Program-made: the position numbers and the translations under genes
In this document: positions 1-64,000 of the stretch, piece after piece
How the letters are laid out: each line of letters starts with the position of its first letter
How positions within the stretch are numbered: the first letter of the stretch is position 1
The notes under the pieces: model-generated
What the model saw: the letters and a program-made list of their open reading frames with translations, nothing else
Told to the model about the DNA's origin: nothing
The model's database searches: none
Assembly: GCA_963702025.1 (NCBI GenBank)
Contig: OY969699.1
Coordinates: 704,001-768,000, forward strand
Source: an uncultured bacterium
GTDB taxonomy: Bacteria; Babelota; Babeliae; Babelales; Vermiphilaceae
Reading direction: 5' to 3'
Length of the DNA stretch: 64,000 nt

Positions 1-781
1 TGAGTGCTTCTACATGAGCCTTGTGGGCAATCAGCTCTTCTACTACATCTGCTAAGTGATGAACAATTGCACAATGCAGAGGAATTCTTCCTTTGGCATC
101 GCGCATGTTAATGAGAGCCCCACCCTTGATGAGTGCTTGGACCGTCTCTAAAGCATTCTCTTTATGAAGAGTGTTGTCTGTTGCCAAATGCAATGGTGTT
201 TCCTCGGTAATAATTGTTTGTGCATTAATCTGTGCACCAAAAGAAAGAAGCAACGGTATTGCTTCTGGCCTGCATTTCATGGCGGCATAATGTAAAGGAG
301 TTAATCCATTTTCTGAACAACAGGGCGCATTAACTTTTGCCCCGGCATGAATGAGTAATGATATTGTGCGTTGACTACCGCTTGCAGCTGCCTCATGGAG
401 AGGGAAACTACCATCATCGGCGACTGCGTTAATATCTGCTTTGTTGCGTATCAATTCTTCTACAATGTGTTCGTGTCCATTGTTTGCCGCAAAATGAAGC
501 GGGGTTCTATTATAGGTTGTCCGCGCATTCACATGTGCCTTATATTTGATGAGGAGTTCAACCATTTTGAGATCGCCAGCGTTGGCAGCATTATGTAAGG
601 GCGTCCAGCGAAATGATTCGGTAATATCTGGATTAACCCCATTTTTTAATAAACTTTCTATGATTTCATAGTCCTTATTTTTCGCTGCCATCAATAATTG
701 TATATGCTTTGCCGGTATGGGGTCCATAGCAAAAGAAAGTGCACATGTCATACCCAAAATAGATACATAAAGAAGTTTCAC
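1..781 (-). CDS. Ankyrin-repeat protein with signal peptide, runs off window start
   Basis: Manual translation from GTG at 781: MKLLYVSILGMTCALSFAMD...WTPLHNAANAGDLKMVELLIKYKAHVNARTTYNRTPLHFAANNGH. Not in the ORF track because it is truncated. Confidence 0.9.
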   Translation of the reverse strand, partial: MKLLYVSILGMTCALSFAMDPIPAKHIQLLMAAKNKDYEIIESLLKNGVNPDITESFRWTPLHNAANAGDLKMVELLIKYKAHVNARTTYNRTPLHFAANNGHEHIVEELIRNKADINAVADDGSFPLHEAAASGSQRTISLLIHAGAKVNAPCCSENGLTPLHYAAMKCRPEAIPLLLSFGAQINAQTIITEETPLHLATDNTLHKENALETVQALIKGGALINMRDAKGRIPLHCAIVHHLADVVEELIAHKAHVEAL

Positions 782-916
782 GGTTGTTCCTTTAATCATA
801 AAATTAAAAAGAAATTAAAATTAGGTATAAGTGTAATCAACGAGGCAACTAAAGGCTAGTGCTTATTTGTGCATATAAGTAAAAATAAGATTATGATTTA
901 GGTATGCATAGGATCT

Positions 917-1744
917 CTAAAAAAGTTTGTAAAACAAAAAGTCAGGAATACTTTTAATAAACCAAGCAATTAAACGCCAGCGTTTGGTGACATACGCATG
1001 CTCCCTTTTTTGTTCAATTGCATCGGCAATCTGCCTCGCTGCCTCTTGTGGTGTTGCGCGCCAAAAATCTGAAGGTTCTTGGCTCGGGTCACAGGCGCCC
1101 CGCATTGCCGTATAAACCAGACCGGGTTCAATGGTGGTAACATAAATTGGCTTATTTAATTTCACAAATCTGCCACGCAATCCATGTAAGAATGTCGAAA
1201 CGTATGCTTTTGACGCACTATAGGTTGGCGCTGCACTTGAACCGCGCAATGCGATGATGCTTGATATACCAACTAAATGGCCGCTGCCTTTTTCTATAAA
1301 ATAATCGCTGGCAACGCTGGCCATGGCGGTGAAACCTAAAACGTTGATATCAATAATCTCTTTTTGTTTTTCCCATGCCAAATCGCAATTGCCCACCGCG
1401 GCATTGATTACGATGATATCCACGCCGCCCATTTCTTTGATCAGCTCTTTGAGTTGCGTTTGCGCTTCTTGCGTTTTGGCAATATCCATTTGTTGTACAT
1501 AAGTTGGTGATGGAATCTCTTTGGCAATTGTGTGCAAAAGATGTTCGCGTCTGCCGGTTAATCCAACAATGGCGCCTCTTTTTGCCATCTCTTTTGCAAG
1601 TGCTTCTCCAATGCCGGAAGTTGCGCCGATAATGATTACTTTTTGTTGCGAATGAGTTCCATTATTGCGGTGCCAATGGGAACAGAATGCGTAAAATCCT
1701 GAGAACAAAAGAAGAATAGTGGCAATAAATTTTGTTTTATTCAT
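917..1744 (-). CDS. Short-chain dehydrogenase/reductase (SDR) with N-terminal hydrophobic segment
   Basis: GATSGIG Rossmann motif, NAA, YSASK catalytic motif. Start taken at MNKTKF (1744). Confidence 0.9.
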   Translation of the reverse strand: MNKTKFIATILLLFSGFYAFCSHWHRNNGTHSQQKVIIIGATSGIGEALAKEMAKRGAIVGLTGRREHLLHTIAKEIPSPTYVQQMDIAKTQEAQTQLKELIKEMGGVDIIVINAAVGNCDLAWEKQKEIIDINVLGFTAMASVASDYFIEKGSGHLVGISSIIALRGSSAAPTYSASKAYVSTFLHGLRGRFVKLNKPIYVTTIEPGLVYTAMRGACDPSQEPSDFWRATPQEAARQIADAIEQKREHAYVTKRWRLIAWFIKSIPDFLFYKLF

Positions 1745-1757
1745 CAAATAATCCAAC

Positions 1758-2597
1758 CTAATTGATTGCTGTGCTTGCAATTTTATCAGCCAGCCATGCT
1801 TTATGTTCTATCAAATAATCAAGCTGCAAAAGAGCTTTTTGCATATCCCATTTTTGAGTAAATTTTTCTGCCCCACGATATTGAAACCCTTTGAAAAGAA
1901 TATTTCTTTCTTTGCATGCATTGGCAACTGAAGTGAGATTATTCACAGAATCATCGAAGAAAATAATCATGTTTGGTTGTAATTTAAACTGATCAAGAAA
2001 TGCGGCAACCACCGCCCCTTTTGATTGTTGATTGCAACAGAGAATGCCATTGTATAATTCAGGGTAGTTATTTCTATACCGTGGCAATGTGCTAAAAATG
2101 GAATTAGGAAATTTACGGCTGAATTCGATACCCAGCTGAGTGAGTACTTCTGAGCGCCATGCCGGAAAGTTTTCGATGACTCCAAATGTGCCGGTCTCCA
2201 TTGAGGTAAGGCCCAATATGATACAATCTTGTGATTGAAGTTCAGCAAGAATTGGTACAATATCCGGTTCAATAACGAACCATTTAGTTTGTTGCCACAT
2301 GATACTGTAATAACGTTCTATATTTTTTTTAAAGAGCAGCTGGGGATGCCTGGCAATTGCTCTTATCATGAACCATAATGGCAATGGAGAATGGCCCATA
2401 GTGTCAATCGTGCTGATAAGGGTGTCATCGATATCAAAAAAAATTAATCTGTTATTGCATGGGGATAGTGCAGGAAAAGCTTCTTGAAATGAATTTATTT
2501 GCTGAAATGTTTGCTGATTTGATGATTTTCTTATGGAGAAGAATATCAGCACCAGCAGACAGACTATAAACACATAGCAGATTTTTTTCGCTAGCAT
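1758..2597 (-). CDS. DUF2608-like HAD-superfamily protein
   Basis: FFDIDDTL, LGLTS, SKG and FFDD HAD motifs; N-terminal TM segment. Confidence 0.75.
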   Translation of the reverse strand: MLAKKICYVFIVCLLVLIFFSIRKSSNQQTFQQINSFQEAFPALSPCNNRLIFFDIDDTLISTIDTMGHSPLPLWFMIRAIARHPQLLFKKNIERYYSIMWQQTKWFVIEPDIVPILAELQSQDCIILGLTSMETGTFGVIENFPAWRSEVLTQLGIEFSRKFPNSIFSTLPRYRNNYPELYNGILCCNQQSKGAVVAAFLDQFKLQPNMIIFFDDSVNNLTSVANACKERNILFKGFQYRGAEKFTQKWDMQKALLQLDYLIEHKAWLADKIASTAIN

Positions 2598-2666
2598 ATG
2601 AATCCTTGAAGAAGGATAGTGATTGCCAGAAGTTTTAATTCCATTGGCTGCTTCCTTTTATAAATG

Positions 2667-3050
2667 TTATGACTGAAATGTAATATTGTGTGTGAACGTT
2701 GGTTTATACTTGCATGCTCGAACTTGAATAATCTGCTCGTTGATCATTTCACGCTTGTCACGCTTAAAGACAATACTATACGGCCCGGGGGCAGGGGCTC
2801 TAAAAGTCCATCTTTGCCGGTAACTCTCACAAAAAGGAGCAATTTCATATTTTACCAGATCAAGCGGTGCATAACTTTCCGCTTTCCATCCTTTCTGCGG
2901 ATCGCTTAAATAAGTCTCAACCTGAAATGGGTAATTTACCGCAACATCGCATCGCTCATGGGAAGAATCGAGATAGCCGGATTTGAGATTGAAGGGAAAA
3001 AAAAGAGATACACACACTAAAAGTGCTTGCACGATAGTATATTTTTTCAT
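2667..3050 (-). CDS. Hypothetical exported protein
   Basis: Start at MKKYTIVQALLVC (signal-like) with AAGG upstream; the longer ORF overlaps the next gene. Confidence 0.5.
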   Translation of the reverse strand: MKKYTIVQALLVCVSLFFPFNLKSGYLDSSHERCDVAVNYPFQVETYLSDPQKGWKAESYAPLDLVKYEIAPFCESYRQRWTFRAPAPGPYSIVFKRDKREMINEQIIQVRACKYKPTFTHNITFQS

Positions 3051-3063
3051 GAGAAACTTCCTT

Positions 3064-3396
3064 TTATCTTCCCTTAGCAATGGCAGCGGCATAGTTAAAT
3101 TGGTAAAAATATGATTGCCATTGTTCATCAGTAGAATGATGTTCATTATTGTACATAAAATAATCAACGAGCATATAGCGAGCGCGACAGATTTCCTTGA
3201 GGCGTTTTCTATTTTTAGGATCAGCAATGGTAAGGTCAATTAATTCAAGAGCTCGTTCAAATGCTTTTTTGCTATACTCAGGATTTGTATCTCGCCACTG
3301 GATTGTGCGTTCAATATCCATGCCGACATTTGCTAATTGTTCAAAAATAGAAAATTTGAACCATCGCTCTGGTATTAAGCCTGTATGGATTATCAT
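3064..3396 (-). CDS. Conserved hypothetical protein coupled to the DUF5674 gene
   Basis: RWFKFSIFEQLANVG...AFERALELIDLTIADPKN; its ATG overlaps (ATGA) the restored stop of the upstream gene. Confidence 0.75.
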   Translation of the reverse strand: MIIHTGLIPERWFKFSIFEQLANVGMDIERTIQWRDTNPEYSKKAFERALELIDLTIADPKNRKRLKEICRARYMLVDYFMYNNEHHSTDEQWQSYFYQFNYAAAIAKGR

Positions 3397-3738
3397 GCTT
3401 TCACCAACTGATTTACAATTTTTATAATTTGTTCCCGAATTTTTTGATTCTCAACACTGCGCGTTCTATTTCCTTGGCTCGGTCGCAGGGTTTATCATGG
3501 AGTCAAATATGATAAACTCTGGGCTTCCCCACTGTTCTGGGTAAAGATTTATGCCCCATAGATTTTCTTGTTTTGATTCATTTTCAAGTAACCAAGCTTC
3601 TTCATCAACGTGCATAACCGCATCAACTACCATTATTTGCTTTTCAATATCAACAACAGCTTTTACTAAATTTTCAAACATTTTTGTGGACATTTGCTTG
3701 AGCTCTTCTAATGTAATTTCTTTTTCTACCAGTTTCAT
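3393..3738 (-). pseudogene. DUF5674-like protein, frameshifted at ~3488-3490 (or sequencing indel)
   Basis: VKAVVDIEK...LWGINLYP...FDSMIN; removing one C restores LRPSQGNRTRSVENQKIREQIIKIVNQLVKA* ending at 3393. Confidence 0.75.
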
Positions 3739-3779
3739 AAATTCTCTTATTATGTTTTAAGTTATTTCCACTTTTATAT

Positions 3780-4238
3780 TTATACATCAAATAATAAATA
3801 CCATGATACTGCGCAACAAAACCAGGCAAGCAGATGAAACAGAACATGAATGGTATTGGGCACCACATTATCTCCCCGTGCGGGTAGAAAATGATGGGTA
3901 TTTTTATAGACGCTATATTCTTCTTTGTGTTTTTCTGTGCTGCCAAACAAATAAGGAATCCACCAATCATGGATAATGCCGATGGTTAATAAGGTATAAA
4001 TTGCTATAAGATTTATCTTTACCCACAACGGATACGGCCCCGGATAATAAAAAAGGGTGAGAAATAATCCCCAGAGATCTATAAGCGTATGGATAATGGC
4101 GGAAGTTACCAAAAGCTTCAGTGAATGCCGTTTGCGTAATGCTTGGACATCAGTAAAGGGGGCAATAGTTATAAAATCATGCACGGCATTAAAAAGAATA
4201 ATAATAATTTGTGCGAGTACAAATAAAAGGATCAACAT
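3780..4238 (-). CDS. Hypothetical membrane protein
   Basis: About 4 hydrophobic segments; in operon-like run. Confidence 0.7.
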   Translation of the reverse strand: MLILLFVLAQIIIILFNAVHDFITIAPFTDVQALRKRHSLKLLVTSAIIHTLIDLWGLFLTLFYYPGPYPLWVKINLIAIYTLLTIGIIHDWWIPYLFGSTEKHKEEYSVYKNTHHFLPARGDNVVPNTIHVLFHLLAWFCCAVSWYLLFDV

Positions 4239-4239
4239 G

Positions 4240-5130
4240 CTATTTTCTGTTCTTTACATCTTTAATTGATGGTTGAAATTCTTCTATCGAGAAAGGGCAT
4301 TCTTGTTTTATATCAACATAGGGCAATCCATGTTTTTTATAAATTGCTTGAAGCGCAGCTATTTTTCTTAATCGTTCTTCTCGTGGCTCTGTCCAGATAA
4401 CATCGATATGTGCCTCCGTATTTTCAACTTCAAACAGATAGACATTGTTGTTTTTGTTTTTCCGTAATTCACAATACAATCTGCGCGCATCGTGAATTGA
4501 AAGTTGAAAATCGTTGACGCTGTGCATAATAATGATGGGAATGTTTGGTGATAATTTTTTGGCTGATTCAAAAGCGCTTATTCCCCATGGGCTATAACTA
4601 GGAAAAAATTTTAATTTGGCTGCCCACGGCAATATAAATGTTGGAAATAGAGAACTTGAAGTAATAGGAACTTCGGATTTAGCAGTGTGTGCAATTGCGC
4701 TGTTGCCTGAACCTAAAACTGCCTCGAGCACCACACAACGGGCAATTTTTTCCTGTTCTTCATGAGATTTTTGTGCAAGCCAATTTACTATAGTGGCCGA
4801 ACCCTGTGAAATGCCACAAATTATTGTGGGTGGTCGGTTATTTTTATCTTTAAATGCCGGATCGTTATCAAATTGTTCTTGAAAATGTTTGATGCAGTTT
4901 GTTTGACCTAAATCAATAAGGTTCGGATCTTCTAATACTTTATAACAAGAATAACTGCTGGCGTTAACAATATGATAATCTATAAATGAACCACCACCAA
5001 GCCCATTTTGACCGGGTAAAATAATCGAATAAAAATCGACATTTTTTTCATCATTTTTTTCCATTGTGAAAGTCAGAGAGCTGAAGCATAGAAATGCCAG
5101 CGATATATTTTTTTGTTTAACAAAATTCAT
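4240..5130 (-). CDS. Exported alpha/beta-hydrolase
   Basis: GISQG nucleophile elbow, HSVND, later His; signal peptide followed by ME. Confidence 0.75.
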   Translation of the reverse strand: MNFVKQKNISLAFLCFSSLTFTMEKNDEKNVDFYSIILPGQNGLGGGSFIDYHIVNASSYSCYKVLEDPNLIDLGQTNCIKHFQEQFDNDPAFKDKNNRPPTIICGISQGSATIVNWLAQKSHEEQEKIARCVVLEAVLGSGNSAIAHTAKSEVPITSSSLFPTFILPWAAKLKFFPSYSPWGISAFESAKKLSPNIPIIIMHSVNDFQLSIHDARRLYCELRKNKNNNVYLFEVENTEAHIDVIWTEPREERLRKIAALQAIYKKHGLPYVDIKQECPFSIEEFQPSIKDVKNRK

Positions 5131-5151
5131 ACTATAATCCCTTTTTCTTCT

Positions 5152-5907
5152 CTAGCCTATAGTAACTTTTTTGATCGTTTCGGGCCAATTGCTATGTAGA
5201 ATAACCTTAATCCCGCATTCTGCCGCCGCATCCACATTCTTTTTACTATCATCAATAAAGTAACATTCTTCCGGGTTCACTTTAAGAGTATCAAGAATTA
5301 ACTGATAAATTCTTTTATCAGGTTTGGCATATCCGGCCGTTGCGGGGATAAAAATATCCGATTCAGCAAAATGTGAAAATAATAATTCCGGATATTTTTG
5401 CTTGATTAAGGCGAATGATAGCGGATCCCAGTTAGAAAGAATGAGTATGCGGATGCCATTTGCTGTGCATTGTTTGATAAATGCGAGTGCTTCTTGATAA
5501 AGTAGTGTCCAGGCAGTGAGTTGTTCAGGATCGAACATCATGAGTGCCCCGTGTTTTATAAGTAAGCGTTCGTGCTCACTGGTAAAGAAAGCTGCTTGAA
5601 TAGGGTTATCGATATGATCAAGAATATGCTGGGCAATTTCGGTACCCGAAATGGCGCCAAAGAGCCATGGCATTTTAAAATCCTGATTGCCTACTTGATT
5701 GGCAAAATCAAAGGCGCGTAAAAAAATTCGAGGAGATTTGAAATCAGTGGGAAATTGAGCCTGTATTTCTAAGGGAAGATTATCAAACACAAAATGTTCA
5801 GGCTCTTTAAATACAACGCCGCCTAAATCAAAAATAATCACCGGATCTCCTAAACTGGGAGGGAAAAAGAGTATAAATAACCATATTTTGGTAACAATGT
5901 TTTTCAT
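5152..5907 (-). CDS. HAD-family phosphatase (YihX-like) with signal-like N-terminus
   Basis: FDLGGV, LSNW, KPDKRIY, FIDD; start uncertain (5907 or 5937). Confidence 0.85.
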   Translation of the reverse strand: MKNIVTKIWLFILFFPPSLGDPVIIFDLGGVVFKEPEHFVFDNLPLEIQAQFPTDFKSPRIFLRAFDFANQVGNQDFKMPWLFGAISGTEIAQHILDHIDNPIQAAFFTSEHERLLIKHGALMMFDPEQLTAWTLLYQEALAFIKQCTANGIRILILSNWDPLSFALIKQKYPELLFSHFAESDIFIPATAGYAKPDKRIYQLILDTLKVNPEECYFIDDSKKNVDAAAECGIKVILHSNWPETIKKVTIG

Positions 5908-5993
5908 GAATGTATTAAATCTCTTATTTGCCTGCAATTTCTGCTGCGCTATTCTTTTCCGAACTTACCTCTACAATATTTTTATGCTTTCAT

Positions 5994-7166
5994 CTATTGG
6001 ATTGCCGCTGCTAATTCAGAAGTAAAATTATTTTTGTTGTACACAATTCCTTTGAATCCAAGTTCTTGAGCCGCAGAAACGTTTGCCCGAGAATCATCAA
6101 TAAAGAGTGATTCTTTTGGGTTCAATGAATGGTGGGCTAATAATTTTTCATAAATTAAAGGATCCGGTTTTACCGAATCAACTTGAAATGAACACATAAT
6201 GCCATCAAACATGGCAAACAATTCCGAATGTGACGCAATATACATATCGTAGGATTCTCGAGAAAGGTTAGATAAAAGATAAACATCAAACCCTTCTGTT
6301 TTTAACATTTTAATGTGTCCAATCATTTTTTCATCGAAAGGCCTTTGCGGTGATAAGTAGCGTTCAAAGAGTTTTTCAATATGTGCTTTTTTAAACGTGG
6401 TGCTTAATTCATTAACAGTTTTTTCTTGTGATGATTTGCCTTTTTGCCAATCAATCCAAGCTTTTGCTTGAGCAATCGTTGCAAAATTTGCCGGTATTGC
6501 CGAATCAACTTTTCTTATTTCTTCAACAAATCCTTTTACATCACCTTCTAATAACACACCACCAAGATCAAAAATAATATTTTTTAAATGGTTATGATTT
6601 TTCAATTGGCCCATTGATACGTTTGTTATATCGAGATTTTTCTGGATCGTTGTAATAATTGTGCGCATCATGGCAGGACTTGCAGACCGATAATTTTTTA
6701 CATTCATGTCATACGGTTTGCCATAGCAAGGATCTTCAAAAATATGTTCCTCTTTAGTGGTGTTATCGATGATAGTCATTGGCTTTGGCATGCGGGGTAT
6801 AAAATGCCAATGAGTATGGGTTCCTTCCTGGCCGGCGAGGTTCATAAGACAGGCAACGTTCACTAAATCAGCTTTAAATGATTTTTTTAACGAATTTTCA
6901 AGAACTTTTTCAAATTGCCCGAATTCTTTCCAATGTTCCTCGTGCCATTCAGACAATGAGGCAATGTGTTGATGAGTTTGAAGAAATATGCGAGGAACGC
7001 GAAGATCTCGTGGATCCAAACTTGCGTAAAATAACTTACTTCTGGCGATAGCAATGTCTTTTGCGGCAAATGGTGTGCAAGGATGGCAAATAGTTGCCGG
7101 TCGATGCATGGGATGTGAACTCTGGAATACCAAAGATCCTAAGAGTAATAATTGGGCTATTTTCAT
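5994..7166 (-). CDS. HIT-domain / HAD-phosphatase fusion with signal peptide
   Basis: HTHWHFIPR histidine triad, then FDLGGV...LSN...KPDPLIY...FIDD. Confidence 0.85.
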   Translation of the reverse strand: MKIAQLLLLGSLVFQSSHPMHRPATICHPCTPFAAKDIAIARSKLFYASLDPRDLRVPRIFLQTHQHIASLSEWHEEHWKEFGQFEKVLENSLKKSFKADLVNVACLMNLAGQEGTHTHWHFIPRMPKPMTIIDNTTKEEHIFEDPCYGKPYDMNVKNYRSASPAMMRTIITTIQKNLDITNVSMGQLKNHNHLKNIIFDLGGVLLEGDVKGFVEEIRKVDSAIPANFATIAQAKAWIDWQKGKSSQEKTVNELSTTFKKAHIEKLFERYLSPQRPFDEKMIGHIKMLKTEGFDVYLLSNLSRESYDMYIASHSELFAMFDGIMCSFQVDSVKPDPLIYEKLLAHHSLNPKESLFIDDSRANVSAAQELGFKGIVYNKNNFTSELAAAIQ

Positions 7167-7234
7167 AAATTTTCCTTACTAACAGATTTTAATGATTTCA
7201 TTTTTACATACTTCTTACTTATGCATAAGGTTAA

Positions 7235-8029
7235 TTATATACAATCGAGCCGTTTTCTAAATAACCAGAGTCCATGTGCAATAAATAATGCGATGAATAC
7301 AATAAGAGCGAGCACGCAAAGCCAATAATTAAGATAACCGGCCGGCCCCAGAATAGTCACCCGCACTCCTTCATAGGCATAGATCCAGGGGGTAAAGAGC
7401 ATTAGCATACCCATGATTGGTGAAATGCCATAAAGCACTGCCCAAGAAAAACTATAACCGCAAATAAAAAAGAGCGGGCCCGTGATGCGCAATTCTAAAT
7501 TCATAAATTTATCTACCGCACCGGCAAGTGATGCTGCCCAGACGGCAAAAGCGCCAAAGAAAATGCAGGCTATGCAATAGATAATGGTAAACGTAAGAGG
7601 ATTAAAATTGGCAAAACTAAAAGCATCAAGAAGAATAAGTTTACCAACGAGTAACGACATAAGGCTAAAAAGCGCCGCTTTAAAGGCAAAGGCAAGAATG
7701 AGTTTTACATAGATCATCCAATAGGGCAGCGGCAAAGTAAGTTCATAGTTAATGGATCGTGTGGTTTCAAAATCGGCAGCCAAAACATTCGCGGCACCCC
7801 AGGCAGTAAAAGATGCCATAATAATAAGCATGCTGATCGCCACAAAGGCGCCATAATCTGCCGGCATGCCCATTTTTGGCAATACATAGCCGTTTGCCAA
7901 AATAAGTACTACCGGCCAAAAGATAGAATTGAGTGTATTGTTCCACCAATCTTTTAAAATCAGTTGTATATCGCACCATAACAGCCACGCAGCAACGCGT
8001 AATGAGGTAAAAAGTGAGGCGGTATTCAT
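7235..8029 (-). CDS. ABC-2 type transporter permease
   Basis: About 6 TM segments, PWIYAYEGVR motif; adjacent to ABC ATPase. Confidence 0.85.
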   Translation of the reverse strand: MNTASLFTSLRVAAWLLWCDIQLILKDWWNNTLNSIFWPVVLILANGYVLPKMGMPADYGAFVAISMLIIMASFTAWGAANVLAADFETTRSINYELTLPLPYWMIYVKLILAFAFKAALFSLMSLLVGKLILLDAFSFANFNPLTFTIIYCIACIFFGAFAVWAASLAGAVDKFMNLELRITGPLFFICGYSFSWAVLYGISPIMGMLMLFTPWIYAYEGVRVTILGPAGYLNYWLCVLALIVFIALFIAHGLWLFRKRLDCI

Positions 8030-8808
8030 TATAATTCCTTATTGATAGGAGATTGCATTTCATCAGTCCCTTCATTCATCAGTTGTAAAAAGACTGCTTC
8101 AAGATTTGCTTTGCTATAGGAAGACATCAAGTTTGCCGGCGTATCAATCAACCGGATGCTACCCTTATCAAGCACGCAAACCCGATCGGATAACACTTCC
8201 GCTTCATCAATATAATGGGTGGTAAGCAAGACAGTAACCCCGTCAGCTTTGAGTTGACGAATAAGATCCCATAATTGCCGACGAATATGAGGATCGAGCG
8301 CCACCGTTGGCTCATCGAGAATAAGCAGCAACGGTTTATGCACCAATGATCGCGCAATTAAAAGCCGCTGCTTATAGCCGCCCGAAAGAATTGCGGGTGA
8401 TTTATCGGCATAGTTTTGCAATTCAAAACGGTGCAACAGTTCATCAACGCGTGTATTAATTGTTTTTGCATCCATTAAGAAAAATCTGCCGGCAAATACC
8501 AAATGTTCGCGTACCGTTAATGCGGAAGCAAAGTTTGGCTTTTGGGGACAAAATCCGATGTTTTGCCGAAAGCCTATGAGATCTTGGTAAATTGAGGTGC
8601 CGTTCATTAGAATGTCGCCCGATGTTGGCGGATGCAGGGTTGCCACAATTGAGGAGAGGGTTGTTTTACCCGCGCCATTGGCGCCCAAAAGCCCAAACAC
8701 TTCGCCTCGATAAATATCAAGACTCACCCCTTTGAGGGCCTCGATGGATTTTTCTTTGGAAGTATAGGTTTTTTTAATGTTAAGAATGCGCAATAAAAGA
8801 TCAGCCAT
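8029..8808 (-). CDS. ABC transporter ATP-binding protein (DrrA-like)
   Basis: GANGAGKT, LSGG, LILDEPT, TTH; start at MADLL with GGAG RBS. Confidence 0.92.
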   Translation of the reverse strand: MADLLLRILNIKKTYTSKEKSIEALKGVSLDIYRGEVFGLLGANGAGKTTLSSIVATLHPPTSGDILMNGTSIYQDLIGFRQNIGFCPQKPNFASALTVREHLVFAGRFFLMDAKTINTRVDELLHRFELQNYADKSPAILSGGYKQRLLIARSLVHKPLLLILDEPTVALDPHIRRQLWDLIRQLKADGVTVLLTTHYIDEAEVLSDRVCVLDKGSIRLIDTPANLMSSYSKANLEAVFLQLMNEGTDEMQSPINKEL

Positions 8809-9051
8809 ACATGACTCCGGAAAAACAAACAATGAAAAAATAAAATAATAATTTGGCTCAAGGAGCCGAAATAGAGGTTGGGAAATGAAGAGCGAGCTTA
8901 CGCTCGAGCGGTGGTGGTTTTCATAATACAATTCCTCGAATTGAGGTGTAGTCAATAAACCTTAATTATAGGTAGAAATTGTAAAAAAGCAACTGGAAAG
9001 AATCAAATTGGGGAGTTAGCTTTTTTAAGGTGTTTTTGGGGGTTTTTATCT

Positions 9052-10018
9052 ATCTCTAGCGAGCTTCACTAGGCCTCACACATTTCTCCCAATGTTTTGA
9101 CTGCGGCCTCATAAAAATCTTTTATTCCCTCTGCGGCCTTTCGAATCGCATTTTTGACAGTAGCCCATCGATGTTCTATTGGGTTAAAATCTGGAGAATA
9201 TGGTGGTAAAAAAATGATTCTACAACCAACTGCTTCAATGAGTTCAACTACTTTTTTAGATTTGTGGAAGCTGGCATTATCGATTACAACAACCATTCCA
9301 GGCTTTAATGCAGGAGCTAAAACTTGTTCCACGTAAGTTTCATAAGTATCAGCAGTTGAATATCCTTCAAATAAAAATGGCGCAAATAATAAATTTAAAT
9401 TCAGCGCAGCGGTGATATTATAGCGCGTTATTCTCTCAGCTTTTTTTATTGCGTGGCATCGCTCGCCCTCTGGCGCCCAGCCAGCATTTGGCACTTCATT
9501 ATCGTCGATTCCCGTTTCATCAGAATAGACAATGAGCGCAGGATCGATATTTTCTATTTCTTCTAAAAATTGTTTGCGTTTATCTGCATTCGCTTCGATG
9601 TAACCAAAAGTTTTTTTTTGATGTGTAACCAATTTTTTTAAGTGCTCGTTGTATCGTGATATCCGATATGCAAACATTTGTAATTTTTTCCCACTCAATC
9701 GCCATTTTTAATGAAGTAAAATGTTGGTTTTCTTTTGCAAATTCTTTAAATTTTTCCCAATCAGTAATTTTATGACTGTGTCCATTCTGATAGCCGGATT
9801 TTGGCGCAAGGCTATTCACTTCTTGGCGCAACTTAAGCCAGTTATAAATTGCGTTTCGCCCAACTTTGAATAATTTAGCCACATCAGTTATACGCATTCC
9901 ATCATCTACTGCAGCTATTACTCGTTTTCTTAAATCTATGCCAAGTGCCATACTTTCTCCTTAAGTTTGAAGAAATCTTAGCATATCTGTTTGTTATTTA
10001 AAGAAGTTTGCTATATAT
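9052..10018 (-). mobile_element. IS630-family insertion sequence, two-ORF type
   Basis: HTH ORF plus DDE ORF; imperfect terminal inverted repeats ATCTCTAGCGAGCTTC (~9052) and ATATATAGCAAACTTC (reverse complement, ~10018). Ends approximate. Confidence 0.85.
9069..9951 (-). CDS. IS630 transposase split in two frames at an A9 run (9611-9619)
   Basis: OrfA IDLRKRVIAAV...KKIGYTSKK; OrfB YSDETG...IDNASFH...LPPYSPDFNPIE. Confidence 0.9.
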
Positions 10019-10022
10019 CCAA

Positions 10023-10050
10023 TTGACTTTCAGTAAATAATTGCTATTAT
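10023..10050 (+). promoter_or_regulatory. Sigma70-like promoter
   Basis: TTGACT-16 nt-TATTAT with TG extended -10. Confidence 0.55.
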
Positions 10051-10107
10051 TAAATTAATATTTAAGATAAAACACAAAAAACCTAAAATTGGACAAAAAG
10101 ACTTTTT

Positions 10108-11211
10108 ATGAAGAAATTAGCACTATTACCACTCATTTTTGCCTTTAATGGCATAAAAGCCATGGATTTAACCAACCCCAAACTCTTATCAAGGCCACCT
10201 CAATCGCAGCAGCTTGATAGGGCCCTCAATATCGATCTTGAAGCTAATTTAGCCGGTAAAAGTAACCTTAAGTCAACGTTTTACAGTAGTTATGGCCATC
10301 AAATCAACATTAATCCCATTCACCCTCTGAGCCTTAAGGCATGCTGCCTTTTAGCTCTTGATAAAAATGACATTTTTATTGAGTATGGCAGATGGTCGAA
10401 ATTACCGGAAGAACTAAGGGATCTTATTGATTTTACGGAAGAAACAAAGCTTCGTGCAAAAAGAGATTTGTTGCCCTTGCGAGCCGTTATTGCAAAAGAT
10501 GCTGCCCGCGTTGAGCTGTTCTTGGGAATGTTGTCACACGAGGGATGCTGCCAGATGGTGAATGAACTTGCCTATACCGCTGCAAGTAATGGCAACGATG
10601 AGGCTCTTGCCTATTTGCTTACCAAAATTACCGACGTTAATACTATTAAATATTACCGTAACGATATTACGCCACTCTGGGAAGCAGCAGATAAAGGGCA
10701 TCTTGCCTGTGTAAAATTATTGGTTGTGCATGGCGCCACTATCAATGCAGAATGTAAAAATAGTCTTCCATGGCCGGCAACATATGAAACTGCTTTAATG
10801 GCTGCCGCGCGCAATGGACACGCGGAAATTGTTGCATTTCTTAAGAAACACGGTGGCATGGATCTTGCAATGATTCAGGCGCAAAAAGAGGCGGCCGCTC
10901 AGCAAGAAGCTGCCCGAAAAAAGGCACTTGAACCACGATTTCTTGCCGAAGCGGCTATTGGCAATGTTGAAGCGGTAAGAAGATTATTGGATGAAGGTGT
11001 TAATTATAATTGTACCGATTCGCAAGGTCGTACTGCTTTACAGTTGGCGCGACAAAATAATTATCAGGATGTGGTAACTATGTTACGGCTCTTTATAATG
11101 CGAAGGCTTCAAAATAGAGTACTCGAGCATAATTATGATGCAGAATGGGCAGGCGTTGGCAACGGGCCCGCAGGCGTCACAGTTATCGGCATGTTGCTTG
11201 ACGTTGATTAA
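10108..11211 (+). CDS. Exported ankyrin-repeat protein with SOCS-box-like motif
   Basis: Signal + MD; PLSLKACCLLAL...LPEELRDLI; TPLWEAADKGH, TALMAAARNGH, TALQLAR. Confidence 0.88.
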   Translation: MKKLALLPLIFAFNGIKAMDLTNPKLLSRPPQSQQLDRALNIDLEANLAGKSNLKSTFYSSYGHQININPIHPLSLKACCLLALDKNDIFIEYGRWSKLPEELRDLIDFTEETKLRAKRDLLPLRAVIAKDAARVELFLGMLSHEGCCQMVNELAYTAASNGNDEALAYLLTKITDVNTIKYYRNDITPLWEAADKGHLACVKLLVVHGATINAECKNSLPWPATYETALMAAARNGHAEIVAFLKKHGGMDLAMIQAQKEAAAQQEAARKKALEPRFLAEAAIGNVEAVRRLLDEGVNYNCTDSQGRTALQLARQNNYQDVVTMLRLFIMRRLQNRVLEHNYDAEWAGVGNGPAGVTVIGMLLDVD

Positions 11212-11231
11212 ACTAAAGGGGAATATGATGA

Positions 11232-11270
11232 ATCGGAGCCTCATCTTGCCGATGAAGCCCCGATAATTTT
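11232..11270. terminator. Putative terminator hairpin between convergent genes
   Basis: ATCGGAGCCTCATC-ttgcc-GATGAAGCCCCGAT imperfect stem followed by AATTTT. Confidence 0.4.
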
Positions 11271-11295
11271 ACTTAAAAAAAATAATTTAGTTTTA

Positions 11296-12111
11296 TTACA
11301 TTGTTTTGCAGGAATTTTTTCCGGCTGCATGATCAGCTTCTTTTTTTTCAATTGCTTCTTCAGATAACTCTGCATAAAGCGCTTTTTGCAATGGTGGTAG
11401 TTGATCACAGCTGATCATTTGTGCTGATGCACTATTTATAGCTTTTTCGTCTTCATTTTTTAACGCTCGAATAAGAGAGTAGCGTGAACTAAGATAAGTG
11501 GGCATTATTTTTTTAAGTTCGCGCCGCTTATCTATGTAATCCAAAGATTCATCAGACTGATCATGCTCCAGTTGTTGCTTTATATCTTTGTCGCTCTCCA
11601 CAGCTATTGTTTCAAGCATTTTTTTTAGATTTTCTTCATCGGGAATAGTAAACAATTGTTCGAAAAGTCCGACTCTATGTATTTGTAAAATTAATTTTTC
11701 GTCAGAGGACATGTTTTCGACAACTTGTTTTATTGCTGTTTTTGTGTCGCTGCCATGGAGCCGTTTTGCGCGTAGTATTTTGCCGACAAGATCACCACTT
11801 TCAAACGAATCAACTTTTTCTTTGCTTGTTTTTTCAATGAGTTCTAGCGCTTGTTTACAACTTTGAATAAATAATGCATTTGGTTTGGATAGGTGGGGAA
11901 AAGAGATGGTTTGTGCATTTACTGCTTTTATGCGCCCTTCACCTAAAATGAATGATTCAAGGAGCGAGAGAAGGGATTGGTTTTGATCAATGTATTGATA
12001 AGTTGTTATTTGTTTATTATTGTTGTTTTCGGGATTCTGAGTGGTTCCTTCCATAGCCATGAGAGGAACGGAGAATGATAACAACACTGCGAGTAAAGCA
12101 TGATTATTCAT
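11296..12111 (-). CDS. Exported hypothetical helical protein with C-terminal CaaX (CKTM)
   Basis: Signal + ME; ends NSCKTM*. Confidence 0.75.
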   Translation of the reverse strand: MNNHALLAVLLSFSVPLMAMEGTTQNPENNNNKQITTYQYIDQNQSLLSLLESFILGEGRIKAVNAQTISFPHLSKPNALFIQSCKQALELIEKTSKEKVDSFESGDLVGKILRAKRLHGSDTKTAIKQVVENMSSDEKLILQIHRVGLFEQLFTIPDEENLKKMLETIAVESDKDIKQQLEHDQSDESLDYIDKRRELKKIMPTYLSSRYSLIRALKNEDEKAINSASAQMISCDQLPPLQKALYAELSEEAIEKKEADHAAGKNSCKTM

Positions 12112-12249
12112 ATGAACCTTTATAGTTAAGAATAGGTTAGATTTATTTAATTTCTTGAAAAGGATAATGACTTTTTCTTCTTATTGCTAGAAGGATGAGA
12201 AATATTCTGTGTGGCAGATGCAATAGGAATTTTATTTTATTTGGCTGGA

Positions 12250-12345
12250 GTTTATCCTGAGCTTGTCGAAGAGCGGCCAGCGGCAAGAAATATATTTATT
12301 GATCGCCCTCCCAGCCGTCGCTCTCCGAGCTATGGCGGGCACGGC
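12250..12345. repeat. REP-like palindromic modules
   Basis: GTTTATCCTGAGCTTGTCGAAG and CCCAGCCGTCGCTCTCCGAGCTATGGCGGGCA, matching copies at ~62650-62720 and ~31350. Confidence 0.75.
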
Positions 12346-12403
12346 CGGCGGTGGCCAAAGTAAAAATATAATTTCTACAAATGTGTTGCATGAAAATTAG
12401 TAT

Positions 12404-13918
12404 TTAAGAAAACAATTTCTGCAAAAAAGACATTTTACACACTGCATATCGTTGTCGCGCAATTTCTTGCAAACGGCGACTTTCTGAATTACCCATAGTA
12501 TTTATGAGTTCACTATCAACCTTCATACCATTCTTTTTTTGGCGTTCTGCGATAAAAAGTGCCAGAAGTTGGTCAAGCGATGCATGATTAGTGATTGCGC
12601 GATGCGTATAATAGAGGTAGGGATAATAACGCGTATCAAGCAGATAAAATCCTTTTATAATGATAGCAGATCCATCGGGAATTATTGTGTGATAAACCCA
12701 TGCCGGTTCTGCCGGATATGTTTTAAGACACGTTTGTTTAAGACAATGCACTAAGCAGTTTTCTGAATTATGTGGGCCTGCATAGAGTAGCGAATCGGCA
12801 CTCAGTTGTGTTTCATGATTGAATTTACCAATATTGTAGGCTATTAAGGACCAAGTGCGCGAGTTAATACGATTACGCAGAAGATTAATTACTCTATTTT
12901 TTTTAGAAATTCCTACCAAGAGAGTATTTTCATCGGCGAAAGAAAATTGTTCCACTTTATCATGATAATGCAAGGAATGGAAAAGTTGACGTGTTGTAAA
13001 ATTCCACAATGCTATAGTTTTATCTTGAACCGTGGCGATTTGCTGCCCGGATGGGCTGAATTGAGCAAGTGTTTTTTCTGTTCCGCCGGTATTTGAGGTA
13101 ACATGGGGCAAGGTGAAGAGTGGTGTGCCCTCAATGGTGTTGATTGTGATGGTATTCTCAGCGGGCTGATGGGAAATATAATAGTTTTGTGTTGGATCCA
13201 ATATCGGCTTTACAAATGGCGAGTTAATCAGCCGCTTTTTATTATTGGTTACTACATAGTTTTCGATTTTCTGGGGAATTTTATTGCAGCCGGCGATCTC
13301 TTTTTTTGCAATATCATACGTAAATAAATTAGATTTGGTGAGTATATCATGAAAAAAGATGTGGCTGCTGTCATCAGAGAAGGTAAAATAGGTGCAGATA
13401 TGTCCGATTTCAGTATCGCCGCAACTTATTTGTGGATGTACTATGCGGTTTTCTTTGCCGCTTGGCAGATGGATAAGCGCTAAAGTATCAACCGGCCATT
13501 GGGGTTCATTATTGGGGAGTCTTTTTTGTGTGATATAACAAAGATATTCGGAATTAGGGCTAATTTTAAAATTGCTGTCGCAGTATATCTCTTTGTCGGA
13601 TAGTCGTAGTGGCTTTGCATTATTGATCTGTTCAAATATTTCCGCTTTTTCTTTGACGATTGTTGTTTTGACATGTTCTTGTAATTCTTGGGGTAACAAT
13701 CGTGCTTTTTTGCGCAATAGGTGCAATTGATCAAGAGAATGTTTGGTGTTATTAGGATCGAAAGTGTCAGCGAATGTGCAGGCGGCTAATTCTTTTAAGC
13801 TGGGCAGTTCTTTAAATGCTTTTTTGTGTGTATCAGTTTTGATGGTTAGCTTTTCCATGCCTAAACTGGTAAAAAAAATACAGAGGGATAAGATAAAATG
13901 TTTTTTGCAAAGCTTCAT
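12404..13918 (-). CDS. Exported beta-propeller (WD40-like) protein with SOCS-box-like N-terminus
   Basis: Signal + ME; LPSLKELAA...LPQELQEHV; ISPNSEYL and FSPSGQQIAT...IALWN blades. Confidence 0.75.
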   Translation of the reverse strand: MKLCKKHFILSLCIFFTSLGMEKLTIKTDTHKKAFKELPSLKELAACTFADTFDPNNTKHSLDQLHLLRKKARLLPQELQEHVKTTIVKEKAEIFEQINNAKPLRLSDKEIYCDSNFKISPNSEYLCYITQKRLPNNEPQWPVDTLALIHLPSGKENRIVHPQISCGDTEIGHICTYFTFSDDSSHIFFHDILTKSNLFTYDIAKKEIAGCNKIPQKIENYVVTNNKKRLINSPFVKPILDPTQNYYISHQPAENTITINTIEGTPLFTLPHVTSNTGGTEKTLAQFSPSGQQIATVQDKTIALWNFTTRQLFHSLHYHDKVEQFSFADENTLLVGISKKNRVINLLRNRINSRTWSLIAYNIGKFNHETQLSADSLLYAGPHNSENCLVHCLKQTCLKTYPAEPAWVYHTIIPDGSAIIIKGFYLLDTRYYPYLYYTHRAITNHASLDQLLALFIAERQKKNGMKVDSELINTMGNSESRRLQEIARQRYAVCKMSFLQKLFS

Positions 13919-13947
13919 TCATCCCTTTCTTCAAGATGTCGAGCGCT

Positions 13948-14664
13948 TCATTTTTCTAAGCAGATTTCAACCGGCACCCTCTCAATTTGTTTTCCATCTG
14001 GTAAAAAATGATGGTTTAAATACTCAGATGACGGGTTGGGTTTGCCCGGATAAAATTCAAAACGGTATCCTTCTTTTGATGCTACAAATACATAGATACT
14101 CTGTTCTAATAAATCTTGGATAGTTTTTGCTATAAATTGTTCTTTATCCGGCATTTCTTGCGCACGTTCGGGCGAATAATTACCGAGAGCATCCTGATAC
14201 AACAGTTTTTGAAATTGTTCGTCAGTTTTATAAATGTTCATAATGGTGTTTCGATAGGTCTGATAATCGGGATTCTGGCTAATAAATTCCTCCCATGAAA
14301 CAACCTCACATCCCTGGAAATCTGATGCAAATCTTTTTTTTAATAGTTGCGCATCCTGAGTGCATTGCGCGTATGCTTTTTGCGCGTCGCCATCATAATT
14401 GAGGCTGAGCGCATTGATGTGCGTTTTCTCGGTAAATAAAATGGTAACCTTTCCCGCAACGTTTTCTTTAATGTTCCTGACTAAAGTATTAACTTTAAGG
14501 GCGCCGAGCGATCCTTCATGAAACAGTGAATGGATGCTAAAAAGAATGATGACCGGCTCTTGCGCATTCAACCAATCTGCTGAATGCGTCTTCATTCTTA
14601 TTTTACTTTTACCATACAAATTTGGGTTGATTTTAATGCGCTTAACCCAAGCATACAAACTCAT
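13948..14664 (-). CDS. Divergent cyclodipeptide-synthase-like protein (XYP type), paralog 2
   Basis: IILFSIHSLFHEG, SWEEF..NPDY, IYKTDEQF, DLLEQ, FYPG resemble the XYP-CDPS motif layout. Confidence 0.55.
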   Translation of the reverse strand: MSLYAWVKRIKINPNLYGKSKIRMKTHSADWLNAQEPVIILFSIHSLFHEGSLGALKVNTLVRNIKENVAGKVTILFTEKTHINALSLNYDGDAQKAYAQCTQDAQLLKKRFASDFQGCEVVSWEEFISQNPDYQTYRNTIMNIYKTDEQFQKLLYQDALGNYSPERAQEMPDKEQFIAKTIQDLLEQSIYVFVASKEGYRFEFYPGKPNPSSEYLNHHFLPDGKQIERVPVEICLEK

Positions 14665-14680
14665 AATACACCTCCATTTA

Positions 14681-15394
14681 TTATTCTAAGCGAAACCCTA
14701 CGGGTATCTGCTTTATCTGTTTTTCAGCGGGTAGAAATTTGTGATTAATGTATTCGGATGACGCATTTGGTTTGCCCGGATAAAACTCAAAACGGTACCC
14801 TTTTTTGGATGCCACAAATAGATAAATAATTAGTTCTAGTAAATCTTTAATGGTTTTGGTGATAAATATATCTTTGTTAGGTACTGCTTGCGCTCGTTCC
14901 GGGGTATAGCTCTTAAGTGCATCTTGATACAGCAGTTCTTGGAAATGAGTATCAGTTTTATAGATATCCATAACCATATCATGATAGCTCTGATAATCTG
15001 GATCTTGGCTAATAAATTCTTCCCAAGAAACAACCGCACAACCTTGAAAATCGGTTGCAAATCTACTTTTTAATAGTTGAGCATCCTTGATGCACTGGGT
15101 GTACGCTTTGTCTCTATCGCCACCATAATTGAGGCTGAGTGCATTTATGTGTGCTTTCTCGGTAAACAAAATAGTAACGTTCCCATTTACATTTGCTTTA
15201 ATATTAGAAACGAGCGTACTTACTTGAAGAGATCCAATCAATCCTTCATGAAAAAGCGAATGGATACTAAAAAGAATAATAACCGGCTCATGAGTGCCTA
15301 TCCAGTCGGCTGACCGGGTTTTGATTACTATCTTATTGTTGTTATATAAATCGGGATTAATTTTAGTGCGTTTTACCCATGCAGATGAACTCAT
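14681..15394 (-). CDS. Divergent cyclodipeptide-synthase-like protein (XYP type), paralog 1
   Basis: Colinear close paralog of 13948-14664 with the same motifs (DLLEL, FYPG). Confidence 0.55.
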   Translation of the reverse strand: MSSSAWVKRTKINPDLYNNNKIVIKTRSADWIGTHEPVIILFSIHSLFHEGLIGSLQVSTLVSNIKANVNGNVTILFTEKAHINALSLNYGGDRDKAYTQCIKDAQLLKSRFATDFQGCAVVSWEEFISQDPDYQSYHDMVMDIYKTDTHFQELLYQDALKSYTPERAQAVPNKDIFITKTIKDLLELIIYLFVASKKGYRFEFYPGKPNASSEYINHKFLPAEKQIKQIPVGFRLE

Positions 15395-15424
15395 AAAACC
15401 TCCATTATCAACATATTTAATCTC

Positions 15425-16579
15425 TTATGAGCCAATTACCTGCTTGGCAAGTTGGATTGCGCGCGCAATAGCTTTGGCAGCTTCATCTTTGAGATCAATG
15501 CGAACTGCCGATTCAACAACAAATTCATTGCCTTGTGCATCTTTATAAGATTGTTGCGGCCATGATATTTTAGGCGTAATTGAAAGAATATCAACAAGCT
15601 GATTTTGTGGAGAATATTTGAGAAAGAAATTTTTAGATGAAGGATTATTGGTAACTGTTTCAGAGATAAGGGTGCGATACTGCCCTATGCTTCTTCTTAA
15701 AAGACTTATTTCATCTTGAATATCGGCGGTGGCAATAACATCCGGATATGATAAGTTATTCTTTTTTCTATAGCTAAGGTATTCGGCTTGAGTGTTATGG
15801 ACCAGTAAAGTGATCTTTGCATCCGGAAACATCTTTTTAAGACAAGTAACAAATTGCTTAATTCGAGCTTCTTGATAAAAAATTTCACCACTGATTTGTG
15901 TTACTAATTCATGTGCAGGCGTCTGAGGATCTCCGCCCCATTCTTTGTGTGTCAAGTCGATAATCTGATCAATTATTGGATTTAAGCAAATAGTATAAGT
16001 GGGGCTTATTTCACGGGTATCTTTTAAGAGATCACGTGATGCAACATACGGTGTAAAGTTTATATCTATCAGATTAATTATTAGATGTGCATCCGGTTTT
16101 TGCGCTAAGGTTCGGGTTGCAATAAGTAAATCTTGTAGCATTCCGCCCGATCCAAATGAAGTATATTCAACCTTTGGCTGAGTTTGTAATTTTTTGAGCA
16201 ATGCATCACTTACTATTTCTTCAAAGATTCTTCTAAAACCGGGATTATCTGTGCGTGTTAAAAGGCAAAAATCTGCTGAACATTCTCCTAATAAAAAGAA
16301 AGGACATTGTTGTTCATATTTTGCAATTATTACTTGAATAGCCTGATACATTTCCTGCGGGCTTAATTTGTTAACATCTTGCTCTTCCAGCCATTTGCAT
16401 TCTTTAGCAAATTCAGCGCGAACTTTGTGGGCAATTTCAAGCGCTTTTACCGGATTATTAATTAAAAAAGTAGGGTTATGCACTGTTTCTTGGCGATTGG
16501 TATCCATGCCAATAAGGGGAATAGCAAAGGATAACAGTGAGCAGATTGTTAAAAATTTGAATACTTGTTGAGTTTCCAT
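15425..16579 (-). CDS. Exported hypothetical protein, possible SAM-methyltransferase-like fold
   Basis: Signal + MD; YTSFGSGGMLQD followed by IINLID resembles motifs I and II. Confidence 0.5.
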   Translation of the reverse strand: METQQVFKFLTICSLLSFAIPLIGMDTNRQETVHNPTFLINNPVKALEIAHKVRAEFAKECKWLEEQDVNKLSPQEMYQAIQVIIAKYEQQCPFFLLGECSADFCLLTRTDNPGFRRIFEEIVSDALLKKLQTQPKVEYTSFGSGGMLQDLLIATRTLAQKPDAHLIINLIDINFTPYVASRDLLKDTREISPTYTICLNPIIDQIIDLTHKEWGGDPQTPAHELVTQISGEIFYQEARIKQFVTCLKKMFPDAKITLLVHNTQAEYLSYRKKNNLSYPDVIATADIQDEISLLRRSIGQYRTLISETVTNNPSSKNFFLKYSPQNQLVDILSITPKISWPQQSYKDAQGNEFVVESAVRIDLKDEAAKAIARAIQLAKQVIGS

Positions 16580-16643
16580 AAAAATCTCCATTTGGTTAAT
16601 GATTTAAATAGTACATTTCTTATAATTTATAAAAATAATTTTT

Positions 16644-18923
16644 CTAATTGTTTCCTTCTAATTGTTGTTTCCGCAAAGCTATAATTTCCGGTAGTGATAA
16701 TAAAATATTGGCTGTAACAATATTCACCGTGCCGTTTCTTGTGCCCAGAGCAACGCGGCCATTGCCCAATAAAGCGGCGCATAAGGCTGGGTTCCACCCC
16801 GGTTGTTTATTGATATACCCTTGCGCGGTATCGGTCAGCGCGTCGAAGACTTGGGTATTAACACCGGTAGTGAGAAATTGCTGGTCATTGATTTTGAGAG
16901 TAGAAAAGGGTTCCTTTTTTATCCCAAGTCTGGAATTGCCTTCTTGCATGGAAAGAATTTTTTCTTTGCCAGTCGTTATATGTATTATTTTGGTTACCGG
17001 GTCATGGCATTGCCCGCGCTGGGAAGAATACCAGTTTTCATGCGCGCAGGTAACCAAATGATCATCGTCAAACCTTAAAAGAGTTGCTAATGATTTCATT
17101 CCGTTATTGCCGGTATGTTCGGGTAGAGGGGTGATTTTTTTTGACAGTGGATCGAGTATGCAGAGTTTTTCATTGAACATATGATTAGCAGGATCCCATA
17201 TTTCTTTATATAAAATGGCTATCTGGCGAGGATCAATTACCAGGCATTTCTTTGCCTTGCGTGATCGCAGAATTGCTACAAGATCAATTTCTTGGGTATT
17301 TTCGGTGCCAACGGTCCAAAGGTAAAGCTTATCGTGGTCTAATTGAACTATCGCTTTGGTATCATCAAGCTTTTCAAGATGTTTTATTTTAGGGATCTGG
17401 CTAGCAGTAATGTGCATTTTAGTTTCCGAGGCGCATTGCGGCGTATTGGTGCTTATATTCCATAATTTTAATGTTATATAGGCGACCCATTTATCAATGG
17501 TAGAACCGTATATGTTATTTACGGCTAAGAATCGGCCAAGATGATCCATTTTTTTGTACGCTGCGGTGATTATGTGGTTATCATCCCAGCGGTTTGCAGC
17601 GTAAATATTTTCAAAAAAGCCGCCGATAGCGCAGTGTGTATTGCCAGTTGCCGTGTCGAGGATAAAAACGCTTGTTTGCGCATCGGTAGTTACCAAAAGA
17701 CGGTTATTGGCAAGCTTTACTAATGATTTAATAGCATAAGAATCAAGATTTTTTGCTATGCAGCTATCGTGAACTGCATTCGTTTTTATTAATTCTTTTT
17801 TTAAGAGTTGAGCGATTTTTTGCATATTCGGTTTCTTGAACAGTTCTTGCATGCTGCTGCCAATCTTTGTTACATAATTATCAAAATCCTTGGCAATCAT
17901 TGCAATGCTCGTGGCGGCGATTTTTTCTTCATCTTCGATGAGATTTTGGTGCGCCGCGTCTGCAACATGTTGTAAATAGGGCACTGCCCGTCCTTGTAGC
18001 CATGCTTTATTATCATGCATGAATGGTGGAACATAGGTGAGACAGGTTGCAGGCAATTCTTTAATGATTTTAAAAGATTCTAAACCGGTATCGGCGAGTA
18101 TGAATTGAGTGAGCGTATGGGCCAATTCCGGCATGAGCCATTGATCGGCAACAAGAATTGCGTGGGTTGATATCTCTTTTTGTTTTTGCAAATGCACTTC
18201 AATGAGCGGTCTGATGTGCGCAAATGGTTTATTTTTTACTATTTTATGTTCGTGAATCAATTTTATGAGATCCAGCATAAGAGCAATAGTCTCGGAAGAA
18301 TAGTCGGCCGGAAGCTCTAACATTCTATTTCTTGATTCCTTGTATGACGAATTGCACCAGGTTTGCAAGTAAGGAGAGGCAGAGGTGATGTCTTCAGGTA
18401 GAATAAAGACTTTATTATCCGCCGTGGTGATTGCGTATAAGGTGGCATCGGCCAGATTAGTGATGCCCAGATCAGCAAATTCTTTTTTTGTATACTCTGA
18501 TTTGGTTGCATACAAGTGCCATGCAACTGTGCGAGTTATGGGTGCTAATCCCAATCGGTGAGCCTCGGCGATGAGCGTTGTTATATCGCTTATTAAAGTT
18601 TGGTGGATTTCACAGTGTTTTGCTAGTACTCTTTTTAGTTCGAGCAGGATGGTGCCGGAAGTTTTTTCGCGGTACTCATGCCAGGTATCAATAAGATCTT
18701 TTAAGAGCCGCGTGGTGCTCTCGTTCAACTGAGTGGTGAGAAATTTATTTTCCGGCAGATTATTGATGATGTTTTGCAATGGTGCAAGTTCGCAAACAGT
18801 TGCCCGATTGATCCAAAAGCGGCACCCATCATTGCTCAGCAATGAAAGATGGGGGCCCGTTTCCATGGCGCCCAATGCGGAGGAAATGAGAATTGTTAAT
18901 AATCCAAATGTACCATATTTCAT
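16644..18923 (-). CDS. Exported tandem BTB/Skp1-like + beta-propeller protein
   Basis: Signal + ME; LSLLSNDGCRFWI; SPYLQTWCNSSYKESRNRMLEL; LKLWN, LYLWT and ALGTRNGTV WD-like blades. Confidence 0.75.
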   Translation of the reverse strand: MKYGTFGLLTILISSALGAMETGPHLSLLSNDGCRFWINRATVCELAPLQNIINNLPENKFLTTQLNESTTRLLKDLIDTWHEYREKTSGTILLELKRVLAKHCEIHQTLISDITTLIAEAHRLGLAPITRTVAWHLYATKSEYTKKEFADLGITNLADATLYAITTADNKVFILPEDITSASPYLQTWCNSSYKESRNRMLELPADYSSETIALMLDLIKLIHEHKIVKNKPFAHIRPLIEVHLQKQKEISTHAILVADQWLMPELAHTLTQFILADTGLESFKIIKELPATCLTYVPPFMHDNKAWLQGRAVPYLQHVADAAHQNLIEDEEKIAATSIAMIAKDFDNYVTKIGSSMQELFKKPNMQKIAQLLKKELIKTNAVHDSCIAKNLDSYAIKSLVKLANNRLLVTTDAQTSVFILDTATGNTHCAIGGFFENIYAANRWDDNHIITAAYKKMDHLGRFLAVNNIYGSTIDKWVAYITLKLWNISTNTPQCASETKMHITASQIPKIKHLEKLDDTKAIVQLDHDKLYLWTVGTENTQEIDLVAILRSRKAKKCLVIDPRQIAILYKEIWDPANHMFNEKLCILDPLSKKITPLPEHTGNNGMKSLATLLRFDDDHLVTCAHENWYSSQRGQCHDPVTKIIHITTGKEKILSMQEGNSRLGIKKEPFSTLKINDQQFLTTGVNTQVFDALTDTAQGYINKQPGWNPALCAALLGNGRVALGTRNGTVNIVTANILLSLPEIIALRKQQLEGNN

Positions 18924-18940
18924 AATAATACTTGTTACCC

Positions 18941-21112
18941 TTACATTATTCCGCAAGAAGATTGTTCATATGTTATCTGCTCGTTTCTTTTTTGGATTAT
19001 TTCTTCAATTGGCAAGAGTTCATTGAATTGCTTAATAACAATCTTGTGCGCTTTTACGCAATCTGAGGCCATAACCACGTGGCTCGCATCGAGAGCAAGT
19101 GCGTTGAGAGTGCGTTCTTTGCGGCCATACTGGGTTTGGGCCAAGTTATACCAAATGTTTTCACGCGCGGTTAAATTTTTTATTTGCTTATTTTTTTTAT
19201 CATCATATAAGAGCGCGCATTGATCCTCGAGCAACAAAAAATACTTATCATCGATTTTAGAAATTATGGATCCTTTAGAAATTTCAGCAGAATCAAGCAT
19301 ATTTTCGCAAATGCGTGTTGTGATGTTCCATATTTCAAAGGGCCCTTGTATTGATTGAAAGAGCATATGATTATCATCTAGCTTATAAAGATTCAAGCAT
19401 TTTTCCGGCGCCTTCTTTAAAATAGTTTTTGTGTTATCGGCAACATTGAGAAGGCCCAATGTATAACTATTCGGGTCATCCTGTGTGCAGGTGGCAACAA
19501 GGCTATTGCCCAAACAAGCAACTCTGCTCGCGGTAAAATCAGCTTCTCGCAACTCATTACGCTCAACATCCCAGATCATGCGCTTATTATCTAAAGAGAG
19601 CAGCACTTGGTTTTTATCCAGTGTTTGAATCTGAATTTTTGGTCTTCCTACTGAGTATGTTTTAGTTTTAATGCAGTTACCCGAATCGTCCCACTGTTTA
19701 AGATATACATTGTTATCCGGTTCCCAGAAACCGTTGCAGTATGATGCAGTGAAAATATGCCTTTTTTTAGGGTATACCGCCATGCTTTCTAATCTTTCGC
19801 GCAACCCCAGCCGCAATGTGGCCAGATGTTTGCCGGTGCTATCATAAATCTTTGGATTTTCATTTGCGGCATAAACTGCAAATTTAGTGTTATTAATTTT
19901 ATAAAGCGCCATGAGGGCTATAGGATTCATATATGGTTGAAATATGATCGGCGCATCTTCTTTGATCTTATTTTTGGCCAATAACTGAGAATTTAACATC
20001 ACTAACATATCCTGCATTTTGGGCTCTTTAAAAACTGAAAGAGCGTTAGCGGTTGCAATATATTCATCGATATTTTCAGCAATAAAATCGATGAGCTTTT
20101 GTGCCAATTCTTCTTGGCTTTTTTCAAAGAAATTATTTTTTTGAGCATCAGCGATCCATTCCAAATATAAGAGCGCATGTTCTTTTAAGCGATCCGCATC
20201 AGCAGCATTAAAGGGAGGTATATATTTATGAAAGTGATCGGAAATGAGGGCTATGGCTTCCGGTTTTTTTTGCAAGAGAACTTGAGTAAAAATATGGGCA
20301 ACTTCCGGCATCTGCCAAAGATCGGCAAGGGCGATTGTTTCAACGCAAAGATCTTTAAAATCTCCGGCCATTTGTGCCAAAGTTGGTTTAACTTTTGCAA
20401 TATCCTGGTTGTTTTTTATCTGATTGCGGTACATACATTCAATAACATGTTTTAGGAATTGTACCGTCGTGGTTGGATATATTGCCGGTAGGCGCACGAT
20501 GCGTTCCCGTGATTCTTTAAATGAAGAATTAAGCATGAGGGTAAAGTATGGGCATGCACACGCAACCTCTTCGGGAAGAATAAACGTCCGATCATTTGTT
20601 TGCAGCGCGCATAATTGTGCGTAACTCAGATCGATTTTTCCAAGCTTTTCAAACTCTTCTAATGAAAATTCCGGCCGTGTTTTATAGATATGCTGTGCAA
20701 CAGCTTTGGTGATTACCGGTAGCTGTAATTTGGTTGATTCGCGCATAAGAGCTACAGAATCAGCAACTGATATTTTTTCTTTATGGTTTTCTATTATGGT
20801 AGCTAAATCATTCCTTTGATGTTGAGCATCAATAAGATCTTTAAGCAGGCGCAAGGTGACTTCATTAAGATTTGTTCTGATGAATTTATTGCCGGCCAAT
20901 TCCTGATGCAGTTCCTGTGATTGTGAGCACTGAGTAACTGCTTCGGGTGAGATCCAAAAGCGGTGCCCATCATTGCTAATTAATGAAAGATATTCCTGCT
21001 TTTTCGCAGTTTGGAGTGCCAATTGATTGCTTTTTTCCATCGCTTGCGCGGGTAATACTGCTAGGGCAAGAAGGGGTAACAGATACTGTGTTTTTTTCCA
21101 AATAAACTTCAT
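18941..21112 (-). CDS. Exported tandem BTB/Skp1-like + beta-propeller protein with CaaX (CGIM)
   Basis: Paralog of 16644; LISNDGHRFWI; CPYFTLMLNSSFKESRERIVRL; ends SSCGIM*. Confidence 0.78.
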   Translation of the reverse strand: MKFIWKKTQYLLPLLALAVLPAQAMEKSNQLALQTAKKQEYLSLISNDGHRFWISPEAVTQCSQSQELHQELAGNKFIRTNLNEVTLRLLKDLIDAQHQRNDLATIIENHKEKISVADSVALMRESTKLQLPVITKAVAQHIYKTRPEFSLEEFEKLGKIDLSYAQLCALQTNDRTFILPEEVACACPYFTLMLNSSFKESRERIVRLPAIYPTTTVQFLKHVIECMYRNQIKNNQDIAKVKPTLAQMAGDFKDLCVETIALADLWQMPEVAHIFTQVLLQKKPEAIALISDHFHKYIPPFNAADADRLKEHALLYLEWIADAQKNNFFEKSQEELAQKLIDFIAENIDEYIATANALSVFKEPKMQDMLVMLNSQLLAKNKIKEDAPIIFQPYMNPIALMALYKINNTKFAVYAANENPKIYDSTGKHLATLRLGLRERLESMAVYPKKRHIFTASYCNGFWEPDNNVYLKQWDDSGNCIKTKTYSVGRPKIQIQTLDKNQVLLSLDNKRMIWDVERNELREADFTASRVACLGNSLVATCTQDDPNSYTLGLLNVADNTKTILKKAPEKCLNLYKLDDNHMLFQSIQGPFEIWNITTRICENMLDSAEISKGSIISKIDDKYFLLLEDQCALLYDDKKNKQIKNLTARENIWYNLAQTQYGRKERTLNALALDASHVVMASDCVKAHKIVIKQFNELLPIEEIIQKRNEQITYEQSSCGIM

Positions 21113-21320
21113 AATAACCTCTATTTTTGTATTTTTAACCAATAAACTGTTCTCAAAGAGGGGACAAAAATAGCTTAAAAGCTAATAATAATCCCACAAT
21201 TCAATATTTATAATAGCAATTGTTAAGGAAAAGTAAAGGGGAGGCTCATAGCCAAATAATGGCTTAGTTTAACCTATAATCACCTAAAAATGTTACAAAT
21301 AGAAAACATATAAGATTTGC

Positions 21321-21348
21321 TTGCTAAATAATGAAAAATTGCTATTAT
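21321..21348 (+). promoter_or_regulatory. Sigma70-like promoter
   Basis: TTGCTA-16 nt-TATTAT with TG extended -10. Confidence 0.45.
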
Positions 21349-21390
21349 GAAATATGTGAAGGTGAAAAGAGCTGTCAATTTGGAGGTTAT

Positions 21391-22377
21391 ATGAATTTAG
21401 AAATCATTTCGGGTGCTCTTGCCGCTCTTTGTGTGGTAACTGCGTGGAGCATGCAAAAATCTGATGTTTTTATGGGAAAAAGTTCTCAAAACGCGCCTAC
21501 TCAAGCTAGCAAAAAAATAGCAGTATTAACATTTAAAAGGTCGGCAGAACTATGTATTGATAAGCAATACCTGGAATCGCTCTTTACGCGTGAGGGTCTG
21601 ATATACCAAGAGGTTATTTGGGATACGCCCGGCGCAGATTGGCATCAATACGATGCCGTAATTATTCGTTCGGCATGCGATTATTTTGACGGCAAATATG
21701 AGCAATTTATTAATACTCTTCAATATATTGAAAAGCTTGGCATTCCGCTTTACAATCCGTTAGACACTGTACGTTGGAATAGCAAAAAAACATATTTGAG
21801 CGATTTAAAAGAACGAGGCATTAATGTTATTGAAACAATTTTTGGTAATTCATCGCAGATAAAAAACCTTGCAGAAATAATGAAAGAAAATAACTGGCAA
21901 GCATGTGTTGTTAAGCCTGTAATTTCAGCTGCTGCGTATAAAACTTTTTTTATTAAACTAAACGATGCTCAAGAATTCGATTTTTCCGCCCATTTCTCTC
22001 CCAATGAGCTTTTTCTTATTCAACCCTTTGCTCAAGAAATAATTGATGAAGGAGAATGGTCGTTTATCTTCTTTGATAAAAAATTTTCTCATGCAATGTT
22101 GAGCAAACCAAAACAGGGGGATTTTCGTGTGCAGTTTTTTCATGGCGGCCGTTTGCTGCCAGTAAAGCCCGAACCTTGGATGGTTCAAGAAGCGCAAAGA
22201 ATTTTGCAAGCCGCACCATTTGAAAAGATTCTCTATGCCCGGGTTGATGCAATCAAAAGAGACAATAAGCTTTTTGTTATGGAGCTCGAAATGATTGAGC
22301 CATACCTTTATTTTGATTATTATCCTGATTCAGCAAAAACATTTGTTAAAACCATTAAGCAGTATCTTGCTTATTAA
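21391..22377 (+). CDS. ATP-grasp ligase (glutathione synthetase/RimK/DcsG-like) with signal peptide
   Basis: IIRSACDY, WNSKKTYL, VVKPVISAAA, GEWS, YARVD, MELEMIEP; GGAGG RBS before 21391. Confidence 0.85.
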   Translation: MNLEIISGALAALCVVTAWSMQKSDVFMGKSSQNAPTQASKKIAVLTFKRSAELCIDKQYLESLFTREGLIYQEVIWDTPGADWHQYDAVIIRSACDYFDGKYEQFINTLQYIEKLGIPLYNPLDTVRWNSKKTYLSDLKERGINVIETIFGNSSQIKNLAEIMKENNWQACVVKPVISAAAYKTFFIKLNDAQEFDFSAHFSPNELFLIQPFAQEIIDEGEWSFIFFDKKFSHAMLSKPKQGDFRVQFFHGGRLLPVKPEPWMVQEAQRILQAAPFEKILYARVDAIKRDNKLFVMELEMIEPYLYFDYYPDSAKTFVKTIKQYLAY

Positions 22378-22391
22378 TTTTGGAGGTTTAT

Positions 22392-24242
22392 ATGAAATTG
22401 TTCAATTATTCAGTACTCGTCTTAGGCATGAGCATATGCGCAAATCTTTATCCCATGGAAAAACTTATGCCTCAAGATTCAGCACCAAATACCAATAAAA
22501 TCCCCTCGCTCAAATTTTTAACGGCTCATGCAATAGCGCAAGCCTATAAGCCTGCTCACATAAAAAAATCAAAACTGCCCAAAGATTTAAAAGAATATGC
22601 TCTTACCATCGAGCCGCATGATGAACCGCTGAGCCGCCAACTTGCGCAAGATATTCTTATTGAAGCGGTAAGAAAAGATCAATTAAATGAAGATCTTTTT
22701 AATGATCTTTGTTCAATCAATCCTGATCTTGATGTTAATGCTGCTGATGATTTTGGACCTGCCATGCTCCATGCGGCAAAGGCGCAAAATTATAATGCAA
22801 TCTATTTTTTAATGAATCGTGGCGCACGGATTGATGTAGCAACAAAAGATGAAAGGCAAGATACTCTTTTGACTCTTTTGATTAGAAAACTTTCTAAGGA
22901 TCAAAATAAAGCGCAAGAAAATATTATACAGTTTATCCTTAGTCAAGAGAGCAACCTCGTTAATACAGCTAATGCGAAAAATGAAACGCCGTTGATTTTA
23001 TCTAGTTATAGAAATAATTTACCAGTCATAAAAATCCTTCTTGCTCATTATGCGGTAGTTGATTGTATAGACGATCATGGAAATACGCCACTCAATGCGG
23101 CCATTCGGCTTGATAATTATAATCTGGTTACATTATTACTTTCCTATAAACCGAATTTAGAATTAAAACGGGAACATGGCAGTACCAGTACTGCATTTTG
23201 GGTTGCCATCGAACAACGGTCAAAGAATTATGAGATTATCTCCCTTTTAATAGAGGCCGGTGCCAATATTAATGTTCAAGACTATTCAGGAAGTGCGTTG
23301 GATTATGCGATTAACCATGATGAATTGGAGTTGGCAGAGTTTTTGCTTGAGAATGGTATTAATTCTGAAGCTCAGACAGACAATTCTTGGCGGGGATCCG
23401 GATTAACGTTCGCGGTTAAAGAAAAAAAACGACAATTCATAGATTTACTTATTAAACGCGGCGCAAAAAAAACTCCAAAAGTTTTGATGGCCGCTATAGA
23501 AAAAAATGATATACCATTACTTTCATTATTAGCAAAAAATAATCCTCATTTAGATGATAATGCGGAAAAAGACGAAAATCTTTTTGTTAAAGCGGTTAAA
23601 GAAAAAAAATGGGATGTCATGCAAATATTAAAAGGGGCCGGCGCCAATATTAATATTCAATCAAATTTTGGCTATTATCATACACGCTCTGCATTACATC
23701 GTGCTGTGTTGGAAGACCAAAATGATCTACTGTTATTTTTACTTAAATTGGGGTGCGATACAAAAGCAACTGATGCTGATCATCAGCAAACACCCTTACA
23801 TCTGGCAGTTGGTCGCAATAATTTAACTGCTGTTCAACTATTAATTAATTTCGGTGCAGACGCGAATGCAAAAGTTAAAGATGATACTGCGTTAGATATT
23901 GCATTGCAAAAGCATGATTTTAATATGGATATCATTAATCTGCTCATGCCAAAAACAGATACTATTTCCAGTGAAGTTTATCATATGTATACATTCTTGC
24001 GCTATTTAATGAGCACTGATAATGAAAAACTTTTAGAGCAACTTTTGGCAAAAGGACTATATAAAAAATGTGAAGAACGTTTACATTGGAAGAATAGTCT
24101 CTTGAATGAAGAATCGGCAAAGCCGGCAATGAGAAAATTGTTACTCAATTATCGGCCGCAAGAATATTACGCGACGCCGTGGTATCAGCGCGCAGTGAGC
24201 GCCTTGCTGCAAAAGAATATGAATCAAAGCGAAGAAGAATAA
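22392..24242 (+). CDS. Exported multi-ankyrin protein with N-terminal SOCS-box-like motif
   Basis: Signal + ME; IPSLKFLTAHAI...LPKDLKEYAL; more than 10 ankyrin repeats (TPLHLAV etc.). Confidence 0.9.
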   Translation: MKLFNYSVLVLGMSICANLYPMEKLMPQDSAPNTNKIPSLKFLTAHAIAQAYKPAHIKKSKLPKDLKEYALTIEPHDEPLSRQLAQDILIEAVRKDQLNEDLFNDLCSINPDLDVNAADDFGPAMLHAAKAQNYNAIYFLMNRGARIDVATKDERQDTLLTLLIRKLSKDQNKAQENIIQFILSQESNLVNTANAKNETPLILSSYRNNLPVIKILLAHYAVVDCIDDHGNTPLNAAIRLDNYNLVTLLLSYKPNLELKREHGSTSTAFWVAIEQRSKNYEIISLLIEAGANINVQDYSGSALDYAINHDELELAEFLLENGINSEAQTDNSWRGSGLTFAVKEKKRQFIDLLIKRGAKKTPKVLMAAIEKNDIPLLSLLAKNNPHLDDNAEKDENLFVKAVKEKKWDVMQILKGAGANINIQSNFGYYHTRSALHRAVLEDQNDLLLFLLKLGCDTKATDADHQQTPLHLAVGRNNLTAVQLLINFGADANAKVKDDTALDIALQKHDFNMDIINLLMPKTDTISSEVYHMYTFLRYLMSTDNEKLLEQLLAKGLYKKCEERLHWKNSLLNEESAKPAMRKLLLNYRPQEYYATPWYQRAVSALLQKNMNQSEEE

Positions 24243-24255
24243 TTTGGAGATTATT

Positions 24256-26010
24256 ATGAAATTTAACTATTCACTTATTGTTGCATCACTTTTCTCACTT
24301 TCATTGCTTAACGGCATGGAGATGGTAAAGCAGATTTCTGCGCAGCAGCAGATCTATAAACTTATCAGCGCTGACATGCATGAAATGGTGATTAATGAAA
24401 AATTGCTGAACCTTTCAGAACCGCTCAAAGCAATGTTCACCGGTGGTTTAAAAGAGGCGCAAGAAAAGAAGGCTTTTATACCTCTCACTGCGCCGGAGCT
24501 TGAATTATTGCTCGGCATGATGTACCACGTAACGTGTATTCAAGATGAAAAAACATTGGAAAAAGCGTTAATCGCCTGTATAGCATCAGCAGATACCACT
24601 AATCTGTTTGAGGTATTAGATGCGGCGCAAGAATGGCAGTTGCCGGAGAGTATTCAACGTTGTTTAGGTTCGTATATCCTCAATGAAATTTTATTGGATC
24701 AAGAGCAGCTTGCGCAATTCAAAAAAACTATCTCTCTTGATGATCAGTTGAAATTATTACAGCAATTGCCGCTCAATCTAAAAAATTATATGCCGGCTTT
24801 GCAATTATTTGATTCTATTGGTCTAAAAAATTTGGGAAAGGACATATCAGATTATTTTGGTGTTTTAGGGAAATTAAGCGCAACTTTTAAGGCAAATATT
24901 CAGTTTCTTCTTTTACGGTATAAGCCGATTGAACTTGCCAAACTTTTGGAGCAATCAAATATAAATTTTGAGCATGTTTTGAAAGATGATATTTATTTCA
25001 AGGAAAATAGAGTCAAAACTATATGGAGCTATATGCCCGCGTTTGGAGAAAATTATTATCCTACTGCTCTCGCTATGCTTGATAATGGTACCATAGTAGC
25101 CGGCTATAAATATGGGATGATTGCCGTTCGGGACCGTTTTGGTAATGAAATAAGTAGATTTTTTACTCCGGAGCGGACCTGTGTTGCAAAAATTATTCAA
25201 CTTGATGCTCAGCATATCGGTGTTTGGGCTGATGATGGAAAATTGCACATTTTTGATTGGAAAACGAGCCAACAAAAATCAAAGATTCCGGGCTATAAAA
25301 ATAAGATCCATACGCTGTGCAGAACCCTGGGTGAACAGCATAAAATATTTATTTGGGATATATCATCCGGCTTAAGCATACAAGAAATTAATGATCCTCG
25401 AATGAATTGTGATTCGGAGTTGATAGTTCTTAATTATTCAGAATATATCACTGCTGATGGCGAAAAAATTCATTTATGGAAAAATAATAGAATAGATCAA
25501 GTAATTCCGGCGCCCCATTATTGGGGCTGCCACATTTATGCTTTGGCACATCACCAGGGTAAAATTGCTACCGGTTGCGCGAACGGCACTATTTATATTC
25601 GCAGTCTGGCCGAGCCCAAAAAGATAACACATACCTTTCATCACAAAGAAGGCAAAAGTATATTTTGTCTCACCTTCCTTAATGAGCGGTATTTAGCCTC
25701 ATGCGGTGAAGATAAAATGGTACGCATTTGGGATTTAAAAGAAAATAAAGAATTACTAAACCTTAAGGTGGGTTATTCCTATTGTATATGGGCAAAGCAA
25801 TCCAAATTAATTTTAGGATGTAGCGATGGCCAGATAAAAGAATTATTTATTCCCCAACTGGCAAGCGTGCAGGAATTGCTTGAAGAATTAGACCGCAATT
25901 CACCGCTCAACTGTTTGCGCATGCCGGATCAAATGATTCGGATAGGCATTATGAGCAAATGCCTCAAGAGGCTTGATGTGCAAAAATTAATTACGGCATT
26001 AAAAAAATAA
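24256..26010 (+). CDS. Exported BTB/Skp1-like + WD40 protein; may extend to 26116 via frameshift
   Basis: Signal + ME; LISAD...SEPLKAMFTGGLKEAQ; LASCGEDKMVRIWD. Confidence 0.85.
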   Translation: MKFNYSLIVASLFSLSLLNGMEMVKQISAQQQIYKLISADMHEMVINEKLLNLSEPLKAMFTGGLKEAQEKKAFIPLTAPELELLLGMMYHVTCIQDEKTLEKALIACIASADTTNLFEVLDAAQEWQLPESIQRCLGSYILNEILLDQEQLAQFKKTISLDDQLKLLQQLPLNLKNYMPALQLFDSIGLKNLGKDISDYFGVLGKLSATFKANIQFLLLRYKPIELAKLLEQSNINFEHVLKDDIYFKENRVKTIWSYMPAFGENYYPTALAMLDNGTIVAGYKYGMIAVRDRFGNEISRFFTPERTCVAKIIQLDAQHIGVWADDGKLHIFDWKTSQQKSKIPGYKNKIHTLCRTLGEQHKIFIWDISSGLSIQEINDPRMNCDSELIVLNYSEYITADGEKIHLWKNNRIDQVIPAPHYWGCHIYALAHHQGKIATGCANGTIYIRSLAEPKKITHTFHHKEGKSIFCLTFLNERYLASCGEDKMVRIWDLKENKELLNLKVGYSYCIWAKQSKLILGCSDGQIKELFIPQLASVQELLEELDRNSPLNCLRMPDQMIRIGIMSKCLKRLDVQKLITALKK

Positions 26011-26130
26011 CAACAAACATTCATTAGTGAAAAAGGTTCTTGATCTTCAGCGCTATGATGATTATCCGTTAGCCAAAGCCAAACCAAAAGATGATGATTA
26101 TTGCCGCGTGCAATAAAGTTTTATGCTTAT

Positions 26131-27687
26131 TTATGTAATGTAATGAGTATTATTTACCCCTTTCCTTTTTATTTTCTCATTCATAATTGAACCCACCGTT
26201 TCGAACATTGATGCATAATTCCCGAATTTTTTTGTTGCATGAGAAATCCAATCTGCTGTATTTTTTTCTTCGCGGTTTTGCATCTCGACTGCTTTTTTGT
26301 GCCATTTGGTGAGTTTATTGAGAATGACGCCGGTTGCGGGTAAAAATTCTTCATGTTCAAGCGGCAACGCATTAAAAAGATCGAATAATCTATCTTCATT
26401 CCGTTTCACGCAATAGCTGAGGGGATTTTCTATTTGGGTGCCATTGAATACCGAGGCACCATTATCAATCAGAAATGAAATAAAGGCCGATGGGGCGTTA
26501 AGCTTGAGCGCGGTTAGTAGGAGAGTGCTCCCATCAGATGAAATTTTGTTAATGTCGGCGCCGAGTGCGAGCAACCGTAGGATAATTTCTTTCTCTTGGT
26601 CGTCGCCATCATAGCGGTCACAGGAATTATAAAGTAAGTCATTTTTGTTTACATCAATATCATCATGTTTTTTTGCTGCTTTTAATAATATTTTTGTAGT
26701 GGTAAATTCTCCTCTGCGAATACTGGTACGAAGCGCTTCTTCAATATCTTTTGATTCAATGCTTTCATTATTTGCCAGGATAGCCAAAATTTCAGAATAA
26801 TTTCCTGCCAATGCCTCAAAAAATAATGACTGCATATCTTGCGCGCCGCAATAGGGTAAAATTAATCTAATAATTTCAGATTCGCTGGGGTACAGCTTTT
26901 GGGCCCAACGCTCAAAATAACGCTGCATATATCGTTGAATAGTTTCTTTAAGCAGAGTTTTATTAATGATGGCCGGGCATTGTATGCATTCTTCAATCAC
27001 CGCACAATCTTCTTCCATGAGTGCCACGCGAAAAAGAGATTGTTTGCAATCTTTTATGGTTTCCCATAATTTTTTGTAATCTGCTGCATCTACCGGATCA
27101 GAATCATCTGCAGTCATCATATTAAATTCATGCTCAAGCGCAACAACTTTTCCTTTAAGCCGTGAGACTTCATACTCGGCTTGCGTTTTGAGGCAAAAAG
27201 GTTTTTGATTCTCGGAGTTGCACCCTTCACTTTCTGTGATGATTTTGTCAAAAAGTTCCAATGCGAATCTATTTTTATCGAGGTGTGGTTTTTCTTCAAC
27301 AATGCGTAATTGTGTTGAAATGGGTGAATGGGATCGGGTTGATGGCGTACTGATTCCTGATCGAGGACCATTGTTTTTTTCAGAACAGGGACCCGCATGA
27401 TGCCAAATCTTTTCCATATCACCAAATTGCGCATCATTTGCTTTGTTTTTCAGATAAAAGTCAACTGCTTTTGCTTCATCACTTTTTGCGTGAGATTCAG
27501 TACCGTGATGAGGAAGTAGTCCGGCATAATCATACTCCAGTAATGATGAATCAGAAGTATCACTTGAGCGACTTTCGGGGACAATTTCATGTAGTAACGG
27601 CTCAAGTTCAATTTTTAAGAGATTATCTTCTGTTTCCATTGCAACGAGTGAGCTACAAAAAAGTAATGTGATGGCTATCGATTTCAT
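26131..27687 (-). CDS. Exported protein with C-terminal ankyrin-like repeats
   Basis: Signal + ME; LLALGADIN...GSTLLLTAL...LIDNGA. Confidence 0.8.
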   Translation of the reverse strand: MKSIAITLLFCSSLVAMETEDNLLKIELEPLLHEIVPESRSSDTSDSSLLEYDYAGLLPHHGTESHAKSDEAKAVDFYLKNKANDAQFGDMEKIWHHAGPCSEKNNGPRSGISTPSTRSHSPISTQLRIVEEKPHLDKNRFALELFDKIITESEGCNSENQKPFCLKTQAEYEVSRLKGKVVALEHEFNMMTADDSDPVDAADYKKLWETIKDCKQSLFRVALMEEDCAVIEECIQCPAIINKTLLKETIQRYMQRYFERWAQKLYPSESEIIRLILPYCGAQDMQSLFFEALAGNYSEILAILANNESIESKDIEEALRTSIRRGEFTTTKILLKAAKKHDDIDVNKNDLLYNSCDRYDGDDQEKEIILRLLALGADINKISSDGSTLLLTALKLNAPSAFISFLIDNGASVFNGTQIENPLSYCVKRNEDRLFDLFNALPLEHEEFLPATGVILNKLTKWHKKAVEMQNREEKNTADWISHATKKFGNYASMFETVGSIMNEKIKRKGVNNTHYIT

Positions 27688-27729
27688 TTTTTCTCCTTTA
27701 GCTGATTGAGGAGTAGCTTAATACCATCT

Positions 27730-28818
27730 TTATTTTGGTGCAAGTTCTTGCATCAAAAAATATTTTGATTTTTTTTGCGCGGCATAATAGGGCAACGTGT
27801 GTAAGATTTCCGGCGGTAATCGTGAAAGTTTATTGCCTTGTTTGATGGTGCTTAATAAACGGCGGGTGCGATAATAAGAAAAAAGTGTACGGTGCGCTTC
27901 TTGAAGTGCTTCTATTTGCTTGAGGTCATCTATGGTATGAAAAAGATTACAAATACCATCCAACGCTAGCAAATTTTTCTTATAATAGATTTTTATATCA
28001 TCAAGTGTTTTGTAGTAGAAAAATATGCTTGCATTTGAGATGAGTTTTTCGGGCGGTGTTTTTGCAATAAGTAACAGTTTCTCAAGGAGTCTCTCAATAT
28101 AACTAGAGATTGTATTGTTATGCAGCTGTCCATTGATTATATCGTTAATTGTTACTATTCTTACCATCCGGTTTTCGCGATTGTGCGCGAGAGCCACTTG
28201 TACCTCTTCCTGGGTGATGTCTGCTGATCTGAGTAATGCTCGAATAGCATCGCTATTGGCACAAACTTGATGCCACGCAAGCAGCGGTTTGTGATAGTAC
28301 GGGCTTTTTGTCCGAGCGCCGTTATCAATTAAAAGTTCGATTGCTTCTGGTGAAAGAGATTCTACTAATTCATGCAGAGGCGTATGTCCGTAATAATTTT
28401 TTGCATTGGGATCGGCACCGGCCCGCAATAAAAGTGAAATTAAATTAATCTTTCGAGCGGGTATTATATTTTTTTCATTTGGTGTGTTGGAACATGCAAA
28501 ATGTAATGGTGTTCTTTGTGATGGTGCGGTGACGCTTACAGTATTGGGATCAATATTTATTTGTTGCGCCAAATATTCAGCAGCATCGATACTGCCCCAA
28601 TAGCAGGCAAGAAAGAGTGCCGTTTCCCCATTCTCATCAGGTGCATTGAGCAAATTGATGTCTTCTTCTAGGCATTTTTTAACTATTTCTACATTATTTT
28701 TTTGTGCGGCCGTTACATATTTTACTAGAAGTTCCGGATCCGGTTGATATTTTTTTGGCTTTTCCATGCCGGTTGCATTAAAAATGAGAATCGCGGCACA
28801 TAACAATAATTTTTTCAT
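27730..28818 (-). CDS. Exported ankyrin protein with C-terminal F-box-like motif
   Basis: Signal + ME; TALFLAC, TPLHFAC, TPLHEL; LSRLPPEILHTL near the C-terminus. Confidence 0.85.
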   Translation of the reverse strand: MKKLLLCAAILIFNATGMEKPKKYQPDPELLVKYVTAAQKNNVEIVKKCLEEDINLLNAPDENGETALFLACYWGSIDAAEYLAQQINIDPNTVSVTAPSQRTPLHFACSNTPNEKNIIPARKINLISLLLRAGADPNAKNYYGHTPLHELVESLSPEAIELLIDNGARTKSPYYHKPLLAWHQVCANSDAIRALLRSADITQEEVQVALAHNRENRMVRIVTINDIINGQLHNNTISSYIERLLEKLLLIAKTPPEKLISNASIFFYYKTLDDIKIYYKKNLLALDGICNLFHTIDDLKQIEALQEAHRTLFSYYRTRRLLSTIKQGNKLSRLPPEILHTLPYYAAQKKSKYFLMQELAPK

Positions 28819-28923
28819 ATGATTTTTATATCTCTATTTTTGCAGTTTCACTCAATGCTTGCGCATCAACACAATATTTTGATCTTTCTCTTTATCTTAC
28901 CGCACTTTTCTTAGCTTGAAAAA

Positions 28924-29988
28924 CTACAAAGTAAAATATTTCGATTCTTCTTGTGCGGCATAGTAAGGAAGCAATTGCATGATTTCTTTGGGCAAATATT
29001 TGAGAGGTGATTCCGTATCAACGGATCTATTAATTGTTTTTTTTAATGCTTCGAATTTTAGCCGTGCGCAATAATAAGTTCGCAGAATATGGCTAATCTC
29101 TTGATTATGCTGTAATCGGATTATATAACATTTCATAGCCTGTAAGTTGTTATCAAACATGCTTGGGCGATTATTAATGTAATATATTTCGTCATTAATA
29201 TTTTTGAGCTTTCTTTTTAATGTTTCTTCTGGTATTTGTTTTCCCATTTCAGTTTCAGGAATAGAACATTCTAAAGCAATTCTATTTCCTATCTCGCCCG
29301 CCAAAGTACTAAGCTCTTTACAGTTTTTTGCATAACTGGCGGCCAAGATATTGTGATCCCATTTGTAATGGTATTCTATGGCATCCTTTATATCCTTCCT
29401 ACTGATAGTAGGTAGTTTTAATAATGCCCTCACGCAAGCTGGATCATCAAAAAAAAAATTGCTCATTTTGTCACATGCTCCTGCCATAATAAGAAGCTCT
29501 ATGGCTTCCGGGCTTTGTAGTCTATACGTTAGCAATTGGAGTGGTGTTGAGTGAAGTTCTGTTTTTGCATTGGGATCTGCTTTGGCAGCGAGCAATAAGG
29601 CAATCATAGTGTTTATTCTTGCTAACGGTGTCTGGTTTTTTACTTTGTAATTACAAACAAAATGTAAGGGAGTGAATTTTGACCCATTATGACTTAATAT
29701 ATTCGGATCGATATTTTTTTGAGCGGCAAGAAATTCAGCGGTATCCAAATTTTCTAATTTACAGGCGATATAGAGTGCAGTCTCTTCTTGTGCATTCTGT
29801 TCATTAAGAATGTTGTAATCTTCGGATAAGCACTGCTTAGCCAATTGAAGATTATTACTTGCAGCAGCGTCGAAAAATGATTCCACTAATTTTTGATTGG
29901 GCCGATAAGGCTTTGTTTCTTCGGATTGTTGTTCCATGCCCACAGCCGAGGAAAAAAGGAGGATTGTAAATACTACTATTATTTTCAT
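28924..29988 (-). CDS. Exported ankyrin protein with C-terminal F-box-like motif, paralog of 27730
   Basis: Signal + ME; TALYIAC, TPLHFVC; SPLKYLPKEIMQLLPYYAAQ. Confidence 0.85.
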   Translation of the reverse strand: MKIIVVFTILLFSSAVGMEQQSEETKPYRPNQKLVESFFDAAASNNLQLAKQCLSEDYNILNEQNAQEETALYIACKLENLDTAEFLAAQKNIDPNILSHNGSKFTPLHFVCNYKVKNQTPLARINTMIALLLAAKADPNAKTELHSTPLQLLTYRLQSPEAIELLIMAGACDKMSNFFFDDPACVRALLKLPTISRKDIKDAIEYHYKWDHNILAASYAKNCKELSTLAGEIGNRIALECSIPETEMGKQIPEETLKRKLKNINDEIYYINNRPSMFDNNLQAMKCYIIRLQHNQEISHILRTYYCARLKFEALKKTINRSVDTESPLKYLPKEIMQLLPYYAAQEESKYFTL

Positions 29989-30011
29989 AGATGTTTCTTT
30001 CTGGTTATCCT

Positions 30012-30296
30012 TTACTCGTCTTTTGATGATTTTTCTTCACGATGAATGCTCAAAGCGCCATGGCTTTTTAACCAGGCAATTATCTTTTTGTTTTTTTCTT
30101 TGGCAAAATAGTCGTAGAGTCTTAGATCTTCTAATTTATATAAAACCGTTTTTCCCGTTTGATCCAATTCATTAATCTGTTTGCCCTTGGTAAGAAAAAG
30201 ATTCATGATTTCATATTGTTTATCTTCATTTTCGTGCCATTTTAAATAGCAGACCATATAAAAGAGATCTTTGGGATCCGATTGTATGCTCATCAT
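30012..30296 (-). CDS. Small ankyrin-like ORF, possibly the C-terminal half of a split gene
   Basis: INELDQTGKTVL...WLKSHGA. Confidence 0.55.
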   Translation of the reverse strand: MMSIQSDPKDLFYMVCYLKWHENEDKQYEIMNLFLTKGKQINELDQTGKTVLYKLEDLRLYDYFAKEKNKKIIAWLKSHGALSIHREEKSSKDE

Positions 30297-30607
30297 ATGA
30301 TTTGTTTCCGATCAACTCCTTCAAGTTCATCGGCAATTTGAGGAATAATTTCAAGTAATCTTTTGTTGCATTCCGTGGCAGCATTTTTGAATTCTACTGC
30401 AAGGGTTTTTATCTTTTTTTCTGTTGGTCCGATTAAGAATTCATAGAGTACATCTATTCGTTTTCTTTTTAAATAGGCCTTAAGGGCCGGTGTTAAATAG
30501 TTATGCACAGTTAACGCTTGCCCGATTGTCATTTCATGTTCATCTTCTTCCATGGGATGAAAATACAATGGTGTTACTAATGCGAAAAGAAAAATGATTT
30601 TTTTCAT
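30293..30607 (-). CDS. Small exported hypothetical protein, possibly the N-terminal half of a split gene
   Basis: Signal + ME; stop overlaps the next ATG. Confidence 0.6.
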   Translation of the reverse strand: MKKIIFLFALVTPLYFHPMEEDEHEMTIGQALTVHNYLTPALKAYLKRKRIDVLYEFLIGPTEKKIKTLAVEFKNAATECNKRLLEIIPQIADELEGVDRKQII

Positions 30608-30627
30608 ATATGTTCCATCTATAAGAA

Positions 30628-32256
30628 TTAAAACAACATTTTAATAAATATCCATAATGAATTGGTTGCATAAACCCCCGACCAAAATGGGTACTGCTCT
30701 TCTTTTTCTTTTACCAAATAGGTTGATAAGCCGCCGGCAATAAGCATGAGCGATGTATCGAGCCCCATTAATAAGCCGCCAAAGACCAGTGTGGGATTCA
30801 CGCCAATATATTTTAAACAATAGCTAAAGATAAAGCCAAGAATCATTACGATATAATCAAAATGGAATGCATTTACCAAAACGGCACGGCTTTGCGCGCG
30901 CGATGCAATAAGTTCCGGGCTGCCCAGGCCAAAATGGGTTATTAAGAGCCAAAAAATGGCACCGACGCTTATTGCGCTCGCCGCAAGGCCGATCCATTGA
31001 TACGTGCGCATGGTGCGATGGTTGATATTTGCCAGTTGCGCAACTTTTTGGCCAAACATCATGTCAACGGCAATCACACCTGCCAGCTCCACAAATGTTG
31101 CCAGAATGGTAACTTGAATCGCATTAAACCGGAAGAGCAAAAGCCCCGGGATCATCACAAAGGTGGCAAATCTACCAAGCGGTGCGATGCCTAATTTGCC
31201 CGCTATAACCAGAAGCTGGTAACTGCACAATGCAGTGGCGGCAAGGAGGTAACATTGCGCGAGGACGGAAAAGGAGAAATAGATTAAAAAGGCGATCGGG
31301 ATAAGGAGGGGGATTATGGTTCGAGACCCTTCGACAATTCTTTGATGCGCTTGCCCGCCATAGCTTTTAGCGACGGCTGGGTATCGAAGGATATTTTGAA
31401 CAGAAAAATTTTTAAATATCTTCCTCAATCCCTTAGGAATATCAATCAAACTCAGCATCGCACCTTGAATAGCCATGCCCGCGCCAAAAGCCAAAACGTA
31501 ATCCGAATGGGAAAGATAACTAAAAAAAAGAGTATGCACCGGATCAATCATCGCAAGCCGAGCAATAACTGCGACCAACAAGGGCAGTGCGATCACATGG
31601 CCGGTGGTAAAGCCAATGGCCCAAAACATCGGAATCATATCGGTGCGGGTGGTCACCAGCGGCAGGGAAAATATGTTCCACGAGAGCGCCGGCAAGAGGG
31701 TGAGCCGAGCCGGAAGCAAGGCGGTAAATGTTTGTAGTATTCCATACCCGAGCGCGAGCGCAGCGCCCAGTGCTAACTGGTATGCCTTTTTTAATTGATT
31801 TTGCACGGCGATCATATTATAAACCATCTGGCCGATAGGAAATACCATGGTGCTATCGGCTAGTAATTTTTTTTCAAGATATCCGGCAATAAGAAAACCA
31901 AAGCTGCCGGCAGCAAAAACAAGAGCTGCCAGTAGGGAGCAAAAAATAAAAGGGGTGGCCATCCAGGAATTAAAAAGTGTTTGATCCAAAAAATAAAGAG
32001 TCGGGAATGAAAATGCACAGGCCATGGCAACTGCACCGCCAATGCCACCAGCCGCCGTTGCGAGGGCGATGGAACGCATTTGTGTTTTGATGGCAAGATT
32101 ATAAGCAACAAGTTTAATAATAATAGTGCCCATTAAAACAAGTGTCATCTCCATCCATGGACCAATGGGCGTTGCCAAGGCAACATAGCTGATCACGAGC
32201 GTTGCAAAGAGAGAAAAAAGAAAAGCGATGATTGTGGTAAATAAAGCAATTATCAT
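30628..32256 (-). CDS. OPT/YSL-like polytopic membrane transporter
   Basis: More than 12 Gly/Ala-rich TM segments; FSFPTLY, FPIG, YQWIG. Confidence 0.6.
   Translation of the reverse strand: MIIALFTTIIAFLFSLFATLVISYVALATPIGPWMEMTLVLMGTIIIKLVAYNLAIKTQMRSIALATAAGGIGGAVAMACAFSFPTLYFLDQTLFNSWMATPFIFCSLLAALVFAAGSFGFLIAGYLEKKLLADSTMVFPIGQMVYNMIAVQNQLKKAYQLALGAALALGYGILQTFTALLPARLTLLPALSWNIFSLPLVTTRTDMIPMFWAIGFTTGHVIALPLLVAVIARLAMIDPVHTLFFSYLSHSDYVLAFGAGMAIQGAMLSLIDIPKGLRKIFKNFSVQNILRYPAVAKSYGGQAHQRIVEGSRTIIPLLIPIAFLIYFSFSVLAQCYLLAATALCSYQLLVIAGKLGIAPLGRFATFVMIPGLLLFRFNAIQVTILATFVELAGVIAVDMMFGQKVAQLANINHRTMRTYQWIGLAASAISVGAIFWLLITHFGLGSPELIASRAQSRAVLVNAFHFDYIVMILGFIFSYCLKYIGVNPTLVFGGLLMGLDTSLMLIAGGLSTYLVKEKEEQYPFWSGVYATNSLWIFIKMLF
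31316..31393. repeat. REP-like element inside the transporter CDS, in frame
   Basis: Reverse complement CCTTCGATACCCAGCCGTCGCTAAAAGCTATGGCGGGCAAG...GTCGAAGGGTCTCGAACCAT. Confidence 0.85.
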
Positions 32257-32261
32257 AATTT

Positions 32262-32750
32262 TTATGTATTTTTATCAAGGCGCCATGAAGCGCTTTCGAG
32301 TCTCAGTAGTTTTTCTTGTATATTGAATGAACACTTTTTTTTGCCTTGTTCATACTCAAGCAGTGTGCCCTCATCACAAAATTGTGGATGAGCATCATCC
32401 ATTTCTTGGGTAAAGCTGGTGAGTAGTGAGCCATATTTAACCGCAAACAGATAAAACAATTTTGCGTTGAACTCATTGAGTGTATGTTTTAAGAGCATAG
32501 TTTCATTTTTCTCATCAAAGCTGATGGTGCTACATGGCATGCTGTTGCTGCCATATCTTATCCACGGACAACCTTTATTTTCAACGCTCCATACTACAAT
32601 GTCATATTTGTTTTGCAGGGGGAAACGTGTCATTTTTTGGATTTCGATCTGATAATTTCGGGTAGGATTTTTACAGGGGTTGGCTATATGCATTGCATTA
32701 ATTGACATGATGATAGCTAATGTAGCATAAATATATCTAGATATTTCCAT
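32262..32750 (-). CDS. Exported hypothetical protein
   Basis: Signal + MH; GGGAG RBS. Confidence 0.65.
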   Translation of the reverse strand: MEISRYIYATLAIIMSINAMHIANPCKNPTRNYQIEIQKMTRFPLQNKYDIVVWSVENKGCPWIRYGSNSMPCSTISFDEKNETMLLKHTLNEFNAKLFYLFAVKYGSLLTSFTQEMDDAHPQFCDEGTLLEYEQGKKKCSFNIQEKLLRLESASWRLDKNT

Positions 32751-32893
32751 AAGCTCCCCTTCTATATATAAAGATTCAAGAATTATTACAGTATTAATAA
32801 ACTTTTATCTGTTTGTCGATTGGAAATGAGGGATAAGAGCATATGGCAAAGATTGCCCATCGCCGAACCCGTGATTCCAATGACGGGATATTT

Positions 32894-33415
32894 TTAACGA
32901 GGAAAGATGAGCCTTTTGCAAATCTTTACCCGCAAGCCCATTGTGCTGAGCATTTGCTTAATGATTGGCATTGCAGTGATATAGGCATCCACAGTTTCCA
33001 TTCGCATTTCCTTGAACCCTTCAGGGATTACCATCACTGTTTTGAGCAGGGCAAATAGTGTTGCCATAAGAGGTGCATTATTTTGATCAAGCGCACTTGC
33101 TTGAAATTGAGTTGCCTGAAAGATAGTATTTGCGATAGTATAAAGATCGCCGCCGGTGAGCAACTCTTTTTCTTGTTGTTCAATAACTATAAGAGATTGC
33201 ATCGCATATGTTCCAAGATCATCCAGCATGTGGCTAATTTCCCTTTTATCAGCTCTTGTTGGTAATTGCGAATAAAAATACTCATACCATTCGCTGGGCA
33301 TAAGATTGTCTTTGCTGCATAATTCAACGTTAACCGAAACGGTGCCTTTTATCGCATCTGTTTGGTGGATAAGTAACAGTGCGGTGCATGCGACTAAAAG
33401 TGCTGTATTTTTCAT
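32894..33415 (-). CDS. Exported hypothetical protein
   Basis: Signal peptide MKNTALLVACTALLL. Confidence 0.65.
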   Translation of the reverse strand: MKNTALLVACTALLLIHQTDAIKGTVSVNVELCSKDNLMPSEWYEYFYSQLPTRADKREISHMLDDLGTYAMQSLIVIEQQEKELLTGGDLYTIANTIFQATQFQASALDQNNAPLMATLFALLKTVMVIPEGFKEMRMETVDAYITAMPIIKQMLSTMGLRVKICKRLIFPR

Positions 33416-33427
33416 AATTGTGCCTTT

Positions 33428-34330
33428 TTACATGAAAAATGAGAGTGGATTGATCTGTTTACCATGTGCGTAGACTTCAAAATGCAAATGTGATGCATCT
33501 CTTCCTTTTTTCTTACGGACGGCGCCGGTGGCGCCCACTTTGCCGATTAATTGGCCTTGCTCCACTTTCTGGCCGACTGAAACGTGCATTTTATCAAGGT
33601 GCGCATACCGTGTTTTGTATTTATTGCTATGGGATATCAAAATGGTATTGCCATACCCTGAATGAAAATGAGCCTCGATAACGATGCCGTCACCGGCGCT
33701 TACTACCGGTGTACCTTTACAGGCTGCCATGTCGATACCATAATGGAAGCCCCAGGAGCGATCCGGTTTGCGTCGCGGACCAAAAAATGAACTTAACCAA
33801 AAGTCAGAACGTTTAATGGGCCACACAAAATTAATATCTTTGGCCGCGGTGATAATGCCATCATTATAAAATTTAGGAAAACTCTGCACATTATTGGTGC
33901 GGATTGCTCGTGCGCGTTTTCTTCTTTTTTTACCGGTGAAGCTAGTTTTGTGCTTAATTTGATCCGAATAATCGGCCCATTCATTAAGGTCGACCGCTTT
34001 TAAGAGAAATTCAAGATTTTCTTTGCGCGCGTGACTGATGGTTGATTGTTTAAGATAACTCGGCTCGCGGTTAACTAAAATAAATGAATCTTTTTCTTCC
34101 ACCGGTTCAGGAGCTTCGGAATCTGATGACCCCTCGGCCTGTTCTTTCATGGCGTTATATTCATTTAAGATTTTCTTTACCGCCAAGGTATAGGTCCTAT
34201 ATTCTTCTTTGAGTTCAAGCATTTTTTGTGCCTGATCATGAAAGAATCGGTACTCAACAATAAGAAGCGTGCTTAAGCCCAGTAAGCCGATCGCCATGCT
34301 TCCAATTATTATTTTGCCTAAATGTTTCAT
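33428..34330 (-). CDS. M23 family metallopeptidase (peptidoglycan hydrolase)
   Basis: FHYGID, YAHL, HLHFE; N-terminal TM plus coiled coil. Confidence 0.92.
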   Translation of the reverse strand: MKHLGKIIIGSMAIGLLGLSTLLIVEYRFFHDQAQKMLELKEEYRTYTLAVKKILNEYNAMKEQAEGSSDSEAPEPVEEKDSFILVNREPSYLKQSTISHARKENLEFLLKAVDLNEWADYSDQIKHKTSFTGKKRRKRARAIRTNNVQSFPKFYNDGIITAAKDINFVWPIKRSDFWLSSFFGPRRKPDRSWGFHYGIDMAACKGTPVVSAGDGIVIEAHFHSGYGNTILISHSNKYKTRYAHLDKMHVSVGQKVEQGQLIGKVGATGAVRKKKGRDASHLHFEVYAHGKQINPLSFFM

Positions 34331-34363
34331 TCGATACTTAATGGTTTTACTCCGCAGTTTTTT

Positions 34364-35056
34364 CTAAATTATTTCTATGGCCGTATTGGGCACCCATCCG
34401 GTATATGATCCCCCGGTGATCTTTGACCATGTTTGGTTCTGCACTTTAACCGTTACTTTCTGGGCGCACGGGATAGTGCCCATCGCATGGTACTCAGTGC
34501 CCGGCCCTGCATATACCGTTACATCTTCTTGCATGGCCAGTGCTTTTTTGGTTAATGATGATGCATACAATGCATAGTTTAAAAAGCCGACAAGAATTAC
34601 GAGCGTGTTCAAACATATCAATTGATAACGTTGTTTTTTGCGCATCATTTTACGGACAAGAAATAAAAGTACACCAATTAGACAAAAAAATAAAATCTGG
34701 GCAAAAAGAATGATTCGCGGTGCTTTAAAAATTGAAAGCAAATGTTCCGCAATCCCATCCGTTGTTTTGTGTATCTGGCTACAATTATAAATGCTGTCAT
34801 TCACAATTGCGCGGTTGCCATTTTTTAATGCGCGGTGCCAGTAGAGCATCGCATAAGACGGATCATTTTTTTGAAAGGCACAGTTACCCATGTTATACCA
34901 AACTGCTGCGCTCTTGGGAGAAATCTTTTGATAGGTGGCAAGGGCGGTGTCAAAATCGCCGCCCCGATACTGTTCATTTGCAGTTAAAAAAAGTTCTTGC
35001 GCGGTGTGCGCGGATATCGCGCAGAAAACCATGCACAGTAATAAATATTTCTTCAT
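34364..35056 (-). CDS. batE: BatE-like TPR + SH3 protein
   Basis: TPR WYNMGN, TM pair, SH3b (VYAGPG...GWVP); position in bat operon. Confidence 0.8.
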   Translation of the reverse strand: MKKYLLLCMVFCAISAHTAQELFLTANEQYRGGDFDTALATYQKISPKSAAVWYNMGNCAFQKNDPSYAMLYWHRALKNGNRAIVNDSIYNCSQIHKTTDGIAEHLLSIFKAPRIILFAQILFFCLIGVLLFLVRKMMRKKQRYQLICLNTLVILVGFLNYALYASSLTKKALAMQEDVTVYAGPGTEYHAMGTIPCAQKVTVKVQNQTWSKITGGSYTGWVPNTAIEII

Positions 35057-35065
35057 TGTCTATTT

Positions 35066-35194
35066 CCTGCAGGATTAATTCCTCGAAGCTTCAAACATGG
35101 TTCGATACACTGCGCTTCGCGCAGTACTCACCACGAACGGAATCCAACACCGCTCGTCCTGAGTAGAAATCGAAGATTTCGTATCGAAGGATAT
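35066..35194. repeat. REP-like composite palindromic element
   Basis: CATGGTTCGATAC..ACTCACCACGAACGG..CCGCTCGTCCTGAGTAG..GTATCGAAGGATAT; 35150-35194 is the exact reverse complement of 37838-37882. Confidence 0.9.
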
Positions 35195-35196
35195 CT

Positions 35197-36924
35197 CTAT
35201 ATCTTGCGATGGTAATTTATATGTTCAAAAATATCAAGCCATTGTATTGCCTGATTTACCAATGGTTGCCACGACCGGTGACCCGAATCGGCATGCGCAA
35301 ACCGTGCCATTGTTAGTTGCTCAAAAAAAATTCGCCATTCTTCGAGCATGCTCTCCTTAAAACCTTTTTGCTGTAAAAGCTGTTCAATTGTTTCCGCCGA
35401 GAATGATCTGCCCAATTTTGTTGCCAGAATCTCCATAAATAAAGGATATAATTGGTGATACTCTTCCGTTTTTTCTATCTGCCGTAACTGCTGATAAAGA
35501 CTGCTGTTTCTTTTTTTAACAAATAGTTTCAAGCCGCTCAAAAAATAATGCCGGCTTATGAACAGAATTTCTGCAAAAAAGAGAATGCATAAAAGTATCG
35601 TAAGCGCCCAAAAAATGTGCCATGGCACTATTAATGGCTGTTGTGGCGACCATGGGCCTTCTTCATGGAGCGGGCGAATAACAGTATTTATTTGTTTTTC
35701 CTGAGTGCTCGGTATTTGCGGTGCTACCGGACCGCGCACTTGTTTGGGGTTGGCAAATATTTGCAGCGCCAAAGGGAATGATTGCACTGTTTTATACGCC
35801 CGTTGAGAAATGTCAAAATAGGTAATTTTTTGTGCCGGAATAGTAAATGATCCGGGTTGCAACGCTTGAATAATATATTCAATAACATACCGTGTTGCGC
35901 CATTGGGCGCAGATTCTTGGTATCTTTTTGATTCGTACACTTTCAAATTTTCCGGCATGGCGCTGAGGGCAAATGAGGAGAGGCGATCAAAATTTCCTTG
36001 ACCGGTGAGCGTAAGGGTGAGCGTTATACCATTGCCAACTTTGGCATGATTTGGTTCCAATTTTCCGGTTAATTCGTGAATGGTGCCAATAAATGGGTTT
36101 GGGAGATTACTATCAACGGGTATTGGCTCAACCTCAAGGCTCACGGTGTTTGAATAAGCTCGTTTGGTTTCACTGCGCGAAAAGAAGGAAAAAAAAGCGG
36201 TCTTGGTCTGCGTTGTGTAATCAAGGGCATATGCCGGAATTACTTGAACGCCTGCTTTTTTGGGGCAAATATCCCACTCCCATTGGGCATAGCGATGTTC
36301 TGTGCCATTAATCATTTTTGATCCGGTGACCGGTCCTTCTTTTTTGCTGCATTCAAATTGCGCGCCGCAGTTTTCGGGGTCAAGCAGCTCTTGCAATGTT
36401 ACATACGGATCATCGGTGTAGAAAGTAAGGGTGCAATGCGTTTTTTGGCCGACAAACAATTGTTGGGTGTCACAGGTGAGGCGAGCAAAACTTTTATTGC
36501 CATTGGTTTGTTTAGAGGTCTGGTGTACTTTTTGGTTATCACTGACGGTGATGGTTAACGGTTGCGATTCAACGGTGCCGCTTGGTTCAATTATTTGCGC
36601 CGGCCCGAGGGCATGAGCGCCCGGAGTATCAATGCGAACGCGGTAATGGTAAGTGAGTGATGTGGCGCCGTTGACCATATTCATCTGGAATCCGCTTTGC
36701 TGGATCTGGGTATCCCCATCAACTTTAACCACCGGATACTGGGCAGTATTACGTACATTGGTCAGTGAAACATGCAGCAGAAATGGTTGACCTGCGCCCG
36801 CCTCTTGTAATGGTTGGCCATCGGTGGAAGTTGTCTTGAGTGTTATTTGCGCAGGGTTGGCTATGCATACGGGTGTTAGAAATAGCAATCCAATTATGTA
36901 TCGGCTAATAAGCGTGTTCATCAT
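35197..36924 (-). CDS. batD: BatD-like protein
   Basis: Signal peptide, Ig-like repeats (VGNGITLTLTLTGQGN, PGSFTIPA), C-terminal TM; bat operon. Confidence 0.8.
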   Translation of the reverse strand: MMNTLISRYIIGLLFLTPVCIANPAQITLKTTSTDGQPLQEAGAGQPFLLHVSLTNVRNTAQYPVVKVDGDTQIQQSGFQMNMVNGATSLTYHYRVRIDTPGAHALGPAQIIEPSGTVESQPLTITVSDNQKVHQTSKQTNGNKSFARLTCDTQQLFVGQKTHCTLTFYTDDPYVTLQELLDPENCGAQFECSKKEGPVTGSKMINGTEHRYAQWEWDICPKKAGVQVIPAYALDYTTQTKTAFFSFFSRSETKRAYSNTVSLEVEPIPVDSNLPNPFIGTIHELTGKLEPNHAKVGNGITLTLTLTGQGNFDRLSSFALSAMPENLKVYESKRYQESAPNGATRYVIEYIIQALQPGSFTIPAQKITYFDISQRAYKTVQSFPLALQIFANPKQVRGPVAPQIPSTQEKQINTVIRPLHEEGPWSPQQPLIVPWHIFWALTILLCILFFAEILFISRHYFLSGLKLFVKKRNSSLYQQLRQIEKTEEYHQLYPLFMEILATKLGRSFSAETIEQLLQQKGFKESMLEEWRIFFEQLTMARFAHADSGHRSWQPLVNQAIQWLDIFEHINYHRKI

Positions 36925-37984
36925 TGCCCGCTCCTCCTTCTTGATTAACCATCACTTGTATCATTTTTTTATTTAATGCCGCATCTTTTTTTTCATGCTG
37001 CTCTAAAATTCGTGCCAGGGACGCGGATAATTTTTTTTCTGCTGCCGACTTTTGTTGGCCCTCTTTTTGATCGGCACCACTTTGTTTTTCCGCTTGATTT
37101 TGAGCGGCTTGTTCATCCTTTTTTTGCTGTTGTTGTTGAGATTCCTTTTGTGAATTCTGCTCTTTTTTGTCCGATTTATCGGCAGCATCCTTTTGTTGAT
37201 TTTGTTCTTGCTGCTGCTGTTTTTTATTTTCTTGTTTTTGTTGGTCCGATTGTTGATTATTTTTTTGCTCTTGGTTTTGTTCTTTTTCTTTTTTATTTTT
37301 CTCTTGCTCTTGCTGCTCATTTTCTTTTTTTTGTTGCTCGGAAGATTTTTTGTCTTTATTTTCTTCTTGATTTTGATCTTTTTCTTGGTCTTTTTTATCC
37401 TGATTATTCTCATCATTCTTTTGCTGTTGTTGCTTTTCTTGTTCCATCATTTTTTTTACTATTTCTTTATTGTGCGCGGCACGTTCATTGCTTGGATTAA
37501 GATCGAGCACCTTATCATACGCGGCAAGCGCCTCAGGCAGTTTTTTTAATTTTACATAGCTGTTGCCGGCATTAAATAACGATTGTTCTTGCAGAATGCG
37601 ATCGGTGTTGCTTTGCGCCGCTTTAGTAAAATAAGAAAGAGCTTGATCATATTCACCAGCTTTAAATGAACTCACGCCTGCATCATACAAAATAGTGGGG
37701 GATTCAGGATTATCAACGAGCACTTTTTTCATCAGCTCTTTTGAGCTGTTCCAATCATTATTTTTGCCTTTAATGATAGCGCGATCATATTCGAATGCGC
37801 CGTAAAGATTAAGCGAGAAAAAACAGAAGAGTATTAAATATCCTTCGATACGAAATCTTCGATTTCTACTCAGGACGAGCGGGCTCGGAGTCCGTTCGTG
37901 GTGAGTGCGAACAAAGTGAGCGTATCGAACCATGTTTCGAAGCAAACTTCGAGAAGTTAAACCTGCGGAGATTAAAAGCATCAT
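36905..37984 (-). CDS. batC: BatC-like TPR protein with Q/K/E-rich region; N-terminus contains a REP element
   Basis: TPRs (LYDAG, LFNAGN, NPSNERAAHN); ATGA overlap with batB stop. Confidence 0.8.
   Translation of the reverse strand: MMLLISAGLTSRSLLRNMVRYAHFVRTHHERTPSPLVLSRNRRFRIEGYLILFCFFSLNLYGAFEYDRAIIKGKNNDWNSSKELMKKVLVDNPESPTILYDAGVSSFKAGEYDQALSYFTKAAQSNTDRILQEQSLFNAGNSYVKLKKLPEALAAYDKVLDLNPSNERAAHNKEIVKKMMEQEKQQQQKNDENNQDKKDQEKDQNQEENKDKKSSEQQKKENEQQEQEKNKKEKEQNQEQKNNQQSDQQKQENKKQQQQEQNQQKDAADKSDKKEQNSQKESQQQQQKKDEQAAQNQAEKQSGADQKEGQQKSAAEKKLSASLARILEQHEKKDAALNKKMIQVMVNQEGGAGNDEHAY
37838..37968. repeat. REP-like composite element within the 5' end of batC
   Basis: Inverted copy of 35066-35194. 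Confidence 0.9.
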
Positions 37985-38982
37985 AATAACCACTCAAGAG
38001 CAAAAAGGATAAAACTAACAAACAAAAAAATCGGATATTGTTCTTCCAATTGTGTCATGGATCGCTCTTCAATCTGTTCTTTTTCGCGCATTTCTACAAG
38101 GCGAACCAATGCCCGCAAATCATCTGCATTTGGTGTGGCATGAATATAGATGCCGCCTAGATCAGCAGCGAGTGCTTGGAGTGTTTGATCATTGAGTGAT
38201 GAAATGATCACCGTTCCATTTTTATCACGCAAATGGCCCGTTTGTTTGCCCTGTGTGTCGAATATTGGTATTGGTGCACCTTGCGCGGTGCCGATCCCGA
38301 TGGTGAAAATAGTGAGCCCTTCTTGGCGGGCCTTATCTTTGAGCGATGCCAGATCATGCGAAAAATCTTCACCGTCCGTTAAAATTATTAACAACTTATT
38401 TTTTTTGGTGCCGCTTTCTTCAAAGGCGCGCAAAGCATGAGAAATTGCCTGTTCAAGTGCGGTTTTTCCTGAGCCAACGGTGTCGGTGTCAATCTGATTA
38501 AGATAGAGTAAAAATGCTGAAATATCTTTAGTTAAGGGGCATTGGATAAAACTTGACCCGGAAAAAAGAATAAGCCCGAGCCGTTCTGATTCCAATGCGC
38601 GCACGAGTGATTTAATCTTTTCTTTAGCAAAAGTGAGTCGGTTGGGGGTAACATCTTGCGCGAGCATACTGCGAGAAATATCAAGCGCGATAAAAACATC
38701 ACGGCCCTCTTGAATTACTGCCTGCTCTTTTTTATTCCAGCAAGGGCGCAACAACACGATAAACAAAAGCAAAAACCCGAGGCTCCACAGAATATTTTTT
38801 ATGGTAATGCGGAGCAATGAAACGTTATATAAAAAGCGTTTATTGCCCACCGGTTTACCAAGCTGTTTTATGAGCGCGCAAAATCGCGTCCAGCGGTAGA
38901 CAAGCAGGAGCATTGCCGCCGCAAAGAGAATAAAAAAAATTGTATTGCCCGGTGCCATCCAGGTAATGCCGTTCCAATCCAT
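37981..38982 (-). CDS. batB: BatB-like vWA domain protein
   Basis: DISRSM MIDAS motif, PNRL, CPLT, LTDGED. Confidence 0.88.
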   Translation of the reverse strand: MDWNGITWMAPGNTIFFILFAAAMLLLVYRWTRFCALIKQLGKPVGNKRFLYNVSLLRITIKNILWSLGFLLLFIVLLRPCWNKKEQAVIQEGRDVFIALDISRSMLAQDVTPNRLTFAKEKIKSLVRALESERLGLILFSGSSFIQCPLTKDISAFLLYLNQIDTDTVGSGKTALEQAISHALRAFEESGTKKNKLLIILTDGEDFSHDLASLKDKARQEGLTIFTIGIGTAQGAPIPIFDTQGKQTGHLRDKNGTVIISSLNDQTLQALAADLGGIYIHATPNADDLRALVRLVEMREKEQIEERSMTQLEEQYPIFLFVSFILFALEWLL

Positions 38983-38984
38983 AG

Positions 38985-39974
38985 CTATATTCCAAACCAA
39001 ATGGTAGCAGAGGTTATCAGCTCAACAGATAATAGAATAATGAGTCCCCACACAAAGGGAATAAAAATATCAAAATATTTGTTAAAAATTGGTGTCTCGT
39101 GTGAGTTTTTTTCTAATGCATCGATGGTTGCGTAAATTGTGCGCATGTCTTTTGAGTTGCGCGCGAGAAAAAACTTTCCGCCCGTTTCTTGTGCAATTTT
39201 AGTTAAAAGCGCTTTATTAATTCGCGGTTTTGGAATCATGCCGTAGGCAGGGTGCATAATGAATTGGTCATCATCACTGCCGATGCCGACCGTGTAAATC
39301 TTAATGCCGAGTTTTTGTGCCAGTTCAATGGCCAGAGCCGGATCCACATCCGTTTCACTTGGCGCACCGTCGGTCAATACGATCATGATTTTACTTTTTG
39401 CATCCGATTTTTTTAATCGATTGGCGGCCGTGATTATGGCCGTTGATAACACGGTGCCTTCCGGCTCCAAAATACCAATGTATAAGCTGCTAATAAGATT
39501 ATTGATAATTTTTTTATCGAGGGTGAGCGGGATGCGTGACACGGCATCCTTTGCAAAAATTACCAAACCAATCGCATCATTGGTGCGCTTGTTAACAAAG
39601 TGAAGCGCCTCATCTTTGGCAACTTCTATGCGTGACCGTTTATCATCATCATAATCTTGAAATTGCATGCTGCCGGAAATATCAAGCACCAGCATGATAT
39701 CAATTCCTTCAAAAATAACATTCGATTTGGTGTCAACAAGCTGTGGTTTTGCTATCAAGAAAATAAGAATGGCCAGCACCAATAGCCGTAATCCGGCAAA
39801 TATTTTTTTATGCGTGGGTGCATAGGTGCTCTTACGCTTTACCAGCGCCGCGACGAGCGGAAACTGATAAAAAGGTGATCGCTTGAGCCAATAGCGTGCG
39901 GCAATAATGATAAGAGCAGCGGGAATGATCCAGTAAAAAATCTGGCTATTGGCAAAACGCAGAAAATAATCCAT
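38985..39974 (-). CDS. batA: BatA-like vWA domain protein
   Basis: GIDIMLVLDISGSM, PLTLD, LTDG, IYTVGIG, TGGKFF. Confidence 0.9.
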   Translation of the reverse strand: MDYFLRFANSQIFYWIIPAALIIIAARYWLKRSPFYQFPLVAALVKRKSTYAPTHKKIFAGLRLLVLAILIFLIAKPQLVDTKSNVIFEGIDIMLVLDISGSMQFQDYDDDKRSRIEVAKDEALHFVNKRTNDAIGLVIFAKDAVSRIPLTLDKKIINNLISSLYIGILEPEGTVLSTAIITAANRLKKSDAKSKIMIVLTDGAPSETDVDPALAIELAQKLGIKIYTVGIGSDDDQFIMHPAYGMIPKPRINKALLTKIAQETGGKFFLARNSKDMRTIYATIDALEKNSHETPIFNKYFDIFIPFVWGLIILLSVELITSATIWFGI

Positions 39975-40700
39975 TTAGTCCTCATTAGGATGCAAAAACC
40001 ATGCATAAACCCTATCTTTAAATTCCTCTTCCGTTTCTTGGGGCTCAATGTGCATCGGGCTACCAATTATTACGGTTATAGGATGAAAGTGGATCCAAAA
40101 TGTTTTTGGCGGATACACTTTATTCACACCAATTATTTTAATCGGTACCACCGACCGGTCAATTTTTTTTGCAATTAAAGAAAAACCACCAAAAAATTCA
40201 TGCACTTTACCATCGGTGTGGCGCGCTCCTTCGGGAAATATAATCAGATCCCATGGTTTTGATTTTACCAGATTAATTGCTTCGATTAAGGTGCGCATAG
40301 CTTTTATGGGGCTCGTGGTGTCCACCAAAACGGAATTGCGGGGAAGAAGAAAGGCAAGTAACGGTGACTTGGTTAATTCCGCCCACGCCAACCAAACGTG
40401 AGTTTTATTTTTAAGCGCGTTACCAATTAATGGGATATCAAATGATGATTGATGATTGGCAACAATAATGCACGGCTCTTTGGGAATGTGGCTCATACCT
40501 TTAAAGTGAATGGGCAAGAGGGAAAATTTAAGACAGAACCAATAAAAAATCTGTGATAACGTTTTAAAAAGCGGATTGTTAACCAAATAACGCTGCGGCA
40601 TCAAGAGACAAATAGCCAAAGGCACTGCCATGAAAATAAGTAAAATTATAAGTAACAATCGCGTGAACAATGTAAAAATAATGGTACCTGTTTTAACCAT
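39975..40700 (-). CDS. plsC: 1-acyl-sn-glycerol-3-phosphate acyltransferase
   Basis: NHQSSFD and IFPEGAR motifs. Confidence 0.9.
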   Translation of the reverse strand: MVKTGTIIFTLFTRLLLIILLIFMAVPLAICLLMPQRYLVNNPLFKTLSQIFYWFCLKFSLLPIHFKGMSHIPKEPCIIVANHQSSFDIPLIGNALKNKTHVWLAWAELTKSPLLAFLLPRNSVLVDTTSPIKAMRTLIEAINLVKSKPWDLIIFPEGARHTDGKVHEFFGGFSLIAKKIDRSVVPIKIIGVNKVYPPKTFWIHFHPITVIIGSPMHIEPQETEEEFKDRVYAWFLHPNED

Positions 40701-40703
40701 GCC

Positions 40704-41552
40704 TTATTCCTTTATTGTTTCTGGATAATAGAGGCCAAATTGCTCATGAATTCGTTTGGTATAAAAATTGGTGAATATACTTATTGGTATGGGCAACAAT
40801 AGATTATATATGAATGGTAGATAGAAAAAACATGGCGCACCAAATAACCAGATAATTATCATATCTATGCCATACCAGAAGATACAAAAAAGGCCGAACA
40901 TAATAAAACAAAAGGGATAATTGTACCACACCATTTTACAACCACGCACAATCGATTGCCACAAAGCTTTTATGCCGCCATTATTATCGAGCATAAACAG
41001 TATCCAGAATGTTAAAAGTGGAGCAACATACAAGGGTATATTGGCAAAGGGAAGGGAAAATAGAAAAATTGCCGTTGCTGTACGCATCAATATAAGATAG
41101 GCAACTATTATTGCTTGGGGAAGAGCTTGATCCTTGAATAGGTGAAGGACTAACCATTTGCTTGCTGTTACTATTGAATAGCCAAAAATTACTGCAAAAA
41201 TAAAAAATAGAAGGCTCAACACGATAAATGAAAGAAAATGTTTTTTGTAATCTTTATAATAATGAAAACTTTTACGTTTGATTGAGGGGCGAATTATTAA
41301 ATACATAAGAAAAAAAACAAAAAACCACCCAAGCAGGGGAATGAGTAAAAAATAGCTGTGTCCGTGTACCATACTATAGCGATTATACCAGAGCTCTGCT
41401 GCGATGGTGAGCAGAATGAGCCACCCCACATGGAGTAGGATAAACTTGTATGATTCCAAGATTCTCTTTATAGTTACTAAAAAAAATAATTTTGCATTTT
41501 TTGGCGCAAATACCGATAATGATTCTTTCCATGATTGAAAAAGAGCGGGCAT
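40704..41552 (-). CDS. Hypothetical polytopic membrane protein
   Basis: About 6 TM segments; first gene of the minus-strand run. Confidence 0.75.
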   Translation of the reverse strand: MPALFQSWKESLSVFAPKNAKLFFLVTIKRILESYKFILLHVGWLILLTIAAELWYNRYSMVHGHSYFLLIPLLGWFFVFFLMYLIIRPSIKRKSFHYYKDYKKHFLSFIVLSLLFFIFAVIFGYSIVTASKWLVLHLFKDQALPQAIIVAYLILMRTATAIFLFSLPFANIPLYVAPLLTFWILFMLDNNGGIKALWQSIVRGCKMVWYNYPFCFIMFGLFCIFWYGIDMIIIWLFGAPCFFYLPFIYNLLLPIPISIFTNFYTKRIHEQFGLYYPETIKE

Positions 41553-41784
41553 GCTTGTTCCTTAGTTAATTCGCTTAAGGTCTAGTGCGTAAGCACTCTA
41601 TTCATTGTGTGCAAAACTAGCACAAACTGAGCTCTCTTACAAGAGAGCTCCCAGGATTATTTGACATTTAGTAAATAATTTGATTACTATAAAAGAGATA
41701 ATAAGATGAAAAATGGTAGTTCTTATAGCAATATGTATTTTGTTTTCCTAATATGAGATACATACTAAAGTTGAGAAAAAAGGT

Positions 41785-44037
41785 ATGAAAAAGCTGTTAA
41801 TTGTAGAGTCGCCAGCCAAGATTAAAACAATCAGTAAATTTTTGGGAAAAGATTTTAAGATCATGTCCACCATGGGGCATGTCAAAGATCTGCCTACCAA
41901 AAAGACTGGTGTTACTATTAATGGCTCTATAAATATTGAATATGTTCCTATTGAAAATAAAGATAAAACGATTGCAGAATTATGCAAAGCAGCCTCTGCG
42001 TCTGATGAAATTTACTTGGCTCCCGATCCTGATCGTGAAGGTGAAATTATTGCCTGGCACGTGGAACAAGAGATAAAGAAAGTTGCCAAAAAAGCAAAAA
42101 TTCATCGCATTACGTTTAATGAAATTACTAAGTCCGCTATTCAAGAAGCAATCGAACACCCGGGCGATGTTGATATGGACAAAGTTGCTGCGCAACAAGC
42201 GCGGCGTGTACTCGATCGATGGGTGGGTTATGAAGTTTCACCTATTTTATGGGTTAAAATTGCTCCCGGCCTTTCAGCCGGGCGCGTGCAATCGGTTGCG
42301 TTGCGATTGATTTGTGATCGCGAAGAAGCAATTCGTGCCTTTAAACCGGAAGAATATTGGTCAATTACCGGTCTTTTTAAACATAAAGATGGCACCATCG
42401 AAGCGGCACTTACGCTGATTGGTAAAGAGAAAGCAGAAATTACCAATAAAAAAGATGCTGATGATATTGTTGCCAAGATAAAAAAGGCTGAATATGCCAT
42501 CGAATCAATAACTGATAAAGAGCGCACCAGAAATCCGTTGCCTCCTTTTATGACGAGTACATTGCAACAAGCAGCCTTTAATCAGTTAGGCAATTCGGTT
42601 AAAAAAACGATGCAATTGGCACAGCAATTATATGAAGGTGTGCCACTGGAAGATGCATCAACCCCGGTTGCGTTAATCACCTATATGCGTACCGATTCAT
42701 TGCGCTTATCCGATACGGCCCTTAAGCAAGCGCGCGAATTTATTAGCAAAAATTTTGATAAAGAATATTTGCCGGCAACTGCCAATCAGTATGCAAAATC
42801 AAAGGCAAAAGAAGGCGCCACGCAAGATGCTCACGAAGCGGTGCGCCCTATCGATGTAACTATTACTCCCGAAAAAGCACGTAAATTTTTACCAAAAGAT
42901 TTAGCAAATCTTTATGAACTTATTTGGAAACGATTTGTTGCTTCACAAATGAAGCCCGCTCTCTATGCGCAGCGTCAAGTTGTTATTAAAGGTGGCCAAT
43001 TTATCTTTAAGGTAACCGGTTCAACACTGATCTTTGATGGCTTTTTGAAAGTTTATAACGTTGCTGAAGATGAAGATGAAAAAGAAGGCAAGGTTGTTTT
43101 ACCAAAAAGTATCAAAAAAGATGATGATTTAGCTTTGCAAAAAATAAATCCAAAGCAGCATTTTACTCAGCCGCCGCCGCGCTTTACCGAGGCATCATTG
43201 GTGAAGGATTTAGAAAAAGAGGGCATTGGCCGACCAAGTACTTATGCCGCCATTATGAATACGATTCGCGCACGGCAATATACCACTGTTGATACCAAAA
43301 AGCGCTTTAACCCTACCGAATTGGGTATGACCGTTACCAAAATGCTCGTGGAAAATCTGCCAAAAATCATGGACATTAAATTTACTGCTCATATGGAAGA
43401 ACATCTTGATAAAGTTGCGCAGGGTGAATTGGAACGCGATACTCTGTTACGTGGTTTTTATGAACCCTTCAGCCAAGATGTGCAAACCTTTAAAGGGCAA
43501 GATGGCAAACGAGTTGCTGAGCCAACTGAAATTACGTGCCCTGAATGCAAGAAGAATAAACTTGCCATTCGCTTTGGTAAAGCAGGGGAATTCTTGGGCT
43601 GTTTAGGCTACCCAAAATGCAGTTTTACCACTAATTTTAAGCGTAATGAGCAGGGGCAAATAGAGCTTGTAAAAGCAGCCGAACCTGAGATGCTCGCAGA
43701 AAAATGTCCTCAGTGTGGCAAGGCTTTACGACGTTTAGTGGGCAAATTTGGCCCCTTTGTGGCCTGTTCGGGCTACCCTGAGTGTAAGTATATCCATCAT
43801 GTAAAAGCTGGCTTTCCCTGCCCATTTGATGGGGGCGAGGTGGTTCAAAGAAAATGGCGAGGGGGCACCTTCTGGGGCTGCAATAACTATCCAAAGTGTA
43901 AATTTGCCGTTTTTGGGGATATTGAAGAAATCCCATGCCCTCAATGTAAACTGCCTTTCTTAGTTAAGAAGACTGATAAAGAGGGGAGAGTTACCCTGTT
44001 TTGCTCTGATAAAAAATGTGGCTATATCAAGGAATAG
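41785..44037 (+). CDS. topA: DNA topoisomerase I
   Basis: IVESPAK, DPDREGE, SAGRVQS, ITYMRTDS, C-terminal Zn ribbons. Confidence 0.98.
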   Translation: MKKLLIVESPAKIKTISKFLGKDFKIMSTMGHVKDLPTKKTGVTINGSINIEYVPIENKDKTIAELCKAASASDEIYLAPDPDREGEIIAWHVEQEIKKVAKKAKIHRITFNEITKSAIQEAIEHPGDVDMDKVAAQQARRVLDRWVGYEVSPILWVKIAPGLSAGRVQSVALRLICDREEAIRAFKPEEYWSITGLFKHKDGTIEAALTLIGKEKAEITNKKDADDIVAKIKKAEYAIESITDKERTRNPLPPFMTSTLQQAAFNQLGNSVKKTMQLAQQLYEGVPLEDASTPVALITYMRTDSLRLSDTALKQAREFISKNFDKEYLPATANQYAKSKAKEGATQDAHEAVRPIDVTITPEKARKFLPKDLANLYELIWKRFVASQMKPALYAQRQVVIKGGQFIFKVTGSTLIFDGFLKVYNVAEDEDEKEGKVVLPKSIKKDDDLALQKINPKQHFTQPPPRFTEASLVKDLEKEGIGRPSTYAAIMNTIRARQYTTVDTKKRFNPTELGMTVTKMLVENLPKIMDIKFTAHMEEHLDKVAQGELERDTLLRGFYEPFSQDVQTFKGQDGKRVAEPTEITCPECKKNKLAIRFGKAGEFLGCLGYPKCSFTTNFKRNEQGQIELVKAAEPEMLAEKCPQCGKALRRLVGKFGPFVACSGYPECKYIHHVKAGFPCPFDGGEVVQRKWRGGTFWGCNNYPKCKFAVFGDIEEIPCPQCKLPFLVKKTDKEGRVTLFCSDKKCGYIKE

Positions 44038-44071
44038 CTGTCCTTAAATTACGATATCTTTCAGGTTCAAG

Positions 44072-44184
44072 CGCTCGTTCATGGTGACCCTTCGAGATGC
44101 AGCTTCGCTGCTCCTCAGGATGAGCCGGAAGGACGCGTTTACTCCCGAGCGCTAGTCGAGGGGTTTAGCGAAGGCTGGGTCGAA
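44072..44184. repeat. REP-like composite element downstream of topA
   Basis: CCTTCGAGATGCAGCTTCGCTGCTCCTCAGGATGAG..GGAAGGACGCGTTTACTCCCGAGC..GTCGAGGGG, shared with 62776-62851. Confidence 0.85.
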
Positions 44185-44191
44185 TTATTAT

Positions 44192-44219
44192 TTGACAAAT
44201 AGATAATATTTGCTATCAT
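44192..44219 (+). promoter_or_regulatory. Sigma70-like promoter
   Basis: TTGACA-16 nt-TATCAT with TG extended -10. Confidence 0.6.
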
Positions 44220-44257
44220 GAAATTATAATAATGCTAAATATCATATGGAGGTTTAT

Positions 44258-44971
44258 ATGAAAAAGCACAGTACATTTATTCTGGCCGGATTGGTTTTCT
44301 TGCCTGTATTTCCAATGGAAAATACATCTAAAACTGAACTGCATACTGCTGCAGCAAATAGCTCATTAAAAAATAAAGTACAAAAAATAATTGAGTCGAA
44401 TCCAGTGCAAATACATCAAAAAGATGGCGATGGCAATACCCCATTGCACGAGGCTGCTTATTATGGTTGTACAGAAAATGCTGATCTTTTACTGCGATAC
44501 GGGGCTCAGGTTAATTCGCTGAACTATAAGGGCGAAACGCCGTTGGATAAAGCACATTATAAGTGCCAGTATGCGCTGGAGAAATTACTCAAAAAACATG
44601 GTGGCCAGTATTCAAAATATAAAGATTCTCTCAAAGAACTTGATATCTTATTATGGCAAGCAAGTGGAAATTTTGATTATGAAAAAATGCTTGATCTTCT
44701 CAAGCGTGGCGCTAATCCCAATGCAATGCATGATGATGGCAGTGGTGTTAAAATGACGCCTCTTGCTAGAATTGCGCGATCTGCCGATTACACAACACCA
44801 CATAAGGTTATGCAGGTTTTATTAGATTATGGTGCTAACATAAATCTAGAAGATAGTGCAGGCTGGACCCCTTATGGAAGAACATCGCAAGGTGCAGATA
44901 GCCAAACCGGTGACTCTATTGGAAAATTCTTTAGTCAAAGGAATGCAAGATTTAAAAAAGGAAGCATTTAG
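44258..44971 (+). CDS. Exported ankyrin-repeat protein
   Basis: Signal + ME; GNTPLHEAA, GETPLDKA, GWTPY. Confidence 0.9.
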   Translation: MKKHSTFILAGLVFLPVFPMENTSKTELHTAAANSSLKNKVQKIIESNPVQIHQKDGDGNTPLHEAAYYGCTENADLLLRYGAQVNSLNYKGETPLDKAHYKCQYALEKLLKKHGGQYSKYKDSLKELDILLWQASGNFDYEKMLDLLKRGANPNAMHDDGSGVKMTPLARIARSADYTTPHKVMQVLLDYGANINLEDSAGWTPYGRTSQGADSQTGDSIGKFFSQRNARFKKGSI

Positions 44972-45016
44972 CACATACACTCAAAAAAAATATAAATGTA
45001 TAAAATTGGAGGAATT

Positions 45017-46282
45017 ATGAAATTACATAAATCAGTACTATTAATAACCGGTTTGATTTCCGCAATGCATGCAAGTGGCATGCAGCCGGTGCAATATCTA
45101 AGAAATGCGCAGCAAGAAATACTCATTCAGTTGGTAAGCTCAGAAAAGACATCCGTATTCGTACCGAGGGAAAGTGCATTGCAAGCCGCCACTCTGGCGA
45201 CTATTTTAAACCCCCCGCAAGAAGCAGGAACATTCCAAGAAACTCAGGCAAAAAGTATCACATTGAGAGCAATTGATAATGCAACGCTTAATATTGTTGC
45301 GCAAATTATGCGCTCAGCTGATTGCCATCATGAGTTGAAGGGGAAAGCATTTTTAGATGCAATAAGCAAAGAAATTACCATTAACGATGACCAGATTATT
45401 CCGGTATTGAATGCATGCAATTTTCTTGATTATGCTCCGGGAATCAGATTAATTGCTATGGAAATGATCAACAAGCCAGCGATTATTAATCATGTAATAA
45501 AGAGCATTCAAACGAATCAACTTTCTGATGATACTGCCAAGCAAATAGCAAAAATCTATTATTTGATTACGCAGAAGGATCTTGAAGGAGTTGATAAAAA
45601 ACCGATTGTTACAATTGGTTTTTCAATCCGTGATTATCTTGAATATTTGCCTGATGTTATCAAAAAACGTAAAACTGAGACTGAATTAGATCTAAGTGGC
45701 TTGCGGCTCAATGATACTGATGGATTACGAGATATTCCTGACATTAATAATCTGCAATATTTATTGCTTTATAGCAATCAGCTGACGCAATTGCCTGCTA
45801 CGCTTTTTAATGGGCTTAATAATCTGCAATATTTATACCTTCATAACAACCAACTGACGGAATTGCCTGCTACGCTTTTCAATGGCCTTAATAATCTGCG
45901 AGTACTACATCTTGATAACAATCAACTTACGCAGTTGCCTGCTACGCTCTTCAATGGGCTTAATAATCTGCAAGAACTATATCTTATGAGTAACCAACTG
46001 TCGAAATTGCCTGCTACGCTCTTCAATGGGCTTAATAATCTTCAATTGCTATATCTTGATAACAACCAACTGACAGAATTGTCTGCCATGCTCTTCAATG
46101 GTCTTAATAATTTGCGATATTTATCGCTTTCTAACAACCAACTGACGGAATTGTCTGCCATGATCTTCAATGGGTTTAATAATCTGCGAGTATTAACTCT
46201 TTTTAATAACCAACTGACCGATGAAAACAAAGAACAGCTAAGGAATGCATTGCCTAGGATAACTTTTTTAAATTTAGATTAA
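45017..46282 (+). CDS. Exported Skp1/BTB-like + leucine-rich-repeat protein
   Basis: Signal + MQ; LVSSE...VLNACNFLD; seven 24-aa LRRs LNNLxxLxLxxNQLTELPATLFNG. Confidence 0.9.
   Translation: MKLHKSVLLITGLISAMHASGMQPVQYLRNAQQEILIQLVSSEKTSVFVPRESALQAATLATILNPPQEAGTFQETQAKSITLRAIDNATLNIVAQIMRSADCHHELKGKAFLDAISKEITINDDQIIPVLNACNFLDYAPGIRLIAMEMINKPAIINHVIKSIQTNQLSDDTAKQIAKIYYLITQKDLEGVDKKPIVTIGFSIRDYLEYLPDVIKKRKTETELDLSGLRLNDTDGLRDIPDINNLQYLLLYSNQLTQLPATLFNGLNNLQYLYLHNNQLTELPATLFNGLNNLRVLHLDNNQLTQLPATLFNGLNNLQELYLMSNQLSKLPATLFNGLNNLQLLYLDNNQLTELSAMLFNGLNNLRYLSLSNNQLTELSAMIFNGFNNLRVLTLFNNQLTDENKEQLRNALPRITFLNLD
45745..46220 (+). repeat. 72-bp tandem coding repeats (LRR), about 7 units
   Basis: AATAATCTGC...AACCAACTGACG..TTGCCTGCTACGCTCTTCAATGG repeated. 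Confidence 0.9.
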
Positions 46283-46296
46283 AAATGTGAGGAATT

Positions 46297-47562
46297 ATGA
46301 AATTACATAAATCAGTACTATTAATAACCGGTTTGATTTCCGCAATGCATGCAACCGGCATGCAGCCGGTGCAATATCTAAGAAATGCGCAGCAAGAACT
46401 AGTATCATCCATGATCGAATTGGTAAGCGCGCAAGATAAATCAGTATTTGTACCAAGAGAAAGTGCATTGCAAGCCGCTACTCTGGCGACTATTTTAAAC
46501 GCTGCGCAAGAAGCAGGAGCGTTTCAAGAAGCACAGACAAAAAGTATTCCGTTAAGAATAATTGATACTGCAACGTTGGAAATTATTGGGCAGATTATGC
46601 ACTCGGCTGATCGCCATAGCCAGTTGAAAGGAAAGGCATTTTTAGAAGCAATAAGCAAAGAAATTACCATTGCCGATGAACGGTTTATTTCCGTATTAAA
46701 TGCATGCAATTTTCTTGACTATGCTCCCGGAATCAGATTAATTGCTATGAAAATGATCAATAGGCCTACCATTATTGAGCAGGTAATAAAACTTATTCAA
46801 TCAAATCAGCTTTCTGATGATACTGCCAAGCAAATAGCAAAAATCTATTATTTGATTACGCAGAAGGATCTTGAAGGAGTTGATAAAAAACCGATTGTGA
46901 AGATTAGTTTTTCAATCCGTGATTATCTTGAATATTTGCCTGATGTTATCAAAAAACGTAAAACTGAAACCAAATTAGATCTAAGTGGCTTGCGGCTCAA
47001 TGATACTGATGGATTACGAGATATTCCTGGCCTTAATAATCTGCAAGTTTTATGGCTTTATAGCAATCAGCTGACGCAATTGCCTGCTACGCTTTTTAAT
47101 GGGCTTAATAATCTGCAATATTTATACCTTCATAACAACCAACTGACGGAATTGTCTGCTACGCTCTTCAATGGCCTTAATAATCTGCAAGTTTTATGGC
47201 TTTATAGCAATCAGCTGACGCAATTGCCTGCTACGCTTTTTAATGGGCTTAATAATCTGCGAGTATTAAATCTTTCTAACAACCAACTGACGGAATTGTC
47301 TGCTACGCTCTTCAATGGCCTTAATAATCTGCAAGTTTTATGGCTTTATAGCAATCAGCTGAGTGAATTGTCTGCCATGCTCTTCAATGGTCTTAATAAT
47401 TTGCGATATTTATCGCTTTCTAATAACCAACTGACGGAATTGCCTGGTACGCTCTTCAATGGGCTTAATAATCTGCAATATTTATCGCTTTCTAATAATC
47501 AACTCACCGATGCTAATAAAGAGCAAATAATGAATGCATTGCCTGGGGTAAATATTTTTTAA
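46297..47562 (+). CDS. Exported Skp1/BTB-like + LRR protein, tandem duplicate
   Basis: Nearly identical N-terminus to 45017; seven LRRs. Confidence 0.9.
   Translation: MKLHKSVLLITGLISAMHATGMQPVQYLRNAQQELVSSMIELVSAQDKSVFVPRESALQAATLATILNAAQEAGAFQEAQTKSIPLRIIDTATLEIIGQIMHSADRHSQLKGKAFLEAISKEITIADERFISVLNACNFLDYAPGIRLIAMKMINRPTIIEQVIKLIQSNQLSDDTAKQIAKIYYLITQKDLEGVDKKPIVKISFSIRDYLEYLPDVIKKRKTETKLDLSGLRLNDTDGLRDIPGLNNLQVLWLYSNQLTQLPATLFNGLNNLQYLYLHNNQLTELSATLFNGLNNLQVLWLYSNQLTQLPATLFNGLNNLRVLNLSNNQLTELSATLFNGLNNLQVLWLYSNQLSELSAMLFNGLNNLRYLSLSNNQLTELPGTLFNGLNNLQYLSLSNNQLTDANKEQIMNALPGVNIF
47034..47510 (+). repeat. 72-bp tandem coding repeats (LRR), about 7 units
   Basis: Same unit; QVLWLYS cassette occurs three times. 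Confidence 0.9.
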
Positions 47563-47582
47563 ATTGATGGTTTTATGCCATC

Positions 47583-48014
47583 TCAAGAACCTTTTTTTTC
47601 GGGGTATTTGGCAGCAAGTTGCGCTTTCCACTTTTCAACTTCTAATTCTTCAGAAAGTGTGAGCGGTTGATTGCATGCCTTTTTTAACGCTAATAGTGGG
47701 CCCAACTCAGCAACCCCTTGTTTTAATTGTTCCGTTTCTTGGGGTGTTGTTTCACCAATCGCAAATTTAACTTTAAGGGCAGAATCAGTTTCTATTGGAA
47801 GATTCTTTGGTGACTTCACCAGAAATGGTCCCTGATACCGGCCGGATGTTTTATATTCTTGGAGAGCCCTGAGATGTTGGAAGGTGAATAATTCCTCGAG
47901 TGTGTAGCGGGCTTTTCGTTTATTGGTTCTTTGGAGTTGTAAACATTTTTCCATGCTGTTGAGAATAGGTGCAATGAGCATGATGGCGATTAAAATATTG
48001 AAACACTTTTGCAT
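47583..48014 (-). CDS. Exported hypothetical protein
   Basis: Signal + ME. Confidence 0.65.
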   Translation of the reverse strand: MQKCFNILIAIMLIAPILNSMEKCLQLQRTNKRKARYTLEELFTFQHLRALQEYKTSGRYQGPFLVKSPKNLPIETDSALKVKFAIGETTPQETEQLKQGVAELGPLLALKKACNQPLTLSEELEVEKWKAQLAAKYPEKKGS

Positions 48015-48025
48015 AAAAATATCTT

Positions 48026-48787
48026 CTATTTAATACGTATATTCAATTTTCGTAACTCAATTTCTGCGCGCATCGGATTAAACGCCGCAACTTTTGTATC
48101 AAGCCGGGCATACCGAATACCAACAAAAGACACGTCAGGGTGTAAAATTTGTTGTATCGAGTGCAAATGTATTTCTTTATCATCCACTGCAATTATTTTG
48201 CGCGGAACAAATGAGAGATGATTTAAAACGTTATGTAATACAGTGCCTTTATCATTGCCATGGCAGAAAACAGTGCCATTTTTATAGCGATATAGGATAT
48301 CGCCAGTACTCGTAAATTCTTCGTGCCAGATTCCTGATCGTGAGAAATCGATGCCGATAGCCTTAAGTTGTTCAAGGGTGCGATCACTAATTTCTAAAGA
48401 TCGGGCCGTTACGGCAATAACGCTAAACCCATTTTCTTGGAGAAAGTCAATAAGTTCAATTGCTTCTTGCTCAATGAGCGCTAATTCAATGTTGTTTTGA
48501 ATCTCGATATACAGCGGCTTAATAGTATGCCATGCGGTATGTGCGTCCATTCCCCGCAGCATTAGTTTGTTGATCTCATGCGTAACCCACTCATCACTGC
48601 CAATGCAATAATCTCGGGGCGCGGCTAGCGTGTTATCGATATCAAAAATAATCACCGTATGTTTATGAAAATCCAGCTCGTGCAAATAATGTAACAGTGC
48701 GGTGATTTTATGGTGCTCAACAATAGTATGGGGAGCGTAGAGGGTAAATGAAAGTATTAAAAAAAGACCGTAGAGTAATCGTTTCAT
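48026..48787 (-). CDS. DUF2608-like HAD-superfamily protein
   Basis: IFDIDNTL, VTAR, DKG, VDD. Confidence 0.78.
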   Translation of the reverse strand: MKRLLYGLFLILSFTLYAPHTIVEHHKITALLHYLHELDFHKHTVIIFDIDNTLAAPRDYCIGSDEWVTHEINKLMLRGMDAHTAWHTIKPLYIEIQNNIELALIEQEAIELIDFLQENGFSVIAVTARSLEISDRTLEQLKAIGIDFSRSGIWHEEFTSTGDILYRYKNGTVFCHGNDKGTVLHNVLNHLSFVPRKIIAVDDKEIHLHSIQQILHPDVSFVGIRYARLDTKVAAFNPMRAEIELRKLNIRIK

Positions 48788-48795
48788 GAATTTTC

Positions 48796-49092
48796 CTAAC
48801 GATGAAATAGAGGTTTTGTAAAACGAATTGTAACGATTCTTCTAAAAAAGTCCATAAAAAAAGCTGCGCAAATCCAAGTAATTGGCCATAAATCCGGTAC
48901 AATGTGATCAAAGAAAGCACTTATGGTGCCAAGAGTACCACCAATAAGCATGCCGGGTATTACTGAGCGCAGATATTTTGCCTCAAGATCTTCGGCCTCC
49001 ATTTCATGTTCTTGATACACGGCAGCACAATGACCAGCATTAATCAAATTTGGCATTACAAACAATAAACTTAGCAGATACATTTTTTTCAT
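48796..49092 (-). CDS. Small hypothetical membrane or exported protein
   Basis: GAGG RBS, signal peptide, hydrophobic hairpin. Confidence 0.6.
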   Translation of the reverse strand: MKKMYLLSLLFVMPNLINAGHCAAVYQEHEMEAEDLEAKYLRSVIPGMLIGGTLGTISAFFDHIVPDLWPITWICAAFFMDFFRRIVTIRFTKPLFHR

Positions 49093-49190
49093 ACATTCCT
49101 CTTTAAATTATTCTGGATTTAAGCATACTTATGGTGTAAAAAAACTATCTCTCAGAATACACCTATTTCAATCATTTTAACATTAAGGAT

Positions 49191-49775
49191 ATGCCAATGA
49201 AAAAAGCAAGACTCGTTTTAATAGCCGGCGCAACCATTGCCGCTTCAGCATTTTGCATGGAAGAACCACCAAAAACTATTATTGAATCAGATTCAACACA
49301 AATAACAGCAGAAACTTATGTCAAAGTTACCTCTTTGTTACGTGCATTTATGCAGGGTACCATCGAGGCTAACCAAGACGGCACGGTACTCTATCGCAAA
49401 TATTCCGATTCTTCTACAGCATATAAATACTCATTACAACATGCCGCCAAGCAATTGAAAGAACTTTATAATGCAATTATTCACATAGAGAGTGGATGGC
49501 AGCAATTTCCAGAAGAAAAATTAGGAGCTGAATACAATTCAAAAAGCGAGGAAATAAAAGCTCACAGTGAATTGCGCGAGTTCTATAGATTTATGGAAAA
49601 CGAAGATATATTTAATGTGACAAATGCAATAAGACAAACAATTATTGAGAATAGAGATACATTAAAAAAAGCATTCAAAGCAGCCGAAGAAAGCACTGCT
49701 GTATCCGATGTTGCTCGCCAGATCAATGAAGCCCGCAAAAAAACCTTGCGTCCACCTGCTCCGATAATTAAATAA
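49191..49775 (+). CDS. Exported hypothetical protein
   Basis: Signal + ME. Confidence 0.7.
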   Translation: MPMKKARLVLIAGATIAASAFCMEEPPKTIIESDSTQITAETYVKVTSLLRAFMQGTIEANQDGTVLYRKYSDSSTAYKYSLQHAAKQLKELYNAIIHIESGWQQFPEEKLGAEYNSKSEEIKAHSELREFYRFMENEDIFNVTNAIRQTIIENRDTLKKAFKAAEESTAVSDVARQINEARKKTLRPPAPIIK

Positions 49776-49794
49776 CTCATTAGATTTTGATCAT

Positions 49795-49827
49795 AAAAAA
49801 AGCACTGAGAAATTCAGTGCTTTTTTT
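49795..49827. terminator. Bidirectional intrinsic terminator
   Basis: A7-GCACTGA-gaaat-TCAGTGC-T7 between convergent genes. Confidence 0.85.
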
Positions 49828-49853
49828 ATTCTGTTAAAACTTCAAAGAAATTG

Positions 49854-50147
49854 TTATTTCTTTTTTGCCGGCGCCTGTTCTTTTTGCAGTGCCGCAACTT
49901 TTTTGGCTAAACGGCCAATTTTACGCTGCGCGGTGTTGGCATGAATAACGCCTTTTCCTTTAGCGCGCGATAATTTTGATTCAGCATCTTTGAGCAATTT
50001 TTGGATTGCTTCTAACGATTCACTTTTTTCAATAGATGTTAGAACTTTTTTTACTGCTGTTTTAATAGAAGTGCGACGCGCTAAATTACGCGCTCTTTTG
50101 ATCTCATTTTGGCGAGCTTGTTTCTTTGCCGATTTGGTGTTTGCCAT
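49854..50147 (-). CDS. rpsT: 30S ribosomal protein S20
   Basis: MANTKSAKKQARQ...KGVIHANTAQRK. Confidence 0.96.
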   Translation of the reverse strand: MANTKSAKKQARQNEIKRARNLARRTSIKTAVKKVLTSIEKSESLEAIQKLLKDAESKLSRAKGKGVIHANTAQRKIGRLAKKVAALQKEQAPAKKK

Positions 50148-50166
50148 TTCCAAGTATCCTTATGAA

Positions 50167-50370
50167 TTAAACAACTTTCTTAATTTTTCCAGCCTTCAAG
50201 CATTTGGTGCACACTTTTGCATTGCACACTTTACCCGAAATATCTCCGGTATGTGTAAAACGCATCTTCTGTACGTTTGGATACACCCACCGCTTAACTT
50301 TGTTATTGGCGTGGCTTACCAGGTTTGCTACGTGCGGGGCTTTTCCGCATACTGCACATATTCTTGCCAT
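50167..50370 (-). CDS. rpmB: 50S ribosomal protein L28 (CxxC..CxxC form)
   Basis: CAVCGK...[17 protein letters not shown]...CTKCLK. Confidence 0.96.
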
Positions 50371-50415
50371 TGTGTTTAAGTCCTTTCTAACAGCTTTTTA
50401 ACTTTTTTTACTAGG

Positions 50416-50566
50416 ATGGTTCGATACAATTGCTTCGCAATTACTCACCACGAACGGATCAACGTGTTCAGCATGAGCGGAGGGTTTCCGTTCGTCCCGA
50501 GCTTGTCGAGGGATCGCTCTAAGTAGCCCACCAAAGTTTTAACGAAGGCCGGGGTATCAAAAGATA
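50416..50566. repeat. REP-like composite element between ftsH and rpmB
   Basis: ATGGTTCGATAC-aattgcttcgcaatt-ACTCACCACGAACGG...CCGTTCGTCCCGAGCTTGTCGAGGG. Confidence 0.85.
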
Positions 50567-50621
50567 TTATTTATTAATAATCTACAATAATAGCGATTTT
50601 TTTCAATGTATACATGCGATT

Positions 50622-52481
50622 TTAGCTAAAGCTATGCATTGTTCTTGGCGTAATTCCCAATAACTCATACACTTCTTCTGCATAGAGCGTCTCTTTTTCA
50701 AGAAGCGCCTGCGCCAGACGATCCAACTTTTGCCTATTTTCAAGCAAAATCTTCTTCGCATCATTATAACAGGTATCCAAAATTGCACGAACTTCTTCAT
50801 CTATCTTTTGGGCAGTACCTTCTGAGTAATTAAAGCCACCATATTGGTTCTGACCATAAATTACCGGACCCACTTTTTCTGACATACCAAAATAGCAGAC
50901 CATTTTACGTGCCAGCTCAGTTGCTTTGATAAAATCACTGTAGCAGCCGGTAGTTACATTCTTATCTTCAAAAACAAGGTCTTCAGCCACACGTCCACCC
51001 ATTGCAACCCGAATAGAGGCAAGGATTTCTCGTTTGGTTTCTTGATACTTATCACGCTCAGGGAGCCACCAGGTTACCCCTAATGCTCTACCCCGCGGGA
51101 TAATGGTAATTTTGTGAAGCGGCTCAGTGTCTTCAGGAAGATTGAGCAACACCAAGGCATGCCCTGCTTCATGAAACGCAGTCAATTTCTTTTCTTCATC
51201 CGACATGAGGATAGTTTTAATCTCTTTACCCACAATTATCTTGTCGCGCGCTTCTTCAAAATCTTTTACAGTGACTGATTCTTGGTTATTTTTTGAAGCA
51301 ATTATAGCCGCTTCATTAATAATATTGGCAAGATCAGCACCAGAAAAACCGGGCGTTCCGCGGGCAACTTTAGAAAGATCAACCGTTTCATCAATTTTTA
51401 CATTTTTAGCATGTAAGCGTAAAATCTGTTCCCTGCTGGTAAGATCAGGGAATGGCACTTCAACGCGTCTATCAAAACGCCCCGGACGCAACAATGCTTT
51501 ATCCAAAACATCAGGGCGATTGGTTGCGGCAAGAACTATAACAGATCCTCCACCGCTCGTTTGAAATCCATCCATCTCAGTAAGAAGTTGGTTCAATGTT
51601 TGTTCACGTTCATCATGCCCGCCACCCTGGCCATGGCCACGATGACGACCGACGGCATCAATTTCATCTATAAAAATAATGCTTGGCGCATGTTTACGCG
51701 CTTGCGCAAATAGATCCCGAACCCGAGAGGCACCAACACCCACAAAAACTTCTATAAAATCGGAACCACTTATACTAAAGAATGGGCAATTTGCTTCCCC
51801 TGCTACTGCTTTTGCAAGCAATGTTTTACCATTTCCCGGCTCACCTACCAGCAATACGCCGCGTGTGATTTTTGCCCCTAATTTGCGGAATTTTTCAGGA
51901 CTCTTAAGAAAATCAACCAGATCCTTAAGCTCTTCTTTTGCTTCAGCAGCACCTGCCACTGAGTTAAAGTTCTCTTTAATGGTCGAAGGCATAAACATTT
52001 TGGCCCGGCTTTTACCCATAGAAAATATATTTCCGGGGCCACTACCGCCATTGCCACCACCTAGATTTTTAGCTTGGCGATAAATGAACCAGCCAACCAA
52101 TAAAAGGCCGCCCAAGGCGATAAGCAACAGGCTCAGGTACCAAACATTAAACTGGTTACCTGAATTTATGACAGTGAATTCAACGTTATGCTCTTTTAAA
52201 AGATCCCAGTCCTTGTTATTTTCAGCAACAATTGTTTCAAACCGGCCGCCATCTTTAAATTTACCATGAACCTCTTGGCCATTAATTTGTACTGCCTGCA
52301 CCTGATTTTGCTCAACTTTGGTTAAAAAGCTTGAATATGGAATTACTACTGTTTGGCGGGTATAATCAGTTAACCATGCAAGTAAAATAACACAGGCAAC
52401 CATAAAACTGGCGCCAATGATCAGGTTTTTAGGGCCACCTTGAAACTGATTCTTTTTTGGATTTTTTGTATTGTTCGACAT
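50622..52481 (-). CDS. ftsH: ATP-dependent zinc metalloprotease FtsH
   Basis: GEPGNGKT, IDEID, RPGRFDR, HEAGH; 2 TM segments. Confidence 0.98.
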   Translation of the reverse strand: MSNNTKNPKKNQFQGGPKNLIIGASFMVACVILLAWLTDYTRQTVVIPYSSFLTKVEQNQVQAVQINGQEVHGKFKDGGRFETIVAENNKDWDLLKEHNVEFTVINSGNQFNVWYLSLLLIALGGLLLVGWFIYRQAKNLGGGNGGSGPGNIFSMGKSRAKMFMPSTIKENFNSVAGAAEAKEELKDLVDFLKSPEKFRKLGAKITRGVLLVGEPGNGKTLLAKAVAGEANCPFFSISGSDFIEVFVGVGASRVRDLFAQARKHAPSIIFIDEIDAVGRHRGHGQGGGHDEREQTLNQLLTEMDGFQTSGGGSVIVLAATNRPDVLDKALLRPGRFDRRVEVPFPDLTSREQILRLHAKNVKIDETVDLSKVARGTPGFSGADLANIINEAAIIASKNNQESVTVKDFEEARDKIIVGKEIKTILMSDEEKKLTAFHEAGHALVLLNLPEDTEPLHKITIIPRGRALGVTWWLPERDKYQETKREILASIRVAMGGRVAEDLVFEDKNVTTGCYSDFIKATELARKMVCYFGMSEKVGPVIYGQNQYGGFNYSEGTAQKIDEEVRAILDTCYNDAKKILLENRQKLDRLAQALLEKETLYAEEVYELLGITPRTMHSFS

Positions 52482-52623
52482 CGTCTACCTAATTTTTAAT
52501 ATGTGGAACCAAAATAATTCTATTAGAATAAATTTGCCCATTGGTAGCAATACTGTATTGATTTGGGCAAATTTGGGAATTGTTAACAGTATAGGAAAAA
52601 GAATAAAAGTTGTCGATAGCAAT

Positions 52624-53502
52624 TCATGTATTCTTTCGCTGAGCCTTTGCTCTCACTTCTTGAGGAAGTTCACGCTTTGAATCTAACAGGTCCATGAGTT
52701 CTACATCAAAGTGGTCTGGAAAACATCGGACTATTTCTAAAGGACTAGTAAAGTAATAGCTTTCATCACCACATGCAATGATTCCTTGATAATAGCTTGG
52801 CCTAAAACTAAACTCGGTTGCTTTTTCATACGCGCAAAAGCCCTTTTTTATCAGAGTTGTTATAATGGTGCGCGCATTTTTCTTAATCTGTTCATCAGCA
52901 GCATTGCAAAAGGTGGATAGAGCTATTGAAAGGGGAAAATCATCTGCTGACACATTTTCATTATCCAAAATTACTTTTTTTTCATCTAACATGGTTGCTA
53001 CAAGATCCGGATTATTAAGCCGCACCGCTTCTTCAAGTGGTCGAATGCGGCGATTACTTGATAAATCAAAACTACTGGTAACGGTATCTACCTCCGCACC
53101 CATTTTCACTAAAACTTTTGCATTTTTTATTGCTTTGGATTGCAGCGCCGCCGCTAATAGATTAAAGGTATAGGTAATGGGACACATCATGCGAGATCGA
53201 TTTTCTTGCCAGGTAAAATTGGGGTTTAATGTTTCATCTTTTAGAAAACATTCCAGAACTTCTGCGTATTTTTCATCTTTATAAAGCTTTGCTAAACAGC
53301 GGCCATCATGAGTAGATTCTGCTAAACCAACAGCTTTTGTAATTTTTTCAAAACGTGCTTGTAATTTTTGGTTGTACTTTTCATTTTTTACTTTTGCAAC
53401 TTTTTCAAACGCTGCCTTGAGAGGATCACTCTTATCCATCGCGATTGTTAAGAATGGCATTCCCATAAAAATGATAAGCATTATTTTGTTCATTTCATTC
53501 AT
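52624..53502 (-). CDS. Exported ankyrin-like protein
   Basis: Signal + MD; LVKMGAEVD, RPLEEAV, FPLSIAL. Confidence 0.75.
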   Translation of the reverse strand: MNEMNKIMLIIFMGMPFLTIAMDKSDPLKAAFEKVAKVKNEKYNQKLQARFEKITKAVGLAESTHDGRCLAKLYKDEKYAEVLECFLKDETLNPNFTWQENRSRMMCPITYTFNLLAAALQSKAIKNAKVLVKMGAEVDTVTSSFDLSSNRRIRPLEEAVRLNNPDLVATMLDEKKVILDNENVSADDFPLSIALSTFCNAADEQIKKNARTIITTLIKKGFCAYEKATEFSFRPSYYQGIIACGDESYYFTSPLEIVRCFPDHFDVELMDLLDSKRELPQEVRAKAQRKNT

Positions 53503-53616
53503 ATCATGTTCCCTACTCTTGGATATTCATTATAAATTCCTGACTTTGCAACGTACTCACAACTATCTTGAGCGCTCGTATAAAATTCAAAAACTCACAT
53601 TGAAAAATTAATATTC

Positions 53617-54273
53617 TTAAGGCTTCATTTTACTTTCAAGCATTTGCTGCAACTTTGGATCGGCAGGCATAGAAAAATCGGTTATCAGTTTAAGATCAGC
53701 TTTTGCATCGAGCAATCGTTGTATTATCTGATAATATGGTTCCTTTTCCTGTTCGTCAGACAAAGTACATCGTGCAATAGCGCAGCTGAGTGGGTTAAGA
53801 ATGCGAGATCTATTTGGTTCAGCTTTATGTTTCAGTAAGCTATCAACCATTGCCACATTACCATCGTGAGCCGCAATAGCCAATGGCGGCCAATGTGCGG
53901 CACAGCCCGCTGCTACAACACCCGCATTATTGGGATTTGCACCACCTTCGATTAACACCGATGCATTCTCATAGGCTTTACTATGTAATGCAGTTGTTAG
54001 TAGATACAACACTGAATCTGCCGTTGTTCCCCCTTCAGTCCATGAGGTGTCAGGATCAAGCAATTTTTTTTGCAATACCTCTTGCAATATGGAAACATAT
54101 TTTTTTTGCGTGCAAAGTGCTTTAATGATGGTAATACCGTATGGATTTTGAGCTAACGACTTTGAATTTATCTGTTCCGTGCGCCCTAACAAATAGGCTG
54201 TATCTATTTCGGTTTGCATGGCATTCATGCCATTTATCAAAAAGCTTGTGAACAGTAACAAGAAAACTCTCAT
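53617..54273 (-). CDS. Exported ankyrin-repeat protein
   Basis: Signal + MQ; LIEGGANPN, PPLAIAAHDGN. Confidence 0.82.
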   Translation of the reverse strand: MRVFLLLFTSFLINGMNAMQTEIDTAYLLGRTEQINSKSLAQNPYGITIIKALCTQKKYVSILQEVLQKKLLDPDTSWTEGGTTADSVLYLLTTALHSKAYENASVLIEGGANPNNAGVVAAGCAAHWPPLAIAAHDGNVAMVDSLLKHKAEPNRSRILNPLSCAIARCTLSDEQEKEPYYQIIQRLLDAKADLKLITDFSMPADPKLQQMLESKMKP

Positions 54274-54290
54274 AAAAATCCTTTATATTC

Positions 54291-55064
54291 TTATTTCATA
54301 TCATCTTTTTGTTGCATAGTTTCAAACAACTGCACCACTTCCTCCGCACCTTTTTCTTTGGCTAATTCAAAACTTGTTTTTTTGCCGTCCAGTTCACTGC
54401 TGCGAGCATCAGGATCTGCCCCATGTTGAGTGAGCAAACGGATAATGTTAAATGAATTTTTTTTTCTATCCTTGACCTCGGCTAACCACTTTGAATCGTT
54501 CCGGAATTTAGCTTTTGCTTCACTTTCTAACTCCAGACTATAAAGGTACACCGCATAGACAAGAGGCCTGCGATAAGCCAAGAGCAAATTAAAATCGGCA
54601 TTATACTTGCCCAGCAGTTCCACCATTTTACAGTCTTGTTCTCCAATTGCATAAAAGATTGGATAATAACTATGTCCAAAGAAATCAGGGGTCCCGGGAT
54701 TTGCAGTTACGTTAACGTCTGCGCCATAGCGCAAGAGTAATTCCGTTTGTTTATATTTATCATTACATACACATGCGTGCAATAAGCGCGCTTCATCATA
54801 GCGCTCCGTATTTTTCCAGCGGTAATTGGGATCGAGTTTTTTCTTTTCCAAAAGATATGCAAAAAGTGGCACATATTCATCAAGAAGAATATCATGAAAT
54901 AGCTGCCGTTCTTTAAAATTACCCGCATAGTAATTGGTTACCATTTCAGTAATCTCATTAGTTTTTCGCTCTTTAATTTCATGTACAATCTTTACCACAT
55001 CTCCACGCGTCATGGCCCAAGAAGATACACTTAAGAAGCACAGTAGAAAAAAAATAGGTTTCAT
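54291..55064 (-). CDS. Exported ankyrin-repeat protein
   Basis: Signal + MT; LLRYGADVN, LTQHGADPD. Confidence 0.82.
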   Translation of the reverse strand: MKPIFFLLCFLSVSSWAMTRGDVVKIVHEIKERKTNEITEMVTNYYAGNFKERQLFHDILLDEYVPLFAYLLEKKKLDPNYRWKNTERYDEARLLHACVCNDKYKQTELLLRYGADVNVTANPGTPDFFGHSYYPIFYAIGEQDCKMVELLGKYNADFNLLLAYRRPLVYAVYLYSLELESEAKAKFRNDSKWLAEVKDRKKNSFNIIRLLTQHGADPDARSSELDGKKTSFELAKEKGAEEVVQLFETMQQKDDMK

Positions 55065-55073
55065 ATTGATCCT

Positions 55074-56345
55074 TTACAATACTACGCAACCGCTTTTAGT
55101 TTGATCAGCCGATTGCACAGATGAAGCTCGAAGAGATTCGTTAAAATTTTCTTCTATGAATTTTCTATTAAGTTCTTCTAATTCCTCTTTAGATACACCC
55201 CATCGATTAGGATCATCTTCTTTTTCCTTATTTGCCGATTGCACAAGTGTCTTAATCAGTGCCGCTTTTTTAAAATCACCCTGAGGAATATCCCACAATG
55301 TTAATTCTTCATTGCCACTGAGCGCCTGAATTTGCGTAGCATCTTTATTAAACTGCAATGAATAGATCAACGGAATTGCACCACCGGAAAATGCCAAAAC
55401 AGAATGCGGCTCATTTTTATTGTTCGGATCAGCAAAGCCAATGCTACTACTGTCCTCTGCCTCAATGGCCATTAATAATGTTTTATCATCAGGACTATAG
55501 CTGAGCCAATCAGATTCAAATCCTGCTTTCCCGCTACAATCATACTTACTCAACCATTGACCAAAGGCATTCATCACCACGGTATTTTTTCCCGTAGCTG
55601 GATCGTAAAGGTAAATGCGATTTTTTGTGGTGCCGGCAGCAATTTGTGTGCCGGCATGATTAAAGGCAACAGGGTTGCTTCCCCATCCACCAAGATTAAT
55701 AGGATCTGAAGGGTTTATAATTATTTGATACTTACCAGCGGCAAAATCCCATATTTTAATGCATTTCTCATTAAACACTGCGAACGATTTACCACTCGGA
55801 TGATAATGGCCCCCCGAAATACCTTCGTCACTTGGAAATTCGGTAATTTTTTGGCCGGAAATGGTGTCCCAAATAATATTCGAATTAGTAAATGCTGGAT
55901 TTGCCACGCCAGCAATTTCATTATTATTCTTCGGATTGTATTCTGCCCAACAATAGTTGCCTTCAAATCTCTGAGTATTTTGACCAGTTTCAACATTGAA
56001 TAAATTTACCCCATCAAAAAATCCGGCAATAATCGTTCCATCATAATTATAGGTTGCGCCAATACAGGAGCTTACCATTTTAATCTTGCATTCACTTTGA
56101 TACGGTGCAGCAGTATTCCATATTTCTATATAATTCCCTTCTGTAGCTGCCACCATTTTACCATCCGGTGAATAACAGGAAGCAAGAACTACTTTATTGT
56201 TTTTATCTTTTATTAACTCGGCAACTTCATGCGGCTTTTTCCATCCGACTTTTTTAATAAGAATATCTTTGGCTTTTACTTGCTCCATACCAAAAAACGG
56301 AATAACCCAAAGAATGCCTATTAAAAAATTGAAGATTAACCGCAT
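55074..56345 (-). CDS. Exported WD40/beta-propeller protein with CaaX (CVVL)
   Basis: Start MRLIFN after AAGGAG; signal + ME; YSPDGKMV, IKIWD, LTLWD; ends SGCVVL*. Confidence 0.85.
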   Translation of the reverse strand: MRLIFNFLIGILWVIPFFGMEQVKAKDILIKKVGWKKPHEVAELIKDKNNKVVLASCYSPDGKMVAATEGNYIEIWNTAAPYQSECKIKMVSSCIGATYNYDGTIIAGFFDGVNLFNVETGQNTQRFEGNYCWAEYNPKNNNEIAGVANPAFTNSNIIWDTISGQKITEFPSDEGISGGHYHPSGKSFAVFNEKCIKIWDFAAGKYQIIINPSDPINLGGWGSNPVAFNHAGTQIAAGTTKNRIYLYDPATGKNTVVMNAFGQWLSKYDCSGKAGFESDWLSYSPDDKTLLMAIEAEDSSSIGFADPNNKNEPHSVLAFSGGAIPLIYSLQFNKDATQIQALSGNEELTLWDIPQGDFKKAALIKTLVQSANKEKEDDPNRWGVSKEELEELNRKFIEENFNESLRASSVQSADQTKSGCVVL

Positions 56346-56430
56346 TCTATTCTCCTTAAAAAATAGCAATAAAAAAACTCCCGCACACTCTACCATTGGC
56401 AACCAAGAAAGACAAGTACGGGGGCATGAA

Positions 56431-57726
56431 TCACACAATGACCGGAAATTCATCAAACATACCCGACCAGCTTGGGGAGGTGCAGTTATCATGTTGACCG
56501 GTGAGATAGCGATAATCACCTGTTATGGTATTAAAAAGCGCAATGCGGCTTGTTTTACCGGCATCAACGGAACATAATAAATAAGTGCCGCATGGCGACC
56601 AGACGCATTCTTCTTTTTGCGCTGTATCATGTGATAATTGCCGATGCGTTTTGCTGGCAACATCATATGCACAAAGTTGCATAACGCCACTAACCATTTT
56701 AGCATAGCCGAGCTGTTTTTTTACCGGACAATAAGTCGGTGAAACACAAAATCCATCAGGAGTAATCCGTTCAATCTGGTTTGTTGCTAAATTATAGGAA
56801 TATATTAATGGTTTTCCCGTTTCAAAATCAGAGCTAAAATAAAGAATCTCAGCATCAGCAAAAACCGGCGCAAAATTATTGCCTTCATTGTGAGTTAACC
56901 GTTTTAATTTTTTGTTTGACCATTGATACAGTTGACAGTTGCCTGATCCTCGCGTCGCACAATAAATGACTGATCTGCCATCAGAAGAAAATGTCGGCAA
57001 CATATTAAGACCATCAAAATTTGAAGCAACAATTCTTTTTTTATGCATATCAACGGCAAGCATACGCATGTTGGTATTGGTATTTTCAGAATAGAAAACC
57101 AATGGCCTTTTAGGATCATTATTCCAGCGGGGAGAGACGTTAATAGTCGCCGTGTCAACAAGCACTTCTTCATTACTGCCATCATAATCGGCCATGCAAA
57201 TGGCAGTAAAATGGCGTCCATTTTTTTGTGGAATTTCTTTCACGTATGCGATTTTGGTTGAAAAAAATCCGGGTTGGTTATGCAACGTTTCGTACAATGA
57301 ATCAGCTACTGCATATGCCCAGCCACGCGGGGCATCTCCCCGTTTTGCAATCCGTTTTCCTTTATTGGTGATACGCTTTGGCCAGCTTATATCGCATAGT
57401 CGCCAGTGCATATGCTGCGGACAATTTTCAATAAAAATCGCATATAAAAAACCTTTTTTATTCAGTTCAACTAATTCTGGAACAGTCAGAATATCTGGCA
57501 CTATTTCCATGGTCACTGCACATTGACCGGTAAATTCAAGCGCCTTTTTAATCAAATCGCCGCATATACAATCAGCATCCGTTTTTCCCTGAACGCCTAA
57601 AAAAATTGCTATTTTTTCTTGCTGTTGAGCAATAACGGGTATGCTGAGCTGCAGTTGGTCATCCGCTAATAATGGCGACAAGAAAAAAATTAAAACAACG
57701 AACCAGCTGCGTATATCATCGAACAT
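56431..57726 (-). CDS. tolB: TolB-like periplasmic beta-propeller
   Basis: GFFSTKIAYV, ADYDGSN, PD40 repeats; follows tolQ, tolR, tolA. Confidence 0.88.
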   Translation of the reverse strand: MFDDIRSWFVVLIFFLSPLLADDQLQLSIPVIAQQQEKIAIFLGVQGKTDADCICGDLIKKALEFTGQCAVTMEIVPDILTVPELVELNKKGFLYAIFIENCPQHMHWRLCDISWPKRITNKGKRIAKRGDAPRGWAYAVADSLYETLHNQPGFFSTKIAYVKEIPQKNGRHFTAICMADYDGSNEEVLVDTATINVSPRWNNDPKRPLVFYSENTNTNMRMLAVDMHKKRIVASNFDGLNMLPTFSSDGRSVIYCATRGSGNCQLYQWSNKKLKRLTHNEGNNFAPVFADAEILYFSSDFETGKPLIYSYNLATNQIERITPDGFCVSPTYCPVKKQLGYAKMVSGVMQLCAYDVASKTHRQLSHDTAQKEECVWSPCGTYLLCSVDAGKTSRIALFNTITGDYRYLTGQHDNCTSPSWSGMFDEFPVIV

Positions 57727-57736
57727 AGTATTTCCA

Positions 57737-58606
57737 TCATGGTTTAAACGTTATGCGTAATGTTTTGCCATACGCCCACTGAGGCGGCGTTAAATGCGAA
57801 GCTGCTTTGCGAGCGGCACTATCAAATACTAATACTCCCGAAGATTGTTCCACATCCAAATCGGTTATCGAGCCATCAAATCCAATGCTGATCTTTATAG
57901 TACAGGCGCTCTCTTTAGGCATGCCGGGCGGCGGGCTCCAATGCTGCGCCATTTCTTGTTGAATGTATTCCTGTAATTGCAAAGCTTCCATCTCTTCCCG
58001 ACCAACATATACCACTTCCTGGCCAGCTGCATCAAGAGCATTCTGAGCGACGGGCGGTACGACCGGTTCAGATTGTTGGCTTGGGGAGGGGTTTGGTTTT
58101 ATTGGGTCTTCTTTTACCGTGGGCTCAATTATTTTTGGTTGTTGTTTTACCGGTTCTGGTTTTTGCTTTACGGCGCTTTGTTTTTTCGTGGAAGAAGTTG
58201 CGGCTTTTTTAACTTTTTGTTCTTTTTTTGCTTTTGCATTTTTCTTTGTTTTTTTAGGGGGTACCACACCAATAGTGGTTCCTTTTTTTTCATGGCGAAT
58301 ACCGGCTTCTTTTACCGATTCATCCGATTTTGCGACGGTCTGGACACCACCACTCGATGAGCTAGTATTTTTTTTATTGCTCACTGGTTGTTGCTTGATT
58401 GATTTATACAGCGGCATAAAGACAACCGGCACATCGGTATCAATCATTGTGCTGGTAACTATAACCGAATACACCGTTGAACCTTTATAGATAAATAAAA
58501 GGGAAAATAATCCAAACAGATGGAAGAGGCCCGAGATAGCAAGAATTTTTCTCCCCAATGGCAGATCTTTAAGCAGCTTTAGCCGTAGCCAGTGCAACAC
58601 GATCAA
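57737..58606 (-). CDS. tolA: TolA/TonB-like energy transducer
   Basis: TM helix with SxxxH, K/P-rich linker, WSPP...SSG..FD.AA C-terminal domain. Confidence 0.75.
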   Translation of the reverse strand: MIVLHWLRLKLLKDLPLGRKILAISGLFHLFGLFSLLFIYKGSTVYSVIVTSTMIDTDVPVVFMPLYKSIKQQPVSNKKNTSSSSGGVQTVAKSDESVKEAGIRHEKKGTTIGVVPPKKTKKNAKAKKEQKVKKAATSSTKKQSAVKQKPEPVKQQPKIIEPTVKEDPIKPNPSPSQQSEPVVPPVAQNALDAAGQEVVYVGREEMEALQLQEYIQQEMAQHWSPPPGMPKESACTIKISIGFDGSITDLDVEQSSGVLVFDSAARKAASHLTPPQWAYGKTLRITFKP

Positions 58607-58991
58607 CGCCCCCTACCAGTTTTACCTCTTCAACAAGACCGATGATTTCTTTATAGGCCACATCCCCATCACCTTTTACAAAAACCGTTTTATTTTTTTG
58701 ACCCACCATTTTCTTTTTTAACTGGCTCATCATCTGATCATGACTCAATTGTGCACCGTTTAAAAAGTAATTGTGCTGCTTATCAATATGAATTACTAGA
58801 TCTTCTTGCAACCCTTGCGCCTCCTGCAACTTTCCTTTTGGCAAATCAATTTTGATTGCATTGTTAAGAAGAGGGGAAGTGACCATAAAAATTACCAATA
58901 GCGTCAATGCTGTATCGATAAGCGGCGTGAGAGTAATTTCTGGTATCATTACTGCAGAGCGACGTTTATGTCGCCGATACATTCGTGACAT
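58569..58991 (-). CDS. tolR: TolR/ExbD
   Basis: EITLTPLID..LTLLVIFMVTSP, IDLP, VKGD. Confidence 0.88.
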   Translation of the reverse strand: MSRMYRRHKRRSAVMIPEITLTPLIDTALTLLVIFMVTSPLLNNAIKIDLPKGKLQEAQGLQEDLVIHIDKQHNYFLNGAQLSHDQMMSQLKKKMVGQKNKTVFVKGDGDVAYKEIIGLVEEVKLVGGVDRVALATAKAA

Positions 58992-59001
58992 ACAAGTCTC
59001 C

Positions 59002-59690
59002 TTATTGATGAATCAGGCGATGGGCAATTGCATAAAATTTATCGGCTAATGCCGCGCATCGTTGTTCAACCGATCGTAACAGAGTATTTAAATAAACAAA
59101 CATAACCAGTGCCGGTATGGCAACCATTAAACCCGCCAAGGTGGTTATTAATGCTTCGGCAATACCGGGCGCTACCGTTGCAATGTCGGCCGATTGTTTT
59201 TGGCTTATACTAATAAAAGCATGGACTAAGCCCCACACAGTCCCGAATAACCCAAGCAAGGGAGAAACTGCTGCCGTTGCTGAAAGAAAAGGCATATTGC
59301 TCTCTTCTTGCGCAACTAAATCATCGATCACTTGATATGAATTTTCTCGTAATAGTTCACGTTCGTCGGCAGTTAACCCGATTCTTCCTTGTAATTTAGC
59401 TGTTTCTAATAATGATTTTAAAAACATAAGATTGCGATTGATAAAATAACCACCGGCAGTAGTGTTCAAGCGATACCCAAGCGCTAGAAGATCATCAAAA
59501 CTTTGCACGTTTCCTAATTGATTAAGCGCAGCATCTAGTTCTTTTTTTTCTTCCGGATCATAATTAATTTATAAAAGAAGACTGCCCAGGAAGTAATAGA
59601 AAGCACTAAAAGAATTAATAATACCGCTTTTGAAATCGCATCTGATTGCGCTATCAATTGCCATAAAGCATTTCCCGTAAATAATGACAT
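59002..59690 (-). CDS. tolQ: TolQ/ExbB, frameshifted at A8 run 59542-59549
   Basis: 5' part MSLFTGNALWQLIAQSD...SITSW; 3' part PLLGLFGTVWG, VAPGIAEAL; one extra A gives a continuous 229-aa ORF. Confidence 0.88.
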
Positions 59691-59857
59691 AGTAAATCCC
59701 TTTTTAAAGCAATTTTTTGTTTACATAAAGTGTATCAGAGCAGACTTTTTATTTAAATGGTATTTTATTAAGAATTTTTTTTACATTGCTATCTGCGACA
59801 ATTTTAATGTATTATGAAGCAATACCAAAGATGAACAAAAAAATTGGAGAATATAAA

Positions 59858-59959
59858 ATGCCAGTTCAACTCAAAGCAATTTTGTGTATTATATTTCCGC
59901 CCTATCTGATTTATAAAATTATTTTATTTGCACACAAGCGATATAATTTTCTTGATTAA
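59858..59959 (+). CDS. Putative 33-aa hydrophobic small protein
   Basis: GGAGA RBS; MPVQLKAILCIIFPPYLIYKIILFAHKRYNFLD*. Confidence 0.4.
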   Translation: MPVQLKAILCIIFPPYLIYKIILFAHKRYNFLD

Positions 59960-60010
59960 CATTACTTAACGTTAATTTGAGCTAAGAATTTGTAAAAGTT
60001 ATCATAAAAC

Positions 60011-60161
60011 CCGCTCGTGGTGAGTGCAGCCGCAGGCTGCGTATCGAACCATGCGGGTTTAATAAAATTTCTTTTCGCTGACAATTTTAAAGAGTTCAGC
60101 TCTTTTAATATTAGGCCGCATGGTTCGATACGCTCGCTATGCTCGCACTCACCACGAGCGG
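60011..60161. repeat. Inverted pair of 46-bp REP units
   Basis: 60011-60056 and 60116-60161 are reverse complements except for the central variable segment. Confidence 0.92.
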
Positions 60162-60208
60162 CCTTTTTCAATTTGTGACTCCAGTTTCTTAGCTCTAATT
60201 CGTGTTAC

Positions 60209-61645
60209 TTACTTTAAAACACGCTTGAGCAATTCTTGTTTATCTTTGATGCCTTCATCAATTTGTATCTCGTATGCTTTTTTAAGTAATTTACCCATTT
60301 CCGGTCCCGGTTTAACAATACCCATGAGATCACGGCCAAGCAGCAATGGTTCCACGGGTTTATAAACAACCTGCGCAGTCTTGGCATTTCTTAAGAAGGC
60401 AGTGATATCGGGTATGTTTTTAGTGAGCGGTTCCTGCCCACGCCCGTTTCGGCCACGTTTATCAGCAAGCGCAACTTTTGCTAACAATTCAATGGTAATA
60501 TCTGGTGCTAGTTTATTAGCAAGCCGTCTATATGCCGGTTGCTTTGCACCATTTGCAATAAACTGTCCGGGCGCCATATGATAGCGCACCAACTTAGCTA
60601 CTGCATCTATTAAATCTTTGCGTCGCGTAATGCGTTTAAGCATTTTTTTAGCGAGTGGCACACCCGTTTCTTCATGTCCATAGCTCACAATCTCGCCCTT
60701 AACTTTTTTGGTGGTATTTACCTTGCCAAGATCATGGCACAAAATTGCATAAAGAGCGGTTAATTTTTGAGCAGAATCAACATATTTTAGCTGAGCGGCC
60801 GCATCAAGCGCTTGCATGGTATGTTCAAACACATCCCCTTCAGGATGCCAAGAAGGATTTTGTTTAACGCCAATAGTATCAGCAAGCTCAGGGAGTATTT
60901 CTTTGAGACGACCAATCTTACGCAGCCAGCGAATACCCAATGATGGCCGCACTGATCTGAGCAGTAATTTATCAAATTCACCTTCAATCCGCTCAACGGA
61001 AATATCTTTTAAACTCATCGTGCGACAAATGGTATTTAATTGGGCACTCGGCTTCATTCCAAAACGGCCAAGAAATTGCATTACCCGGAAAAGCCGTAAG
61101 GGATCCTGGGTGAAAAGATGCGCATCGGGCGCGCGCAGAATCCCTTTTTTTAAATCAGAATACCCGTGCCATGGATCAATTAATTCTTTGGTAAGCAAAT
61201 CAATTCCCATCGCATTAATGGTAAGGTCGCGCCGTTTGAAAGCGTCAGCAAAAGTCATATTTGGATCGATAATAACTTTCGGGTGTCTTCCGCTGCTATC
61301 TTTGCGCGGCATAGACCAATCCGCACTTGTCCGCCGAAGCCCTTTTTGAGCGTAGGCCGGATCGAGCCCATGAAGACGCAATACCCCAAAGGATTTACCC
61401 ACAAGGCTCACCGGACCAAACGATGCGAGGATTTTTTGCAACTGCTCTAGCGATAAACCATGGACCTCGATATCAATATCTTTTATGGGAACATTCATCA
61501 AAAGATCGCGAACCGCCCCACCAACTAGCAATGCTCTGCCGCCCGCTTGATCAATTTTGGTAACAATTTTTGCAATAATCGGATTTTGTTTAAAAATTTT
61601 CTTAAAATGACTTTCAACTTTTGCATTTATTTTTGTAAACTTCAT
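60209..61645 (-). CDS. cca: CCA tRNA nucleotidyltransferase with HD domain
   Basis: VGGAVRD, DIDIE, RRDLTINAM, DPLRLFR, ERI, HPEGDV..H, HDLGK. Confidence 0.93.
   Translation of the reverse strand: MKFTKINAKVESHFKKIFKQNPIIAKIVTKIDQAGGRALLVGGAVRDLLMNVPIKDIDIEVHGLSLEQLQKILASFGPVSLVGKSFGVLRLHGLDPAYAQKGLRRTSADWSMPRKDSSGRHPKVIIDPNMTFADAFKRRDLTINAMGIDLLTKELIDPWHGYSDLKKGILRAPDAHLFTQDPLRLFRVMQFLGRFGMKPSAQLNTICRTMSLKDISVERIEGEFDKLLLRSVRPSLGIRWLRKIGRLKEILPELADTIGVKQNPSWHPEGDVFEHTMQALDAAAQLKYVDSAQKLTALYAILCHDLGKVNTTKKVKGEIVSYGHEETGVPLAKKMLKRITRRKDLIDAVAKLVRYHMAPGQFIANGAKQPAYRRLANKLAPDITIELLAKVALADKRGRNGRGQEPLTKNIPDITAFLRNAKTAQVVYKPVEPLLLGRDLMGIVKPGPEMGKLLKKAYEIQIDEGIKDKQELLKRVLK
61325..61360. repeat. 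36-bp palindromic REP module in frame within cca
   Basis: Minus strand CCGGCCTACGCTCAAAAAGGGCTTCGGCGGACAAGT = PAYAQKGLRRTS. Confidence 0.75.
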
Positions 61646-61673
61646 ATACCACATCTAAAAAAAAGGAATTTTT

Positions 61674-62597
61674 ATGAACAATTTTCTTAAACATCTTCTT
61701 ATTTGTACCATTCTTGCAACTCACGGCACAATGTCTGCCTTTTCATTCAAAAAAATATACAGTTATGTAATGCCTAATAAAATACCACAAGAAATCGTCT
61801 ATGAAGAATATCCGGCAAAAAAAGTCACAAAATTAACGGTAAAAAATAAAAATGGCAATATTACCCTTAAAACGGACGCAACCCAAAGTGCCATTCTTTT
61901 AAAGGGAATAAAGAAAGCTCTGGAAGAAGAACAATTGGGACAATTTAAGATTACTCAAAAAATTGTCGCCCAAGAAATGATCATTGAGATTGCTTATGAT
62001 GAAAGTATCGACGGTTCGGTTGATTTGGAAATTATTGCCCCTAAAACAGTGGCCTTAGATATCTGCACTATTGAGGGATCAATTTTTATTAAAGAACCAC
62101 ACAAACAAGTTTATGCTTGCACACAAAAAGGACCAATAGAAATTGTTAACCCTCTCAGTTCCATCGATGCTGTCACTCAAAATAAAGGAACCATCACTAT
62201 CTATAAACCCCAGGATCAAGTTAAAGCACAAACTAATCAAGGCAATATTGTTATTCATGACGCGCAAAGCACTGTTTTTGCTAATTCCACCTACGGCAAT
62301 GTGCAACTCTTTGCCAAAGAGGTCCCTTCAACCAGCATGATAAAACTAACTTCAGTGAGTGGCTCCATTTCTGTGCACTTGCCATCGGATGTTAATGCTG
62401 ATGTTCAAGCATCAACAAAGCATGGCACCATATTCTCCGATCATTTTATTACACTCAAACCGCAAACCACACAGCTCAACAAATACACCTGGAAACGGTT
62501 ACAACAGCACATCGACGGCACACTAGGAACCGGCGAAGCACAAATAAAACTCAGTTCCGTGCGCAGTGATATTAAATTGTTGGAATTAAAAGCGTAG
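61674..62597 (+). CDS. DUF4097-like (putative adhesin) beta-repeat protein
   Basis: Signal peptide; repeated xTxxGxI motifs (KNGNI, TNQGNI, STYGNV, SVSGSI). Confidence 0.75.
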   Translation: MNNFLKHLLICTILATHGTMSAFSFKKIYSYVMPNKIPQEIVYEEYPAKKVTKLTVKNKNGNITLKTDATQSAILLKGIKKALEEEQLGQFKITQKIVAQEMIIEIAYDESIDGSVDLEIIAPKTVALDICTIEGSIFIKEPHKQVYACTQKGPIEIVNPLSSIDAVTQNKGTITIYKPQDQVKAQTNQGNIVIHDAQSTVFANSTYGNVQLFAKEVPSTSMIKLTSVSGSISVHLPSDVNADVQASTKHGTIFSDHFITLKPQTTQLNKYTWKRLQQHIDGTLGTGEAQIKLSSVRSDIKLLELKA

Positions 62598-62645
62598 CAA
62601 CCTTCGCAACGTGCTTGCAAGTTTTATGTTCTATCTTATTAAGCG

Positions 62646-62884
62646 GCCCTTCGACCCAGCCGTCGCTCTTCGAGCTATGGCGGGCAGGCTGGGCGTTTAC
62701 TCCTGAGCTTGCCGAAGGGACAGGATAAACTCCGCAATTTTTACGGAAATATCCAGAACTGGCGATAGCCAGGCGTCCTTCGATACGAAAACTGCGTTTT
62801 CTACTCAGGATGAGCGGAAGGACGCGTTTACTCCCGAGCAAAGTCGAGGGGTTGCCGAGCCGGAAGGCCCGGATAAGCGAAGAC
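62646..62884. repeat. Cluster of REP-like modules abutting the tRNA 3' end
   Basis: CCTTCGACCCAGCCGTCG..GGCGGGCAGG; CCTGAGCTTGCCGAAGG; CCTTCGATACGAAAACTGCGTTTTCTACTCAGGATGAGCGG. Confidence 0.88.
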
Positions 62885-62960
62885 TGGTGGAGCTGACCGG
62901 GGTCGAACCGGTGGCCTCATGAATGCCATCCATGCGCTCTACCAACTGAGCTACAGCCCC
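62885..62960 (-). tRNA. tRNA-Ala(GGC), CCA encoded
   Basis: GGGGCTGTAGCTCAGTTGGTAGAGCGCATGGA-TGGCA-TTCATGAGGCCACCGGTTCGACCCCGGTCAGCTCCACCA, 76 nt, G3:U70. Confidence 0.97.
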
Positions 62961-63083
62961 ACAAAATTATTCTGAATTTAAAAAGAGAAGTATGCTCTCA
63001 ATTTTAACGTTACTGTTTCAAAAATCAACATAAAACTGGATTAAGTCCATGCTTCGCAGCTACAAAGAGCAAGCACACGAATG

Positions 63084-63200
63084 CTGCCTGTCCTACGAAG
63101 CTTTAGCGAAGTAGGAAGCTACAGCCCCACAAAAATTTGCTACTCAAAAAAAATGGAAAGGATATACTCATTGTATCTGCATTAAGACAAAAATCAATCC
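63084..63200 (-). pseudogene. Duplicated tRNA-Ala 5' end plus promoter, interrupted by a REP module
   Basis: GGGGCTGTAGCT-[TCCTACTTCGCTAAAGCTTCGTAGGACAGG]-CAG with a TTGATT-16 nt-TACAAT promoter upstream. Confidence 0.55.
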
Positions 63201-63226
63201 GTTTTATAAAAGCAATAAGGGCTCGT

Positions 63227-64000
63227 ATGCGCGCAATCAGTTATAAGATTCTATTAATTGCAACTATGTTGAGTACTTCTATTACCGATGCAACCACCAT
63301 ATCTATACAACCGGTGGATGAAACCACCAGAATTATTGACATTACCATACCCATTGCTCCCAATGATGTTTTTTACAGTGAATATCTTGATGTTGGCATT
63401 GATAATCCCGCCATTGATCTCTTTTCTATAGATATTGAAACACCATCAATCAGACAATTCGATGCGGATTTAAAAACCTATAAAACCGTTTTTGATAAGC
63501 CGGTACACATGATCCTGCAGATACGCAGTGATGATTTTTCTCAATTGAAAAATGCCAAACTTTTTGTGTCATATTTTCCAAAATCACACAAACAGTTAGT
63601 GGAAGAAGTTATCCCACTCGATAAAGACTATTTCGAAACAAAAAATGCACGGCTTTCATTAGGACAATATCCAAAATCAGAATCCGAGCAAAAAGAAACA
63701 CCCTCTGCCAAAAGTGATACCACAGATTCGGGCAAAGAATCCGCCACCGATGGATCATGGTTCTCGTGGCTCACCAATACCATTACCGCTAATAATTCGC
63801 TCACCGTACGCATGCTACTAGTTTTTTTGCTCGGCCTTTTAATGAGCCTTACCCCCTGCATTTATCCCATGATTCCCATCACCGCCGGCATTTTACAATC
63901 ACAAGCAACCAAATCAATTTTTATCAGTTTTTTACTCGCACTCAGTTACACCGTCGGCATTGCAACAACATTTGCAATTCTTGGGTTACTTGCCGCTTTT
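63227..64000 (+). CDS. dsbD: Thiol:disulfide interchange protein DsbD-like, runs off window end
   Basis: Signal peptide; GLLMSLTPCIYPMIPIT in frame with ATG 63227. Confidence 0.85.
   Translation, partial: MRAISYKILLIATMLSTSITDATTISIQPVDETTRIIDITIPIAPNDVFYSEYLDVGIDNPAIDLFSIDIETPSIRQFDADLKTYKTVFDKPVHMILQIRSDDFSQLKNAKLFVSYFPKSHKQLVEEVIPLDKDYFETKNARLSLGQYPKSESEQKETPSAKSDTTDSGKESATDGSWFSWLTNTITANNSLTVRMLLVFLLGLLMSLTPCIYPMIPITAGILQSQATKSIFISFLLALSYTVGIATTFAILGLLAAF

Follow-up and report, generated by a model that had tools for sequence, protein, structure and literature searches.

Why should unrelated proteins begin with the same residue once their leader peptides are removed? The question is raised by a 64-kb window (the whole stretch of DNA that was analysed) from the genome of a Babelota bacterium, in which a preliminary description had listed 26 ORFs with a Met directly behind a signal-like leader. 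All 26 were recovered, with the same dipeptide counts (15 Met-Glu, 4 Met-Asp, 4 Met-Gln, 2 Met-His and 1 Met-Thr), and Pfam agreed that they are unrelated folds: ankyrin, WD40, BTB, LRR, HAD/HIT-like and a weak ATP-grasp.

Nine are ankyrin proteins (here and below, a slash marks the predicted cut and the number behind it is the position of the Met codon): on the reverse strand 1..799 (SFA/MD, 727), 26131..27687 (LVA/ME, 27639), 27730..28818 (ATG/MEKP, the full consensus, 28767), 28924..29988 (AVG/ME, 29937), 53617..54273 (two candidate sites, ING/MN, 54228, and MNA/MQ, 54219) and 54291..55064 (SWA/MT, 55013), and on the forward strand 10108..11211 (IKA/MD, 10162), 22392..24242 (LYP/ME, 22455) and 44258..44971 (VFP/ME, 44315). 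The first of these, which exceeds the left edge of the window, does exist, but its leader ATG lies at 799 and not at 781 as first described. Three have WD40 repeats: 12404..13918 (reverse, a weak beta-propeller, SLG/ME, 13858), 24256..26010 (forward, with BTB, LNG/ME, 24316) and 55074..56345 (reverse, FFG/ME, 56288). Two forward-strand genes encode LRR proteins, 44996..46282 (ASG/MQ, 45080; start possibly 45017) and 46297..47562 (ATG/MQ, 46360). One encodes a HIT-like and HAD hydrolase (5994..7166, reverse, SHP/MH, 7109) and one a weak RimK-like ATP-grasp protein (21391..22377, forward, AWS/MQ, 21451). The other ten have no family or a sub-threshold one: 4240..5130 (TFT/ME, 5064), 11296..12111 (LMA/ME, 12054), 15425..16579 (LIG/MD, 16507), 16644..18923 (LGA/ME, 18866; none above threshold), 18941..21112 (AQA/ME, 21040; sub-threshold match to DUF4606), the small 30293..30607 (FHP/ME, 30553), 32262..32750 (INA/MH, 32693), 47583..48014 (LNS/ME, 47954) and 52624..53502 (TIA/MD, 53439) on the reverse strand, and 49197..49775 (AFC/MEEP, 49257) on the forward strand. 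In contrast, and as originally remarked, the housekeeping exported proteins of the window lack the motif: no Met follows the leaders of the BatE-like (TPR and SH3) and BatD proteins (34364..36921, reverse), and the TolB-like (PD40) protein (56431..57726, reverse) and the DsbD-like protein (63227..64000, forward, exceeding the right edge) read LLA/DD and TDA/TT.

The motif is a real, genome-wide feature of this Babelota-type genome. Of 730 signal-peptide-like soluble proteins, 250 have Met followed by Glu, Asp or Gln within residues 15-31, versus 37 of 719 leaderless ones (Fisher p 8e-48), where genes and leaders were called by our own scripts and heuristic, not SignalP, all cleavage sites are predicted, and some members of the leader set (SecA, Ku, CTP synthase) are visibly false positives; equal windows deeper within the same proteins give 4.1%. 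A DNA pattern of start, hydrophobic run and Ala/Gly-Met-Glu has 47 matches in the genome, 43 of them in frame, compared with 2-10 when Met or Glu is swapped for other residues and none in the reversed genome. The carriers, which dereplicate to 160 unrelated groups, are effector-like rather than envelope proteins, as had been proposed: Met is at +1 in 105 of 124 ankyrin/WD40/LRR proteins versus 1 of 22 envelope proteins. The division has exceptions, since 12 ankyrin proteins lack the Met by eye, several of them probably beginning with Lys, Arg, Glu, Gln or Phe instead, and Met+1 also occurs in four probable envelope residents, namely an S49 peptidase and three proteins of outer-membrane type (M-V, M-N). 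Carriers and other proteins showed no clear difference in h-region, n-region charge, last residue, basic clusters or Cys parity. The Met-Glu end thus looks like a tag on proteins sent into the protist host, and a hitherto undescribed one, as no published description of such a motif was found in the literature searched.

The Met coincides with the predicted +1 position of signal peptidase I: a matrix using only upstream residues, and blind to the Met, placed the cut directly before it in 178 of 240 cases. By our heuristic the leaders have the positive n-region, hydrophobic h-region and small -3/-1 residues of Sec/signal peptidase I substrates; in 261 carriers, residue -1 is A 46, G 21, S 17, P 7, C 5 and T 5%, and residue -3 is L 25, A 18, S 15, I 11, T 9 and V 9%. 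Pro at -1 does occur in four window carriers (SHP, LYP, FHP and VFP), but was dropped as a special carrier trait, being present in 21 of 339 Met+1 proteins and 26 of 365 others. It could be that a divergent signal peptidase or another protease favours cutting before Met, or cuts after it, which we consider improbable. The single signal peptidase I does differ from that of E. coli (QVPTGSM for QIPSGSM and LTKR for YIKR, with WTKR in three relatives), having Val and Thr in place of Ile at positions that presumably line substrate pockets. However, envelope proteins lacking Met+1 must pass through the same enzyme, and the presence of only one peptidase S26 gene in the genome speaks against a second protease. 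Moreover, taking Met as +1 gives a classical -3/-1 pattern, whereas a cut after the Met would often place Phe, Tyr, His or Asn at -3.

A second translation start at the inner ATG, giving a leaderless cytosolic isoform, had also been suggested. The Met codon is necessarily ATG, and a codon-score gene caller often chose it as the start, but only 4 of 261 inner ATGs have a Shine-Dalgarno match of at least four bases in front of them, a share below the 7% found for deep internal Met codons, compared with 202 of 261 leader ATGs. Given this pattern and +2 residues unlike those of true starts, the inner ATG was rejected as a start, and its chance of being one is minute. Somewhat less improbable, but still unlikely, is that the Met is a relic: a leader would have been added before a whole gene, the old start Met being left at +1 without any sorting or stabilising role, and Glu+2 would reflect a general Sec preference for acidic early mature regions. 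Such a process could recur in any lineage, ancient envelope proteins would be expected to lack a relic Met, and among HD hydrolases the leaderless homologs mostly begin 5-20 residues before the anchor column, several with M-E or M-D, the Met of the carriers lying 12-23 before it. Against a relic, true starts in this genome have K (17%), S (12%), N (12%) or E (7%) as second residue, and those of Arabidopsis are MA in 21.5% and ME in 11.1% (PMC8037982, in the text available), compared with Glu in 172 of 339 proteins after Met+1. Glu+2 occurs in just 43 of 365 proteins where +1 is not Met and is therefore no general Sec preference. Of 92 paralog pairs sharing 20-40% identity, with flanking positions mostly 5-16% identical, 61 retain the Met, as do three HD relatives that differ in linker length, while many leader-bearing cytosolic-type enzymes lack it. 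Neither a common leader cassette nor a relic Shine-Dalgarno sequence is seen; a mobile cassette would join similar leader DNA to unrelated mature parts, a combination found in 0 of 19 pairs whose leader DNA is alike.

The residues behind the Met are biased too. Glu, Gln, Asp or Asn is at +2 in 240 of the 339 predicted mature ends with Met+1 (E172, Q34, D18), compared with 108 of 365 whose +1 is not Met, and these four are, as had been pointed out, those that follow Met in NatB substrates (PMC9692967, in part available). Leu, Ile, Phe, Tyr or Trp at +2 is scarce (17 of 339, versus ~27% after internal Mets). Glu peaks at +2 of the mature end and stands at 11% at +5, and Pro at +4 goes together with M-E (in 69 of 172 versus 29 of 365). 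This coupling, together with the excess of Glu over Asp (172 versus 18), resembles what a shaped binding site would select.

The Pro+4 coupling goes beyond the preliminary description, as do the occurrence of the motif in Alphaproteobacteria and its Ala/Ser or Ile/Leu/Val-Glu variants in relatives. Recurrence across the phylum was borne out, if unevenly: motif load ranges between 0 and 44 matches per Mb, whereas all of the 61 genomes (61 of 61) have secretins. Motif density follows ankyrin load weakly (Spearman 0.24, p 0.07), and some ankyrin-rich relatives have few matches (G073, 3; G071, 7; G056, 10). In paralogs from G067, G071, G073 and G055, Met gives way to Ile, Leu or Val (15 of 89 predicted +1 residues), Glu often being kept. 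In relatives, ankyrin proteins without Met begin with a stabilising residue (A, S, T, G, V or P at +1) in 38 of 63 cases versus 94 of 264 other exported proteins, a count based on paralogs and predicted sites. Outside the phylum, the alphaproteobacterium G109, which encodes an ATP/ADP translocase, has an M-D or M-E end in 9 of 60 leaders from stretches chosen blind, compared with 2 of 154 leaders in 71 control loci (p 2e-4); the carriers include F-box and LRR proteins, and LolA, an M48-TPR protease, M23 and YkuD proteins lack the motif. A BLAST comparison with our genome matched only 1 of the 15 G109 carriers, and that one weakly, and the secretins are 24-26% alike. By these comparisons, the motif seems to have arisen independently in this energy parasite. 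G081, G083 and G084 (the last with twin GspD), labelled Pseudomonadota, were discarded as independent cases, as they share 20-36 genes with our genome at a median identity of 41-53%. Locus L135, where by eye the Met follows 4 of 5 leaders, was left uncounted: the other three stretches of its MAG gave 0 of 6, with no secretin, and the contig may therefore be foreign. No clear enrichment was seen in Holospora obtusa or in most of the alphaproteobacteria with a translocase, 201 Gammaproteobacteria gave at most 15 matches to a narrower E/D pattern counted irrespective of frame, and a pattern scan of a genome collection returned at least 119 stretches, at least 80 with flanks, mostly background. 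Nothing usable came from an ESM Atlas search with a 45-residue N-terminus or from DUF2608 homolog and ankyrin-versus-plasmid searches for other lineages.

The explanation that we prefer, at slightly under even chances, is that the Met-Glu end is a host-like N-terminus selected because it evades N-degron turnover. An ordinary Sec leader, translated from the upstream ATG as the Shine-Dalgarno pattern supports, would be cleaved directly before Met by the single signal peptidase I; the protein would then leave the periplasm, most likely through a type II system, and work inside the protist host, where selection would keep Met-Glu/Gln/Asp/Asn. Met itself is no N-degron, and an acidic or amide +2 residue would block trimming by methionine aminopeptidase and avert a Met-hydrophobic degron, the exposed end mimicking a native NatB-class protein. 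Envelope residents, out of reach of the host proteasome, would have no bias, and relatives would arrive at an equivalent end via Ala or Ser at +1. Some of the Mets may go back to the original start codon where a gene was captured. In the available text of two reviews, the degradation signals listed are N-terminal Glu, Asp, Gln, Asn, Lys and Arg and Met-hydrophobic (PMC8037982 Table 1), and Met is retained before a large side chain (PMC9692967, PMC8037982). The +2 bias, the scarcity of bulky hydrophobics, the division between effector-like and envelope proteins, the same end in G109, the stabilising +1 residues of relatives (on paralogs and predicted sites) and a motif load that varies while secretins are universal all argue for an end that is read on the host side. 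Other observations fit it poorly. Ala or Ser would suffice against degradation, yet the genome uses Met almost exclusively; Glu far outnumbers Asp, and no role is offered for Pro+4. The ankyrin proteins without Met and the probable envelope proteins with it run counter to it, as does the replacement of Met by Ile, Leu or Val in relatives, Ile and Leu being N-degrons in yeast and animals. The plant ligase has no pocket for Ile/Leu (PMC8037982, in part available). Since NatB is tethered to the ribosome (PMC9692967, likewise), NatB acetylation of a delivered protein is doubtful.

Known systems offer partial likenesses. NatB and N-degron substrates share the dipeptides but are nascent chains at the ribosome, whereas the Met of the carriers is internal, lacks a start signal and would be bared by bacterial proteolysis; Glu as second residue is also far more dominant than the 11% of Arabidopsis starts. 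The Plasmodium PEXEL (RxLxE/Q/D) likewise marks unrelated host-targeted proteins, and cleavage there creates an end whose second residue follows the order Glu > Gln > Asp. The carriers, however, have a fixed Met at +1 and no conserved Arg before the cut (Arg is not among the eight commonest residues at any of -8 to -1), and their -3/-1 residues have the classical form recognized by bacterial signal peptidase I, where PEXEL proteins are cleaved by plasmepsin V. Type IV prepilins are cut between Gly and Phe or Met before a hydrophobic stretch, with Glu at +5; here the Met lies behind the hydrophobic stretch and Glu peaks at +2. Post-cleavage residues also determine destination in the Lol +2 rule and the Bacteroidetes lipoprotein export signal. 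Both, mentioned in the accessible part of PMC12802150, are confined to lipoproteins, unlike the carriers. The Acinetobacter motif of that paper (GGG or ND(N/D) at P2'-P4') similarly sets exported apart from resident proteins and is needed for type II transport, but sits behind a lipidated Cys and is GspN-dependent, whereas here +1 is a free Met and export is predicted. No lipobox with Cys at +1 was found, and 10 of the 339 Met proteins match a lipobox-like pattern, as do 18 of the 391 others. Babelota/Dependentiae papers report Sec leaders on numerous ankyrin and orphan proteins (79/126; 78% of 98), but no post-leader motif is described in the available text (PMC4378268, PMC6561590), the words 'methionine' and 'N-terminal' being absent from the main text of PMC6561590.

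The Acinetobacter precedent bears on a less probable but still credible rival, in which the tag is read by the bacterium: the type II system would recognize the exposed M-E-x-P in the periplasm (GspC, the GspD N0 domain and a chaperone being candidates only), telling hundreds of fast-changing effectors from envelope residents, and the preferred residues would drift with the receptor between lineages. The coupled preferences at +1, +2 and +4, which persist after dereplication to the 160 groups, and the Ile/Leu/Val-Glu substitutes of relatives are consistent with such a receptor. Among the components searched for, the genome encodes two GspD (one with N0), GspC, a PilM-like protein, two GspE/PilB-type (T2SSE) ATPases and prepilin-like proteins, and this set may instead serve a type IV pilus. 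Among outer-membrane exporters only this type II system was found, with no TolC and one Omp85, and G109 has GspE/F-like genes and a secretin as well; type II is also the sole secretion system reported for Babela massiliensis in the available text of PMC4378268. The need for an uncharacterised delivery route, as initially invoked, is therefore not supported. On the other hand, none of the 61 genomes lacks the twin secretins, but motif matches are few in several relatives rich in ankyrin proteins, and density tracks ankyrin load weakly; the same dipeptide stands beside distantly related secretins, and the known type II substrates have no common sequence feature (PMC10128026). A complex prediction of GspD 118-300, GspC 28-200 and a 43-residue carrier N-terminus scored 0.00 and bears neither way. 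Both roles could also be combined, which we put forward tentatively: in Babelota and, independently, an order of energy-parasite Alphaproteobacteria, a free Met-Glu(-x-Pro) exposed by signal peptidase would be a linear address routing non-lipidated, unrelated proteins via a twin-secretin type II system to the host, and also a degradation-proof, host-like N-terminus.

Which side reads the tag, host or bacterium, is thus a matter of ranking, evasion of host turnover coming first and periplasmic sorting a close second. If the tag marks host-delivered proteins, it would yield about 340 candidate effectors, one fifth of the called genes and most without a known domain, and a simple effector predictor for relatives of a barely studied parasite. 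It opens to tests how type II systems select soluble substrates, for which no common signal is known (PMC10128026, PMC12802150, as far as available); a linear address, if true, would be the portable signal for soluble proteins that reviews leave unresolved. A second question also becomes testable, namely whether Sec-exporting bacteria fit their mature N-termini to host N-degron rules. The motif's presence in two unrelated lineages suggests a general constraint on life within protists.

The preliminary description had listed 26 ORFs of the window in which a Met follows a signal-like leader; on recheck the list, its dipeptide counts and its four cases with Pro at -1, directly before the predicted cut, were all exact. 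The genome that contains the window (G000; 1.596 Mb in a single contig, about 39% GC) has 1544 genes as predicted with a purpose-written codon-model caller. Leaders were recognized by a heuristic of our own that considers the n- and h-regions only, and every cleavage site is a prediction. Met followed by Glu, Asp or Gln occurs at residues 15-31 in 250/730 leader-bearing soluble proteins, in 10/95 proteins with a leader plus membrane segments and in 37/719 leaderless proteins; its frequency in deeper windows is 4.1%. Under the final site rule, a Met after a small residue of the c-region, 339 of the 730 leader-bearing soluble proteins have Met, and their next residue (+2) is Glu in 172, Gln in 34, Asp in 18, Asn in 16, Ala or His in 14 each, Ser in 13, Thr or Lys in 10 each, Val in 9 and another residue in 29. 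The proposed position of the Met at +1 was supported by a matrix built from the 12 upstream residues only, which under five-fold cross-validation put the cut precisely in front of the Met in 178/240 carriers. Since the caller can pick an upstream ATG and so create a leader, the starts were tested. Shine-Dalgarno matches accompany 202/261 leader ATGs versus 4/261 inner ATGs, the latter a lower share than the 7% seen for Met codons deep in the proteins; the carriers' leader is therefore real and the Met is internal. That the inner ATG serves as a second start, the alternative offered at the outset, fits less well and appears very improbable.

The carriers had been described as unrelated proteins, and indeed BLAST sorts the 261 strict carriers into 160 components, of which 120 are singletons. 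The profile persists after dereplication (+2, 66% Glu, 15% Gln, 8% Asp and 8% Asn; +3, 22% Lys; +4, 31% Pro). Positions +1, +2 and +4 of the tag are coupled: Glu at +2 is found in 172/339 Met proteins versus 43/365 others, and Pro at +4 in 69/172 proteins with M-E, 15/68 with M-Q, M-D or M-N, 9/99 other Met proteins and 29/365 non-Met proteins. Pro at -1, to which attention had been drawn in four carriers, does not mark carriers, being as common without Met (26/365) as with Met (21/339). Some leaders read M-H-A|M-E or M-Y-A|M-Q (L124:17488-18559 and locus L047), so that either possible cut would expose a Met. Carriers adjoin one another beyond chance, with 131 adjacent pairs against 90 +/- 7 in shuffles. 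A mobile leader cassette was considered and rejected: over the 45 bases upstream of the Met, 70% or more is shared by only 19 of 57,291 pairs, every one of them paralogous.

Locally built profiles identified 123 ankyrin proteins in this genome and added 4 WD40 and 10 LRR proteins. Met is at +1 in 105 of the 124 ankyrin, WD40 and LRR proteins with a called leader, and in seven more by eye; twelve ankyrin proteins lack it. In 20 stretches of 20 kb, four picked for secretion or peptidase genes and 16 spread across the genome, 53 strict carriers comprised 10 ankyrin proteins, one WD40 protein, six members of other families and 36 proteins assigned to no family. The claim that envelope proteins lack the tag largely stood, as Met is at +1 in only one of 22 Pfam-recognized examples from these stretches and the window, of which about eight are anchored or lipoprotein-like and not cleaved by signal peptidase I; the one is an S49 peptidase, and the others are TolB, BatC, BatD, BatE, DsbD, two M23 proteins, BamA, BamD, two GspD, GspC, two PBPs, a PASTA protein, an amidase, SpoIID, FKBP, GH3 and two thioredoxins. 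Outer-membrane-like proteins supply three exceptions, in which the tag reads M-V or M-N. The tag, a Met inside the protein at the predicted cut with Glu and Pro coupled to it, is largely confined to effector-like proteins. Many cytosolic-type enzymes have a predicted leader but no Met at +1 (L012:7203, L015:10855, L016:5065, L016:8202 and a cluster in L025), among them NDP kinase, HIT, peroxiredoxin, ATP-dependent DNA ligase, UDP-GlcNAc 2-epimerase and glycosyl- and methyltransferases. The genome encodes one signal peptidase I (L010:14873-15850), with Val and Thr at two positions that are Ile in E. coli, substitutions that may relax its pockets. The Thr lies directly before the catalytic Lys, is common to three relatives checked, and may be the cause of Pro, Cys and Thr at -1. 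A preference of the peptidase as the reason for the Met fits less well, and we consider it improbable. Eight Cys-rich outer-membrane-like proteins of one family, with a C-terminal Phe, also lack Met at +1 (L012:14329-19173 and L023:1197). A leader-bearing RimJ/RimL-like GNAT acetyltransferase (PF13302; L011:15238-15903) has Met-Ile at +1; as that family includes N-terminal acetyltransferases (PMC9692967), the parasite itself might export such an enzyme.

Several carriers of the window (16644-21112, 24256 and 44996-47562) have a similar-looking segment directly after the tag, which Pfam assigns to BTB at 24256 only. The window also harbors an IS630-family transposase (9069-9951) that is split into two overlapping ORFs, one with HTH and one with DDE_3, probably by a frameshift, a tandem pair of paralogs (237-238 aa; 13948-15394) that have neither a leader nor a Pfam family, and a BatA-E-like operon (34364-41552) whose BatD and TPR matches were confirmed by Pfam.

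Spread was surveyed with a DNA pattern (a start, a hydrophobic run and Ala/Gly-Met-Glu/Asp/Gln/His), of which G000 has 70 matches. In AT-rich genomes a few matches per Mb are out-of-frame background. Across Babelota the tag is present but uneven: 61 genomes, all from one order, have a median of 8.3 matches per Mb; nine of them, from families f1 and f11, exceed 20, and another lacks matches altogether. Three loci labelled Pseudomonadota (L083, L108 and L148, from G081, G084 and G083) are Babelota-like in gene content. Among 150 Alphaproteobacteria (G121 left out) the median is 0.8 per Mb and only G109 exceeds 6; in 201 Gammaproteobacteria, a sample that included G338 and G416 but does not depend on them for this result, nothing stood out in the pattern search. 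G109 encodes an ATP/ADP translocase, belongs to the class of Holospora obtusa in a different order, and has 39/199 genes in common with G000 (median identity 35%). Its 20 matches include 13 in-frame leaders followed by M-E or M-D, spread over 11 contigs. In 260 kb of this genome picked blind, 9/60 leaders have M-D or M-E versus 2/154 in control loci, counted after removal of the 15 proteins that had drawn in those loci; in four other genomes of its order the figure is 5/38. Its carriers include F-box and LRR proteins, and LolA, an M48-TPR protease, M23, YkuD and also one F-box and one LRR protein lack the tag. The tag occurs independently in different families and in two phyla.

Many ankyrin proteins of other Babelota start with Ala or Ser after the leader (G056, G060 and G061), and some paralogs have Ile, Leu or Val in place of Met (G067, G071, G073 and G055). 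The predicted +1 residues of 89 proteins, from stretches mostly picked around ankyrin matches, are Met 26, Ala 15, Ser 10, Ile 7, Leu 5, Thr 5, Gly 5, Val 3 and others 13. These starts and swaps, and the weak tracking of motif density with ankyrin load across the phylum, argue against a universal code. As to origin, an HD-family (p)ppGpp hydrolase-like protein (L013:702-1445) has a leader and M-E, and its nearest leaderless homologs are named Bacteroidota/Salinibacter. In an alignment of the best 55 of 120 listed matches, leaderless homologs start at about the same place, several with M-E or M-D, and a captured start codon is therefore a possible origin of the Met. The three closest relatives retain VHA|ME despite a changing linker. 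That the Met is a relic free of function fits less well and seems unlikely.

Regarding export, G000 encodes two adjacent GspD secretins, GspC, a PilM-like protein, two GspE/PilB ATPases, prepilin-like proteins and one Omp85; TolC was not found in this genome. The twin secretins, which are 30% alike and about 840 and 880 aa long, lie in an operon of gspC, gspD, the PilM-like gene, a small gene and the second gspD (G000:C1:365535-374000; L007:10541-18997), and may form a hetero-secretin or a two-channel type II secretion system (T2SS). At least two secretins occur in 61/61 genomes of the phylum; the genome of a Candidatus Babeliales locus sharing genes with G000 at up to 54-62% identity has the same twins. 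In Holospora obtusa two TPR-secretin genes adjoin (L201:8370-14079), and secretins occur in 19/19 genomes of its order; G109 carries, in addition to a Tad system, a secretin and GspE/F-like genes. The T2SS is given as the sole secretion system of Babela (PMC4378268). PMC6561590 reports that 44% of genes have leaders; it also describes putative outer-membrane vesicles, which could be a second route.

Set against known signals, including those of PEXEL, prepilin and Lol, the tag resembles post-cleavage signals in its working but has the defining features of none. The tag is real and apparently undescribed, a literature search having found no published account, although the supplementary secreted-protein tables of PMC6561590 and PMC4378268 could bear on this. 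Met-only usage, Glu over Asp, Pro at +4 and the Ile, Leu or Val swaps are consistent with a binding pocket, and Acinetobacter lipoproteins need a post-cleavage motif for transport by the T2SS (PMC12802150). A bacterial sorting signal is accordingly a close rival, possible if less likely, and compatible with a reading by the host.

The genes and twin secretins in common with the Candidatus Babeliales genome suggest that G000 belongs to the Babelota (Dependentiae, TM6), intracellular parasites of protists; it encodes ATP/ADP translocases. From the sequences we infer that carriers would be cleaved before the Met, leave through the T2SS and function in the host. The N-termini of native eukaryotic proteins are Met before Glu, Gln, Asp or Asn, or a small residue before anything (PMC8037982, PMC9692967). 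Because the N-termini used match these, and because unrelated lineages with distant secretins reach the same dipeptide, we tentatively favor the view that the tag is read on the host side.

Follow-up and report, generated by a model that had tools for sequence, protein, structure and literature searches.

How does a family of short GC-rich palindromes come to occupy both intergenic DNA and intact reading frames in a small bacterial genome, and what spreads it? The question was raised by a window of 64,000 nucleotides (contig OY969699.1, positions 704,001 to 768,000), in which a first-pass annotation had placed ten such loci. All ten proved to be real, at the positions given, and they belong to a family of about 160 hairpin-repeat loci that covers 0.9% of a 1.6-Mb Candidatus Babeliales genome (a single contig, 95% complete). 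The locus layouts bear out that the modules, here called A to D, are combined, inverted, and nested:

12247 to 12343: C-type short hairpin at 12247-12271 (+) and D hairpin at 12310-12343 (-), intergenic
31316 to 31396 (-): remnant of an A/B-type composite with a D hairpin nested at 31349-31383, in frame in an OPT-like gene (30628-32256)
35096 to 35192: A/B doublet facing outward, between genes of the bat operon
37839 to 37934 (-): outward-facing B/A doublet, in frame in a TPR (batC-like) gene
44087 to 44181: hairpins of the B and C types plus a partial D, downstream of topA
50415 to 50553: A hairpin with a short C-type hairpin and a degenerate D, intergenic, adjoining ftsH
59968 to 60205: miniature element of 238 bp with IS982-type ends, enclosing the doublet at 60011
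60010 to 60161: inward-facing A doublet, the arms of an internally deleted GIY-YIG cassette
60068 to 60097 (-): what remains of the final GIY-YIG codons, within the doublet spacer
60209 to 61654 (-): CCA-adding enzyme gene, host of an insert, single-copy, with HD domain, 481 aa, intact
61325 to 61361 (-): D hairpin of 36 nt, in frame in the CCA-adding enzyme gene
62653 to 62884: nested D, C, and B modules, the first base directly following the CCA end of tRNA-Ala
62885 to 62960 (-): tRNA-Ala(GGC), docking site of the D-type cluster
63085 to 63139 (+): D hairpin fused to a duplicate of about 20 bp from the 5' end of tRNA-Ala

Five profile HMMs built from copies in the genome gave 130, 51, 65, 45, and 69 matches of at least 12 bits, vs 0, 0, 1, 0, and 0 on the reversed genome as a control. 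The 160 loci are these matches after merging. A doubtful match within a gene (C1:1452685) was not counted. The four strict patterns of the first-pass annotation match 5, 3, 3, and 3 times in the window and 33, 8, 19, and 13 times in the genome. Modules A, B, and C turned out to be a single hairpin type, a relation missed in the first reading. It consists of a CGCTC or CGTTC tag, a 5-bp outer stem with covarying pairs (GG/CC 51, CC/GG 37, GC/GC 15), a GA/GA internal loop, and a variable, swappable inner hairpin; the tag of the D module is CYTG-like. Of 64 inner loops, 43 read c(GNA)g along the head-to-tail strand, and none shows the complementary sequence there. According to PMC13037366, loops of this type have great stability as DNA, while the RNA counterpart is far less stable. 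The loop sequences point to hairpins formed by single-stranded DNA on one strand.

The three copies annotated inside intact reading frames were confirmed. They lie at 31316 (OPT-like gene), 37838 (TPR gene, part of the bat operon), and 61325 (CCA-adding enzyme gene). Genome-wide, 12 in-frame sites were found in 11 genes, including argS, grpE, holB, mnmE, uvrC, and tkt, and 12–71 residues are added. These inserts are composites of 36–213 nt and represent 7.5% of the loci (12/160), although about 81% of the genome is coding. The single-copy genes for ArgRS, GrpE, HolB, MnmE, UvrC, and transketolase carry 28–71 extra residues each. The pN/pS values of host genes against the genome G081 are 0.20–0.53. 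Since the orthologous sites in the alignments are empty and each host gene is an intact single copy, the peptides are not shared by relatives and the in-frame copies are not confined to pseudogenes.

At 31316, about 27 residues are read in a length-variable loop of the OPT-like membrane protein, an assignment from a Pfam match slightly below cut-off. The peptide is missing in 14/14 orthologs, with an unclear net gain in length; the protein has no match in G081, so this site has no close empty allele. The insert at 37838 lengthens the TPR protein by about 45 residues, after the conserved coupled start (37984) and ahead of the hydrophobic segment. Thirteen of 14 orthologs are empty there, and the remaining one (G023) carries its own, different insert. 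In the CCA-adding enzyme, the 36-nt D hairpin adjoins a native TCGA, with the junction ambiguous by one base, and adds 12 residues at a site empty in 30/30 orthologs. One of the orthologs (L004) was omitted from one alignment because its match contains a stop, and was kept in the empty-site comparison. The single-sequence fold of the enzyme (pLDDT 37) was not usable, and in the model made from the alignment the insert is placed at a beta-hairpin tip two residues ahead of the invariant Asp112, as a loop of low confidence. Among sequencing runs, none of RNA was listed as a holder, and four DNA runs of one study, which may be the source sample, contain short identical pieces. These DNA runs were not counted; one of them spans the CCA insert, with fewer than 31 letters to one side.

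Thus, a selfish palindromic family with Rickettsia-like in-frame insertion, in a lineage other than Rickettsia, is supported. The description "protein-remodelling" is overstated: 12 of 160 loci are in frame, the peptides vary in frame and sequence from gene to gene and are absent from orthologs, and the sole modelled insert is a low-confidence loop. The in-frame copies are better read as tolerated passengers. A scan of 196 loci from relatives, a sample too small for a census, revealed three further in-frame copies (priA-like L053, L150, and L077).

A search for a RAYT or another nuclease flanked by the repeats had been proposed; it revealed small GIY-YIG nucleases and no RAYT. Besides UvrC, the genome contains seven standalone small GIY-YIG genes or fragments, and the intact one, at C1:1201845, lies between inverted A modules. 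The nucleases can be divided into two kinds, each of 80–95 residues. The class-1 genes are UPF0213-like and flanked by inward-facing inverted A/B/C copies; the class-2 genes are SLX1-like and preceded by D modules at tRNA ends. UPF0213 and SLX1 are also the best PDB matches, and NCBIfam left four of the nucleases unplaced, with a single weak match far below cut-off. Flanks of 220 nt were scanned around nuclease genes collected by protein similarity. Class-1 flanks (n = 43) include A modules in 32 cases, inward on both sides in 21, and no SRM. Class-2 flanks (n = 15) include D in 10 cases and neither A nor SRM. Ssn-like flanks (n = 16) include SRM in nine cases, six of them by construction, and no A. 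Among 80 genomes of the order, the A pattern was found in 16 of 19 with a class-1 gene vs 18 of 61 without, counts in which kin are not independent. Three of the 19 have no match to the strict pattern.

In the GIY-YIG tree, from which six fragments were omitted, a proxy Ssn-like group (the SRM/NTS-flanked proteins and their close kin) has support of 100/98, and both classes fall outside it. Placement of protein P0004 alone within the NTS-flanked subgroup was rejected (p 1.8e-5). Its position as sister to the Ssn-like group (AU, p 0.72) and nesting of the whole class (p 0.29) were not rejected, and class 1 is not a cleanly resolved clade.

The D hairpins begin directly past the CCA of 30 of the 40 tRNA/tmRNA genes. 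Thirteen D ends adjoin TCGA, which in the CCA-adding enzyme gene is native; several of these junctions are probably copies of a single composite event.

The reading preferred here, at a probability of roughly 0.6, is that two REP-like hairpin families, each with its own GIY-YIG type, are likely recognized and cut in single-stranded form, and that their spread is likely that of selfish passengers, with some copies in frame in protein loops. We infer the spreading by the nuclease; the nuclease activity on the hairpins and the translation of the inserts are predicted from sequence. SsnA cuts single-stranded DNA next to an oriented hairpin (PMC11893778). Similarly, the Babeliales hairpins would fold on one defined strand when the DNA is single-stranded, and the cognate nuclease would nick beside the hairpin, as SsnA does beside NTS. 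Host repair may then copy the hairpin to new sites, with D favoring a TCGA junction. Insertions that break genes would be purged, while frame-keeping ones in loops, linkers, and leaders could persist as near-neutral peptides. A wider proposal, which we regard as possible rather than probable, is that small GIY-YIG nucleases of at least three subfamilies (Ssn, UPF0213-like, and SLX1-like) drive a mobile system that works without a transposase, in which each would cut by its own single-stranded hairpin, to be copied into TCGA sites, tRNA ends, and other hairpins.

An unlikely alternative is that the nucleases recognize the hairpins without spreading them. The repeats would then increase in number through recombination by the host, template switching, and tandem duplication, with the nuclease genes riding between them or restricting incoming DNA. 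Some genomes without a detected class-1 gene contain 33–55 pattern copies, as expected from this alternative. Flanking direct repeats with a score of at least 12 were found at just 3/160 loci, so there is no uniform insertion footprint. Spacers are heterogeneous and local duplications occur, such as the doublet at 35096..35192, which matches the 37838 locus inverted at 94% across 69 nt. The demonstrated role of SsnA in Neisseria is to limit transformation (PMC11893778). Against this alternative stand the strict match of nuclease type to repeat type in unrelated genomes and the precision with which D is inserted at tRNA ends and TCGA junctions. The many nuclease gene fragments suggest that the cassette is gained and then decays.

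DDE transposases come into question through the doublet at 60011, which is part of a larger element (238 bp) that has terminal inverted repeats of its own and was overlooked in the first reading. The ends are 21-bp IS982-type repeats, and the direct repeat that flanks them is exact over 5 bp, or over 6 bp when the element's ends are placed one base further in. The doublet represents both arms of the GIY-YIG cassette at C1:1201845 after an internal deletion; its outer flanks on both sides, as well as the last codons, are also those of the intact cassette. About ten further doublets have other breakpoints. The terminal repeats are common to a complete 960-bp IS in the genome G118, whose protein matches PF13612; for PF13612 together with these ends, IS982 is the label we assume. 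The target repeats are AT-rich and of 5–7 bp, exact at 5–6 bp in 5 of 9 paired copies, as in IS982-family elements and their MITEs. Among relatives, these ends match in only 4 of 120, vs 34 of 80 for the hairpin pattern. It is very unlikely that the entire family consists of MITEs moved in trans by IS982 or other IS of the genome with the GIY-YIG gene as mere cargo. The ends surround only about a dozen A doublets among the 160 loci and none of the in-frame copies, and tblastn revealed no IS982 transposase in the genome at E 0.01. For the bulk of the family, this explanation is already refuted. Different from IS982 MITEs, these few loci carry a decaying hairpin-nuclease cassette, and the cognate transposase is gone from the genome. 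The IS982-ended subset may have been moved by an IS982 transposase that was later lost, alongside the nuclease-driven spread preferred here.

The hairpins could also be maintained as RNA elements, such as terminators, processing or stability signals, or tRNA trailers, with adaptive in-frame peptides. Such a role was proposed for REPs by Di Nocera et al. (PMC3733652), and it would fit the regular position at tRNA 3' ends and a mild excess between convergent genes (31/150 loci vs 88/973 gaps). We give it little credence, as the triloops are DNA-stable and on one strand, the distribution is patchy (35/81 genomes), and the peptides vary among genes and are missing from orthologs. Rfam matched only tRNA-Ala and no RNA family for the repeats. 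One result counts against the preferred reading of DNA hairpins: for single D or B units, 7 of 9 strands folded no better than shuffles in ViennaRNA (z -1.7 to +0.5), though this program handles sheared G-A pairs poorly. Spreading by a RAYT/TnpA(Y1) enzyme, as with GTAG REPs, is hardly credible despite the general REP/REPIN-like layout and the Y1 genes in 5/17 relatives carrying repeats, because PF01797 has no match in the genome, a module lies within 1.5 kb of only 1/10 fetched Y1 loci, and the bracketed gene encodes a GIY-YIG nuclease.

In-frame repeats are already known from Rickettsia, and the pairing of Ssn nucleases with repeats is published. An open-access literature search for UPF0213- or SLX1-like GIY-YIG genes with repeats, or for Babeliales repeats, gave only PMC11893778. 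The Ssn system with its NTS/SRM repeats (SsnA, cd10448; Chenal et al. 2025, PMC11893778) likewise has a GIY-YIG gene for a single-domain protein of about 95 aa, placed between hairpins that are inverted and oriented; these hairpins are also scattered in many copies and carry a short tag 5' of the stem. Unlike SRM, the Babeliales stem has the GA/GA internal loop and the swappable inner hairpin; the proteins are closest to UPF0213 and SLX1 among solved structures and fall outside the SRM-flanked proxy group in the tree; and there is a second nuclease/repeat pair, at tRNA ends. The SRM pattern matches the genome twice vs 4, 1, 1, 1, and 2 times in Markov controls, which is chance level, and the NTS pattern was not found with up to three mismatches.

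The CGTC-tagged REPs (Rickettsia RPE-4/RPE-6 and Neisseria dRS3; PMC3733652) are also short tagged palindromes, mostly inverted dimers, without a dedicated Y1 transposase, and some are in frame in repair and tRNA-related genes. PMC3733652 describes a terminal CGTC/TGTC/CCTC tag, an 8-9-bp stem, and a 4-5-nt loop, and Babeliales is not among the phyla it lists. In comparison with that description, the Babeliales repeats differ in their tags and their shorter outer stem; their loops are long and nested, and their dimers face outward as often as inward (25 vs 29). Rickettsia RPEs (RPE-1 and relatives; review PMC10969869 and PMC3733652) similarly lie in frame in unrelated housekeeping genes of a small-genome bacterium with the proteins intact. 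RPE-1 is about 150 bp, encodes a conserved peptide, and has nearly half of its copies within genes, unlike the smaller in-frame share and the non-conserved peptides seen here. The REP/REPIN-RAYT system (REPtron) shares the enzyme gene between inverted repeats and the gene-less doublets genome-wide, and differs in that its enzyme is an HUH Y1 transposase.

The genome bears on the way in which non-GTAG REPs and Rickettsia-type coding repeats are spread. For the former, a dedicated transposase was not found (Di Nocera et al., PMC3733652), and mobility of the nuclease cassette is a suggestion only (Chenal et al., PMC11893778), with movement of its own repeat not demonstrated for any Ssn-like nuclease. 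As a small system for testing, it offers two nuclease types, each with matching hairpins, a cassette deletion series, nested junctions that are precise, and a 36-nt insertion whose empty site is clean. The hairpins are candidate substrates for two uncharacterised GIY-YIG subfamilies, and the extra residues encoded by the single-copy genes show that a second host-dependent lineage has independently come to resemble Rickettsia in this respect. If small GIY-YIG nucleases are indeed the engines, they would be the missing mover of non-GTAG REPs and of RPE-like coding repeats, and would provide two new sets of sequence-specific single-strand nucleases.

The source genome is a single contig (C1) of 1,596,033 bp, with 39% G+C and 95% completeness, and the window is C1:704001-768000. 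The phylum to which it probably belongs is described as parasites of protists in the available text of one isolate paper (PMC6561590). All ten GC-rich loci claimed for the window by the first-pass annotation were present, and its strict patterns recur genome-wide with 33, 8, 19, and 13 matches. Nucleotide HMMs trained on copies from this genome gave 160 merged loci, and each model hit the reversed genome 0–1 times. A strict A pattern matched 118 times in this genome and was found in 35 of 81 genomes of the order, with 0 matches for the reversed-pattern control. The repeat feature is real and well supported.

The hairpin modules A, B, and C are a single unit, composed of a head CG(C/T)TC, a 5-bp stem, a GA/GA internal loop, and then either a short loop or a variable inner hairpin. 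The middle of the stem covaries (GG/CC 51, CC/GG 37, and GC/GC 15 among pattern matches), and the 179 A-type units include 29 inward and 25 outward pairs. Module D is a second unit, apart from A/B/C. A D box directly follows 30 of 40 tRNA/tmRNA genes in a listing count and 20 of 40 in a stricter HMM count; two tmRNA genes recognized by ARAGORN, at C1:182482 and C1:192053, each have a D module directly after them. The first 20 bp or so of tRNA-Ala (its 5' end) occur twice, at window positions 62950-62970 and 63119-63139, roughly 170 bp apart. A D hairpin marks the junction, as if an insertion had rebuilt the gene. Tandem ankyrin-repeat genes with an internal period of 72 bp, neighbours being 82-96% identical, occupy window 44246-47562. 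A separate repeat contains a C-type module and long G+C-rich palindromes, and two of its copies adjoin ankyrin-type genes.

Copies of the separate non-coding repeat of about 450 nt
C1:480250-480740
C1:482020-482560
C1:~915050-915530
C1:1216133-1216550
C1:1224779-1224930

The Y1 transposase family (RAYT/TnpA, PF01797), raised earlier as the usual spreader of such repeats, was not found in this genome by a profile search that detected the family in 6 of 14 controls. A PF01541 search revealed UvrC and seven small genes or fragments.

Small GIY-YIG genes and fragments
C1:1201845, class-1 gene, intact, bracketed by inward A modules
C1:490414, class-1 gene, bracketed by a related inverted pair
Class-1 copies, one truncated and one frameshifted, both bracketed too
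C1:1567655, class-2 gene, behind D modules that follow a tRNA
C1:1019370, class-2 gene, behind a D-like hairpin
Class-2 fragment, one

The second intact class-1 gene (C1:490340-490800) is bracketed by its own variant inverted arms, missed by the HMMs; related arms are found at C1:1530031. Among proteins of solved structure, class 1 comes closest to UPF0213 proteins (E 4e-17) and class 2, weakly, to SLX1 (E 4e-4). The closest relatives of the small nuclease are mostly from Candidatus Babeliales, Dependentiae, or TM6, which probably places the source organism in Babeliales.

Repeats and nucleases are associated, and across 76 distinct nuclease loci surveyed, the pairing of nuclease type with repeat type is strict. 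In class 1, 32 of 43 loci carry A modules and none carries SRM, a published hairpin repeat of Ssn nucleases; in class 2, 10 of 15 loci carry D and none carries A. Among the Ssn-like genes, SRM accompanies 9 of 16 and A none, six of those nine having been fetched through the NTS pattern itself. D modules also stand beside 7 class-1 genes, mostly nested within arms. The A pattern occurs in 16 of 19 order genomes with a class-1 gene versus 18 of 61 without; related genomes among these 80 do not count as independent. No class-1 gene was seen in some genomes that carry 33-55 copies.

In a careful tree with bootstrap not fully settled, support is 98/93 for class 1, 100/99 for class 2, and 100/98 for the SRM-flanked group, and the three are separate; class 1 includes YhbQ of E. 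coli, whose branch is long and unreliable. In smaller quick trees, class 1 was not recovered as a clade. These trees rejected placement of the class-1 protein P0004 alone within the NTS-flanked subgroup (p 1.8e-5) and did not reject nesting of the whole class 1 in the Ssn-like group (p 0.29). On balance, the tests favour subfamilies adjacent to Ssn for the two classes over an Ssn-type label.

Capture by another mobile element probably explains some copies. The A doublet at window 60011, read on the reverse strand, aligns to the intact nuclease cassette in both arms and both outer flanks and along some 30 nt that encode the gene's last codons, and about ten further doublets match the cassette with differing breakpoints. 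These doublets are enclosed by 21-bp terminal inverted repeats (24 loose matches versus 5 in the reversed control), which form nine pairs spaced 218-262 bp; exact 5-6-bp flanking repeats accompany five pairs, one-mismatch repeats three, and none the last. A relative (G118) has a complete 960-bp element with the identical end type, whose 303-aa protein matches PF13612; no counterpart of this protein is now found in the source genome, and of 120 relatives only 4 have matching ends. The shared ends, deletion doublets, and flanking repeats thus suggest that an IS982-type shell took up one cassette, which was then amplified. This capture would cover less than one tenth of the loci and 0 in-frame copies. 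Window 9054-10015 (C1:713054-714015) is one of five near-identical 961-bp elements, which we take to be IS630-like; five identical 1231-bp elements, one of them inside an IS982-type end at C1:852199, and two pairs of ~1.33-kb elements were also found.

Of the 160 loci, 12 are in-frame insertions into host genes, 11 in number; coding sequence makes up about 81% of the genome under a simple gene model. In the window, the CCA-adding enzyme is longer by exactly 12 residues, which are absent from 29 of 29 orthologs and from the relative G081. In a model built from a 29-row alignment (pLDDT 89.8), they fall in a loop of low confidence (99-108), flanked by strands 91-94 and 111-114 and lying shortly before the invariant Asp112. 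The TPR (batC-like) gene retains the ortholog-type coupled start and has about 45 repeat-derived residues ahead of a hydrophobic segment; the site is empty in 13 of 14 orthologs, and G023 holds a different insert there. In the OPT-like gene, the repeat lies within a loop of variable length among 14 orthologs; the peptide is new, while a net length gain is unclear.

Net in-frame inserts versus G081, at sites empty in all 4-5 orthologs compared per site
MnmE, 40 residues
UvrC, 71 residues
Transketolase, 45 residues
ArgRS, 31 residues
GrpE, 44 residues
HolB, 28 residues
YfiH, 38 residues

MnmE also has a second site, unoccupied in 4 of 5 orthologs and independently filled in G081, and a prepilin-like leader is about 45 residues longer than in G081. 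The hosts are single-copy in all ten checked, and seven have pN/pS of 0.20-0.53 versus G081, with synonymous sites near saturation. ArgRS is essential, so the enzyme probably still works and tolerates the insert. Independent in-frame insertions were found from relatives at L077 (G081 mnmE), L150 (G023 batC-like), and L053 (priA-like); two share insertion places with the source genome, which suggests tolerant hot spots.

Genes whose last codons and stop are supplied by repeats
C1:878446-880875
C1:615520-616110, the repeat at 616101 having a 16-bp flanking direct repeat
C1:144273-145019, the repeat truncating one of two tandem ribD-like copies
C1:1557833-1558585

In-frame REPs are already known from the GTAG and CGTC families and from Rickettsia, in the accessible parts of two papers (PMC3733652; PMC10969869). 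The proposed likeness to Rickettsia palindromic elements in another lineage holds for the in-frame inserts and empty ortholog sites; a Y1 spreader is not supported. No account of either nuclease/repeat pair was found in the open-access literature, and the visible part of the genome table of the Ssn paper gives zero motifs and no homolog for Ca. Babela massiliensis (PMC11893778).

D goes in at defined junctions: 13 of 23 nested junctions, caught by a pattern allowing five continuations, abut TCGA, several of the 13 sharing one composite and thus being non-independent. The D site in the CCA gene is a native TCGA, a motif at 0.24% of sites. Junctions show one-base ambiguity and no clear duplication, and long flanking repeats are rare among loci. 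Of the 64 hairpins scored, 43 have the inner loop c(GNA)g when read on the head-to-tail strand, and 0 have its complement there. GCGNAGC mini-hairpins are unusually stable as DNA, the tested RNA counterpart being much less so, according to the accessible text of PMC13037366. In a fold test, the A arm folds best on the head-to-tail strand (z -3.6), and 7 of 9 strands fold no better than shuffles.

The repeats probably resemble Ssn/SRM in working, but they fail the SRM pattern. For SsnA, binding to the oriented hairpin requires single-stranded DNA, and the cut falls a few bases upstream (PMC11893778). From this behaviour, we infer that the class-1 and class-2 systems work alike: their nucleases would bind the oriented single-stranded hairpin and nick slightly upstream, and host repair would then copy the hairpin to other sites. 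The spread of the repeats is likely to be driven by the nucleases.
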